This document shows positions 1-64,000 of a stretch of DNA of 64,000 nt, in pieces; the first letter of the stretch is position 1, and the number at the start of each line of letters is the position of its first letter. The position numbers were made by a program, and so were the translations under genes. The notes under the pieces are model-generated. The model did not search any database. It saw only the letters and a program-made list of their open reading frames with translations, and was not told the origin of the DNA. The DNA comes from Lingula anatina (lineage: Eukaryota > Animalia > Brachiopoda). Location of the stretch: NCBI GenBank assembly GCA_051362555.1, contig CM120649.1:2418001-2482000 (forward strand), read 5' to 3'.

Positions 1-539
1 TGATATCACAACTTCTAATAGTGTAGCTGGTTACCAATGGACTTTACCTACAACAAATATTCTTACAAATAAGTTGTATACCAAAAGAAAATTAGCAAAA
101 TTAATAAATTATGAACATCTTAGGGCAAGGAGCATGAGGGAAAATATATATTGGTATTTTAAGTTTGTGACAAAAATGCTGAACACCATAATAAATATTT
201 ATATAATTTACTACTATGCAGAGGAGATGCCTCATTTTCTTTCAAATAAGAAAGACTAAAAACAAGTTTTATTTCACTGTGACTTGTTTAAAATATATTC
301 ATAGACAATTAAAAGAATCAAATAAAAATGTTAACTAATCTGGGGTGGGGACAGTGGTAGAAAGTCCACAAGAGATGGAAACTGAAGCTGAGACTGGCAG
401 GAGATATTTCTCAACTATTGGATGTCAACCAAAAGAATACCACCACATTGCTGTTATTGTATGACCCTGAAAGATTAACACCCATAGTCCCTTTGTGAAA
501 ATTCATCATTTTAAAATATCACAATATATTTACCTGTGT

Positions 540-1800
540 GCTTTTGACTTAATCAAGTTATTTAGCAGGACACAAGTACAAGATTTGTATTTTAATCCAT
601 TTTTAAAGCAGAAATAGGGAAATATGGAAAATTTGCTATTTGGTTGATGCCATCTTGGATTGTGAATTTTAAAATTTGCATATTTTTTTTTAATGTTTGA
701 AAAAATATTTTAAAAAATTAACTCAAAACATTCACTTATAATGTATGACAATATTAGGTGGCTTTAGCCAGTCTATGAAAAATGTATTTGAAAATGGCAA
801 ATTTGGGCATTTTAGCTAAAATGTGAAATTTTTGAAATCTGCCATTTTAAGAGTTTTTTTTTCCTAATTTTTTAGGACTGTTTAAAATACTAAGTAATAT
901 GCTCTTGACTAAATCAAGATATAATATTTAGCAGGATACAAAAATGAAATGTGTGTTTTTATCCATGCTTGTTTAGTTTAAAGCAGAAATAGGGACATTT
1001 TGCCATTTGATTGCTGCCATCTTGGATTAAGAATTTTAAAATTTTAATAACTTTTTGAAAACTGTGTTTGAAAAAAATTTTATTTTTGATTATAGAAGGA
1101 CAGTACATGTACTTTCTTCTGTAATGTATGGTGATAATAGATGGCTTTGGCCAGTCTATGAAAAGTATATTTTAAAATGGCAAATTTGGGCATTTTAGCA
1201 AAAATTGGAATTTTTGAAAATTCCCCATTTTCAAAGTTATTTTTCTAATTTTTAAAGGACAGCAAAAATTATATTTTTTATGTTTTTCACTTAATCAAGA
1301 TTTAGGATTTAGCAACATACAAATAAAAAATATGTGTTTAACCATGTTTGCTATTTTTTATATACACAAATATGTAAAATGTGCAATTTGGTTGCCACCA
1401 TCTTGGATTAAGAATTTTAAAATTTGAATAATTTTTTGAAAAATGTGTTTGAAAAAAATTTTATTTTTGATTATAAAAGGACAGTACATGTACTTTCTTA
1501 TGTAAGGTATGGTGATAATAGATGGCTTTGGCCAGTCTATGAAAAATGTATTTGAAATTTGCAAATTTTGGCATTTTAGCAAAAATTGGAATTTTTGAAA
1601 ATTCCCCATTTTCAAAGTTATTTTTCTAATTTTTAAAGGCCACCAAAAACATTTATTTATATGTTTTTAGTTCAAATAGGATATGATATTAAACAATGTC
1701 TGAAAATGAAAAATGATTATTTATCCACATTTATGGTTTTTTAGCTCAAATATAGCTGAAATTTAAATTTTGCAATCTGGATTCCGCCATCTTGGGTGAA
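540..1800. repeat. Degenerate tandem repeat, ~370-390 bp unit, about 3.5 copies (probably internal repeats of a non-autonomous DNA element)
   Basis: The motif CCATCTTGG recurs at ~650, ~1017, ~1397 and ~1787. The block 'tggcttt.gccagtctatgaaaaa..tattt' recurs at ~760, ~1142 and ~1523. Confidence 0.75.
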
Positions 1801-1961
1801 AAATTTTAAGTGCTGTTACCATGGCAACCGAGGGTGATTCAAACAAACCAATATCCAATATGTTGGTTTGGGGCTATAATGAACAAATACACCAATTTTC
1901 ATCAAAATCTGAGAGGGTCATGTGCCACCCTATTCTGAACCTTACAGAGACTGCTACTTAA

Positions 1962-2269
1962 ACTGATAAGATTGACTTATATCAAATATCTATTGTTTAG
2001 AATGATATTTGTTTATAAGTTATGCATTTTTCTCAAGATTTTAACTTCCAACAATTTCCTATAGGATCCTATAGGAAATCCTATAGGAAAGGTGCCCTAT
2101 AGGATCCTATAGGAAATCTTATAGGATCCTATAGGGCACCTTTCCTATAGGATTTCCTATAGGATCCTATAGGAAATTGTTGTAAGTTAAAATCTTGAGA
2201 AAAATACATATCTTATAAACAAATATCATTCTAAACAAAAGATATTTGATATAGGTCAATTTTATCAGT
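1962..2269. repeat. ~308-bp near-perfect palindrome centred on CCTATAGG/GGATCC repeats
   Basis: The left arm 'actgataagattgacttatatcaaatatct...ggtgccctatagg' is the reverse complement of the right arm 'cctatagggcacc...agatatttgatataggtcaattttatcagt', with few mismatches. Confidence 0.9.
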
Positions 2270-2489
2270 GGAATTGTCAATTATATATCACTGTTAAAGC
2301 AAAAATGCTTTTTATTGATTATAATGCACAATCTTATAGTCATCTATAGGATTCTATAGAAATTCTTTAATTTCTATTTTAAAGAAATCTTGAAAAATTG
2401 ATCATTTGTAAAATAATCTTTTATGGAGAAATATTTTATCATTAGGAATGTTATTGTGCCAAATCATTGAAGCTGAAATTATTTTTTAA

Positions 2490-3420
2490 AATTTATGTTC
2501 AGACCATTACAATAATTCCTATAGGATCCTATAGGAAATCTTATAGGATCCTATAGGAAATCTTATAGGATCCTATAGGAAATCCTATAGGATCCTATAG
2601 GAAATCTTATAGGATCCTATAGGAAATCTTATAGGAACCTATAGGAAATCCTATGCTTATTCATATAGGAAATTTTTATAAGGCCGGGTTGAATGAAAAA
2701 AAAATGAATCTGGTCTAAATATCAGTATATAATTTTAATTTTTAATTTATGTTCAGACCATTACAAAAATTCCTATAGGATCCTATAGGAAATCTTATAG
2801 GAATTTCTATAGGAACCTATAGGAAACCCTATGCTAATTCATATAAGGAATTTTTATAAGGGCGGGTTGAATGAAAAATAATGAATCTGGTTTAAATATC
2901 AGTATAGGATTTTGATTTTTAATTTATGTTCAGAACGTTACAAAAATTCCTATAGTATCCTATAGGAAATCTTATAGGAATTTCTATAGGAACCTATAGG
3001 AAATCCTATGCTAATTCATACAGGGAATTTTTATAAGGGCGGCTTGAATTAAAATAATGAATCTAGTCTTAATATTAGTATATAATTTTTATTTTTTATT
3101 TATGTTCATACCATTACAAAAATTCCTATAGGATCCTATAGGAAATCTGATAGGAATTTCTATAGGAACGTAAAGGAAATCCTATGCTAATTCAAATAGG
3201 AAATTTTTATAAGGCCAGGTTATATGATAAATAATGAAACTGGTCTAAATATCAGTATATAATTTTAAATATATTATCAGACCATTACAAAAATTCCTAT
3301 AAGATCCTATCCGAAATCTTATAGGAATTTCTATAGGAACCTATGCTAATTCATATAGTGATTTTTTATAAAGCCAGGTTGAATGAAAAATAATGAAACT
3401 GGTCTTAATATCAGTATATA
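2490..3420. repeat. ~180-bp tandem unit (about 5 copies) containing short cctatagg(atc/aaat) subrepeats
   Basis: 'ttatgttcagaccattac...ttcctataggatcctataggaaatcttatagg...gttgaatgaaaa' recurs at ~2494, 2748, 2924, 3101 and 3275. Confidence 0.85.
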
Positions 3421-5691
3421 ATGTATTTTTACTTTTTGTGTGATCATATTCACTTATATACTTCATATTTTTTCTATTATATTGAACGTCAACCTTATCT
3501 AATCGGATTTTACTTGACCTAGCTAGCTTGGCTGTTTTAAAAAGTGAAAATGCAATCCTGCCTAATATATAAAATATAATGTAAAAGTGTAAGTGAACAT
3601 TATGGGTATAGTAATGTCCCTCATAAAGGATGGGAAATGGGGACAAATTAAAATAATATAAAGATACATTATAAACCATGCTCAATCACTTGTAAGGTTT
3701 AACAGTCAACTGATGTTAGCTAGAGAATGCCCTACTCCACCAGCCATAACCACATATTCAACAACTGTGAATTTCTTTTGTTAGCCTGGCACCTATTATT
3801 AGGTCACTACTACTGTAGCTATTGTTACACTAGTAACAGTAACCGCCTATTAGGTGTTATCAGATGTGTGGTATCCTGTCTAAGTCTTTGTTTATATGAG
3901 ACAAGCAGCAAATGAGTATACAGCTATCAAGACAGTTTAAATTCAGGAGCATAGTGGAAGGGTATAGAGTGTAGAAAAATCGGATTGAGGAAGGTATGTA
4001 TTACAGTAATGCATTTGATCATCTAATCAAATTGAAAATGAGGTAATTAATTGATCTAATTTGGCATGCTGTGGCATTCAACCAGGTTCCTGATTGTGGG
4101 GTGGGGACAGCCCCTATATTATAGCTCAAATCAGACTCCCCTCACACCCAGTGCCCAGAGATGTACGTTGTTCACATAATAGCCATGGCACGATTCCGTT
4201 CACTGGACTAACAACATGGGTGGCTGCTTTTTTTTAGGCCTTTGTAGGCCTCCAAAACCTATCCTCAAAATGTGCAGATGCCCAACGAGTATTGCTCAAT
4301 GTGTATTTGGTCCATTTTTGCAAAAAAAGCTTTCCCATGTGCAATGAACCATGGCAACATGACAACTCATCAACTTCCCGAGCACTAAGGCATCAATAAA
4401 TCTACAATGAATAATTACATCTACCCTACAAGTAGAAAAATGCATACATTTCTATCTCAAAGCTTCCATTATCTGTAAGTATTGGCAAAAAAAAAAAAAA
4501 AAAAAAAAAAGAAAAAAGAAAAAACATTTCAAATACATTATGTCGATGGGTAGCCCTCGCATATCCCCGATCTATGTCACCTTGTCAAGAATAGCTGACC
4601 TCATGGGCCCTAACCGCTGTGTTTGTATACCCCTGCTTGGATCTTGATTATTTATAATAAAATTCATTATTAAACAACAAAAATGCCTTTACTCATAGGT
4701 GTTAAAATATTTAAAAAGTTAACAAAAAATATAATCTAACCTGAAGAAAAACGTTTTACGCCTTTTTATTTCTAAATGATTTAGTTTACACATACTAAAA
4801 TAATAATGCCTTTCATTTAATCATCCACAATGTTATTTTTGATTTAGAATGAGATATCCGCAATCAATGTTTGGTTTGATCATAGAGTAGCATTGACGGA
4901 CATATTGGTTTTCGTTTTTCGTATCATTTAACCTAAAAATATGTTTTATTGTGTGCTATGTCTTGAACGCAGATGTATCGTTTTTTACTTTATATATGTA
5001 TTTATATTTGTTCCAGTTAAAATCTATTTCAGTTAAAAGCCTTGTAGTTTTACAGTTGTTTCTTTGCCCTTCCATTATGATTTGGAGGCCATTTTTATTA
5101 AAATAACTTGCAAAAATGAAATAAATGATCGCACTTTGCATGGATATAAACATAAATATGTAATGATGAACAATGGAGTGAAGCATTAAAATTTTTATTT
5201 GAATGTATGGCTCTCGCTATTCATATAACAAATTGAAGGCCATCTTGAATTTTGAAAAATTATCAATATTTCAATTATCAACTGGCAAATAAAGTCAAGC
5301 TTATAAGCTTCTCTAAATTTTGTAACCCAGATGAAAAAAAATATTTTTAAAAAGCTTGCAAGATATAACATAGCAAGCTTTGGCTATAGGGCTCGTCGGA
5401 GTGGCAAATGGACTCACAGGAGATGGCACTGTGTGCCACCATCTGATTAATGTCAAATAAGCAGTTTCTGAGAGTTTAGGACCATTACTAACAAATTATC
5501 ATAATGGACATAAATAGAAAAGGCGGATATGTTTTTAATAAGGCTAAATTTGCAAAAAAAACGAACTTATTTTGCATCTTTTTTACTTTTTACCATATGT
5601 TTTGACAGCCATTTTGGGTTTTTTGCTACATGTAATGGGCTAAAGTGTATTCAACAGTACTGTTTTGCTCTCCTGATAGGATACACATTCA

Positions 5692-8364
5692 AACAAGGCA
5701 GCAAAGCTGTCAAATGTACAGACAAAAAACAGGAAATAACTATGCACAAAATAAGCTACTGTCAATTCTGATGCAAAAATACATTATGTTAAACTGCAAA
5801 TTCAACATCAAATTTTAATTATCCTCAACAGGTAATACCAATGTAATTAAAATATGTGACAAGTTTACACTTTGAAAATGTATAACTTCCAGAAAAAGAA
5901 GTCACTTAGACTGCTTTTCCAACTCAGACTGCATTTTAGTCCTGTATTTCTTTTTTGAAAGTTTGGCAATCATAAGTAACATGGTTTTCCCATAATGGTC
6001 ATCATGGCAGCAGCACCCAAAATTGTGTTTTCTTCTATTCTGATGCAATATTACATAATGGTTAACAGCATAATGACCGTCAATTTTTAATGATAAAATG
6101 AACGTATCATGGATTTTCAGAAAATGTGACTAGCATGGGTCTTCAAGCCCGTGGAACTTCAAAGTCACACCTTAAAAATGCCAATATGTGAAAAATTAAA
6201 TTTTCACAAAATAACTGTTTAACTGGCAGTAAGAATTACCAAACAGACTGTATTTCCTACTGAAGCTGTATTTTAGTCCCATGTTTCTTTCCTGTAAGTT
6301 TGAGAACAGTAAATGACATGTTTTTTCTTAAATGGTCATCATTGGAGCAGTGCCCAAAATAGTTTTTTTTTTCAAATTTTGATGCAATATTACATAATGT
6401 TTAACAGCATAATGACCATCAACTTAAATAATAAAATATTAGTATTATGGATATTCAGAAAATGTGACTAGCAAAGGTCTTCAGGCCCATGGAACTTCAA
6501 AGTCACAACTTGAAAATGCCAAAATGTAAACAAGACAGCACTGTTCTGAAATGTTTTTTTTTTTTTATTTTTAACAATTTTTAACATAAAACAAAATTAA
6601 CAGTTTTCTGCCATTTTTATATGATCAACTAAGAAAATTGATGAGATGGGAAAAATATCAACAGAGCAGTGTTAAATGTCCATTCTCTTCCATTCTGAGA
6701 TTCTGAACATAGTGAATGATTGAATCTGACAAACTGCAATGATATGAGTTTATTTCCATTTTTGAAACTTTATTACACAATACACGATAACAAGTTTACC
6801 ATCATTTTTACATAATCAACTAATAATGTTGTAAAATTGCAGGAAATGCCAAACAAACACTTTTACGTATCTTATTAGTTCAATAATGAAACTGTTTACA
6901 TGCCTAAGAATTAAATCTGAGGAAATGTGCAAAAACTGCATTTCTTTAAAATAATGGCCCGATTATGCTGATTTTTGAACTCAACCTGCGTTTTAGCAGG
7001 AATGACCACTCCTGTGAGTTTAATGACAATTGGCCTATCTGTTTTTCTTATATTGTGTTTACAGTGTTGCATATATGCTGAAAAGTGAAAAAAAAAAGCA
7101 TAACTTCTACATTAATGGCCTGATCATGCTGATTTTCGAACTTGACCTGCATTTTATGAATATTCATCAGCTCTGTAAATATACAGCCAAAAAGTAAAAC
7201 TGCCTTCCACTTATCGTGTTTACAATGAAAGTGCATGGCGCCGGCGACAGCGACAGTGACAGCAACGACGGCGACGACAGACGCAGGTGATGGCAATATG
7301 TACAGACACATCTGTACATATCAACTGTACTGTTTGAGAACAGTAAGTGACATGGTTTTTCTGAAATGGTCATCATGGGAGCAGTGCCCAAAATAGGTTT
7401 TTTTTCAAATTTTGATGCAATATTACATAATGTTTAACAGCATAATGATCATCAATTTTTTATAATAAAATATTAGTATCATGGACAAATAGTAAACGTG
7501 ACTAACAAAGGTTTTTTAGGCCGATGGAACTTCAAAGTCACGACTTAAAGATGCCAAAATGTTAACAAGACTGCACTGTTCTGAAATGGGTTTATTTCCA
7601 TTTTTAACACTTTTTTAACATAAAACAAAATTAATAGGTTACTGCCATTTTTATAAGATCAACTAAGAAAATTGATGAGATGTGAAAAATATCAATAGAA
7701 CAGTGTTAAATGTCCAGTTTCTTCCATTCTGAGATTCTGAACATAGTGAATGATTGAATCTGACAAACTGCAATGATATGAGTTTATTTCCATTTTTGAC
7801 ACTTTATTACACAATACACGATAACAAGTTTACCATCATTTTTACATAATCAACTAACAATGTTGTAAAGATGCAGGAAATGTCAAACAAACACTTTTAC
7901 GTATCTTATTACTTAAATAATAAGGCTATTAACATGCCTAAGAATTAAATCTGAGGAAATCTGAAGAAATGTGAAAAAACAGCATAACTTCTAAAATAAT
8001 GCCCCGATTATGCTGATTTTTGAACTCAACCTGCGTTTTAGTAAGACAGACCATTCCTGTGAGTTTCATGACAATAGGCCTAACGGTTTTCCTTAAAATG
8101 TGTTTACAAGGTTGCATATATGCTGAAAAGTGAAAAAACAGCATAACTTCTACAATAATGGCCCGATCATGCTGATTTTCGAACTTGACCTGCGTTTTAT
8201 GAATATTCATCAGCTCTGTAAATATAAAGCCAAAAAGTAAAACTGCCTTCCACTTATCGTGTTTACAAGGAAAGTGCACGGCGACGGCATCGGCATCGCC
8301 ATCGGCGACGACAGACGCAGGTGATGGCAATATGTACAGACACATCTGTGTCTGTACATAAAAA
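5692..8364 (-). mobile_element. Helentron-associated non-autonomous element (HINE type), minus orientation, with an internal tandem duplication
   Basis: Reverse complement of the family at 18498-20630 and 26441-28136. It has the 5' palindrome atgtacagacacagatgtgtctgtacat, a cgtcgcc-type microsatellite, internal repeats, a 3' sub-terminal repeat tgtctgtacat, a cagc-ttt-gctg hairpin and a cttgtt end, in T-rich flanks. Confidence 0.7.
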
Positions 8365-8629
8365 GCTGTCAATAAAGTTTACCCGGCGACTTCTGGTCGC
8401 TTTTCTATTTTTCCTCATAAATTGACGGCCATATTGAAAAATGCTCAAGGTCTCTAAAATAGCAACCAAGCTAATTTTGCTTTTCTCGACCTAAAGAATG
8501 CATTTCAGCAAAAAAAGTTTACAGGAAAAAACATTGCAGGGTTAGCGTTCTGGCTACTCGACTATTACCAATTTTGCCAAAGATCCAACAATATATAAAA
8601 AGCTGTAAAAATATTCAAATCAGTTAATA

Positions 8630-8911
8630 TGAATTTCTATAGGTTCCTATAAGATTTCCTATAGGATCCTATAGGAATTTCTATAGGAACCTATAAGATT
8701 TCCTATAGGATCCTATAGGAATTTCTATAGGATCCTATAAGATTTCCTATAGGATCCTATAGGAATTCCTATAGGATCCTATAAGATTTCCTATAGGATC
8801 CTATAGGATTTCCTATAGGATCCTATAAGATTTCCTATAGGATCCTATAGGAAAAAGGGACAATTTCCTATAGGATCCTATAGGAAATCCTATAGGAAAT
8901 TTTCGTAAGGG
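8630..8911. mobile_element. Terminus of a large DNA element with a CCTATAGG subterminal array (CMC/EnSpm-like); other end not seen
   Basis: The array ends abruptly in ...tttcgtaaggg (reverse complement CCCTTACGAAA). The next bases resume mid-way through the Harbinger-like MITE that is intact at 51508-52171 (join at ~51919). Confidence 0.55.
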
Positions 8912-9125
8912 ACATAGTATCTTCTCTTTTGCCCCCGTTTTGCGGTAAACTCATATATCTGAAATAAAATAATTTAAATATAAAGGGTCGGATTTTTAAT
9001 TATCCGAACAATAGAGTGCATGCTGAACAGGAAGTATGATTTCTGGAATTATATCGCTACTGATCGTTAACCGCGATTCAATCGGAGTAAACGCGACCGC
9101 GGTAAACTGTCTAATGTGAATGACC
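8912..9125 (+). mobile_element. Right half of a Harbinger-like MITE, interrupted by the CCTATAGG element
   Basis: Aligns to 51919-52171, with a small deletion, and ends in aatgtgaatgacc followed by tta. Confidence 0.65.
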
Positions 9126-10699
9126 TTATCTTGTCACAGGAGATTTGAGATTGCTGCACTTATTTTGTGATCCAATTTTATTAACATATCAAATGTGTCT
9201 TAACTCTTATCACTGTTTTGAAAAGATTATTTAAAGAATATTTCGATTTACAAAAATATTTTAGTTTTAAATAACTTTATGTTAGTTTTTAATTTATCTT
9301 TCTGGTTTTAGTTTTTATATGTTAGTGTAAGCAACACTGAGACGCATGTTGAGTATTATCATTATTATTTACATAAAATCGTTTGAAAATATTTGTAAAA
9401 TATTTGTATTTGAAAGTGTGAAAGTCCAGGTGAATTGCTACTGACAGGCTGGAAAGGTAATAAATGCTATATCATTGACATTTCCCGCCTTAATATTCAA
9501 CAGTAAACAATATGTTCCTGTACAAAATGTTACTAGAGTGCCTACGTAGAATAACTTCAGCGTCTGGGTTAATAAACAAGCCCAGTTCTGCTATCTCTTG
9601 TATCATGTGCCTCGTGGTGGGGCGTACAGCTCGGGTGACTCCAGCTATCAGGACGAGTGAGGTGTGTTCTCACGTACACCCAAGTCTACAGTTAGTGCAG
9701 GCTTAAATGAGCCATCTAGAATGTGTTCAACATAAGAATATAAACTAAACACCCGTGCTTTAAGTTCAACTTGATAATTGTTTTTTACACGTGAATGCAA
9801 ATATTTTTTTCTCTTTGCCGAGGAGGAAATGATATTGGAAAATCACTTGAAAAATATCTTTCGCTCATTAAAGGGATAATAACTCTTCCTGTGAGGTCTA
9901 TCTTTCACAATAAAAACATTGTGAATAACAGTTTTTTTAATCAAAATACCGTTTAAAGTGCAAACCCATGAAACTGCGTGAGGGGATAATCAAAAGGGCA
10001 GCCAAAGGTATTTGAGTTTATTAATTTTTACAAGTTACATGGCAGATAAAATCCATAATACTTTGATGTAATATTCATTAATAATGTCTGCAATATTTGC
10101 AGGCGTGGAAACAATCTTTAACTTATTAATTACACAGGGAAGAAATCGAAAGTTAAAAAGATAAAGATACATGAATAGGTTACCTTTATCAAACCATGCC
10201 CGTGTGTGAGTGTTTGAGTGTGTGCGATTGTTATACACATACAAAGACCTACAGTTGATACTGAAAAATACCGACACCGCACCGGAACGTACAAGAACAT
10301 GCTGTCGTTGTCTGAACAGCAGGCTGAGCGCTAAGACAATTAAGCATTCAAACTAATTGTGCTGTGCTAACCTTGCCTATATCAAACATTGTCTCTTTAT
10401 CGTGTTTACAAGGTATAAATTATAGACACGTTAATATTTAATAAAATCAGGTGATTCTAACAGTCCATGGGTCCAAGGACGGAGGCGATAGGATAATACG
10501 GAAAATAAGAAGCCTTTTAAAGTTAAAATATGTAAGGTTCTTTACCTTATTGACAGCAAACAAACAGAGCTACTCATCCATGAATTTGTGGCTTCTAGAC
10601 ATGATTATTTTAAAATCCTTTTGTTCGGAATGCATAACTATCAAATGGGGAAAATCAGTCTATTCAGAATTCAGCAGCTCGTCTTCTTCGTAAACTCAG

Positions 10700-10828
10700 A
10701 AGTTCCAACATATCACGTGGTTCTCACATGTGCACCAGTTCTCCACGATCTTCATTGGTTACCCACATGCAACCTCAAAGAATAGTCTATAAGATATTAT
10801 TATTGACTTTACATGAACAATATAAGAG

Positions 10829-10830
<2 letters not shown>
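10700..10830 (+). mobile_element. L2-clade LINE ORF2 C-terminal relic
   Basis: Translates to ..APVLHDLHWLP../..RIVYKILLLT, matching the L2 HITPVLxxLHWLP..RI.FKILLL motif. A paralogous copy is at ~50850-51390. Confidence 0.6.

Positions 10831-10831
<1 letters not shown>

Positions 10832-10911
<80 letters not shown>
10832..10911. repeat. (TA)n microsatellite
   Basis: About 40 uninterrupted TA units. Confidence 0.95.
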
Positions 10912-10915
<4 letters not shown>

Positions 10916-13484
10916 TTTTCTCTAGTGGTCAATTTCAACTAAAGCGAAACGATACCAAAAAGACTAAAAACATTTTGTCACAGGGGTTTTAAGATTGCGG
11001 CAATTATTTTGTGGTCCAAGTTTTATTAACGTATCAAATGTGGCTTTGAATGATTCTTATCACTCTTTTGAAAGGAATTTTAAAAATCTTTTTTTCATGT
11101 AAATGATATTTTGATTAACTTAAATATTTTAGCTTTAAAATTTTTTTGTTAGTTTTTAATTTATCTTTGTGGTTTTAGTTTTTATATGTTAGTGTAAGCA
11201 ACACTGAGACGCACGTAGAGCGCGGTTTTAAAAATGTATTATTATTATTTACATAAATCATTTGAAAATATTTGAAAAGTACCAAAGTCCGGGTGAATTG
11301 GCAGTGACAGGCTGGAAAGGTAATACATGCAAAACCATTGACATTCCCCGCCTTAACAATGAGCAGTAAACAATTTGTCCCTGTACAAAATCAGATTACC
11401 AACTTTAAATAACTTCACAGACAATCAGCGTCTGGGATAATAAACTAGTTCAATTCTGCTATCTATTGTCTCATGTGCCTCGTCGTAGGTTTAAATGATC
11501 CATCTACAATGTGTTGAAAATCAGAATATAAACTAAATCCCTGGAAATTACCACCTAGATAATTGAGAAATTTTCCCTTTATCGCTAAACATATGGGGCG
11601 ACTTATATTGGCAGTATCCAAGATACGTGTGCAGGGCGTACATCTCGGGTGACTCTAGCTATCAGGACGAGTGAGGTGTGTTCTCACGTACACCCAAGTC
11701 TACAGTTAGTGCACACTTAAAGAACCATAGTATGAAGGTATTTGGAAAGTTCCAAAACCCCGTAAAAATAAGATCTTAATCATTGGTAGTGTCGGGCGGG
11801 GAAGGTAATGATTGCTTAATCATTGACATTCTCCTGTCCTTGTATTGAGCGGTAAACAAGACCTCCTTGAACAAAATGTTATCGAAGTCCCTACTTAGAA
11901 TAACTTCACAGACAATCAGCGCATTGATTAATTAACTACTTCAGTTCTGCTATGTCTTTATCAAGTGCCTCGTGGTGCGGTGTACAGCTCATGTGACTCC
12001 GGTTATCAGGACGATTGAAGTGTGTTCTCACGTACACCCAAGTGTCCAGTTAGTGCAGGTTTAAATGAATGTGCTCAACATTAGAATATAAACAAAATCG
12101 CAGTGATTGAAAGTAAACTTGATAATTGGCTATTACACTTGAATGCAGTTATTTTCTCTTTTTCCGATTAGGAAATGAAATCGCAATATTCCCTGAAACA
12201 TTTATTCTGAAGTGCAAACCCATGAAATATATATATATATACAGTAAAATTGTAGTGACAGGCTGGAGAGATAAAAAATGATAAATCATTGACATATCCC
12301 GCCTAAATCATCAGCAGTAAACAGCATCTCCTTAAACGAAATGTTTTCGCATTGCCAACTTAGAATAACTTCACAAACAATCAGCTAGTTTTTTTTTGCT
12401 ATCTCCTGTAACAAGTGCCTCGCGGTACGGTGTACAGCTCAGGTGACTACGGCTATCAGGACGAGTGAGGTGTGTTCTCACGTACACCCAAGCCTACAGT
12501 TAGTGTTGATATAAAGAGCTATTGTTTGAAGGTATTTGGAAAGTTCTAAAACCACGTAAAATAAGATGTTAATCACTGACATTCCATTGTCTTTGTATTG
12601 AGAAATAAGCTACATGTCCTTGAACAAAATGTTTTCAGATTCCTTACTTAGAATAACTTCACAGAAAATCAGCGTCTAGGTTAATAAAGTAGCACAGTTC
12701 TATCTCTTGAATCATGTGCCTTGTGGTTCGGTGTACAGCTCAGGTGACTCCAGCTATCAGGACGAGTGAGGTGGGTTCTCACGTACACCCAAGTCTACAG
12801 TTAGTGCATATTTAAATGTGCCATCTAGAATGTGTTCAACATAAGAATATAAACTAAATCGCCGTGATTAAAATTAAACTTGATAATTGGCTAGTACACT
12901 TGAATGTATTTTTTTCTTTTTTTCTTTTTTTTTCTTTTTATTTATTTATTTATTTATTTATGGCCATGTGTGTGTCTGAGTGTGTGCGATTGTTGCACTC
13001 GTATAAAGATCTACAGTTGATAATGAAAACTACCGACACCACACCGAAACGTACAGGAACACGCTGTCGGTGGAAGGATTGTCTGAACAGCAGGCTGAGC
13101 GCTAAAACAAAGAAGTCAATTTAACAGCGCTGCACTTGCCTATATCAATTACTATTGTCTCTTATCGTGTTTACAAGGTATAAATTTCAGACACGTTAAT
13201 ATATAATAAAATCAGGTGATGCGTTAACAGTCCATAGATGAAAGGAGGCTGGCGATAGGACAATACAGCAAATTACCTATAAAACTAGATCTGAAATTTA
13301 TGCTAGAATTCAAATTGTTATGAATACAATCATGGTGCATTGTTTTCACAAAGGAATAAAACGTGCACAAGATGCTCGATGACAAAGGAACATTTGGTAA
13401 CATCTGGACTCTTCGGTCATCAAAGTGTATGCTACCCTTGCTACCCTCACCAGTCAGGTGACGCGGCCTTGTGTTCTTGTACAG

Positions 13485-13519
13485 TATATAACACAGACAC
13501 GGTGTTTAACAATCCAGTC
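13485..13519 (+). promoter_or_regulatory. Putative TATA + Inr core promoter of TRIM gene 1
   Basis: TATATAA at 13485 and an Inr-like CCAGTC whose A is at 13516, 31 nt downstream. The same spacing occurs before the other two paralogs. The ATG lies ~90 nt further on. Confidence 0.55.
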
Positions 13520-13604
13520 AACGACAGAAAATGCGCCGTTTTAAAGTGACGAGTCATATTATACAACCTTTTGGCTATATGTAACCCTTATTGAACTTAG
13601 TGTC

Positions 13605-15452
13605 ATGGCATCAAAGAAGTTGTATGAGGAGTTCAGTGACAATTTTCTAACGTGTCACATCTGTCTTCATGAGTATGAGGACCCGCGTGTCCTCCCATGC
13701 TATCACACTTTCTGCCTAGCTTGTCTTGCCCAGCACGTGGCAGCAAGTGGGACTGGAGGCAACATCACGTGTCCAGTGTGCCGCCAGGAGGCGCCTGTTC
13801 CACCAGGTGGGCTGGAGAAACTTGTCCGTAACTTTTTTTTGTCTAAGGTGAAGGACTTCATGTTGACAACAGAGAATAAAGACAAAATGTGCGGTAACTG
13901 TCACTCACAAGTTGCTCAATTTTACTGTCAAGATTGCAAACATTTTTTCTGTGAGAACTGTCGTCAAAAACAACATGACGCTATAAACTTCTTGCGGGGA
14001 CACACAATGCTTTCAGTTTGTGATCACGATAAGCAAGTCCAGCAAGAAATGGACGCTACGCGATTTTGTGATAAGCACAAAGGACAACAGTTAAACTTTT
14101 ATTGCACAGATGATGATGTTGTTGTGTGTCGTGACTGTATTCTCACCAAACACAACAAACACAACTGTGTAGACATTGCAGATGTAGCAGAAATCCATAA
14201 AGAGAATATAAACAGTGCCTTTAATGATGTATCTACGAACATCGCGCTGTTTGAAAAAGCAGAGTCAGAAATATCTAAGCAACAGAAAGATACAACTGAC
14301 GCCGTCAACAAAACGGTGGCCGACATACAACAACAGGAGGCGGATATTATAAAAGAGGTTCAGCTTATTTCTGCCCAGTTGATAGCAGAAGCAAAAGACC
14401 ACGCCGCAACGCACATGAAATCTCTCGAGGCTGAGAAAAATCGCGTTCAACTACAGAAAGTATCCATCCACAGCACATGTGAGTTTGCCAAACAGCTTGT
14501 TCAACATGGCTCCCACTCGGAGGTGATAGCACACGCTAAAAATATCCAAGCAAGGATGAAAGAACTGAACAATATTAGACCCACCGTACAGGTAAAAACA
14601 ACAGAGATCGCTTTCAGTAAAGGAAAATTTCCAGTAGACTTCTTTGGCCACGTAAAGAAGTTAGAATGGCTAAATGCTGCATCTTTGGTGGGTGAGTTTG
14701 GTAGCAGTATGAACAATGTATGGGACATATCATGCAGTCAAAGTGGTACGATATATTTAGTTTGTATCCAGTCGGCTAAACTTGCAGCTATATCACCATC
14801 TTATGAGGTGATATTCCAAGTTGATGTACCAGGTCTCAGTGGTGTCACCGTGCTCAGTGATGACAGACTGGTGGTTACATGTTATGATGGATGCCGAGTG
14901 TATTCCTCCTCCGGAAAACATATCCAAACATTTGGTCACGGTGACATGTTCTACCCCCAGGGTGTTACAGTGGACAACAATGGAAACATACTTGTCTGTG
15001 ACCAAATCAATAAATGCATCTGTGTGTATGACGCTATGCAGTTCAATCTTATCAATAAGATCAGTGTTCCTATGTGTAATTGGCCACAATACCTTGCAGT
15101 GCTCCCATGTCGTGACACCATTGTGGTGAGTGACAGTGCTGGACACTGTGTATATGGAGTGACCCCCCAGGGTGATGTAGTGTTCCAATATGGTACACCA
15201 GGTGAGAAAGGCTCAGGGGATGGATACCTGCACTACCCCTGGGGATTGTGTACAGACAGCGTGGGGCACATCTTCATTGCTGACCAGTTCAATCACAGGG
15301 TGGTTGTTCTGACCTCAGATGGTCAACTGTTGAGATACGTGGTGGGTCCACAGCAGGTTTCACTACCAGTGGGTGTGGCCATTGATATCAAAGGACAGCT
15401 TGTAGTGGGGGAAGGTGAAGGCAAGGTGAAAACATTTCGCTATGTTTCTTAA
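13605..15452 (+). CDS. TRIM-NHL E3 ubiquitin ligase (RING-Bbox1-Bbox2-coiled coil-NHL propeller), paralog 1, 615 aa, intronless
   Basis: C3HC4 RING (CHIC..PCYHTFCLAC..CPVC), B-box1 (CGNC..CQDC..CENC..H..H), B-box2 (CDKH..FYC..CRDC..H..H), a helical region, then NHL repeats (PQGVTVDNNGNILVCD; PWGLCTDSVGHIFIAD). No filamin domain is evident. Confidence 0.95.
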   Translation: MASKKLYEEFSDNFLTCHICLHEYEDPRVLPCYHTFCLACLAQHVAASGTGGNITCPVCRQEAPVPPGGLEKLVRNFFLSKVKDFMLTTENKDKMCGNCHSQVAQFYCQDCKHFFCENCRQKQHDAINFLRGHTMLSVCDHDKQVQQEMDATRFCDKHKGQQLNFYCTDDDVVVCRDCILTKHNKHNCVDIADVAEIHKENINSAFNDVSTNIALFEKAESEISKQQKDTTDAVNKTVADIQQQEADIIKEVQLISAQLIAEAKDHAATHMKSLEAEKNRVQLQKVSIHSTCEFAKQLVQHGSHSEVIAHAKNIQARMKELNNIRPTVQVKTTEIAFSKGKFPVDFFGHVKKLEWLNAASLVGEFGSSMNNVWDISCSQSGTIYLVCIQSAKLAAISPSYEVIFQVDVPGLSGVTVLSDDRLVVTCYDGCRVYSSSGKHIQTFGHGDMFYPQGVTVDNNGNILVCDQINKCICVYDAMQFNLINKISVPMCNWPQYLAVLPCRDTIVVSDSAGHCVYGVTPQGDVVFQYGTPGEKGSGDGYLHYPWGLCTDSVGHIFIADQFNHRVVVLTSDGQLLRYVVGPQQVSLPVGVAIDIKGQLVVGEGEGKVKTFRYVS

Positions 15453-17432
15453 CTACAATTTAAGTAATATGACAGACATTACCAAGCAACATCATTTTTA
15501 ACAGAAAAAGAGAGAAGTATTACAGCGAAACTTTGTGCATGAACATTATTTGTTGAACACATAATCATGGATATTTCTGAAATTTTAATTGTTATATTGG
15601 AAGATGATGATATTGGCTAAAAAAACTATTAGTTATAACATAATGGGAGAGTAAAATAATTCATTATGTACGTTTAAATTCCACACACTAACCAATTTCA
15701 GGTTCAAAAGTGAAAACAAAACAATTTTTTTTCTCTTTTTCGCACTTTTATCGTCAAGTTATATTACTGTATAATAAAGTAACGATCTTGCATTTGAGCA
15801 ATGATGCAGTTTGATATGTTTCTAAAAAAGGACACAGTACGACAAGTGATTTTACCTTCAATGAATCAAATGTACATGAAACAAGCTTGTAAATAAATGA
15901 TTTTAGAAATATCGTCAGTGATACCAGTATTTACTGTGAGACCAGCAGGTATATTGTAACACTAACGTTAGCGCTGGGACATTATGGTTTTAACTCCAAC
16001 CACCGCGATATCCACATGAAGCCGGATACAAGTCACCGTTATCGCGTCTCCTCATACACTACACGTGGATTAGCTACTTGGACCTGAGGTCACACCCTCA
16101 ACTCAAAAAGTAAATGAGCAATATTTTCTTTTTATTATTTCTTTGATATCCTTCTTTTCATGTACAAATATGTGAGTTTAGTTTGTGATTTTACAGAAAA
16201 GGAAAATGAATTGCTGACTGCCATTACATCATACAATAAAAAAATTTAACGGGCGTGTGACTGGATATATGGGCTAACAAAATAATTTGATTGTGAAGTT
16301 TGTGTTATTTATCTTTTTAGATTTTTTAAATTCTTCCTCTCCATTCCCAACTTTTCATTAGAAATACCATTTAGAATCAAATGCATTTCACCATTAAATC
16401 TGCAATAACACTGGAATGATTTGAATATTAATAGCACATTCTGAGACCACCACGTTGTCAGAATTATCATTAAAAAGTATATTTATTCCACGTTGTACTT
16501 GTCACTGAACGGCGACAGGTACACCATTGCGCATTTGTTCAACAGATATCCTAACTCGAGGGAGTGGCCAGCTCAGACTGGCAGAATGGTCAGTGGCAAC
16601 GGCTGATTGAAAACTGTTCAAAACTTGAACTTCTTAGCTAAATTATGACAACATTTAAACAAAATTTCCTTTCGTAAAAGCAATTGACGGGAGTTGGCCG
16701 CCGAGTTCATTACTAAATGTATTTAGAGAATGTGATAGTATTTAGCTTTATTCGTTTGAAGGGGTGTTTTACGGTGAAATGAGAATTTTTTCTCTCGGTA
16801 TGCATATAAAACACTACACTGCCACCCTCTGACGACATATGCCATGAACACCTATCACTGAGGCTCGAGATGTTCTGGGATACATCACTCGGGTGACAGG
16901 GTATTGTCTCACACCTGTCTCACACACAGACAGTCTTACCCGTGACAGTCACACCCACCAGTGAGAACGCTAAAGGACCACACCCTCTCACTCTCTCCAC
17001 GTTACTCAGTCAGGTAAGTGACATAATATGCTAACAGTATATAGTTTATTAATCATAAATAACATTACAGGTGATACAGTAATGTGTTTGGTTAACTACG
17101 ATTTTATATCATCAATAACGCGATAATGGAAAAGACCGACTGTCGTGAGTAACACATACATGTATGATCGGAGTTGAATTACTTCTACTACCAGTTCTTT
17201 CATATTGTATTGAAATTGTGATGTGGAGCTTCGATGAAATCATGAAAATAATCTCTCTTCAGCTCCCCTCCCTCGTCCCTTCTTACTCCGCTTCTTTTCC
17301 TACATGTATCTCTCTCTCTCTCTTTCTGTATTAAATTTAATAAGAATATACTCAAAAGGGCTCCGACGAGACTCAACATCCGACCATTATGTGCGAGATA
17401 CAGATAGAAGCTATGCCCCCGTGTCTTTCCAG

Positions 17433-17515
17433 GTTGCTGTAGTACGCCATGAAGACTGCCTCCGTTAGCTACATTTTGGTCATAGCCATTATAGCTGCCT
17501 GTGTGGAGTTTATTG
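17433..17515 (+). pseudogene. Decayed copy of a claudin/PMP22-like tetraspan exon (5' part)
   Basis: Paralogous to 30982-31065 (MKTASVSYILVIAIIAACVEFIG), preceded by an in-frame TAG and truncated at its 3' end. Confidence 0.35.
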
Positions 17516-18497
17516 GTAAGTTCCAAGCCATCACCTGCGTCTGTCGGCGCCGTCGTCGTGTACTCTTAAAGATAACACGTTTGATGAGAGCAAATTAAAT
17601 GATAAAATGTTGGCAATATGCTAAATTTACTTTGTACAAGTTGTGTGCTGGTCGACAGAAATCGTTATACATTGATACAAACCAAGTCAGGGAGAGGGTT
17701 GACTATATTAGGAACCTATTCTTTCACAACATGAGTTTAAAGAAAAAATATTTCAATTGAGTGGATTCGGAGACAGACATACAAACAAGCGACAAAGGTC
17801 AACGAGCACACATTTACCTTAATAATTTTCTACTTTTATTAAATTTCTATCATTCATTTATCCAATATATGTTGACATGTTTTAGGCTACGTGTTCCAGA
17901 TTCCTTTTGGTATTCATTTTCCTCTTTACAGAGTGCGATCGTCTGCCCACAAATGGGATCTGTGTATACATCAGCAGCGTGTCAAGCAACCTGGGCCCGG
18001 TTGCACCAACAGGGCGTAAATTTACTCGGCTACGACTGTCGTAAACCGCAACGCCTGGCGCCCGTGCGCCAGGTTTACTCTCCCTGCTTACGCCCGTTGC
18101 ACCAAGACAAAAACTGATGGTCGTAACTACGCCCGAGTAACGCTCCGTTGCATCACTGGCAAACAATACGTGAATGAGGAGTTCTCAGCTGCAGTCATAA
18201 TAGAATGATGACATGAATAAACACAAAAGGAGCATTTCAGTGACGGAGAAATTCATGAGCTACATTCTCCCATTTTGATTTAGAAATAAGAATGTTAAAA
18301 TACGTTAACTTTGCTGTTGCCTTGTCTAAATGGCAATAAAATCGTAAATATATTCCGAATCAAAATAATATTATATTATGCTATTATAGTATGTTGTTGT
18401 AAATGAGAAAAACGCGTTAATGGATTTGAACACCGTCACATTTGTTATGGAAACTTTCGAGTCTGAATATAATGCAAAAACGCCAGCATTGCTTTCT

Positions 18498-20153
18498 TTT
18501 TATGTACAGACACAGATGCACTTTTACCGATAACACAATAAGTGGAAAACCATTTTACCTTTTGACTTGAAACTTGCAGAACTGATGAATATTCATAATA
18601 CGCAGGTCAAGTTCGAAAATCAGCATGATCAGGTCACTTTTAGGGAATTTATGCTGTTTTTTCACTTTTTTCAGCATATATGCAGCACCGACAACACAAT
18701 AAGTGGAAAACCATTTTACCTTTTGACTTGAAACTTACAGAACTGATGAATATTCATAATACGCAGGTCAAGTTCGAAAATCGGCATGATCGGGTCACTT
18801 TTAGGTAATTTATGCTGTTTTTTCACTTTTTTCAGCATATATGCAGCACCGATAACACGATAAGTGGAAAACCATTTTACATTTTGACTTGAAACTTGCA
18901 GAACTGATGAATATTCATAATACGCAGGTCAAGTTCGAAAATCAGCATGATCAGGTCACTTTTAGGGAATTTATGCTGTTTTTTCACTTTTTTCAGCATA
19001 TATGCAGCACCGACAACACAATAAGTGGAAAACCATTTTACCTTTTGACTTGAAACTTACAGAACTGATGAATATTCATAATACGCAGGTCAAGTTCGAA
19101 AATCGGCATGATCGGGTCACTTTTAGGTAATTTATGCTGTTTTTTCACTTTTTTCAGCATATATGCAGCACCGATAACACGATAAGTGGAAAACCATTTT
19201 ACATTTTGACTTGAAACTTACAGAACTGATGAATATTCATAGTACGCAGGTTAAGTTCGAAAATCAGCATGATTGGGCCATTTTGAGGGTATTTATGCTG
19301 TTTTTTTCACTATTTTCAATATAAATGCAACACTGATAACACAATATAAGAAAAACGGATTCACCAATTGTAATTATACTCACAGGAGTGGTCAAGTTAC
19401 TAAAACGCAGGTTGAGTTCGAAAATCAGCATAATCGGGCCATTATTTTAGAAGTTATTCTGTTTTTTTCACATTTCCTCAGATTCAATTATTAGGCATGT
19501 TAACAGTCTCATTATTTAACTAATAAGATGCCTAAAAGTGTTTGTTTGATATTTCCTGCATCTTTACAACATTGTTAGTTGATTATGTAAAAAACATGGT
19601 AAACTTGTTATCAAGTATTGTGTAATAAAGTGTCAAAAATGGAAATAAACTCATATCATTGCAGTTTGTCAGATTCAATCATCCACTATGTTCAGAATCT
19701 CAGAATGGAGGAAATTGGACATTTAACACTGTTCTATTGATACTTTCCCCATCTCATCAATTTTCTTAGTTGGTCATATAAAAATGGCAGTAAAATGTTT
19801 ATTTTGTTTTATGTTAAAAAAGTGTTAAAAATGGAAATAACCCATTTCAGAACAGTGCTGTCTTGTTTACATTTTGGCATTTTCAAGTGACTTTGAAGTT
19901 CCATGGGCCTGAAGACCTTTGCTAGTCACATTTTCTGAATATCTGTGATACAAATATTTTATAATTAAAAATTGATGGTCATTAAGCTGTTAAACATTAT
20001 GTAATATTGCATCAAAATTTGAAGAAACCCCTATTTTGGGCACTGCTTCCATGATGACCATTTAAGGAAAATCATGTCACTTACTGTTCTCAAACTTACA
20101 GGAAAGAAACATGGGACTAAAATACAACTTCAGTAGGCAATGCAGTCTGTTTG

Positions 20154-20195
<42 letters not shown>

Positions 20196-20630
20196 GCAGT
20201 TAAACAGTTTTTTGTGAAAATTGAATTTTTCACATATTGGCATTTTCAAGGTGTGACTTTAAAGTTCCATGATCTTGAAGACTTTTGCTTGTCACATTTG
20301 CTGAATGTCCATGTTACTAATATTTTATTAATAACATTTGATTGTCATTATGCTGTTAAACTTTATGTAATGTTGCATCAAAATTTGAAGAAACCCCTAT
20401 TTTGGGCATTGCTCCTATGATGACCATTTAAGGGAAATCATGTCACTTACTGTTCTCAAACTTACAGGAAAGAAACATGGGTCTAACATACAGCTTCAAT
20501 AGGCAACGCAGTCTGTTTGGTAAATTTTTCTGGCAATTTAACAGTTTTTTGTGGAAATTTAATTTTTCACTTATTTGCATCTTTATTTTCTGTTCTTTGT
20601 CTGTACATTTGACAGCTTTGCTGCCTTGTT
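18498..20630 (+). mobile_element. Helentron-associated non-autonomous element (HINE type) with a 161-bp internal tandem array
   Basis: Starts tttatgtacagacacagatg. 161-bp units begin at 18527, 18688, 18849, 19010 and 19171. It ends tgtctgtacatttgacagctttgctgccttgtt and shows no TSD. Confidence 0.75.
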
Positions 20631-20963
20631 ATAATTTTACAACGGTGCCGACAATTTTTTGACCTTTTTATCTATGGTTACACCGTGAGGTATCATTTAA
20701 TTCAATCGAGCTAAAATCTTGGAGTTTGAGAAATACAAGAGACCAAATACATAGGATGAACCTTAAAATGTTGATATTTTTAGCCTTCGTCTCTGTTTAT
20801 ATATTATTAAAATATGAATGATATAAAATGTGAAGAAAAAATTACTATGGTTGGTTATGGTTTGTTAAAATTTGTGAAAAGAATTAAAGAAACCGTACCT
20901 ACATGAGTATAAGATTTAAATGAGCACATGCATATACTGTACATGTACATAGATACACACATA

Positions 20964-21498
20964 CGAGGGTTGATTGATAAGTAGTGAGCCTCGTGTGGAA
21001 AGGGTTAAGCAGGGATATCCCTTTTCAGCCCTTCTATTCCCTGACTATTTAAAGCTGTGTAGCCGAAGTTTGGTGGCATTTGGTTAGTTTATGTCGACGA
21101 GGTAGCACTCTCAAATAAGCAAGGCAAGTGACTTTTGCAAAATGCCCCTGCTAACAAGTCTGTCATTGCCATGGCTGCAATCAACGAGTGTGGCTTTGAA
21201 CTGATAGAACATCCACCGTATTCGCCTGATCTTGCTCCCTCTGACTATTATCTATTTCCCAAATTGAAAAAGGCCATTTCAGATCTCACTTTGTGTCAGA
21301 AGATGACGTCATACGTGAAGTGGAGGGGTTTCTGAACGGCCAAGAGAAGGGTTTCTATAAAAGTGGCATAGAGGCTCTCAAAACTAGATGGCAAAAGTGT
21401 ATAGATACTCAAGGAGACTATGTTGAAAAATAAAGAAAAATACTTGTCAAATGTGTACCCCTTCTATATGAGGCTCACTACTTATCAATCAACCCTCG
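20964..21498 (+). mobile_element. Internally deleted mariner element
   Basis: 29-bp perfect TIR cgagggttgattgataagtagtgagcctc with TA on both sides. The transposase C-terminus (HPPYSPDLAPSDYYLFPKLK; RWQKCIDTQGDYVEK) is frameshifted. Confidence 0.92.
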
Positions 21499-22914
21499 TA
21501 ATGTATTTCATAATCACTTATATATACCCACATTTTCTACGTTATATAAGATAATTGTCATCAAACTCTCTCTGTACCAGCCTAGCCATAGTGGAAAACG
21601 ACCTTCGACCGACTTACACCACCTAGCTGGCAGGCGTAAATTTACGACTAAGTTAAGACCGACGTAAGCACTATTCCAGTTTGGTGCAACTGGCTTTTCT
21701 CGGGCGTAGCATTTTGCGCCCGGTTTACGCCGGCGCAACTGCTACGCCTCACTTACGACCGGTTGGTGCAACCGGGCCCTGGAAATTAAGAAATAACAGA
21801 GGATACAGATGGTCCTCAGCGGGAAGAACATCGACGCACAATACATCGATATCTCCTCAAACGCCGCCGCCAAGGAATTCATGAGGGCAAGTGCAGGACT
21901 GTCGAGTCTTCCCCCACAGCTTTTTAACGGCGAGGAACACCTTGGTGATTACCAAGCTTTTGAGAAAGCAGTTGAAGACGAACGTCTTATGGAGTTCCTA
22001 AAGTTGAACTGATTTATCTCGGTTATTCTGGTTAAAAATGAAGTTTTTAGACACTGTCAAGACGTCAAGACACGCGAATTCACATGTATAATGTACTTCA
22101 ATTGCCATTTTGACGAAAACCTAACAAGATATTAAAAAAAACAGATATGTCTTAAGCTGGACGAGCTGATATGATTGTATTACAGGGGTAGCGGTACATA
22201 ATAAATAGTAGGCCTCAAATGAATAATACAATAAATAGAGCCTTAGTACAAATTATAACTTGCCATGATACGTGTTCACTATGCTGAGGTTTTTTAAGGA
22301 AAATTATTCAATATGTTGCACTCTTTGAAGAGAAGCATTCATTATTTTGCAATCTAAGCTTAAATTCTTTATGCACCTGGTATTTGAATACACATTTCTA
22401 CATATAATGACGCGCATGCGCGGTTAACCTATTTGTACTGGTCGCGTGTGGTGACTACCATTCAGCGAGAGTCCCCTCAGATTTGGATCGATAGAGCGAT
22501 AGTTTTATTTGAAAAGAACCCTTGTATGATAGATTCAGCACGTCCTTTCATGTACAAAATACCCTAAACTATCGTATATCGCGCGTGTTTCGCGGTACCA
22601 AAAGAACTGATAGTGAAAAGCGGATACGCTATGCACACAGCCGAAAGCGTTGTCTGCCTATCCAGTTTTTTATCAGGTATTGTGTTAAGGGTGATGATTC
22701 ACGCTCACCTAACGCATTCTGACAATTGAACTCCCTGTAAAACCGCTCTGAGACCAGTGTATCAGCTACGGGTTAGCTATTGGTCCATATTTGAGGGGGC
22801 GGAGAGATAAACATTTTGTCAAAAAAAAAAAAAAAAGAAAGACAAACACCAATCCATTTTGTTAAAATGAACTAATGCGCTAATGAGGCAAAGCATAGTG
22901 ATTTTAAAGTCTTG

Positions 22915-24258
22915 ACAATCTGGGGGACTACTGCAAAAAATGGAAGCTCACAGTCAATACCAACAAAACGAAAGTAATGATATTTAGTAAGTCAGGCAAA
23001 AAACCAAACATGAATTTCACAATAGACCATCAAACAATAGAAATAACACATGAATATAATTATTTAGGGATAAAATTCAAATCGAATGGATCATTCAAAA
23101 GCGCACTTGATGATCTGAAAGGTAAAGCCATGAAGGCGGTTTTTGCAGTTAAGCAGGCTTTACAGTCCACCACCCACAATATGACCCAGACATATTTAAA
23201 ACTCTTCGATATCCTTATAAAACCCATACTGATGTACGGATGCGAAATCTGGGGACCATCAATCGCATCTAAAAGCATAAAATCTCTTAAATACATGAAT
23301 ATATTGTATAGTATACTTTGCCATTCGAAGTAGTACAAAATAACTATTGCAAATACATTTTAGGTGTGAGGCGCAATGCCAGTAATATAGCAGCTAAAGC
23401 AGAACTAGGTAGATTCCCAATTACACATGACATAATGGGTCATGCTACAACCTACTTGCAAAGATTTTCTGAAATGCCAAAGCAGCGCTTGGCAAAAACA
23501 ATGTATGAATATGAAACAAAACATGATACACAGGTAAAAAATTGGTCAAGCGAAATCAAATACATTACTCAAAATCTAATGAAAACACAGACTAATACCC
23601 CCTCGAAAGCAGAAGTAAAAAAAGCACTGGAATGTCATTATACCCTTTTGTTTCTCAAAGAAATAGAGCGAGAAAACAGCATACTACGTACATATCGATT
23701 ATTTAAAACAAATTATGAAAGGGAAGCGTACACAACAGCACCTATACCAAAACATGAAATGCAAAATTTGGCAAAATTTAGAACAGGGGCACATGACTTA
23801 GAAATCCAAAGAGGCAGATACCGAAAACCAAAATCAATACCCCCTGAAGAAAGGATCTGCAAGTTATGTTCAGATGAAGTGGAAAACGAAATACACTTTC
23901 TTTCAAAATGCCCCTTACTCACCAAACACAGGGAGATCCTAAAACCAGATCCTACACAAACCCCAGAGGGTCAGTTCAAATGCATAATGCAGTCAAACGA
24001 TTTACATGTTATAAAGAATGTGGCCCACTATATCACAATGTGTAATAAGGAAAGAAAAAATATTCTCAACCAACCACCACCTAGTCAACCAAAGTAACGA
24101 GCGTATACTGCAATTGTAAAATCTGATCACAGTTATTGTATAAACAATATTGTAATTTACTATTGTAATTTTAGTTATATGATTATATTATGTATACTGT
24201 TAGGTCATAGTCATTGTAAAAAATGTACTTGAACCGCAATAAATAAATAAAAAAAAAT
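22915..24258 (+). mobile_element. 5'-truncated non-LTR retrotransposon (RTE-X-like ORF2 C-terminus), frameshifted
   Basis: NTNKTKVMIF..YNYLGI..KPILMYGCEIWG..AELGRFP..FRTGAHDLEIQRGRY..ERICKLC..ENEIHFL..CP, with a stop at 24097 and an (AATA)n/poly-A tail at ~24238-24258. Confidence 0.85.
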
Positions 24259-24956
24259 TAAAGAAAAATAACGGCATTCTATTTTCATCATATTAAAAGC
24301 CTAAAAAATGGTTTCGTGTTCCTCTCATATACCGGCCAGCATGCTGACCTACCACCCCTAGTTTGTGTTTATCTGCACAGGACCTTTATTTGAGCTTAAA
24401 CAATATGATACCTTATCTTATGATAACACAGACGGCGGCCAATAGATGGCGGTAGCACCTCAGGCCGCGTTTGAACCGGATTTAAATATCAAAATAATAA
24501 TGGTAATTATATTTAAGAAATAAGACGATCAAGAAAAGAAAGTAATAAAACGAACAAGATAAAATATTATACACGAAAATGAAATACATTTTTCTTAAAT
24601 TTAGATAGAACATGTACATATAGTCCTTGAATTGTTGGCAACCCGTTATCATCAATTAACATGCGTCTATTTCCTCGGTCAAGCTTGCAAAAACTGAACT
24701 GAACGTGTGACTGAAAAAAAATGGGAGGAAAACATACCCCTCCCCCCTCTGACCCAGACAATCAGTTTCCATAAGCCACCACCAAAAACGTCCACTTCCG
24801 GAAGCACGCACTAAAACGCACTTAGCAAAAACCAAGCCGAACGTGACCCGTGACTCCGCATATAAACACCACAACTGCATGCGTTATCGCCACATCCAGG
24901 CGTCGACCCTGTGTGACTGATCTTCCAGCCGAGTACTGTGGGACTCACGTTACACT

Positions 24957-24958
<2 letters not shown>

Positions 24959-24999
<41 letters not shown>
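24959..24999. repeat. (CA)n microsatellite
   Basis: About 20 CA units. Confidence 0.95.
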
Positions 25000-25002
<3 letters not shown>

Positions 25003-25299
25003 TTCCTGACTCGCCCATTGACTGTAAAGAGATAGACAGTCGCGTCCTAAACAGTCACGCCCACTACGCACGACACAGGCTGTTACTCATACAACTGAGA
25101 GCAGTCTGAGAACGACACAAGGACTACACTTTCTCGCTCTATCTCTCCTTCTTCCTAAGTCAGGCAAGTGGTTTGATATAAACACCCACGTATATATTTT
25201 ATTAATCATTAATAGTGTTGTGATAGTGCATTTCCTTCCTTCACCCGGTGTACTCTCCCTGCGCGGAGAGCACGCAATTATGGTAAGTACTGCGCACAC

Positions 25300-28200
25300 C
25301 AGGTGGACAGCCCAACTTCCCCGCCTGATCCCGGCGAGTACAGGTTACAAACTACCCATCCACTTCCATTATTACGTTTAATTTTCTTAAATACTTTCCA
25401 TGCTTCAACAAACGCAACACTTCTGGTTTAAACACTTCTACTCAAGGCTTAAAAATAATTTTAAAAAATCAGGGTACATTGATGGTGTAGCCTTCCATGA
25501 CATGACGTGACATAACATGACCTATTAGGTGCTGCCGCCAGTCGGCTGAAATAAACACTAAAATGCAGCAGGGGGAGGCCATGTAAACCTAGCCCCAGGC
25601 AGTAAAATTTCAACTTGATATAAAAAATAATTAACACAGCAAATTAAAGGTAAATGAACAAATTAATTTCTAAATTTAGAAATGTATTTAGAAAAAGTTC
25701 AAATGATCCAAAATTGAAAAATAAACTCGTTTTTCTCTTATGTGCAAGTGTCTTGCTTCAAAGTTACCAAACAAGGAAGGCCGAAAGTGACGCATCACCT
25801 ACGACTCATACCACAGCCACTGAGCACACAAACAAAACATAATTTGTGCCTCGATATGAAACCAGACAACTTTGGTGTTTTTAGCCTCCAAGTTCTACAA
25901 TATATCAATTTGTCTTAAAAATAAGCCGATGTAGGATTTTATGTTTAATGATGTGTGATTATATTTATTATCATTAAAGATCCCAATAACAACCAATAAG
26001 TATTTTGGTTTAGCGCTTTTTAGATTTTTAATAAAACATTTAATTTTTACGAGGCTATAAATCATCTCCTGTGATTAGTGACTTTGCCTCGCTTTAGAGG
26101 AAATACATTTGTTGATCATTTCGCGGCATCGAAAGTTTAATGCGTTACGTCGTTCGCCGACCTTATGTGTTTTCTGACATGAATTGCCTAAAATTAACCT
26201 TCCTACATTATTAAATGCAATCAGAAATATCATTCACACTAGCGATCAAGCACTATGTCTTTATCAAGAGTTCGGGAGGGGTGGAAAATTCCCTTGGGTA
26301 CACATATAACACTATTAATACAAAAGTCAAATACCAACAGAATATTTCCAATATAATTTCTCAAAACGACACCAGGAAGCAAATTAGATTAAATCAGGCA
26401 ACGGTTAACGCCGGCTGGCTTTGTCAATTTCACCCACTTTTTATGTACATACACAGATGTGTCTGTACATATAGCCATCTTCTGCGTCTGTCATCGCCGT
26501 CGTTGCCGTCGTCGCCGTGCACTTTTACCGATAACACGATAAGTGGAAAACCATTTTACCTTTTGACTTGAAACTTGCAGAACTGATGAATATTCATAAT
26601 ACGCAGGTCAAGTTCGAAAATCAGCATGATCGGGTCACTTTTAGGGAATTTATGCTGTTTTTTCACTTTATTCAGCATATATGCAGCACCGATAACACGA
26701 TAAGTGGAAAACCATTTAACCTTTTGACTTGAAACTTACAGAACTGATGAATATTCATAATACGCAGGTCAAGTTCGAAAATCAGCATGATCGGGTCACT
26801 TTTAGGGAATTTATGCTGTTTTTTCACTTTTTTCAGCATATATGCAGCACCGATAACACAATATAAGAAAATCGGATTGGCCAATTGTAATTATACTCAC
26901 AGGAGTGGTCAATCTTACTAAAACGCAGGTTGAGTTCGAAAATCAGCATAATCGGGCCATTATTTTAGAATTAAGTTATACTGTTTTTCACATTTCCTCA
27001 GATTCAATTATTAGGCATGTTAACAGTCTCATTATTTAACTAATAAGATGCCTAAAAGTGTTTGTTTGATATTTCCTGCATCTTTACAACATTGTTAGTT
27101 GATTATGTAAAAAACATGGTAAACTTGTTATCATGTATTGTGTAATAAAGTGTCAAAAATGGAAATAAACTCATATCATTGCAGTTTGTCAGATTCAATC
27201 ATCCACTATGTTCAGTATCTCAGAATGGGGGAAATTGGACATTTAACACTGTTCTATTGATACTTTTCCCATCTCATCAATTTTCTTAGTTGGTCATATA
27301 AAATGGCAGTAAAATGTTTATTTTGTTTTATGTTAAAAAAAGTGTTAAAAATGGAAATAAACCCATTTCAGAACAGTGCTGTCTTGTTTACATTTTGGCA
27401 TTTTCAAGGCGTGACTTTAAAGTTCCATGGGCCTGAAGACCTTTGCTAGTCACATTTTCTGAATATCTGTGAAACAAATATTTTATAATTAAAAATTGAT
27501 GGTCATTAAGCTGTTAAACATTATGTAATATTGCATCAAAATTTGAAGAAACCCCTATTTGGGCACTGCTTCCATGATGACCATTTAAGGAAAATCATGT
27601 CATTACTGTTCTCAAACTTACAGGAAAGAAACATGGGACTAAAATACAACTTCAGTAGGCAATGCAGTCTGTTTGGTATTTTTATTTATTAATTTTTTTT
27701 GGCAGTTAAACAGTTTTTTGTGAAAATTGAATTTTTCACATAATGGCATTTTCAAGGTGTGACTTTAAAGTTCCATGATCTTGAAGACTTTTGCTTGTCA
27801 CATTTGCTGAATGTCCATGTTACTAATATTTTATTAATAACATTTGATTGTCATTATGCTGTTAAACATTATGTTATGTTGCATCAAAATTTGAAGAAAC
27901 CCCTATTTTGGGCACTGCTCCTATGATGACCATTTAAGGGAAATCATGTCACTTACTGTTCTCAAACTTACAGGAAAGAAACATGGGTCTAACATACAGC
28001 TTCAATAGGCAACGCAGTCTGTTTGGTAAATTTTTCTGGCAATTTAACAGTTTTTTGTGAAAATTACATTTTTCACTTATTTGCATCTTTATTTTCTGTT
28101 CTTTGTCTGTACATTTGACAGCTTTGCTGCCTTGTTTTTATTGCAAACAAAACACTTTCGCGCATGCGCAGTCGTTTGAATCCTGTGCTTAGCTACCGTG

Positions 28201-28799
28201 CAGACGTGTATGGTATCAGAGACGAACAAAAACAGAATAGAGACACAATACACAGTGATCTACAATCTCACTCCGTAAGTAGTGAATACTTTAATAGCGT
28301 ATAAATATCTACAGTTGATACCATACGGAGTTTTAAGTATAAAATGGGCATTCAATGAATAACGCAATCGTGAAAAGACATCTTGGTGCGTAACAAATAT
28401 AATCGAGTCGACCTACTTTATGCACTGTACTGTACATTGAAAGTGTGTCGCAGAGCTTCGACGGAATCATATGAAACTCAAGGACACTGGGTCATTTTAG
28501 ATTTCTATTAATGTGTTTACAGTAGAGTTTGTTAAGCAGTATAGTAGGGGCCTTACGATATGGGCATGTCATAGGGGATTTCATATACGCCCTCAGCAAG
28601 TAGAATTGAGACAAGGAATTGGTTTAGGGTTAGTGTATCAAAAAGGGTCAATATTTCAGATTGTTGATTAGTGAGTCATCCACTGGGACTATTTAGGGGT
28701 TTTATACTAATGTATTTTCAGTGCAGCCTAGATAAATAACAGGTCGATGCATGGTCTGCCTCCCTCTATCTCAGCTCACGCCCGTCTCTCGTTTCCTCC

Positions 28800-28835
<36 letters not shown>

Positions 28836-29570
28836 AAACACGGAAGCTTTGCCGTATCCATACTGTAGCAAATGTCATAACAAAATTTCCGGTGGATGGG
28901 TGAACATTTATTTAGACTCGTCTAGAAACAATTAATATGGTGACGGAGATCTGAAATATGATTGAAACAAATGAAAGTAAAAGAATAAACAAAATATAAA
29001 TTTAAACTTAATAAAACTATCACAATGAAAAAATTACAATACAATACATACAGTAAATAACTAGAAATACGTACATAACAATGCTGCCTCCACTCTTTCG
29101 CATACAGTACTAGGCGTGTTCCAACCATGACAATACATGGTGACGTTTTATTGGTGACGTTTTGTTACCAACAGAACACCAATGATCCAACATATGAGGG
29201 CGCAACTCACACCAAGGCGTGACAACACAAAGTAAACAAGATAAACAACAAAAACAAACAAAGCAAACAAACAGACAAAAATACAAATGAAAAATAAATA
29301 AAAATAAAAAGCCGACGACACATACCACATGGGGCTTACAAACATCTACTTGTTTTATCGTGGTGATATTGGACTGCACAGCACCAGGATGAATCACGGA
29401 TAATGTGACTTCCTCTACGTGCCCCTGTCTTCCTCGTAACCACAATGTTAAAATACAACTTGTCATATAAACATTGGTCGACACCAGTGACCACCGCGTT
29501 AGGACCCAAAATCACGAGCATAAGATTTAATCGAAGGCGTTTATCTCTCAAGCCAGTCAGATAAGATAAC
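25300..29570 (+). repeat. Segmental duplication, copy 1 (copy 2 at ~31560-33045 plus 38232-38990)
   Basis: Colinear similarity from 'aggtgga.agcccaacttccccgcctgatccc' through 'agtcagataagata'. Each copy carries a different TE insertion. Confidence 0.85.
26441..28136 (+). mobile_element. Helentron-associated non-autonomous element (HINE type)
   Basis: Same termini as 18498-20630, with two 161-bp units. The empty site is visible in the duplicate at 32661-32680 (ccactttttttattgcaaac), showing insertion into a T-run. Confidence 0.8.
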
Positions 29571-29571
29571 A

Positions 29572-29818
29572 GGCCTACCCAACTACCAGACGCGGCACCT
29601 ACGGATCCAGAATAAACCGGTATTTCAGACCACACTACCCGTTTTCAAGGTGTGTGTCAGATCATATTACGGAGTATCATACCCCATCAGAAAATTTTGT
29701 AAGCCTTCAGTTGTACCTGTCATCCGGGTAGCACTTAGGATCATCGCTATCACATCGCGCGCCAGACAAAATGGGTGAAGTGGCTGATACTCCGTAATGC
29801 GATCTGACACACACCTTG
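29572..29818. mobile_element. Long-TIR MITE, right end truncated (same family as 54163-54473)
   Basis: Starts ggcctacccaactaccagac. The internal arms ggtgtgtgtcagatc..ttacggagtatca and tgatactccgtaa..gatctgacacacacc are inverted. Confidence 0.7.
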
Positions 29819-29829
29819 TTGTTCTATAA

Positions 29830-31085
29830 AATTTTAGTGCAGTTTGTGTTATTTATCTTTTTTAATTTTTTAGTTTTCCTCTCCATTCCCAGCTTTTCAT
29901 TAGAAATACCATTCAGAATCGAATGCATTTCACTTTTAAATCTGCAATAAGCACTGGAATGATTTTGAATATTAATAGCACATTCTGAGACCACCACGTC
30001 GTCAGAATTATCATTAAAAAGTAGATTTATTCCACCTTGTACTTGTCACTGAAAGGCAACAGGTAAACCATTGCGCGTTTGTCTTTGAAATATCCCAACT
30101 TGAGGGAGTGGCCCGGTCGGACTGGCAGAATGGTCAGTGGCAACGTTTGATTGAAATCTGTTCAAGCAATTTGACCTTCCACGACAAGTGCTAAGCTAAA
30201 TAATGACAATGTTTTAACAAATTTTCCTTTCGTAAGCAATTGACGGGAGTTGGCCCCCGAGTTCATTCTTCAGTATATTTAGAGAGTGTGATATTGGAAC
30301 GCTTTATTCGGTTGAAGGGGTGTTTTACGGTGAAATGATTTTTTTCTCTCGGTATATGCATGTCAAACACTACACTGCCGCCCTCTCAAGACATATGACA
30401 TGAATACCTTTTCACTGAGGCTCCAGATGTTCTGGGATACATCACTCGAGTGAAAGGATATTGTCTTATATCTATCCCACACACAGACCGTGGCACCCAT
30501 GGCCGTCACACCAATCAGCGAGCTGAGAAATCTACAGGACCACACCCTCTCGCTCTCTCCTTGTCAGTGAGGTACGTGACATAATATTAAAATAGTATAT
30601 AGGTTATTAATCAAAAATAACATTACAGGTGATACAGTACTGTGTTTGGTTAGCTACGATTTTATATCATAAATAACGCAATAATTGAATAGACCGACTG
30701 TCGTGAGTAACATATACATGTAAGATCGGGACGAATTACTACTACTACCAGTTCTTTCATATTGTATTGAAATTGTGATGTGGAGCGTCAGTGAAGTCAT
30801 GAAAATAATCTCTCCATCCCCCCCCCCCCCATCATTCCTTCTTACTGCGTTTCTTTTCCTACCCCTTTCTCTCTCTGTATTAAGTTTATTAACAATTTAC
30901 TCAAAAGGGCTCCGACGAGACTCAATATTCGACCAATGTATGCGAGATACAGATAAAAGCTATGGCCCCGTGTCTTTCCAGGTTGCTGTACTACGCCATG
31001 AAGACTGCCTCCGTTAGCTACGTTTTGGCCATTGCCATTATGGCTGCCTGTGTGGAGTTTATTGGTATGTTCTTAGCCATTACAG
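29830..31085 (+). repeat. Duplicate of the TRIM1 downstream block ~16290-17530
   Basis: Colinear similarity, for example 'gcacattctgagaccaccacgt' at 16434, 29979 and 60475, and 'gatgttctgggatacatcactcg' at 16869 and 30426. Confidence 0.85.
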
Positions 31086-31136
31086 GACCCACTATCCACG
31101 CATGCAGGGTCGTCGGTCTGTTCAGTTTCTTTGCAG
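30982..31136 (+). pseudogene. Orphan exon resembling TM2-TM3 of a claudin/PMP22/EMP-like tetraspan protein
   Basis: Acceptor tctttccag| and donor gcag|gtatt flank LLYYAMKTASVSYVLAIAIMAACVEFIGMFLAITGPTIHACRVVGLFSFFAG, two hydrophobic helices ending in G.F.F.AG. The family call is from pattern only. Confidence 0.4.
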
Positions 31137-33045
31137 GTATTGTGTGTAGGGGGTTTGACGCTAGATGGCGCTCATATACTAGTACGAACAATCAAGGCCA
31201 ACTCACATGATCCACAGTGATCAAAATGGCGGACGTGAATCGAATACTACTGTTGTCACTCGAATACTACTGTTGTTAGCCATTATTGTAATTCGCTATA
31301 CTAGCCTACAGTACTATAGTACAACACCTGTCAACTCTTCTCAATCTGTCAATCGCAAGCACTTTCAGTGTCAGAATTTCGCGGTACTGACTGTGACGTC
31401 GGCGCAAGGGTAGCCAAGACCATTGGCATGAGCGCCCATTATCGTCAAATCGAATTTTGGCTTCTAGTTACGTTTTCACGACTAGTCGTATTTTGCCGTC
31501 TGATCTGATAACTACGACGTCTAATCGTGTTTTCAATTTTTGGAGAAACCTCCACCCATGAGGTGGAGAGCCCAACTTCCCCGCCTGATCCCTGTGAGTA
31601 TAGGTTGCAAACCACTATTAAAAATCCCATTCACTTCCATTGTAATGTTTAATTCTCTTAAAATACTTTCCATGCTTCAACAATCGCAACACTTCTGGTT
31701 TGAACACTTCTACTCAAGTCCTAAAAACATTTTAAAAATCAGGGTACATTAATGGTGTAGCCTTCCAGTGACCTGACATGACTTTTAAGGTGCTACCGCC
31801 AGTCGGCTGAAATAAGCACTAAAATGCAGCAGAGGGGATTGTAAACCTGGCCCCAGGCAATAAAATTTCATCTTGATTTAAAAAATAACAAACCAAATTA
31901 AAGGTTAATTTCTAAATTTAATTTTAAATATTTCAAATGATCCAAAATTGAAAAATAAACTCATTGTCATCATATATGCAAATGTCTTGCTTCAAAGTTA
32001 CCAAACAGGGAAGGCCAGAAGTGACGTATCGTCTACGATTCATACCACAGCCACTGAGCACACGAACAAAACATCGTGCCTCGATGTGAAACTAGACAAA
32101 TTTGGTGTTTTTAGCCTCCAAGTTCTACATAATATCAATTTGTCTAATAAATAAGACGATGTAGGGTTTTATGTTTAATGATGTGTGATTATATTTATTA
32201 CCATTAAAGATCCCAATTACAACCAAGAAGTATTTTGGTTTAGCGCTTTTTAGATTTTTAATAAAACATTTAATTTTTACGAGGCTATATATCATCTCCT
32301 GTAGATTAGTGACTTTGCCTCGCTAACGAGAAATTAAATTTGTTGATCATTTCGTGGCATCGAAAGTTAAATGCGTTACGTCGATCCTTGTTGGGTTTTC
32401 TGACATGTAGTGCCTAAAATTAACCTTCCTACATTATTTAATGCAATTAGAAATAACATTCACACTAGCGATCAAGCACTATGTCTTTATCAAGGGTGAG
32501 AGAGTGGTGGAAAATTTCCTAAGGTACACATATAACACTATTAATACAAGAGGCAAATACCAACAAAATATTTCCAATATAATTTCTCAAAACGACACCA
32601 GGAAGCAAATTAGATTAAATCATACAAACGGTTAACACCGGCTGGCTTTGTCAATTTCACCCACTTTTTTTATTGCAAACAAAACACTTTTGCGCATGCG
32701 CAGTCGTTTGAATCCTGTGCTTAGCTACCGTGCAGACGTGTACGGTACCAGAGACGAACAAAAACAAAATAGAGACACAATACACAGTGATCTACAATCT
32801 CACTCCGTAAGTAGTGAATACTTTAATAGCATATTAATATTTACAGTTGACACCATACGGTGTTTTAAGTATAATATGGGCATATAATAAATAAAGCAAT
32901 AGTGAAAAGACATCTTGTTGCGTCACAAATATGTAATCGAGTCGACCTACTTTATGCATTGTACAGTACATTGAAAGTGTGTCGCAGAGCTTCGACGGAA
33001 TCATATGAAACTCAAGGACACTGGGTCATTTTAGATTTCTATTAA

Positions 33046-36000
33046 AAGGACACAAAAGAGGATTTTCGCGCCAAAATTGATTTATCCTGATTTATCCCGA
33101 GGTTAACACTACTTTTCCGCGATTTACCAACCTTTAATCTATCATTCCCGGCACTCGCCATCGCTCTGTAACATTTTTGGAAAATACAATAAAAAGAAAA
33201 CCTCCGCTTAAGCGGAGGTTTACCAACAACCAACTCCATTTTCATAATTGAGCTCTCTAGACTTCCGGATCTCGCGAGATTCTCGTATTGCGACCTAGTT
33301 AAAACCAGTTCAAGCTGCCGGGAAAGGACAACGTGAAACAGGAGGCTCAGTTATGCTGGGAGTCCTTCGAAGAAGCGAAGACAGATAACAAAAAGAAAAA
33401 AGAAACAGCCTTTACAAAAAAACATGCGTAAAACAGTGTATCAGCAAATGTACGACAGGCAAACAATAAACACCGGCGAGGAAGAAGGCAGATGAAAACC
33501 TGCTTGGGTGGCCATGGATACGAAGAATGGCCTGGCCGCGAAGTATTTACTGTATTTGTGAGTACCATTTACAATAATCTTTGAGATAAGACACCAGTGA
33601 AAATATTTATTAAGCACAGAGATTTATGTTTATTTACGTGTGTTCGTTGTATATCTTAACGATTGTCAGGCTCGTCTGTCAAAATATGCCATGAAATTGT
33701 AACTAATATGAGTGGTATCGATGACAGAAATTGCAAGTTGTGTTGCTCATATGTCGACTCTGACAGGGTTTGGGTTAGTTTATAGAGCAAAGAAAGTTTA
33801 AATAAAAACGGACATGGTGGGAGATACTAGTCTCATTACATATACATTACAATGACCAGGGCGAATTTTTGACTTACCGAGGGCACATTTCTTGTGCCTC
33901 TAACATCTAGGCATACCACAGTAATTAAGACATATGACAAAGATGCTATTTCTTTAGGCATCTAAATCCCAAAATGAATGTGCAGAAGCTGTTATTGTAT
34001 CTAAGTTTAACCCAATGTTAAATGGCATGTCAACTATAAGTGAAAATAAATAGTAGTATTTTGATTTTATATTTTAAAGACAATTTGTCTCCTTTTTACA
34101 TTAAAAATAAATAAATCAGAAAGGGGATATTGCATGTTTATGTTTGGTACATCTCTCTAATGTATTAAATGGTCCAGAGTAATAATTTAGATCATACAAT
34201 TTTAACTTCCAACCAGTATTTCGGAGATTAGACCAATATGAAGTGATCAAGAAACTTCAAAATTAAGTTGTAGTTAATACTAGTGCAGTTGAAGATGACA
34301 GTCTAGATAATTTAAGGTGATCATATTGAGAAAAATGGCATTTATACTTATTTCAGTTGAGTTTTATACTTATTTCAGTTATGTTTTTACATAATTTTTC
34401 TCAAACTCGATTATCTTATTTTATGTACTGTTGCTTTTTTTTTTTTTTTTTGGTTGCAGTATCAAGGCAACTTTTTCCTATGGTATGCCTGAACTGGAAG
34501 AAGTGCAGATGGAAGAGGAGGAAGATGCTGAAGAAGAGGGAATTAAAGGATCCTGATGATCCAACATGGGACTAAAACATGTCTTTAGAGTAAGCAGAAT
34601 TTTAATAAGCTGATATTCACTCCTCATATATTAGGCATATAGGTGCATGATTTCTCTTTTATCAATTTTTTTTCCAAATTGGCGACACATAATGTAAACA
34701 TAATGCAAGACTCTATTTCCTCCGTCAACTGAAACGAGCTAAGCTTTACCAAAGTATTGTGCACTCAATTCTAGAATATGCCTGCCCTGTGTGGCATCCA
34801 GGACTAACTATAGAGCAATGCAAACTCTAAGAGACTGACCAAACTCGTGCTTTGAAGATTATTTTCCCTGACCTATACTATGATGAAACCCTGAACCTGG
34901 CATATGTGTACTTTAGATAAACGAAGAGATCTGTGCAAAACTTTCTTTTACAAAATAACTGAATCCTCTGACAAACTGAATCACATCTTTATTGATCAAT
35001 CCAATCGTCTTTTAAGATCAAACAATAGTAACAAAGTGCCACAATTTAAGACCAACAGATTCTGATGCTCTTTTATTCCGTATGCACTTTTAAATTTCCA
35101 ATAGTATTATGTTGTCTTTTATCCTAAGTACAATAATTTTAAAGTTCAATTAGCAGTCTTTTAACTCAGTTTTATTCAAGCAAATATTCACTTTATTTTC
35201 ATTATAATTTTCTTAACACTATGTACAACTTCAACCCACTGGGTTGCAATCTTAATAAATTATTATTATTATTATTTTGATTTGCTTTTTTAGACCTAAA
35301 GGTTATGAGCAACTGCCAGTATGATGTCCTGAAGAAGAGTTTTTTACATGGAAGAGGAACTCCATGGCTCTCCACCAAAAAAAGATGAACTTTTCTTGAG
35401 GGTCCAAAGCGGGGACGAGTTGGATAGTGAGAGACTTTTCCTGACTTTCGAGTGCTGCTTACAGGATATATTCAGTGAACTCATCTTGCCAATGTGACAA
35501 AGCATAATCTGCTGACTTCAAACCATCTAGCACTTACATGTATGCTATAATGCAGACAGATTGGAAATCAAGGTCTTTCCTCCCAAACCTAAGTCATATG
35601 CCTGATATTGAGAATAAACCATTTTGGTCCAGCATTTACTTCTTAAATCTAAATGACATCAAATGTATTATGGTATATGGTACTGGTGGCATATTGTGAT
35701 TTCAACTTGATTTTAAACCAGTGTGTTGTTAGATTTTGTAAGATCACCAGTTGCAGTTTTGTGACTTTGTTACAGCATAAAATTCTGTATTTGGCAAATG
35801 ACTGCATGTCATTTCTTTTAAGACCTACAAAAATGGTTTGAGTGAACACTTGTGCCTGTATTCAATTCTCCACTCAGCCATTATTTAGAATTCATGCAGG
35901 GAAGCTATGCCTGTATTTTTTAAAGAAATATTTATACCTTTCTATTTATTCCCTGCACATCTTGGAAAAGTATGTGTGAATATCTTACTGATGAAACAAT

Positions 36001-38231
36001 TTATGTTTGTGTAAGTTGGGTTGGTCCTTTCTTATGACACATCCCTTTGCATGGAGACAGCTCACATGAGTCAATACACTGACAGAGAGGGGGATAATTT
36101 GTTGATCTGCAATCCTCATGGGTCTGCATGTACATCAGACTCTTAACATGATAGCCTGGCTATTAATAAGTCTCTCTCAAAAATGTTATCGTACTATAAT
36201 GTGTACTGCACAATGTGAAAGTTTGTGAATGCTTGAATAGAAGGCTTATTTATGAAGATGGCATTAATGAGTATGAAAATAATTATGCATTCTAGCTTAC
36301 AGAATCTGTGTATGTCTTATTCATTACATGTGACAGGTAATAATAAAGATGATTTGGCCAAATTCCAAACTTATGTAGCAAACTTTGTTTATTCTTGTAT
36401 TTTTGCTAAATATAAATAAAAGATGTTTCAATATTTAAACTTTTATTTCATTCATAATCTCTACCCAGTTAATGCTTCATTGATACTGCAGCTTATGCTT
36501 TGTACATAACAATATGTTAATTAATAATAACAGTTGGATAGTACATGTTAATTTACTAAATGGCTAGTTCTTAGAAAAACATGTTCGACATTAAAATATA
36601 TTCTAAAAAAGTTTTCAAGTATTGCATTAGAATTGAATCTTTGGATGTATTTGACAAAATTATAAAATTATTGAAGAGTTGACAATGCACAGAAAATAAA
36701 GGCCTTGAGGCTCTCGCTGATCTCAGTCTTGTCACTTTAAATACATGTACATGGGCATTATAATATAAAACTGTTCACTCGGTTTTGGTAAAAGGTGGTG
36801 GATCATGTGGTCATCGCTGCAAATTTTTTGTAGCAGTCTTTTACACAACTTGTCACACCGACATTGAAGTGATGCAGTAAGATTGGAGTGCTTCCTGGTA
36901 TGAGTTTTCCAGACATAACTTGAGGCACTGTAATAGTAAAATTACATAAAATGGTTATAAAGAAAAAAATGTATTGATATTATCATAACAGCACTATTCT
37001 TTAACAAAAATCAACAAATTAGAGGGCATGATCACTACATGATAACCAGCTTATTATAAAGAAGCAAGTCTGATTATGGCAAAAAAAAAAAAAAAAATAA
37101 ATAAATAAATAAATTTAAATATCTGCAGCTGCATTAAATCATAAAGGCCACAAGAAGAAATAACATAATCACACATGGTTTCAAAGAACTGATGTAAAAA
37201 AATCACACTAATATTCCCCACTTGGAATTAGAATTTTGACTAGCTAATTTACTACAGTAAAGTGCTAAACCGTACCAAATGGCACTGTTCACCCTCTAAA
37301 ATACCAAAGTTTTAAGCAGGCCCAGGACCCCACGCCAACTAGGGGGTCGGCTTTGCATCCGCGGACCCCCCCCCCTTTCAAATAATCCTGGATCCGCCCA
37401 TGTTATACTGCTAAAATTATTAACATACCTGATCTCTTCACTCGTGCTTGAAGGGGTGTAGGCCTATCACCCAATTCCTCCTCTGAAAGGCTAAAAAATC
37501 ATTCCTTATAATCATATTCATTGACAATATTATTAAATTTACAAATAAGCTAACGTAGTTACGTGCCGTACAAAGAACACCCTCTAACCCCACTAGTACT
37601 CGAGTTGCATTGTATATCTCATGGGATTCCCCTGCGAGAATATGGTGTGAGGTTAGTCTGTAAGTACTGGTAGATGACCACATTGAGCAGAAAAGGGTAT
37701 TCCTCCTGCTTTACAGAACTATACACCTCAGGGGTAAAGTGCACTATCTCGCTTCATATAACTAGTAGTACGTACCCAGTGCGAGTGATTTGGCTGCGAG
37801 TGCGTTACCCGAGGAAACGTTAATTATTAGCAGTTATCTACGCTTTTTAACTTCCTCTGCCAGACATTTTGATTTCCACTGCCATCTTCCCATTTTAAAG
37901 TACTTTTGGTAAATATAACTCGCTTACCTGCAAAGATTCGGTGAGCAATTCCTCTTCTCCTTCACGTCCACGCTCACCTTCGAAACGACATGCTGTCTGC
38001 ATTGTTTACATCTCGTATCTGAGTCGAGAAGCCGCGTTATTTCAAACTGTGTCAAGATGGCTGACGCCCGGGGTTCGAAAGTGGACGGTGAATATGATTC
38101 TTTTTTTCGATATTGATTAAGGCCATTTACCTGCCATTTTATGCTTTACCCATAGCAATTGTTCTCAGATAAGTTAAAAAAGAAGCAATCCATGCACTAA
38201 AAAGGCGTTTTTAATCCTATTTTTTGTCCCT
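33046..38231. mobile_element. Kolobok-like DNA transposon (5.2 kb, no intact transposase seen)
   Basis: TTAA TSD at 33042-45 and 38232-35. Imperfect TIR aaggacacaaaagaggatt versus agggacaaaaaataggatt (reverse complement of the right end), with purine-purine termini. The empty site ctaTTAAtgtgtttac is at 28505-28520. Confidence 0.8.
34680..35277 (+). mobile_element. Decayed 3' end of a CR1/L2-group LINE nested in the Kolobok-like element
   Basis: RLYFLRQLKRA..SIVHSILEYACPVWHPGLT..RALKIIFPDL, followed by aataaa and a (TTA)n tail. Confidence 0.8.
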
Positions 38232-38499
38232 TTAATGTGTTTACACTACAGTTTGTTAAGCAGTATAGTAAGAGCCTTACGATAGACGTGCCATAGGGAA
38301 TTTCATATACGCCCTCAGCAAGTAGAACTGAGACAAGGAAGGTGGTTTAGGGTTAGTGCGCCTATATCGAATGTGTCAATATTCAAGATTTTTGATAAGT
38401 GAGTCATCCTTTGGGACAATTGAAGTTTTTTACCAATGCATTTTCAGTGCAAAAAAGCTCAATAACTGGCCTTTGCGTGCCATGTCTCCCTCTATCTCT

Positions 38500-38716
38500 A
38501 CTCACGCCTGTCTCTCGTTTCCTTCTCCCTCCCTCTCTCTCTCACTCTCTCTCTCTCTCCCTTCTCCCTCCCTCTCTCTATCTCTCTCTCTCTCTCTCAC
38601 TCACTCTCTCTCTCTCTTCCTCCCCCTCCCACTTCTCTCTCTCTCTCTCTCTCGATCCCTCCGTCTCTCTCTCTCTCTCTTCCTTCTCCCTCTCTCTCCC
38701 CCTCTCTCTCCCTCTC
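38500..38716. repeat. (CT)n-rich low-complexity tract
   Basis: Visible directly. A shorter counterpart is at 28760-28830. Confidence 0.9.
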
Positions 38717-39139
38717 ATATGAAACACGGAAGTTTTAGTGTGTCCTAAAACGTGGGGCTTAAAACATATACTTGTTTTATCACGTTGATATTGGACTGTA
38801 CAGGACCAGGATGATTCACAGATAATGTGACTTGCTGTACGTGCCTCTGTCTTCCTTGTAACCACAATGTTAAAATGCAACTTGTCATATAAACATTTGC
38901 CGACACCGCGGCGTACTTTTGATCCATAACCAGGAGAATAAGATTTAATCGATGGCGTTTATCTCTCAAGTCAGTCAGATAAGATAGAATTTATTCAGCC
39001 ATTTATAAAAATCTATTTTTCTTTGGAACAATGATTGATGCCTTTTTTGCTTTACAGATTGCGATCGTCTGCCCACAGTGGGAATCTAGGTGTAAAGGAC
39101 ACCAGAAACCGTGTCAGATGACATGGTCTGATGTTCGTG

Positions 39140-39176
39140 TATATATGACCCAGAAGCAGTGTTAACCAGTTTAGTC
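39140..39176 (+). promoter_or_regulatory. Putative TATA + Inr core promoter of TRIM gene 2
   Basis: TATATAT at 39140 and TTAGTC at 39171. Nearly identical to the sequence before paralog 3. Confidence 0.5.
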
Positions 39177-39276
39177 ACAGACAGAAAAGGCCACGGAAAA
39201 ACGCGACATCATGAAGTGACGAGACTAATTATACAGCCTTTTGGCTGTGTGTAAACCTTATATTCGGTTTAAAGTC

Positions 39277-41106
39277 ATGGCATCAAAGAAGTTGTACGAG
39301 GAGTTCAGTGACAATTTTCTCACGTGTCACATCTGTCTTCACGAGTACGATGACCCGCGTGTCCTCCCGTGCTATCACACTTTCTGCCTGGCTTGTCTTG
39401 CCCAGCACGTGGCAGCGAGTGGGACGGGAGGCAACATCACGTGTCCAGTGTGTCGCCAGGAGACGCCTGTTCCACAAGGTGGGCTGGAGAAACTTGTCCG
39501 TAACTTCTTTTTGTCCAAGGTAAAGGAGTTCATGTTGACAACAGAGAGTAAAAGCAAAATGTGCGGTAACTGTGACTCACAAGTTGCTCAATTTTACTGT
39601 CAAGATTGCAAACATTTTTTCTGTGAAAACTGTCGACAAAAACAGCATGACGCTATAAAATTTCTGCAGGGACACACAATGATTTCAGAGTCTGATCACG
39701 ATAAGCAAGTCCAGGAAGAAATGGACGCTACGCTATTTTGTGATAAACACAAAGGACAACAGTTAACCTTTTATTGCACAGATGACAATGTTGTTGTGTG
39801 TCGTGATTGTATTCTCACCAAACACAACAAACACAACTGTGTAGACATTGCAGATGTAGCTGAAATCCACAAAGAAAAAATGAATAGTGCCGTTAATGAT
39901 GTATCTAAGAACATTTCACTATTTGAAAATGCAGAGTCGGAAATATCTAAGCAACAGAAAGATACAACTGACGCCGTAAACAAAACGGTGACCGACATAC
40001 AACAACAGGAGGCGGATATTATAAAAGAGGTTCAGCGTATTTCTGCTCGGTTGATAACAGAAGCAAAAGACCACGCCGCAACGCACATGAAGTTACTCGA
40101 GGCTGAGAAAGATCGCGTTCAACTACAGAAAGTATCCATCCACAGCACATGTGAGTTTGCCAAACAGCTTGTTCAACATGGCTCCCACACGGAGGTGATG
40201 ACACACGCTAAAAATATCCAAGCAAGGATGAAAGAACTGAACAATGTCAGACCCACCATACAGGTTAAAACAACAGAGATCACTTTCAGTAAAGGAAAAC
40301 TTCCAGTGGACTTCTTTGGTCGTGTGACCATGTTAGAATGGATAGGTGAGTTTGAAAGCAGTATGAACTATGTATGGGACATATCGTGCAGTCAAAGTGG
40401 AACAATATATTTAGTTTCTGTTATATCGTGTAAACTTACAGCAATATCACCATCTCATGAGGTGATATTTCAGATTAATGTACCAGACCCCAGGTGTGTC
40501 ACCGTGCTCAGTGATGACAGACTGGTGGTTACATGTAATGATGGATGCCGAGTGTATTCCTCCTCCGGGCAACATGTCAAAACATTTGGTCAGGGTGACA
40601 TGTCTAGACCCCAGGGTGTTACAGTGGACAACAATGGACACATACTTGTCTGTGACACGGGCAATAAATGTATCTGTGTGTATGACGCTGTGCAGTACAA
40701 TCTTATCAATAAGATCAGTGTCCCTATGTGTGAAGATCCAAGATACATTACAGTTCTCCCATGTCGTGACACCATTGTGGTGAGTGACTGTAATGGACCC
40801 TGTGTATATGGAGTGACCCCCCAGGGTGATGTAGTGTTCCAGTATGGTACACCAGGTGAGAGCGGCTCATGTGATGGATACCTGGACTCCCCCTGTGGAA
40901 TGTGTACAGACAGCGTGGGGCACATCTTCGTTGCTGATTGGGGGAATTACAGGGTGGTTGTTCTGACCTCAGATGGTCAGCTGTTGAGATACCTGGTGGG
41001 TCCACAGCAGGTTTCAAAACCAGTAGATGTGACCATTGATAACAAAGGACAGCTTGTAGTGGGGGAGTATAGAGGCAAGGTGAAAACATTTCGCTATGTT
41101 CATTAA
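39277..41106 (+). CDS. TRIM-NHL E3 ubiquitin ligase paralog 2, 609 aa, intronless
   Basis: Same domain order as paralog 1. The ATG at 39277 (MASKKLYEEF) aligns with both paralogs. There is a 6-aa deletion before the first NHL blade (LEWIGEF versus LEWLNAASLVGEF). Confidence 0.95.
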   Translation: MASKKLYEEFSDNFLTCHICLHEYDDPRVLPCYHTFCLACLAQHVAASGTGGNITCPVCRQETPVPQGGLEKLVRNFFLSKVKEFMLTTESKSKMCGNCDSQVAQFYCQDCKHFFCENCRQKQHDAIKFLQGHTMISESDHDKQVQEEMDATLFCDKHKGQQLTFYCTDDNVVVCRDCILTKHNKHNCVDIADVAEIHKEKMNSAVNDVSKNISLFENAESEISKQQKDTTDAVNKTVTDIQQQEADIIKEVQRISARLITEAKDHAATHMKLLEAEKDRVQLQKVSIHSTCEFAKQLVQHGSHTEVMTHAKNIQARMKELNNVRPTIQVKTTEITFSKGKLPVDFFGRVTMLEWIGEFESSMNYVWDISCSQSGTIYLVSVISCKLTAISPSHEVIFQINVPDPRCVTVLSDDRLVVTCNDGCRVYSSSGQHVKTFGQGDMSRPQGVTVDNNGHILVCDTGNKCICVYDAVQYNLINKISVPMCEDPRYITVLPCRDTIVVSDCNGPCVYGVTPQGDVVFQYGTPGESGSCDGYLDSPCGMCTDSVGHIFVADWGNYRVVVLTSDGQLLRYLVGPQQVSKPVDVTIDNKGQLVVGEYRGKVKTFRYVH

Positions 41107-41110
41107 CTAC

Positions 41111-41685
41111 TGTAGCTGCACTCAGTCAAATAAAGGAAGTCTCTAACTGGTTGAATTTTATTGAATTCAAACGTAAAACTGAAAGAAAATAAAATAAAAC
41201 AAAATAAATAACAGAACAAAAATTGTAGCGAAAAATACTGAAAACAAATTTAAATACAAAATAACCTAAAAATTGATAACAAATTTACACGAAGTACATA
41301 CGAAAGTGTAAGAGAAAGGATAGACGGAAACGTTGCAAAGACCCAAAGCCGGAGAAGTTTACGTTACTTTAGCGTTGAAATAATTTACCTTACCCCCGAC
41401 CAAGTGTGCTAATATCGTTATAAAAGGATAGATAGAAACGTTGAAATACCCAAAGCCAGAGAAGTTTACGTTATCGTTGAAATAATTACCTTTTCCTCCG
41501 ACTGGGTGTGCTAAAATGGTGTCGTTAGAGTATCCGTACCGTTCTGTGTAAGAAAGTGAAGTGAGCAAAAAGAAATAGAGAGGAGGCCTTATATACGTTG
41601 TGGAATGAAAACTGTTCAGTGCAGGGTGTGGTACAGGCATGTGACGGTGCGGTTAGGTAAGTGCGGTGGCCTGTAACGTTATAAT

Positions 41686-41732
<47 letters not shown>

Positions 41733-41822
41733 AAACAGAGAAAGAACGGAAAATGTACTTCGAATGAATAATGAGAAATAAATAAATAAATAAAATAAAA
41801 TAAAATGTCGCGGGCAGTTACA
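41111..41822 (-). repeat. 3' LTR (712 bp)
   Basis: By eye it differs from the 5' LTR only by one substitution (~41284) and (GA)n length. Confidence 0.95.
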
Positions 41823-42154
41823 CTCCCACCAAAATCAAAATGATTTTAAGTAAATAAAGAAATCTAACTGCTACGTTATGAATACGCAATTACCACTGAA
41901 TGCTAGCAATTAGAAAAACAGTAAATTAAATGTAAATGAACCATTAAACGGTTACTGCTGGCTTTCCCTTATTGAAGCAATGTACGTTATACAAATAAAC
42001 TTAATGAATCCAGTCTTTCAATGATATATAATCATTTTAAGCAAATATGTAGACTCGTTCCAATAGTGTCCATTATCATCAGAAATATATCACTGTCACT
42101 GCAATAAAGTCATTGTAGTAATGTCACTATAATGTATGTACACATGTAAACACT

Positions 42155-45100
42155 TTAATTTTCAACCAATAATACCAGTTTTTGTACATTTCGCTCAAGA
42201 ATGGAAGATCGCAAAGTTCCAGAACAACCCGTTCTGACTTTAACTCTTCTCACAAGTCCGTCATCGTCTGCATTGGCTTCCACCACTCGAGCCAGAGGCC
42301 ACTGGTTTCGAGGAAGTTCTATATCTTTGATCAAAACAACATCTCCTTTCTGCATATTACGACGAGGTTCATGCCACTTCTGTCGCAGAGATATTTGACT
42401 GATGTATTCCTTTTTCCACCTAGACCAAAACTGTTCTAGCAAATATTGGACGCGTCTCCAGCGCTTTCGTAGAAAGAGATCTTCCCTGACGAAATTACCT
42501 GGAGGAGGAAACGGTATGTCAGCCTTGGCGGTCAAAATGTGATTTGGAGTGAGCGGTTCGAGAGTTTTCGGATCATTGATTTCACTCACTGTTAATGGTC
42601 TGCTATTGACGATCGACATGACCTCGTAGAAAACGGTCCTGAGAGATGAATCGTCCATTCTACCTGGGCACAATTGAAGCACGGAATTAAGAATTTCCCT
42701 CACAGTTCTTATTTGCCTCTCCCACACTCCTCCGGTGTGGCTTGCGTGGGGCGCATTAAGAATGAAGTCACATTGTCTTTTGGTTAGAAACGTTGCTATC
42801 TTGTTGCTGTCCACTCGATGTTGAAATTCGTTAATCGCGCCAATGAAGTTGGAACCTTGGTCTGAACGGATCTGTCTAACAGCACCACGAATCGCAATGA
42901 AACACCGTAAAGCGTTGATGAAAGAATCAGTTGACATGTCATCTAACAACTCGATGTGGATTGCACGTGAACACATACAAGTTATCAAAAGTCCATACCT
43001 TTTTATTTCTTTGCGTCCCTGTTTAACGAGAAAAGGCCCCAAACAGTCTATACCGCAGTAGGTGAAGGGTGGCGTTGGTTCTACGCGATCCTTGGGTAAA
43101 TCTGCCATTTTCTGGGACTCGGTCGGCCTTCTCAATTTTCTGCAAGTAACACACTGACTAATGAATTTTGCGACGACTTTGCTGCCACCTACAATCCAAA
43201 AACCAAGGGATCGAAGCTTGTTGAGAGTCATACCTCTGCCCTGGTGTTGGGAGTCCGTGTGAGCATAATCAAGAATCAGTCGCGTAACATGATGATTCTT
43301 TGGTAGGATGGATGGACGTTTTAATGGCGTTGGAAAACCTGCTTTCCGTAATCGGCCGCCGTTCCGAAGAAGACCATCTTCAAGAACCAGATCTTGGGGG
43401 TGAAGCTGATGCGTCTTAAGTAACGTGGTAGCTGCATCGAGGGCACTGAATGCGTCTGGAAGTGCATCGCGTTGGGTAAGCATAACAAGAGATTTTTCTG
43501 CCTTTCTTCTTTCTTCAATAGTCAGAGTCTGTGTTCCATTTACACCATTTGCAATTCGTTGGATCCTCCCCATCTCAGACACGGTTTTCCACGAACAAGA
43601 GAATCTCGTAAAGAGGTCAAGGATATTTGGCATTGTAGACGTAACTGCAGTACACAATGAAAAGGCTCTCACCTCTGGATCCCTCAACTGTAGTTCTGTA
43701 GTGACACGTTCCAGTTTCACCTGCCGTTGCCAAGGAAAGGAGGGTCCAGTCAACCGTGGTGGTTTGGAGATTTCAGGAACGCTGCCTTTGTCATAAGCGA
43801 AGTCCTTTTCTGTTACTCTGATGACTTTTGAAGAACACTGAGGTAGTTCTTTGACGGCTGTACGATGAGCAATGACAACGTTGACATTGGCACTTGGAGG
43901 AGTAGAGTATCCCACCACGCTCCAACCAAGCAGAGTCCTGACTGCAAAAGGCTGATTTTCTTTTCCAATTAAGACCTTTCTAGGAGCTAGAGCCATCGGA
44001 CAGTTGTACCCAATCAAAAGGCCTACCTCACATGACTGTAGGGGTGGTAACTCGGCACTAAGTTGCTGTAAATGTGGCCACTTACTAACTGTTTCCGTCA
44101 CTGCAATGTGAGATCGATTTGCTGGTATGAAATCTCTGGTAAAACAGGCATTGATGGGCACAATTTCAGATGAGTTGAAGGCTCTTACTTGTAAACTGGA
44201 AATCCGGGAACTGTTAATAACTGTGTTTGAAGCGGTCATTGTTGACAACGATAAACGTGCGGGCTGTCCGGTAATCTGCAATGCTGTAGCCGTCTCTTGT
44301 AGAATAAAGGAAGTGTCGCTCTGTGTGTCCAAGAGAGCATACGTCAGGATTTCCTTTGACGGATTTTCCCTACTGGAAACCCACACCGGAACTATCATGG
44401 AGGTGCTGTCATCTTTACCTTGGTCAATCTGGAGAGAATTTGCTGCCTGGTACTCTGTTGACGGTTGTGGACGCGCTAACTGAAAGTTGTCATCATGTAA
44501 ACACGTGGGATGTCTTCCCTGGCATTTTTCGCATCTTAGTTTCCGTTTACAAGTGTTGTTGTGATGGCCGTGACGTAAACACCCGTAACATAGATTGTTC
44601 TCACGAATAAAAGTGCGTTTGTGATCAAGGGTTAGAGATCTAAATTTTTCACACTGTGAAATGAAATGTTCTTTCTGGCAGTAACTGCAGACATACACAG
44701 GAGGACTGGAACTAGTGGTAAGAACTTTGGCATTACCTTTGACCTTGTGAACGGCAGCAGCAGTCGTAGCGTTGAGGGCGTGTATCGACGAAATCGGGTT
44801 GCAGGCAATTCTTGCTTCCTTGGTCACAAACTCCACAAACATGTGAAAGGGAGGGTATTCACCTGTAATGTCAATACACTGCGTCACTTCACGGTTCCAT
44901 CTCACTGTCACCCACTCTGGCAGTTTGGCGATGAGCTTCTGGTTTTCTGTACAATCGTTTAAAATGCGCAGATTAGGCACGTGTGGAATTGCATCATGAC
45001 AGGCTTGCAGAAAGTCACCAAAGTCCCTCAGAGCTACAGGGTCGTTGGTTGGGATCTTAGGCCACGTGTCTAGTTTGTCTCGGAAGGCTTTCTGTACTAC

Positions 45101-45646
45101 GAAGGGGTGTCCGTAACGCTCATCCAGAATTTTCCATGCGCTGTGAAACGCAGAGGGGCTGTTGCTGTAGAAAAACCCTTCAAGTGCTTTACGTGCTGGA
45201 TATCCCACATACCTCTTTAAGTAGAAGATCCTTTCTTCAGGGGGTATACCTTTTCGTTCTATGAGCATCTGAAAGGATGTCTTCCATTCTAAGTACTGTA
45301 GTGGATCTCCAGTAAAAACGCTGGGTTCTGGTATCGGCAATCTGTTAAGGTTCATGGAATCGGTCAGAGCTTTAACTAGAGTGTTCATATCCTGTAGCGA
45401 CGACGCAGGTGTAGCGGCGCTGGTATTCTGTGAAGTGTCAACGTGACTCCCACCATCGCAAGGCTCGGCCTGATCTCGACTCTCGGTTGTAGCAGAATCA
45501 CCGGTAGAGCGTTTGGCACTGGTCATATGCGCTCTTTCACGTTTTCTTGCTTCTAAATATTCTGCCATTCTTTTTGTCACTTTCTGTTTTCGTTGAGTCC
45601 TTCTTACACTTTCCTCTGTCTCACTGTTACTTTCGGGTTTGTCCAT
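42155..45646 (-). CDS. BEL/Pao Gag-protease-integrase polyprotein lacking reverse transcriptase and most of RNase H
   Basis: Gag (FTGDPLQYLEWKTSF), three Cys/His knuckles, aspartic protease ALLDTQSDT, integrase HHCC (H..H..CVTC) and DDE (GIDCLGP, RSDQGSNF, GVWERQIR). No YxDD RT motif is present. The first ATG is at 45646; the ORF track starts at an upstream non-ATG codon. Confidence 0.9.
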   Translation of the reverse strand: MDKPESNSETEESVRRTQRKQKVTKRMAEYLEARKRERAHMTSAKRSTGDSATTESRDQAEPCDGGSHVDTSQNTSAATPASSLQDMNTLVKALTDSMNLNRLPIPEPSVFTGDPLQYLEWKTSFQMLIERKGIPPEERIFYLKRYVGYPARKALEGFFYSNSPSAFHSAWKILDERYGHPFVVQKAFRDKLDTWPKIPTNDPVALRDFGDFLQACHDAIPHVPNLRILNDCTENQKLIAKLPEWVTVRWNREVTQCIDITGEYPPFHMFVEFVTKEARIACNPISSIHALNATTAAAVHKVKGNAKVLTTSSSPPVYVCSYCQKEHFISQCEKFRSLTLDHKRTFIRENNLCYGCLRHGHHNNTCKRKLRCEKCQGRHPTCLHDDNFQLARPQPSTEYQAANSLQIDQGKDDSTSMIVPVWVSSRENPSKEILTYALLDTQSDTSFILQETATALQITGQPARLSLSTMTASNTVINSSRISSLQVRAFNSSEIVPINACFTRDFIPANRSHIAVTETVSKWPHLQQLSAELPPLQSCEVGLLIGYNCPMALAPRKVLIGKENQPFAVRTLLGWSVVGYSTPPSANVNVVIAHRTAVKELPQCSSKVIRVTEKDFAYDKGSVPEISKPPRLTGPSFPWQRQVKLERVTTELQLRDPEVRAFSLCTAVTSTMPNILDLFTRFSCSWKTVSEMGRIQRIANGVNGTQTLTIEERRKAEKSLVMLTQRDALPDAFSALDAATTLLKTHQLHPQDLVLEDGLLRNGGRLRKAGFPTPLKRPSILPKNHHVTRLILDYAHTDSQHQGRGMTLNKLRSLGFWIVGGSKVVAKFISQCVTCRKLRRPTESQKMADLPKDRVEPTPPFTYCGIDCLGPFLVKQGRKEIKRYGLLITCMCSRAIHIELLDDMSTDSFINALRCFIAIRGAVRQIRSDQGSNFIGAINEFQHRVDSNKIATFLTKRQCDFILNAPHASHTGGVWERQIRTVREILNSVLQLCPGRMDDSSLRTVFYEVMSIVNSRPLTVSEINDPKTLEPLTPNHILTAKADIPFPPPGNFVREDLFLRKRWRRVQYLLEQFWSRWKKEYISQISLRQKWHEPRRNMQKGDVVLIKDIELPRNQWPLARVVEANADDDGLVRRVKVRTGCSGTLRSSILERNVQKLVLLVEN

Positions 45647-45677
45647 GAACACCAATTGTCCGTTGAATAGCTATGGG

Positions 45678-45935
45678 GATGGAGATTGCACCGTTGACCC
45701 TCACGGGAGGAGAGATTGCACCGTTGGCCCCCACGGGAGGAGAGACTGCACCGTTGGCCCCCACGGGAGGAGAGACTGCACCGTTGGCCCCCACGGGAGG
45801 AGAGACTGCACCGTTGGTCCCCACGGGAGGAGAGACTGCACCGTTGGTCCCCACGGGAAGAGAGGCTGCACCGTTGGTCCCCACGGGAAGAGAGGCTGCA
45901 CCGTTGGTCCCCACGGGAAGAGAGACTCCACCGGA
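45678..45935. repeat. 30-bp minisatellite, about 8 copies, in the retrotransposon 5' leader
   Basis: Unit ccgttggtccccacgggaggagagactgca repeated head-to-tail with graded variants. Confidence 0.95.
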
Positions 45936-45947
45936 GATAAGTTTTAC

Positions 45948-46522
45948 TGTAGCTGCACTCAGTCAAATAAAGGAAGTCTCTAACTGGTTGAATTTTATTG
46001 AATTCAAACGTAAAACTGAAAGAAAATAAAATAAAACAAAATAAATAACAGAACAAAAATTGTAGCGAAAAATACTGAAAACAAATTTAAATACAAAATA
46101 ACCTAAAAATTGATAACAAAATTACACGAAGTACATACGAAAGTGTAAGAGAAAGGATAGACGGAAACGTTGCAAAGACCCAAAGCCGGAGAAGTTTACG
46201 TTACTTTAGCGTTGAAATAATTTACCTTACCCCCGACCAAGTGTGCTAATATCGTTATAAAAGGATAGATAGAAACGTTGAAATACCCAAAGCCAGAGAA
46301 GTTTACGTTATCGTTGAAATAATTACCTTTTCCTCCGACTGGGTGTGCTAAAATGGTGTCGTTAGAGTATCCGTACCGTTCTGTGTAAGAAAGTGAAGTG
46401 AGCAAAAAGAAATAGAGAGGAGGCCTTATATACGTTGTGGAATGAAAACTGTTCAGTGCAGGGTGTGGTACAGGCATGTGACGGTGCGGTTAGGTAAGTG
46501 CGGTGGCCTGTAACGTTATAAT

Positions 46523-46563
<41 letters not shown>

Positions 46564-46653
46564 AAACAGAGAAAGAACGGAAAATGTACTTCGAATGAAT
46601 AATGAGAAATAAATAAATAAATAAAATAAAATAAAATGTCGCGGGCAGTTACA
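45948..46653 (-). repeat. 5' LTR (706 bp)
   Basis: Direct repeat of 41111-41822. On the minus strand the internal region begins GTAAAAC. Confidence 0.95.
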
Positions 46654-48003
46654 ACTACAATTTAAGTATCAGACGTTAACCAGCCGACATCATTTTTAAC
46701 ACAAAAAGAAAGAAGAATTACAGCGAAACTGTGCAAACATTGCTTGTAGAACACATAATTATGGATATTTTTTTCGAAATTATATCTGTTATATTGGAAG
46801 GTGATGATATTGTTTTTTTTCTTTAACAATTAGTTATACGATCATGTAGGAGTGGGAAAGTAAAATTAATCGTTATTTACGTTTAAATTCCACACACTAG
46901 CTAATTTAATGTCGGGGTTGAAAAGTGAAAACAAAACAAATTTATTTGTTTTTTTTTTTTATTTTTTTACTCTTTTCGCACTTTTACAGCCATGTTACGG
47001 TGTTATAAAAGTACAATCTTTTATTTGAGCAAAAAATAGTTTGATATGTTTTTCAGAAAAGGACAATACGACAAGTGATTTAACCTTCATTGAATCAAAT
47101 GTACGTGTAACAAGCTTGCACGATCTCTTGTATTATTGTAAATAAATGCTTTTAAAAATATCATCAGTAATACCAGTATTTACTGTGAGACCAGCAGGTA
47201 TATTGTAACACTAACGTAAGCGCTGGGACATTATGGTTTTATCTCCAACCACCGCGATATCCACATGAAGGCGGATACAAGTCACCGTTACCGCATCTCC
47301 TACACACTACACGTGGATTAGCTACTAAGACCTGAGGTCACACTCTTAACTTGCAATTGAACTCCTAGGTTTTAGGTTCTGTCGATGCATTTGTATAGTT
47401 CGAAATGCACTCTTGTCACATATTTACAAAAGCAAACGAGCAATATTTTATTAATTCTATGATATCCTTCTTTTCATGTACAAAAATGAGTCTGGACATT
47501 TGCTGTATCTTATTGTACAAAAAAAAAAGAAAATTAATTGCTGACTCTCTCTCTCTCAGTCTCTCTTTCTCTCTCTCTCAAATATTCGCAAAACAATTTT
47601 AACTAACGGTCTTTACGAAGTTGAGAGTGCCGTTTCCTTGGAAGTACCACATTTTTTTTCATTTTAGCGGTAATTTTCAAGCCCAAGACCGCTGACTATA
47701 AAATTGATGGCTTGGCGTTCCGGTATGTTTTTTTAATTTATTAATTTTTCATTTCACAAGTAAAAGTTTGAGCATTCGATGACGATCGCGAGATCGTCTA
47801 CTTCTCCATGAGTTGGCTTCTCTGTAAGCTTCATACACGGCCGCGTCCTCTTTCTTCGTTTTTTTATTTTTCATCGACAGCAAGGTGTCGGTAATTTCCG
47901 GTATCAACTCAAAATCTTTATACGAGTGTAACAAATAAATCGCACACACTCACACACACACACACACGCGCGCGCGCGCTCAAGAATTGCTAAAAGTAAC
48001 CTG

Positions 48004-48006
<3 letters not shown>

Positions 48007-48073
<67 letters not shown>
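48007..48073. repeat. (TA)n microsatellite followed by poly-T
   Basis: Visible directly. Confidence 0.95.
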
Positions 48074-48093
<20 letters not shown>

Positions 48094-48542
48094 CTTTCGG
48101 TTTTCACCCTGTATAATTAACAAGTTAAAGGTTGTTTCCACGCTTCCAAGTATTGTAGACATTGACAGGATAGTGCTGGAAGTGACGTGTAGTGGTTTAA
48201 GACGTGAAACTGAGTGTTCATTTTTAGCTGGAAGTGAAGGGGAGTGAAGACGTGGGCTCAGAGATTATAAAGGCGTCTTCTTCCAACAAAACAGTGAGAC
48301 ATCATTTTTTTTTTTGGGGGGGGAGGGGGGCATTTTGGGCAGAGAATACTTGTAGAAATAATATGCACATGTTATGAAAACGTGTTACGAAACCTGAAGA
48401 TCTAAAATAGTGCTTAATTTGCAGTTAATTTGTTTTGTCATATATGCTGTATCGACCGACAGCGCGACAAAGAGCATCAAGGGAAAAGCATTAATACATT
48501 AATTTAACCAGTATATATTATTATATTTCCACGTGTTCCGCG

Positions 48543-48764
48543 TCGGGAATTAAGGTGTACAGGTATATCAGCCGCGTTCCATCCAACGTGGAAGTCAAGA
48601 TGCGCCAACAGAATGTCGAGTTGATCCGCAGCAGGAAGAAGTTCTATGCCCAGTACATCGATATCTCTGAAAGTAATAAAGTTAAGGAATTTTTAAGGAG
48701 GCAAGAAGGGACTTCTATCGGTCTACAGCTTTTTAACGGCGAGGAATACTTTCTGACACTGTAA
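48543..48764 (+). pseudogene. SH3BGRL: SH3BGRL-like pseudogene copy 2 (no ATG, 3' deleted)
   Basis: SGIKVYRYISRVPSNVEVKMRQQNVELI..AQYIDIS..KEFLR..QLFNGEEY, then a jump to sequence matching the 3' flank of copy 1 (gacactgt.aagacg, ~22050). Confidence 0.75.
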
Positions 48765-49569
48765 AGACGACAAGACTCGCAAATGTACATGTATAATGTA
48801 CTTCAACCGCCATTTTGACGAAAACCTCACAACATATTTCAAAAAGAGAAATGTCTGAAGTTGGACGAGCTAACATGATTGTATTATACATATTGGTACA
48901 TAATAAGTAATAAAAAAAATAAATAAATACACGGGGCGTTACCACAAAATATAACTTGCCCTTAAAGCATTATACCGGGGCACATATTCAGTGTGCTGCG
49001 GATTGAAAAATAAGAAAATTATTCAATGTTTTGCACTCTTACAAGAGAAATATTATTTTGCAATCCAGGCTTAAATTCTTTATGCACCTGGCATTTGAAT
49101 TCACATTTCCTCATATAGTGTCGCGCGTGAGCTGTTAACCTACAGGTGTATTTCCGCTGGTCGTGTGTGATGTCGCCCGTGTCACCAGAAATGACATGCA
49201 TATCCGACTGCCATTCAGCGAGAGTCCCTGTGGATTTAACTCAATAGAGCGGTAGTTTCGTTTGGAATGAGCCATTATTTAATAGATTCAGCACATCCTT
49301 TCATGTACAAAGTACGCTAAAATATCGTTTAACGCACGTGTTTTACAGTCTCGTAAGAACTGATAGTGTAAAGCGGGTACCCTCTACCAGGGCCACAGAT
49401 TGATTTTTTATTAGATATTCACAGATATGTCTCTGGCTTATATTAATATCACATTTTTACAAATGAACATAATTCATCTACGGCCATGGCAGAGGGTAAA
49501 ATGCGGGCCTACTATTTATGCAGCGTCGTCGGTTTGTTCAGTTTCTTTGCAGGTATTGTGTAAAGGGCG

Positions 49570-49866
49570 CAGATTCTGCTGTCCAGGCTCCCCTAACACA
49601 TTCTGCTGTCCACGCTCACCTAACACATTCTGACTACTGAACACCCTCTGAAACCTCTCTGAGACCAGTGTATTATCTACGGGTCAACTACGGGTCCATA
49701 TTTGTCGGTTCAGTTTCTTTGCAGGTATTGTGTGAAGGGCGCAGACTGTGCTGTCCAAGCTCACCTAACACATTCTGCTGTCCAAGCTCACCTAACACAT
49801 TCTGCTGTCCACGCTCACCTGAGGCGCATTCTGCTGCCATCGTTCATCTAACGCATTCCGCTGTCT
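49570..49866 (+). repeat. 27-bp minisatellite (ttctgctgtccacgctcacctaacaca) next to the claudin-like exon 3' end
   Basis: Arrays occur here, at ~60745-60840 and at ~63700-63815. A single unit is at ~22695. Confidence 0.8.
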
Positions 49867-50589
49867 AGGAGACCCATTTTGAGCATAAATATAATGTGAC
49901 GCCTTGTCTTATGATTAATACAAGATGCAGTCACTAGATGGCGGTAACATCTCTGGTCGTGTCTGGACTGATGTGACAAGAATGGTAGTCTGCTAGGAAC
50001 CGTAGTCCATTCCCCATAATGCTAAGGACAAATCTTTCGGAACAGGGACACTTTATACATGACAATTATCAATTATCAATTATCAAATATTTCAGATTGT
50101 GTTTGATAATTATCATGTATGATGCAACTACCAAGCTAATAAACATTTTTGCTCAGGAAAATTTTAGTTCATAGCTAGTGAATAGCCAGACAAAACGTGC
50201 ACTAGTGCTCTGTTCAAATATCTGTGGACCTGGCGGAGGGTAGAAACCTTGGCGATAAAGTAAAAGTTACCCAAATTTCAAGGTCGGTAATTACCAATAT
50301 TTGTTATTATTTTGTACCTTGAGCTTTTTATTTGATTTATGTAATATTTACCTTATTTTTGTATTTTGTAATATAAAAGTTTTAAGCACATTATGTGGTA
50401 TGAGCTCGGCCCTATTCTCTTTACACTACACACTTTACCCACTGAGGATATATTTTGTTTGATTTCAATTTGATGTGGTATGTGGATTATTACTAGATAA
50501 ATGTTATATGTAAAAATCCTCATGATGAAAAAGCAATTATTGAGACTTGTATGTATGACATCAGATTTTGGCTCACGATAAACTACATA

Positions 50590-50840
50590 GGGACCAGTAC
50601 CATAGATTATCGTATTTACTATGGCTCGATCCTTCTCCATGGGGATTCTCGATAAATTGTAATCAGCTTAGGCGGCTAGGATGTCCGTAACGCCTACCGA
50701 CTGCCATGGGGTAATTAACTATCGTTTGGCAGCTTCAGTAGGCGTGCCAGACATCTAAGCCGCTTAAGCTGAAAGAAATTTAGCAAGAAACCTCCGGAGA
50801 TGGATCGGACCTATTAGATCGATCTTGGTATGGGAACCCA
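50590..50840. mobile_element. Degenerate palindromic MITE-like insertion
   Basis: Inverted arms cagcttaggcggctaggatgtc / gacatctaagccgcttaagctg and taccatagat / atcttggta. Confidence 0.5.
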
Positions 50841-51037
50841 GAAAAAACCTCAATGATGATAAAACTGAATTGATCTATTTCAAATCAATCCTGTTGTTCG
50901 GAATGCCTAACTATCAAATGGGAAAAATCAGTCTATTTAGAATTCAGCAGTTCGTTTCCTTCGAAAACTCATAAGTTCCACCATATCACGTGATTCTCAC
51001 ATGTACACCAGTTCTCCACGATCTTCATTAGTTATAA

Positions 51038-51327
51038 CCCGCACGAAAATGCAGTAGTATCGAAGTAGCAAAGAAGCATTAATGCAGTAGTGGTGTGGAG
51101 CATATTTGCAGTAGAAATGCAGTATAGCCTACTGCAATTCTACTTCAAAAATTACATAGGGTTGTACAGAGGAGGAGCATTAATGCAGTAGATTAGCAGC
51201 ATGATAGAAGCATGTTTCAAATATGCTAATTACATGTAGCTCCCACATCGAAGCAGATTTGAAGCATGTTTGCCGTATGATTGCAGTAGTCTACTGCGCT
51301 GGAGTATCTACTTCGTTTTCGTGCGGG
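51038..51327. mobile_element. MITE with CCC termini and subterminal gcagtag repeats (CMC/EnSpm-like), inserted in the L2 relic
   Basis: TIR cccgcacgaaaa / ttttcgtgcggg. The empty site ggttacccacatgc is at ~10757. Confidence 0.75.
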
Positions 51328-51507
51328 TACCCACATGCAGCCTTAAAGAATAGTCTATAAAATATAATTCTTGACTTTACATGAATAATATAATTTACTT
51401 ATATATTTTATTTAATAATAAATTAATAATAGAACTTTTAAAACTCTTCTTTCCTGTAGTCAATTTCATCTCAAGCGAAACGATACAAAAAAGGCTTAAA
51501 ACATATA

Positions 51508-52171
51508 GGCTATTCACACTAGCATTTTCGACCGCGGTCAAGGCCTGCATGACCTCGGTTCTGTCGCGGTGAACTTTTCTAATGTGAACGGACGACGTAC
51601 TCCTGACCGCGGTCGAAATAAACCCAGATCGGGAGCTGGGTTAAATCGGAGTTAACTCCGGATGTTTACATATGGAACGCATGCGCACAATTGGGCAATT
51701 AATCAACTGATCTCGTTTGCAAGAAATCCTCGCAGCTATTTGAGTCCTATGAGTATGAGTAGCAGCAAAATAGTAGACCTATCATTGTCTGAGGATGCCG
51801 TCAAGGGCCTCCTCGCCAAATGGTCGGAGAGTGAGGTACAACGTAAATTAGCAGGAAGCGCCAAGAATAAAACGGTCTGTCGCAAAATAGTCTTTAGGGT
51901 ATCTGCATCACCATGCCTACATAGTATCTTATCTTTTGTCACCGTTTTGCGGTAAACTCATATATCTGAAATAAAATAATTTAAATATAAAGGGTCGGAT
52001 TTTTACTTATCCGAACAATAGAGTGCATGCTGAACAGGGAGTACGATTGCTGAAATTCTATCGCTACTGATCGCTGCCGGTATCAGAGTGAACGCAAATA
52101 ATCTCGGTTAAGTTGACCGCGATTCAATCGGAGTTAACTCGACCGCGGTTAACTGCCTAATGTGAATGGCC
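51508..52171 (+). mobile_element. Non-autonomous PIF/Harbinger-like element with a Myb/SANT-like (trihelix) relic
   Basis: TIR ggctattcacac / atgtgaatggcc. It encodes SEDAVKGLLAKWSESEVQRKLAGSAKNKTV, resembling Harbinger Myb-like ORFs. A similar element-free site is at ~10965-10985. Confidence 0.7.
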
Positions 52172-53965
52172 TAATATTGTCACAGGAGTTTTGAGATTGT
52201 TGCACTTATTTTGTGGTCTTATTTTATTAACATATCAAATGTGTCTTAACTCTTACCACTCTCTTGAAAAGAATTTTAAAACCTTTTTATTTTAAAGAAT
52301 ATTTCGATTTACTAAAATATTTTAGTTTTAAATAACTTTATGTTAGTTTTTAATATATCTTTGTGGTGTTAGTTTTTATATGTTAGTGTAAGCAACACTG
52401 AGACGCACATTGAGCGCGGTTTTAAAAAATGTATTATCATTATTATTTACATAAAATCGTTTGAAAATATTTGAAAAGTATCAAAGTCCAGGTGAATTGG
52501 TAGTGACAGGCTGGAAAGGTAATAAATGCTAAATCATTGACATTTCCCGCCTTAATATTGAGCAGTTAACAATATGTCCCTGTACAAAATATTATCAGAG
52601 TGCCTACTTATAAGAGATCTTCACAGACAATCAGCGTCTGGGGTAATAAACTAGCCCAGTTCTGTCATCTCTTGTAACAAGAGCCTCGTGGTGCGGTGTA
52701 CAGCTCAGGTGACTCCTGCTATCAGGACGAGTGAGGTGTTTTCTCACGTACACCCAAGTCTACAGTTAGTGCAGGTTATAAGGCACAAATTTAACGCCAT
52801 CCTTTCTATACATTTTCTTTTTCGTGTTAATCCCAGCCATTTTCCGTAATATTTACTTTAGCGATAAAGGAAAGTTCCTCAATTATCCAGGTGGTAATTG
52901 GCAGTGTTTATTTTTCACTTTGAACTTTTTACTTATTTGATATTTATTCATGTTTGATATTTTGCGATATATAAGTACTGCCTGCATTAATGAGAATAGT
53001 TTGAAGGTATTTGGAAAGTTCCAAAATCCCTTGAAATTAGATGTTAGTAATCTGTGGCAGGGAAGGTAGTAACTGCTTAATCATTAGCAGCGTCCTGTTC
53101 TGGTATTGAGCAGTAAACAACTTGTCCTTGAACAGACTGTTATCAGAGAGTCGGGAAGGATATAAAGCGAATTGAAACACACTTATCAGCGCCTGGGTTA
53201 ATAAACTAGCCCATTTTTTGCTATCTCCCGTAACAAGTGTCTGTGTTGCCTCGTAAAACGTAGGTGATTCTGGCTATCAGGACGAGTAAGGTGTGTCAAT
53301 TCTCACGTACACCCAAGTTTACATTTAGTGCAGGTTTAAAGGAGCCATCTAGAATGTGTTGAAAATCAGATTATAAACTGAATCCCTGGAAATGTAATAA
53401 ACTTAATAATTGGATATCATACATGAATGTTAGTATGATTTTTCACAGTTTTGTGGAGATGATTTATTTTCAATATTATTGCGAGAATGGAAATTTGAAA
53501 TCGAAAAATCCCTTGAATTATATCTTTCGATGATCGAACTGCGTGGCTTCTGAACACTTTTCACGAAACGGAAGGCCAAATTTAGTGCAAATCCATGGTT
53601 GATTGAACTAAGATATAAAAAGGGGAACTATATAAACATACAGTTACAGGGGGCTTGTCTGAATAGTAGATCGACCTGAAGAACAAAAAATTCAAATTTG
53701 GCACTTACCTTTATCAAATCTTGTTTTTTATCTTGTTTACCAGGTATAATTTTCAGACAGGTAAATATCTGAAAAAATCAGGTGATTCTGTTACAGTCCA
53801 TGGGTCCAAGGAGGGTGGCGAGAGGATAATCGTAAATAAGAAGCTACCAGTATTAAACTGCAACTTGATCTAAAATTGATAACGAGTTTTAAATGTTGTT
53901 GGTCATACAATCATGATACATCTTTTATTCAGAAAAATAAAATAAAACGCGCACCAGATGCTCGA
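52172..53965 (+). repeat. Duplicate of the TRIM1 upstream block, with two more copies of the ~80-nt core
   Basis: Cores at ~52695 and ~53262 (degenerate). The surrounding sequence matches parts of 9126-10520 and 11000-13390. Confidence 0.85.
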
Positions 53966-54162
53966 TAAATTAGGAGAATATTGTTGATCAATGCTTATTG
54001 GCTGATCGCAACTTAAGTAATGTAGAACTGACTGAAACTTTCACAAAATCACTCCATTTTCACAATTTCTCTTACCAGACAATTTATTCAAGAACGAACT
54101 TTTTCCCAGTTAAAGAAGAAGTAACCTCGTGAATGTTGCTCACATTAAAATGTCATTTACAG

Positions 54163-54473
54163 GCCTACCCAACTACCAGACTCGGCACCGAATGATCCTG
54201 AATGCACCGGTATATCAGACCACACTACCCGTTTTCAAGGTGTGAGTCAGTACACATTTCACAGTATCATACCCCGAACAAATTTTGAGTGGTGATGCAA
54301 TACTTTTCAACCCCGCTGAGAATCGTCACTATCACATCGCGTACTAGGCAAGAGCGGTGTCGCGTCTGATACTGTGAAATGCGTACTGATACACACCATG
54401 AAAACGGGTAGTGTGGTCCGATCTACCGTTGAATTCAGGACCATTCGGTGCCGAGTCTGGTAGTTGGGTAGGC
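54163..54473. mobile_element. Long-TIR (~105 bp arms) MITE
   Basis: gcctacccaactaccagactcggcaccgaatg... is the reverse complement of ...cattcggtgccgagtctggtagttgggtaggc. Confidence 0.85.
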
Positions 54474-54510
54474 ATGATTTAGCTGCATTTTAGGCCGGTC
54501 TAAAGACAAT

Positions 54511-57372
54511 CGGCTGTTTCATAATCAGGGGTACAAAATAGGGGTCACATTGAGAGAAAAAAAAACTCTGATGCATTTGTTTAATTTTGTAACAGATAAA
54601 AGGAATATGATCTTAACTATAATATCTACAATTTTTAGAGCACAACATTAGTTACTTTTTGTGCTACGCTCAAATTAACAGAACGCCCCTTAGACTATGA
54701 TCTGGGGGTACGGACACTACACATTCAAGTAACTGATGCTTTTGTAACTGAAATATCATAATGTTTACCAGTTATTTTTGCCAAAATTCTAAAAAATATC
54801 AAACTAAAGATATAACAGCAGTACTTTATCCAAAAGGATACAAGTACATGTATTAATCAAAGACTTTTTTAGAGAAACACCACAGCACGTTTTTCAGTGG
54901 ATACTGGAGCTTGGTTGTGTGTCATTCAGTTTGACTTTCATTCACCAGACTTTAATTTTAACTTTTCTTTCTGTTGCTTGACCTTTTTTATTTATTCATT
55001 TTTTTCAGTCTTGATTCCTGTTTTTGGAGTCTTTTCTTCTTTTTCATCTCTCGTTAATTTGCACCTCTTGTTCTACTGTTTTCAGGATTGTTGGGTTTCT
55101 GCTTCTCCTTAACTCTCTGTCAGTATGCCCTAATTGCTCTTTATTTTAGTCTTTCTTGCTGGGCCAGCCTAGGATGATTCTTCATTTTTTTGCTTCTCTT
55201 CTATGTTACGTGCACTCAACGTAAAACGTCTTCCTTACATGCTTCAGCAAGTTATCTTTACGGATATTAGCTCTTTGACGTCTTTTTTTTCAAATTATTT
55301 TTTGCTGAAAGTAAAAGGATCCCTTTTTCTTTTCCTATTTGGCTTTTTGTTTATTGTCATCCATATTTGATACTTCATTCACCGAGAGTATAATAAATGT
55401 ACTGTTAATTATGCATGTATTGAAGTGTTCGTACCGCCTCAAAATATATCATATACGTTAATCTATAGAATATTAATCCATATACAGTTTATTATTTTGC
55501 AATTAGCTATATTTGGCAATATATTCAAACCAATATTGTTAATTTTGAATGCAAAGAGTAGCATCTTTACTGATATTATTTCTTTGCAAAATCTCTTGCC
55601 TGACTCTAATTAATCAGTATCACTTTATCGAATATATATTTATATACAATGTTTTTTCTAAACATCACAAGACATGAATGCATTTTATATAGTCTAAAAC
55701 AATATTTTGTACCATATTTTGATGTTTTATCATCATTGATAAGTAGCCAGTTATCCAATGGTTAATGTATAACTTGGGGGTACGGACACTACAGTGGGGG
55801 TACGGACACTACATTTGGCACCAAATTCTTGCATATCTTTTCATAATAAGGGGTTATGTGCTATTTTCTTCCTGCAAAATAAATGTCAGTGTAGACATTA
55901 TAGAATAATAAAATCAGACAGAATATGCTGTGATTCCTAAATAAAACAGATAGGGGGTACGGACACTACAAAAAGTAGGAGACACCAAGGGGCTCATGAT
56001 TATAAATACCATAGCATTAATAATAATGGTTACATATGCACAACTCCTTTATCAAGTTTAAGTCATAACATGGTAAATTCATCATATTATCACGTAGGTG
56101 ATGTAAGTGCCAGATTCCCTGTTTTATATAAACAAGGTGTAAGTACAGATTCCTTGTTTTAGCTTTAACAGTTGTGAGTAGTTTTCATTACTTGCGTGAG
56201 TAGCGCGCTTATTTGAATGTTATTGAGTCATAACGCTACAAGAATCTGTACAAGAAGGGTCTCTCCTGCAGTTAACCGTATTTCCCAACGTAGTAAAGTG
56301 TATTGTAACAGTTCAAAGGGAGAAATCATAATGTAAGTGTTTATACTATCAAATGTGTTTGCATAGTGTATTTATAAGTTTTCTGTATAAATTATAAAGG
56401 TGAAAAAATAGGTATATAAGATAGAGCACCTGATAGGGTGTGGCCATTAATATGAAATACGATAAATGTTAAATATGAGAACGCATTGGTTTAATTATCA
56501 ACTGTAAACCCTTCCTGTAATTCAGTATATAATGTTTAAATTATGATTATTGCATTATAAGGTAAACTTCATATCATTTGTGTTCATTGTATAGATATAG
56601 CAAATTTCAAGTCTCGCTATATATAACCGATTTAATGTAATGTAATGTTCAATATATCTAGTAAATTATAGTTTCCTGTATTTATTTATTTCTTTATGTA
56701 TTTATTCATTTTATTTATTTATTGTTTTCTTTCCTAGATTATGTACCTTGCTTGCTTGCTTGCTGTCATGCTGACATGCTGACCTGCTGACTAGTCCATT
56801 TACTGTACTGACATAAGCGATGTGAATGGTTACTGAACTGAACATTTAAAATAAAGCATGAGTAACATAAACTCCAATGTCTCAACGATTTCACAGGTGA
56901 TTTCAAAGTAATATTTGGCCTTATCAAATATGTTTTTCATTGCATTAACAAAAATAAGTGAAATGTGTATCAAAGCCCGTTTCTGCAAAATGGTTACAAT
57001 ATATTTTTTTCTCAGAACATATCTTTGGAAGAACCTGCTAGAAGAGAAGACAGATGTTGTGGGAATTATATACCAATATCATATTCACCATAAATCATTG
57101 GCATAGAGAGCTAGTGCATCATCTTTATTACCTTAATTGCAAATGACCCACCGTAACAGCTAAAAATAGGTACTTTTGGAACACATAATTGGCTATATTT
57201 TTGTAAATTGTAATCCGATTATTATAATTCTTTTTTTATTTTGCTCCTATGAACAGTGTCTTTGATATTAGTCTATCAGCAATCTCCAATCATAAATTGT
57301 TAATTTATCAGACACTTTAACCACATTAACATTAACCACATTTAATTGTTCATCCTGATTGTGAAACAGCCG
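54511..57372. mobile_element. Non-autonomous TIR DNA transposon (Academ-like from CG termini and 3-bp TSD), 100 bp upstream of the TRIM3 TATA box
   Basis: TIR cggctgtttcataatcagg / cctgattgtgaaacagccg with AAT on both sides (54508-10, 57373-75). The internal motif gggggtacggacactaca occurs four times. The superfamily call is tentative. Confidence 0.7.
56102..56895 (+). mobile_element. Solo LTR (794 bp) nested in the TIR element
   Basis: TGTAAG...TTCACA termini, a perfect 5-bp TSD GGTGA (56097-101, 56896-900) and AATAAA near the 3' end. Confidence 0.75.
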
Positions 57373-57473
57373 AATGTAACTGACATGTGATTTAATAGGT
57401 TACCCTCGCATCCCCCACCGTCCTTGGCAGAGGATATCACCACTTTGTCAAATGACGTGGTCTGATGTTCGTG

Positions 57474-57508
57474 TATATAACCCAGAAGCAGTGTTAACCA
57501 GTTTAGTC
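57474..57508 (+). promoter_or_regulatory. Putative TATA + Inr core promoter of TRIM gene 3
   Basis: TATATAA at 57474 and TTAGTC whose A is at 57505 (31 nt). A CRE-like TGACGT is at 57453. Confidence 0.55.
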
Positions 57509-57592
57509 ACAGACAGAAAGGCCACGAAAAAACGCGACACCATGAAGTGACAAGACTTATAACAGCTTTTTGGCTGTGTGTAAACTTGTGTA

Positions 57593-59434
57593 ATGGCATC
57601 AAAGAAGCTGTACGAGGAGTTCAGTGACAATTTTCTCACGTGTCACATCTGTCTTCACGAGTATGAAGACCCGCGTCTCCTCCCATGCTATCACACTTTC
57701 TGCCTGACTTGTCTTGCCCAGCACGTGGCAGCGAGTGGGACGGGAGGCAACATCACGTGTCCAGTGTGCCGCCAGGAGGCGCCTGTTCCACCGGGTGGGC
57801 TGGAGAAACTTGTCCGTAACTTCTTTTTGTCCAAGGTGAAGGACTTTATGTTGAAAACAGAGAAAAAAGACAAAATGTGCGGTAACTGTCACTCACAAGT
57901 TGCTCAATTTTACTGTCAAGATTGCAAACATTTTTTCTGTGAGAAGTGTCGACAAAAACAGCATAACGCTAAAAAAATTCTGCGGGGACACACAATGATT
58001 TCAGTGTCTGATCACGATAAGCAAGTCCAGGAAGAAATAGACGCTTCGCTATTTTGTGATAAACACAAAGGACAACAGTTAACCTTTTATTGCACAGATG
58101 ACGATGTTGTTGTGTGTCGTGACTGTATTCTCACCAAACACAACAAACACAACTGTGTTGACATTGCAGATGTAGCGGAAATCCACAAAGTAAAAATAAA
58201 TAGTGCCTTTAATGATGTATCTAAGAACATTTCACTGTTTGAAAAAGCAGAGTCAGAAATATCAAAGCAACAGAAAGATACAACTAACGCTGTAAACAAA
58301 ACGGTGGCCGACATACAACAACAGGAGGCGGATATTATAAAAGAGGTTCAGCGTATTTCTGCTCAGTTGATAGCAGAAGCAATAGACCACGCTGCAACGC
58401 ACATGAAGTCACTCGAGGCTGAGAAAGATCGCATTCAACTACAGAAAGTATCCATCCACAGCACATGTGAGTTTGCCAAACAGCTTGTTCAACATGGCTC
58501 CCACACGGAGGTGATGACACACGCTAAAAAAATCCGAGCAAGGATGAAAGAACTGAACAATGTTAGACCCACCGTACAGGTAAAAAGAACAGAGATAACT
58601 TTCAGTAAAGGGAGACTTCCAGTGGACTTCTTTGGTCGCGTGAAAAAATGGCTAAATACTGCATCTTTGGTTGGTGAGTTTGATAGTAGTATGAAAGATG
58701 TATGGGACATATCGTGCAGCCAAAGAGGGACAATATATTTAGTTTCTAACAGGCTGGGTAAACTTACAGCAATATCACCATCTCATAAGGTGATATTCCA
58801 GGTTGATGTACCAGATCCCAGAGGTGTCACCGTGCTCAGTGATGACAGACTGGTGGTTACATGTGATGATGGATGCCGAATGTATTCTTCCTCCGGGAAA
58901 CATGTCAAAACATTTGGTCAGGGTGACATTTCTAACCCCCACGGTGTTACAGTGAACAACAATGGACACATACTTGTCTGTGACGTGGACAATAGATGTA
59001 TATGTGTGTATGACGCTGTGCAGTACAATCTTATCAATAAGATAAGTGTTCCTATGTGTGAAGACCCACTATACATTGCAGTGCTCCCATGTCGTGACAC
59101 CATTGTGGTGAGTGACAGTGATGGACACTGTGTATATGGAGTGACCCACCAGGGTGATGTAGTGTTCCAGTATGGTACACCAGGTGAGGGAGGCTCAGGT
59201 GATGGATACCTGGATTACCCCTGGGGAGTGTGTACAGACAGCGTGGGGCACATCTTCATTGCTGACCAATCGAATAACAGGGTGGTTGTTCTGTCCTCAG
59301 ATGGCCAACTGTTAAGATACGTGGTGGGTCAACAACAGGTTTCAAGGCCAACGGGTGTGACCATTGATAACAAAGGACAGCTTGTAGTGGGGGAGTATGG
59401 AGGCGAGGTGAAAACATTTCGCTTTGTTCATTAA
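57593..59434 (+). CDS. TRIM-NHL E3 ubiquitin ligase paralog 3, 613 aa, intronless
   Basis: Intact RING, two B-boxes, coiled coil and NHL repeats, colinear with paralogs 1 and 2. Confidence 0.95.
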   Translation: MASKKLYEEFSDNFLTCHICLHEYEDPRLLPCYHTFCLTCLAQHVAASGTGGNITCPVCRQEAPVPPGGLEKLVRNFFLSKVKDFMLKTEKKDKMCGNCHSQVAQFYCQDCKHFFCEKCRQKQHNAKKILRGHTMISVSDHDKQVQEEIDASLFCDKHKGQQLTFYCTDDDVVVCRDCILTKHNKHNCVDIADVAEIHKVKINSAFNDVSKNISLFEKAESEISKQQKDTTNAVNKTVADIQQQEADIIKEVQRISAQLIAEAIDHAATHMKSLEAEKDRIQLQKVSIHSTCEFAKQLVQHGSHTEVMTHAKKIRARMKELNNVRPTVQVKRTEITFSKGRLPVDFFGRVKKWLNTASLVGEFDSSMKDVWDISCSQRGTIYLVSNRLGKLTAISPSHKVIFQVDVPDPRGVTVLSDDRLVVTCDDGCRMYSSSGKHVKTFGQGDISNPHGVTVNNNGHILVCDVDNRCICVYDAVQYNLINKISVPMCEDPLYIAVLPCRDTIVVSDSDGHCVYGVTHQGDVVFQYGTPGEGGSGDGYLDYPWGVCTDSVGHIFIADQSNNRVVVLSSDGQLLRYVVGQQQVSRPTGVTIDNKGQLVVGEYGGEVKTFRFVH

Positions 59435-61311
59435 CTACAAGTTAAGTAGTATATCAGACGTTACCAGGCAACGTCATTTCTACCACAAAAAGAGAGAAAA
59501 ATTACAGCGAAACTTTGTGAACATTACTTGTTCAATACATAAGTATGGATATTCTTTTAAAATTACAACTGTTATATTGGAAGATGATGATACTGGTTCA
59601 AAAAAATTAGTTATATGATAATGTAGGAGTGGGAAAGTAAAAATATCCATTATGTACACTAACCAATTTCATGTCGAGGTTCAAAAGTGACAACAAAACC
59701 AATTTAATTATTTCTTTTACTATTTTTCGCACTTTTACAGTCTAGTTATGCTACTGTATTGTAAAACATATATTTTATTTGAGCACTGATATTGTTTAAT
59801 ATGTTTCTAAAAAAGGACACAGGACGACAAGTTATTTTACCTTCAATGAATCAAATGTACATGAAACAAGCTTTTAAATAAATGCTTTTAAAAATTTCGT
59901 CAGTAATACCAGTATTTACCAGCAGGAATATTGTAACACTTACGTAAGCGCTGGGACATTATGGTTTTACCTCCAACCACCGCGATATCCGCATGAAGAC
60001 GGATAAAGTCACCGCGTCTCCTCATACACTACACGTGTATTATAGCTACTTGAACAGGTCACACTCTTAACTTGAAATCCTAGGTTTAAGGCTCTGTCGA
60101 TGCATTTGTATAGTTCGAAATGCACCCTTGTCACATTTTTCTTTCAAAAGTAAATGAGCAATAACTTATTATTTCTGTGATATCCTTCTTTTCACGTACA
60201 AATATGTGAGTTTGGATATAAGTTTATTTTGTTTTACAGAAATTCAAAAATGAATTGCTGACTGCCATTACATCATGCTGTAATAATTTAGCGGGCGTGT
60301 GACTGGATATATGGGCTTGAAAGATAATTAGATCGCGCAGTTTGTGTTATTTATCTTTTTAATTTTTTTTAATTCTTCCTTTCCATTCCCAAATTTTCAT
60401 TAGAAATATCATTTAAAATTAAATGTATTTCACCTTTAAATCTACAAGAAGCATTGGAATGACTTTTAATATTAGCACATTCTGAGACCGCCACGTCGTC
60501 AAAGTTACCATTAAAAATTAAATTAATGTATTCCACGTTGTATTTGTCACTGAAAGGCGACAGTTACGTCATTGCGCATTTATCCAACAGATATCCTAAC
60601 TTGAGGGAGTGGCCAGCTCAGATTGGCAGAATGGTCAGTGGCAACGGCTGATTGAAAACTGTTCAAGTAATTTGACCTTTATAATTACAATGTTTTAACA
60701 AATTTTCCTTTTGGAAGTACGGGAGTATTGTGTGAAGGGCGCACATTCTGTTGTCCACGCTCACCTAAAGCATTCTGCTGCCATCGTTCACCTAAAGCAT
60801 TCTTCTGCCCTCGTTCACTTTTAAACGCTTTCTGTTGTCTACGAGCCCAATTTTGAGCATAAACATAATGTGACGCCTTGTCTTATGATTAATACAAGAT
60901 GCAGTCACTAGATATTTCAGCTTGTGTTTGATAATTGTCATGTATGATCCAGCTACCAAGTTAATGAACAGTTTTGCTCAGGGAAATTTTAGTTCTCAGC
61001 TAGTAAAAAGTCAGACAAAAGGTGTTCTAGTGTTCTGTTCTAGTGGTCTGTTCAAATATCTGTGGATCTGGCGGAGGGTAGAAACCTTGGCGATAAAGGA
61101 AAAGTTACCCAAATTTCAAGGTCAATAATCACCAATATTTCTTATTATTTTGTACCTTGAGCTTTTTATTTGATTTTTGTAATATTTACCTTATTTTTGT
61201 ATTTGGTTATATAAAAGTTTTAAGCGCATTATATGTTCTGTGCTCAGTCCTATTCTCTTTACACTACAAATTAGATCGATCTTGGTATGGGCACCCAGTC
61301 AAAATCCTCAA

Positions 61312-61521
61312 GGAGTGTGTACAGACACCGTGGGCCACATCTTCATTGCTGACCAGGATAATGACAGGGTGGTTGTTCTGACCTCAGATGGTCAACTGTT
61401 GAGATACGTGGTTGGTCCACAGCAGGATTCAGCATCAATGGGTGTGACCATTGATAAGAAAGGACAGTTTGTAGTGGGGGAAGATGAAGGCAAGGTGAAA
61501 ACATTTCGCTATGTTTCCTAA
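61312..61521 (+). pseudogene. 3' fragment of a fourth TRIM-NHL paralog (last ~2 NHL blades, open to the stop)
   Basis: GVCTDTVGHIFIADQDNDRVVVLTSDGQLLRYVVGPQQDSASMGVTIDKKGQFVVGEDEGKVKTFRYVS*, followed by the usual TRIM 3' flank. Its 5' side joins sequence matching the MITE end at ~50815-50840. Confidence 0.9.
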
Positions 61522-62671
61522 CTACAATTTCAGTAATATATCGTCGACATCATTTTATCCACAAAAAGAGAGAAGAATTACAGCCAAACGTTGTAAACAT
61601 TGCTTGTTGAATAAATGATTATGGACATTTTTGAAATTACAACTGTAATATTGGAAGGTGAAGATATTGGTTGTAAAAAACTAATAGTTATACTATAATG
61701 TAGGAGTGGCAGAGTAAAATAATTCATTATGTGCGTTTAAATTCCACACTAACCAATTTCATGTCGAGGTTCAAAGGGACAACAAAACAATTTAATTTTT
61801 TTTTACTCTTTTTGGTACTTTTACTATACTTCAACTGTATAATAAAGGTACAATTTTTTTAGCAATGATAAAGTTTGATATGTTTCTAAAAAGAGGCCAC
61901 AGTACGACAAGTGATTTTACCTTCATTAACAAGTTTGCACGTTCTCTTGTATTTTTGTAAATAAATGCTTTTAAAAATATCATCAGTAATACCAGTATTT
62001 ACTGTGAGACCAGCAGGAATATTGTAACACTAACATTATGGTTTTACCTCCAATCACCGCGATATCCACATGAAGGCGGATACAAGTCACCGTTACCGCG
62101 TCTCCTCATACACTACACGTTGGTTAGTTACTTGGACCTGAGGTCACACTCTTAACTTGAACTCCTAGGTTTTAGGTTCTGTCGATGCATTTGTATAGCT
62201 CGAAATGCACCTTTGTCACATTTTTTACAAAAGTAAACGAGCAAAATTTTATTAATTCTATGATATCCTTCTTTTCTTGTACAAAAATGAGTCTAGACAC
62301 TAGTTGTATTTTATTGTACAAAAAAAAGAAAGAAAAGAAAATTAATTGCTGACTCTCTCTCTCTCTTTCTCTCTCTCTCAAATATTTGCGAAACAATTTA
62401 CAATTTAATTTAACTTACAAGCTTTACAAATTTTTTTTTGGGGGGTGGGGGGGTGGGGGGCATTTTGGGCAGAGAATACTTGTAGAAATAATAGGCACAT
62501 GTTATGAAAACGTGTTACGAAACCTGAAGATCTAAAATCGTGGTTAATTTGCAGTCAGTTTGTTTTCTCATCATGCTGTATCGGCCGACAGCGCGACAAA
62601 GAGCATCAAGGGAAAAGCATTCATACATTAATTTAACCAGTATATCTTATTATGTTTTCACGTGTTCCGCG

Positions 62672-62887
62672 TCGGGAATTAAGGTGTATATCAGCCGCGT
62701 TCCATCCAACGTGGAAGTCAAGATGTGCCAACAGAATGTCGAGTTGATCCGCAGCAGGAATAAGTTCTATGCCCAGTACATCGATATCTCTGAAAGTAAT
62801 GAAGTTAAGGAATTTCTAAGGAGACAAGAAGGGACTTCTATCGGTCCACAGCTTTTTAACGGCGAGGAATACTTTCTGACACTGTAA
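62672..62887 (+). pseudogene. SH3BGRL: SH3BGRL-like pseudogene copy 3 (no ATG, 3' deleted)
   Basis: SGIKVYISRVPSNVEVKMCQQNVELI..AQYIDIS..KEFLR..GPQLFNGEEY. Near-identical to copy 2, including flanks (62430-63900 versus 48310-49700). Confidence 0.75.
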
Positions 62888-64000
62888 AGACGACAAGACT
62901 CGCAAATGTACATGTATAATGTACTTCAACCGCCATTTTGACGAAAACCTCACAACATATTTCGAAAAGAGAAATGTCTGAAGTTGGACGAGCTAACATG
63001 ATTGTATTATAGGGGTATATACCAGTACATAATAAATAATAAAAAATAAAAAAATACACGGGGCGTTACCACAAGATATAACTTAGCCTAAGAGCATTAT
63101 ACCGGGGTACATATTCACTGTGCTGCGGACTGAAAAAATTAAGAAAATTATTCAATATTTTGCACCCTTACAAGAGAAAAATTGTTTTGCAAACAAGCCT
63201 TAAATTTTTATGCAACTGACATTTGAATACACATTTCCTCATATAGTGTCGCACGTGAGCTGTTAACCTACAGGTGTATTTCCGCTGGTCGTGTGTGATG
63301 TCGCCCGTGTCACCAGAAATGACATGCATATCCGACTGCCATTCAGCGAGAGTCCCTGTGGATTTAACTCAATAGAGCGGTAGTTTCGTTTGGAATGAGC
63401 CTTTATTTAATAGATTCAGCACATCTTTCCATGTACAAAGAACGCTAAAGTATCGTTCATCGCATGTGTTTACAGTCTCGTAAGAACTGATAGTGTAAAG
63501 CGACACCCTCTCCCAGGGCAACAGCTTGATTGATTTTCATTACATATTCACAAATATGTCTCTGGCTTATTCATATCACATTTTTTACAAATGAACAAAA
63601 TTCATCTGCAGCCCTGGCAGAGGGTAAAATGGGGGCCCACTTTTCATGCAGCGTCGTCGGTCTGTTCAGTTTCTTTGAAGGTATTGTTTGAAGGGCGCAG
63701 ATTGTGCTGTCCACGCTCACCTAACGCATTCTGCTGTCCTCACTCACCTAACACCGTCTGCTGTCCACGCTCACCTAACACATTCTGCTGTCCACGCTTA
63801 CCTAAAGCATTCTTACTATTGAACTCCCTGTGGTACCTCTCTGAGTCCAATTCATCATCTTGATCAGCTTTAGGTCAATATTTGAGGAGGCGGTGCGATT
63901 TAATTTTTTTTTTTCTTAAATCAAAATAAGTGGTAATCAACCCAAACATATTTTGTACAGGAAAATATAAATAGCAATATTTCTAGCAAAATAAAAAGGT

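Follow-up and report, generated by a model that had tools for sequence, protein, structure and literature searches.

A tandem array of TRIM-NHL genes with a hypervariable propeller face in the brachiopod Lingula anatina: putative intracellular sensor-ligases

Antibodies are absent from invertebrates, and several invertebrates carry scores of TRIM genes that bear automatic TRIM2/3/71-like names and whose purpose is not known. A window of the Lingula anatina genome (the whole stretch of 64,000 nucleotides analyzed here, from contig CM120649.1) raises this question directly, as it contains three intact intronless RING-Bbox-Bbox-coiled-coil-NHL genes and one truncated fourth copy. Here, we ask what the variable part of these proteins could be for.

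RESULTS AND DISCUSSION

Organization of the array

The three genes are co-oriented, uninterrupted open reading frames (ORFs), mutually about 85% identical, and the following features were identified around them.

13605..15452, + strand: gene A, intronless, RING-Bbox1-Bbox2-coiled coil-NHL, 615 aa, with the NHL at about 14670-15449 (ORF; Pfam RING, B-box, and NHL; zinc-ligand patterns intact)
28508..31083, + strand: gene-less repeat unit, a gene B-like upstream flank and then a gene A-like downstream flank (blastn)
39277..41106, + strand: gene B, architecture as in gene A, 609 aa, 6 residues lost before the propeller (ORF; Pfam; zinc-ligand patterns)
41111..46653, - strand: Bel/Pao-type LTR retrotransposon (LTRs 99% identical; 5-bp target-site duplication)
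57593..59434, + strand: gene C, architecture as in gene A, 613 aa, identical to database protein P0001, "TRIM71-like [Lingula anatina]" (ORF; Pfam; database match)
58652..59431, + strand: six-bladed NHL propeller of gene C (AlphaFold; Foldseek; selection tests)
61312..61521, + strand: fragment D, a 5'-truncated remnant with blades 5-6, stop codon, and homologous 3' flank (tblastn/blastn; codon comparison)

The locus is a tandem duplication with decayed copies. The LTR element was inserted directly 3' of the stop codon of gene B and lies between this gene and its own 3' flank, and the gene-less unit gave no tblastn match to TRIM coding sequence. An assembly artefact or allelic haplotypes were ruled out, as the copies are only about 85% identical and are arranged in tandem along a single scaffold, with flanks that diverge by 13 to 16%. 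All the motifs listed by an earlier sequence-only reading of this DNA were found where it had placed them, and its three ORFs with recurrent variable sites correspond to genes A to C, but its fourth motif set (ASMG, DQDN, EDEG) belongs to fragment D, a gene fragment and not a gene, in which codon comparison places a serine instead of the proline of blade 6.

Domain architecture and fold

The RING matched Pfam zf-C3HC4/zf-RING_UBOX above the cut-off, with the C3HC4 ligand pattern intact in the three genes, each of which also has two zf-B_box stretches with both B-boxes intact; the coiled coil was assigned by position and sequence rather than by a prediction program. The C-terminal region matched Pfam NHL, and the AlphaFold model of the gene C propeller has 24 strands (pLDDT 97, pTM 0.93), with TM scores in Foldseek of 0.88 to 0.90 to the NHL domains of TRIM2, TRIM3, and LIN41, the best matches being TRIM2 and TRIM3. 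By these three elements, i.e., RING, B-boxes plus coiled coil, and NHL propeller, the array proteins appear to be TRIM-NHL proteins (class C-VII or Marin subfamily C) and are predicted E3 ligases. No Pfam match to a filamin domain was found in them, so the TRIM2/3/71-like names misdescribe their architecture, and the database names (TRIM2/3/56/71-like) are best taken as automatic labels and not as a sign of orthology.

Variability is concentrated on the top face of the propeller

The hypervariable positions are P-2, P-1, and P+1 and D+1 and D+2 in each blade. As the top face, we took 30 positions of the propeller that correspond to RNA contacts in LIN41, a set drawn up with the sites of the sequence-only reading already known. 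Among genes A to C, amino acid-variable codons made up 26/30 of this face, compared to 41/222 in the remaining NHL (Fisher p=2e-13) and 52/348 in the RING/B-box/coiled-coil part (RBCC). Codon differences involving several nucleotides, also noted in the sequence-only reading, followed the same distribution (18/30, 6/222, and 9/348, respectively). At codon positions 1 and 2, the face differs at 37 to 55%, against 13 to 16% in the noncoding 3' flanks. The variable residues sit at ligand positions on a single side of the propeller, as had been proposed, and an excess of amino acid change is seen only at the residues that form the ligand-binding ring of solved NHL domains. The contrast originally drawn between a conserved RBCC and a variable NHL needs correction: the RBCC is not the more conserved (15% variable, versus 18% in the NHL scaffold; p=0.30), and the true contrast is that of the top face with everything else. 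Eight other Lingula paralogs have a face entropy of 1.61 versus 0.39 in the NHL scaffold (p=1e-14), which is also exceeded by the coiled coil (0.67).

The same pattern was found in other proteins. In four Lingula proteins with an N-terminal NHL, three of them with a Roc domain, the face is variable at 26/29 positions and the rest at 30/236, and in six paralogs of an array in the sea star Patiria, the values are 23/30 and 55/236. These counts do not include further Lingula sets (P0013-14, P0015/17/25, and P0038/58) or a pair from Potamilus, for which alignments were made. Filamin-type matches were unsuitable as a conserved-ortholog control, because they were mostly 22 to 49% identical. Lingula provided 50 of the 84 database matches, and 43 Lingula NHL rows were set apart together by a single branch (SH-aLRT, 83) in a quick tree, for which long branches were flagged, among others where the two Patiria groups join. 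This clustered, lineage-specific expansion, together with a tandem array with remnants, suggests that the genes are a young, Lingula-specific birth-and-death TRIM-NHL family.

Expression

RNA reads (raw runs with treatment not stated) cover the coding region of the TRIM-NHL subfamily, and 5 of 686 matched gene C at 99%; the evidence for transcription thus concerns the subfamily rather than genes A to C specifically. A search of the 1 kb upstream of each array gene for ISRE and kappa-B motifs found none, although vertebrate consensus patterns make this a weak test.

Selection on the face

Codon models were applied to the three coding sequences of genes A, B, and C. With the 30 face positions as a fixed class, omega was 7.8 (profile interval, about 5 to 11; 2dL=81). 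Blind site models (M2a versus M1a and M8 versus M8a) gave 2dL=31.8 (p ~1e-7), in agreement with the expectation of dN/dS above 1, and 10 of the 11 sites with a posterior of >0.5 belong to the face set. By DSSP-defined region, omega was 2.72 in the top loops (p=1e-7), 0.47 in the bottom loops, 0.56 in the strands, and 0.37 in the RBCC. Multinucleotide mutation was rejected as the sole cause, as face omega was still 7.5 (2dL=67) when double and triple hits were allowed. When the face codons were given their own synonymous rate, it was about 4.2 times the background, a borderline result (p=0.007; bootstrap P=0.01-0.05 under variable omega), and beta/alpha was 1.8, not significantly above 1 (p=0.21). 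Amino acid change at the face proceeds at about eight times the silent rate under standard codon models, but the raised synonymous rate casts some doubt on the magnitude of omega.

This doubt is the starting point of one rival explanation, in which the face is unconstrained and substitutions accumulate faster locally at its codons, by multinucleotide mutation or microconversion from older paralogs, so as to mimic omega above 1. Setting alpha=beta=6.7 at the 30 codons gives a fit at least equal to that of a single free omega, 37 to 43% of the third positions on the face differ, and pairs with the same amino acid use different codons in 6/22 cases at the face versus 126/1349 elsewhere. However, a two-class omega mixture with a normal synonymous rate fits equally (lnL within 0.3 under GY), the estimated multihit rate is small, and the substitution spectrum of the face resembles that of the remainder, without the skew of deaminase-type or adenine-targeted hypermutation. 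Tract-level gene conversion within the array was also rejected: changes are not significantly clustered along the gene (runs test, p=0.07), and codons a few positions from face sites have a lower, not a raised, synonymous rate (0.39 times; 6/142 pairs); conversion at the family level may still play a part. Furthermore, no mechanism is known that would raise mutation at 30 scattered codons that coincide with a single surface of the protein, and do so in three separate sets of genes, and we regard this explanation as improbable. Two other rivals concern the ligand. The first, that the proteins are diversified RNA sensors or regulators that read RNAs of differing shape in the manner of Brat and LIN41, takes its strength from the variable positions being those that hold RNA in LIN41, from the very different modes of RNA reading of these two proteins, from TRIM56 being a viral RNA binder, and from the 6 to 8 basic face residues of some paralogs. 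Nevertheless, LIN41 has 8 Arg/Lys among its 14 RNA contacts, while the face of gene A has no basic and 9 aromatic residues and that of gene C has 9 acidic ones, and saturation of the whole face is not expected from recognition of an RNA backbone. Across 11 paralogs, the number of basic residues on the face runs from 0 to 8 and that of acidic residues from 1 to 9, with no shared basic patch and no conserved basic ring of the LIN41/TRIM71 type (P-1, P+1, D+1, D+2). With such wide variation, LIN41-like RNA binding seems unlikely as a general property of the family, and since a shared basic patch is lacking, protein is the likelier target for most paralogs, as judged by surface chemistry; we give the RNA reading only a slim chance.

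The second accepts diversifying selection but places the moving targets inside the animal: transposon proteins, selfish elements, self/nonself or gamete-recognition partners, or many host substrates. The selection tests do not address the identity of the ligand, the upstream regions lack the immune promoter motifs mentioned above, and related NHL domains are described as binding host RNAs and proteins (PMC5908797, PMC9634614), while a report on sea urchin links TRIM-like genes to the response to UV damage (PMC13043383). On the other hand, stable host substrates would be expected to conserve the face, as described for TRIM71/LIN-41 (PMC5908797), and the pattern recurs independently in a brachiopod and a sea star, with a head common to Roc proteins that parallels the sharing of B30.2 between finTRIMs and NLRs described in PMC2657112. 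Endogenous targets are thus the less favored option, although more credible than either of the other two rivals.

Putative sensor-ligases

The explanation that we favor, and consider likely, is that this TRIM-NHL family with a hypervariable face acts as a set of putative intracellular sensor-ligases, which would bind varying nonself targets and mark them with ubiquitin. These targets are probably proteins of pathogens, an origin suggested by the selection pattern. By analogy with TRIM biology, the coiled coil would dimerize the protein, the dimers would cluster on a repetitive target, and the RING would then drive ubiquitylation, leading to degradation or signaling. The sequence-only reading had already proposed a diversifying sensor-ligase repertoire, and had named sites without dN/dS above 1, variable residues away from one face, and silent genes as what would speak against it; none of these occurred, at the level of the subfamily in the case of transcription. 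The reading is partly supported, the host-pathogen arms race that it proposed being its putative part.

Relationship to known systems

The array shares RING, two B-boxes, coiled coil, and six-bladed NHL with the TRIM-NHL class (TRIM2, TRIM3, TRIM32/Thin, TRIM56, TRIM71/LIN-41, Brat, and Mei-P26), and its fold aligns with the solved NHL domains of TRIM2/3/71, Thin, and Brat at TM 0.84 to 0.90, with only 21 to 24% identity in the structural alignment. Unlike known members, the Lingula genes are filamin-less, intronless, multicopy, and lineage specific, and their ligand face is hypervariable where that of the known members is conserved. TRIM56 is also a RING-Bbox-Bbox-CC protein with an NHL-like C-terminal domain, but it is encoded by just one gene in humans, has a long disordered linker, and is not part of an expanded hypervariable repertoire; its antiviral function is described as needing both RING and NHL (PMC11768893).

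The finTRIM and TRIM5alpha proteins have B30.2/PRY-SPRY as the recognition domain, so the Lingula proteins, with an NHL propeller, are not members by descent. Even so, the clustered, lineage-specific expansion of such repertoires and, under standard codon models, the positive selection on their ligand face are also found in the Lingula array, and the family may work in the same way, with the propeller replacing PRY-SPRY. Constant ligase-binding and positively selected substrate-binding parts are also combined in the F-box and MATH-BTB ligase adaptors of nematodes and plants, large birth-and-death families with foreign proteins as proposed targets, but these belong to multisubunit cullin ligases while TRIMs are single-chain ligases. 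Virus induction has been shown for finTRIMs (PMC2657112), and according to Marin (PMC3503706), the PRY-SPRY TRIM group is vertebrate and missing in invertebrates. Literature searches returned no published report of an NHL family with a hypervariable face, although a Lingula immune-gene survey may mention the expansion; the main text and one supplement of the Lingula genome paper do not mention tripartite or NHL proteins.

More tentatively, and with slightly less than even confidence, the NHL propeller could be the marine-invertebrate counterpart of PRY-SPRY, a germ line repertoire of hypervariable intracellular heads that underwent separate expansions in brachiopods and echinoderms and came to sit on different effectors. 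In Lingula, these would be TRIM ligases and Roc-COR proteins, where the propeller replaces the usual LRRs, which would make them an unrecognized class of cytosolic immune receptors. For the many invertebrate TRIM genes without a known purpose, this locus offers a testable answer, in which about 30 residues forming a ring on the NHL face are the candidate variable binding site. The face may point to intracellular pathogens of these animals, and the propeller, which naturally combines a fixed scaffold with a binding face that tolerates change, is of interest for binder design.

Gene array and mobile elements

The TRIM genes of the window form a birth-and-death array, as their flanks belong to duplicated units, one unit has no gene, an LTR element has been inserted, and a fourth copy is truncated. 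The main features are as follows:

ORF start 13605, + strand: gene A, 615 aa, beginning MASKK
28508-31083: gene-less repeat unit and probable deleted copy, lacking TRIM coding sequence between its upstream-like and downstream-like flanks
ORF start 39277, + strand: gene B, 609 aa, beginning MASKK
41111-46653: Bel/Pao-type LTR element, LTRs 99% identical, 5-bp target-site duplication
About 45622-45951: array of 30-bp repeats inside the LTR element
ORF start 57593, + strand: gene C, 613 aa, beginning MASKK
61312-61521, + strand: fragment D, the fourth match, last 69 codons only

The three ORFs are uninterrupted, share 84-85% identity, and each code for a C3HC4 RING, two B-boxes, and NHL repeats according to Pfam, with all zinc-ligand patterns intact and no Pfam match to a filamin domain. 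This TRIM-NHL architecture is already known. A database protein of Lingula anatina is identical to gene C, and Lingula proteins, which carry automatic TRIM2/3/56/71-like names, make up 50 of the 84 database matches.

The LTR element is young and lies four bases past the gene B stop. Its target-site duplication takes in the final stop-codon base, and the insertion has shifted the 3' flank of the gene by 5.5 kb. In the only frame of the element, of 1171 codons, Pfam gives gag-like and integrase matches and none to reverse transcriptase or RNase H, and thus the element looks non-autonomous from its sequence. A 261-codon frame at 23312-24097 has only a weak, unrelated Pfam match and presumably resembles the C terminus of a non-LTR retrotransposon protein. 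The intervals 1962-3439 and 8627-8909 hold short palindromic tandem repeats and an inverted repeat (308 bp, 1962-2269, 95% self-complementary), possibly transposon ends.

Definition of the propeller face

The NHL domain of gene C is modeled by AlphaFold as a six-bladed propeller (pLDDT 97, pTM 0.93), and its best structural matches are the NHL domains of TRIM2, TRIM3, Thin, TRIM71/LIN41, and Brat (TM 0.84-0.90, 21-24% identity). According to Kumari et al. (PMC5908797), 14 residues of zebrafish LIN41 contact RNA. A hand count along the chain puts all of them at five offsets within a blade, namely P-2, P-1, and P+1 around the blade-start proline, and D+1 and D+2 following the conserved aspartate. 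The resulting 30 positions were taken as the face; they were chosen with the sites of the sequence-only reading known and hence not blindly, the blind checks being random-site models and outside gene sets. A second assignment used the DSSP string, with d-a and b-c as top loops and a-b and c-d as bottom loops.

Selection on the propeller face

Variation of the propeller face, noticed in the sequence-only reading, was confirmed, as 26 of the 30 face positions vary among A, B, and C versus 41/222 in the rest of the NHL domain (p=2e-13) and 52/348 in the RING/B-box/coiled-coil part (RBCC). Codons with multi-nucleotide differences follow the same distribution (18/30, 6/222, and 9/348, respectively). 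That reading had also set a conserved RBCC against a hypervariable propeller face; the hypervariable face stands, but the RBCC is no different in variability from the NHL scaffold, i.e., the domain minus the face (p=0.30), so the contrast is between the face and everything else. Amino acid changes also cluster between B-box1 and the coiled coil, at 13960-14260 (A residues ~118-218), where no codon was flagged by site models.

We fitted Goldman-Yang codon models with our own code to 600 codons of A, B, and C, after dropping 15 columns near linker indels. With fixed classes, omega was 0.39 for the RBCC, 0.57 for the NHL scaffold, and 7.8 for the face (profile interval, ~5-11; 2dL=81 versus omega=1), and it remained at 7.5 (2dL=67) when double and triple hits were allowed. 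The class-free tests (M2a versus M1a, M8 versus M7, and M8 versus M8a) each gave 2dL=31.8. The naive posterior exceeded 0.5 at 11 codons (0.95 at five), 10 of them within the face set, while the DSSP classes place the eleventh, codon 535, in a top loop. Under these standard codon models, both the omega above 1 and the restriction to one propeller face expected under an arms race were recovered. By DSSP class, omega was 2.72 in top loops (p=1e-7), 0.47 in bottom loops, and 0.56 in strands, and the difference between top and bottom rules out a general tolerance of loops. At the first two positions of the face codons, 33, 26, and 22 of 60 sites differ, versus 13-16% in aligned non-coding 3' flanks (face excess, p=6e-12 to 3e-4); the short 5' flanks differ by 9-27%.

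A result that runs against diversifying selection is the synonymous excess of the face codons. When these are fitted with a synonymous rate of their own, it comes out at 4.2 times the background (p=0.007; p ~0.02 with gamma-distributed omega), and equally raised synonymous and non-synonymous rates at the face are not rejected (p=0.21). A two-class omega mixture (~4.6 and 33) with a normal synonymous rate fits equally well under GY, and simulation under omega mixtures, with 150 replicates each, reproduced the excess at P=0.047 for GY and 0.02 for MG. The synonymous rate of the codons neighboring the face is lower (0.39), which speaks against conversion tracts. We infer, from three sequences, that the excess may reflect repeated toggling of residues via different codons. 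The excess itself is borderline, about fourfold, and absent in neighboring codons.

Replication in other proteins

Eight close Lingula paralogs (P0002-P0008 and P0011; P0012 was excluded, its NHL being near-identical to that of P0007) have a mean entropy of 1.61 at the face and 0.39 in the scaffold (p=1e-14), compared with 0.37 for the RING/B-boxes and 0.67 for the coiled coil; pairs are identical at 5-18 of 30 face positions and 77-91% of the scaffold. Four Lingula proteins (P0050, P0052, P0053, and P0056) carry, as read from database gene models, the NHL at the N terminus, followed by Roc in three of the four and in one of those also by COR. In Roc-COR proteins, this position is usually occupied by LRRs. 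A quick tree places the four inside the Lingula NHL group, and their face varies at 26/29 positions versus 30/236 in the other NHL positions (p=2e-17).

The same pattern was found in six of the eight Patiria miniata matches (P0059, P0063-P0066, and P0068; the remaining two are a separate near-identical pair), all lying on a contig of identical length, with 23/30 face positions variable versus 55/236 (entropy p=3e-13). Blades 1, 2, 4, 5, and 6 are hypervariable, blade 3 is nearly fixed, and the blade-4 proline region is fixed. A quick tree built from 72 NHL regions separates the Lingula group (43 rows, SH-aLRT 83) from the Patiria group (8 rows, 99), which suggests, with long-branch caveats, that the expansions were independent.

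Expression

RNA reads along gene C at a likeness of at least 90% numbered 71, 35, and 580 in three runs from three studies. In these runs, coverage drops past the gene into its 3' flank, and the coding region contains no joint. Three oligo-dT runs of one study covered 30/30 NHL bins at 80% (301, 317, and 151 reads). As only 5 of 686 gene C reads reach 99%, they show that the subfamily is transcribed in other animals, not that A, B, and C are. A search of the 1 kb upstream of each of the three genes with vertebrate consensus patterns, a weak test, found neither an ISRE nor a kappa-B motif.

Possible ligands and function

TRIM proteins dimerize in antiparallel fashion through the coiled coil, and their RING drives ubiquitin transfer. 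Such a dimer would here present two propellers, and binding of a repetitive target could cluster the RINGs, with ubiquitin transfer leading to degradation or signaling.

Face chemistry diverges sharply, with no basic and 9 aromatic residues in A, 4 basic and 9 acidic in C, and 8 basic in P0005, a paralog. In contrast, the LIN41 face is described as conserved between the TRIM71 and LIN-41 subfamilies, with 8 Arg/Lys among the 14 contacts (PMC5908797), so a common RNA ligand for the paralogs is unlikely; our best guess is varied protein surfaces.

Diversity at the NHL top opening has been noted among human paralogs (PMC9634614) and a large TRIM gene count is mentioned for sea urchin (PMC13043383). 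A search mostly outside subscription journals gave no report of a positively selected NHL face in an expanded invertebrate family, and none of NHL-Roc-COR proteins in one where Roc was not searched by name.

The array resembles the finTRIMs, described as virus induced and clustered, in its clustering and in positive selection on the recognition domain, although that domain is B30.2, common to NLRs (PMC2657112), and here it is the NHL; TRIM56 is reported to require its RING and NHL-like domains for antiviral action (PMC11768893). A diversifying repertoire is well supported, and by analogy to finTRIMs and TRIM56, we infer that its ligands may come from pathogens and that the family would have an immune role.
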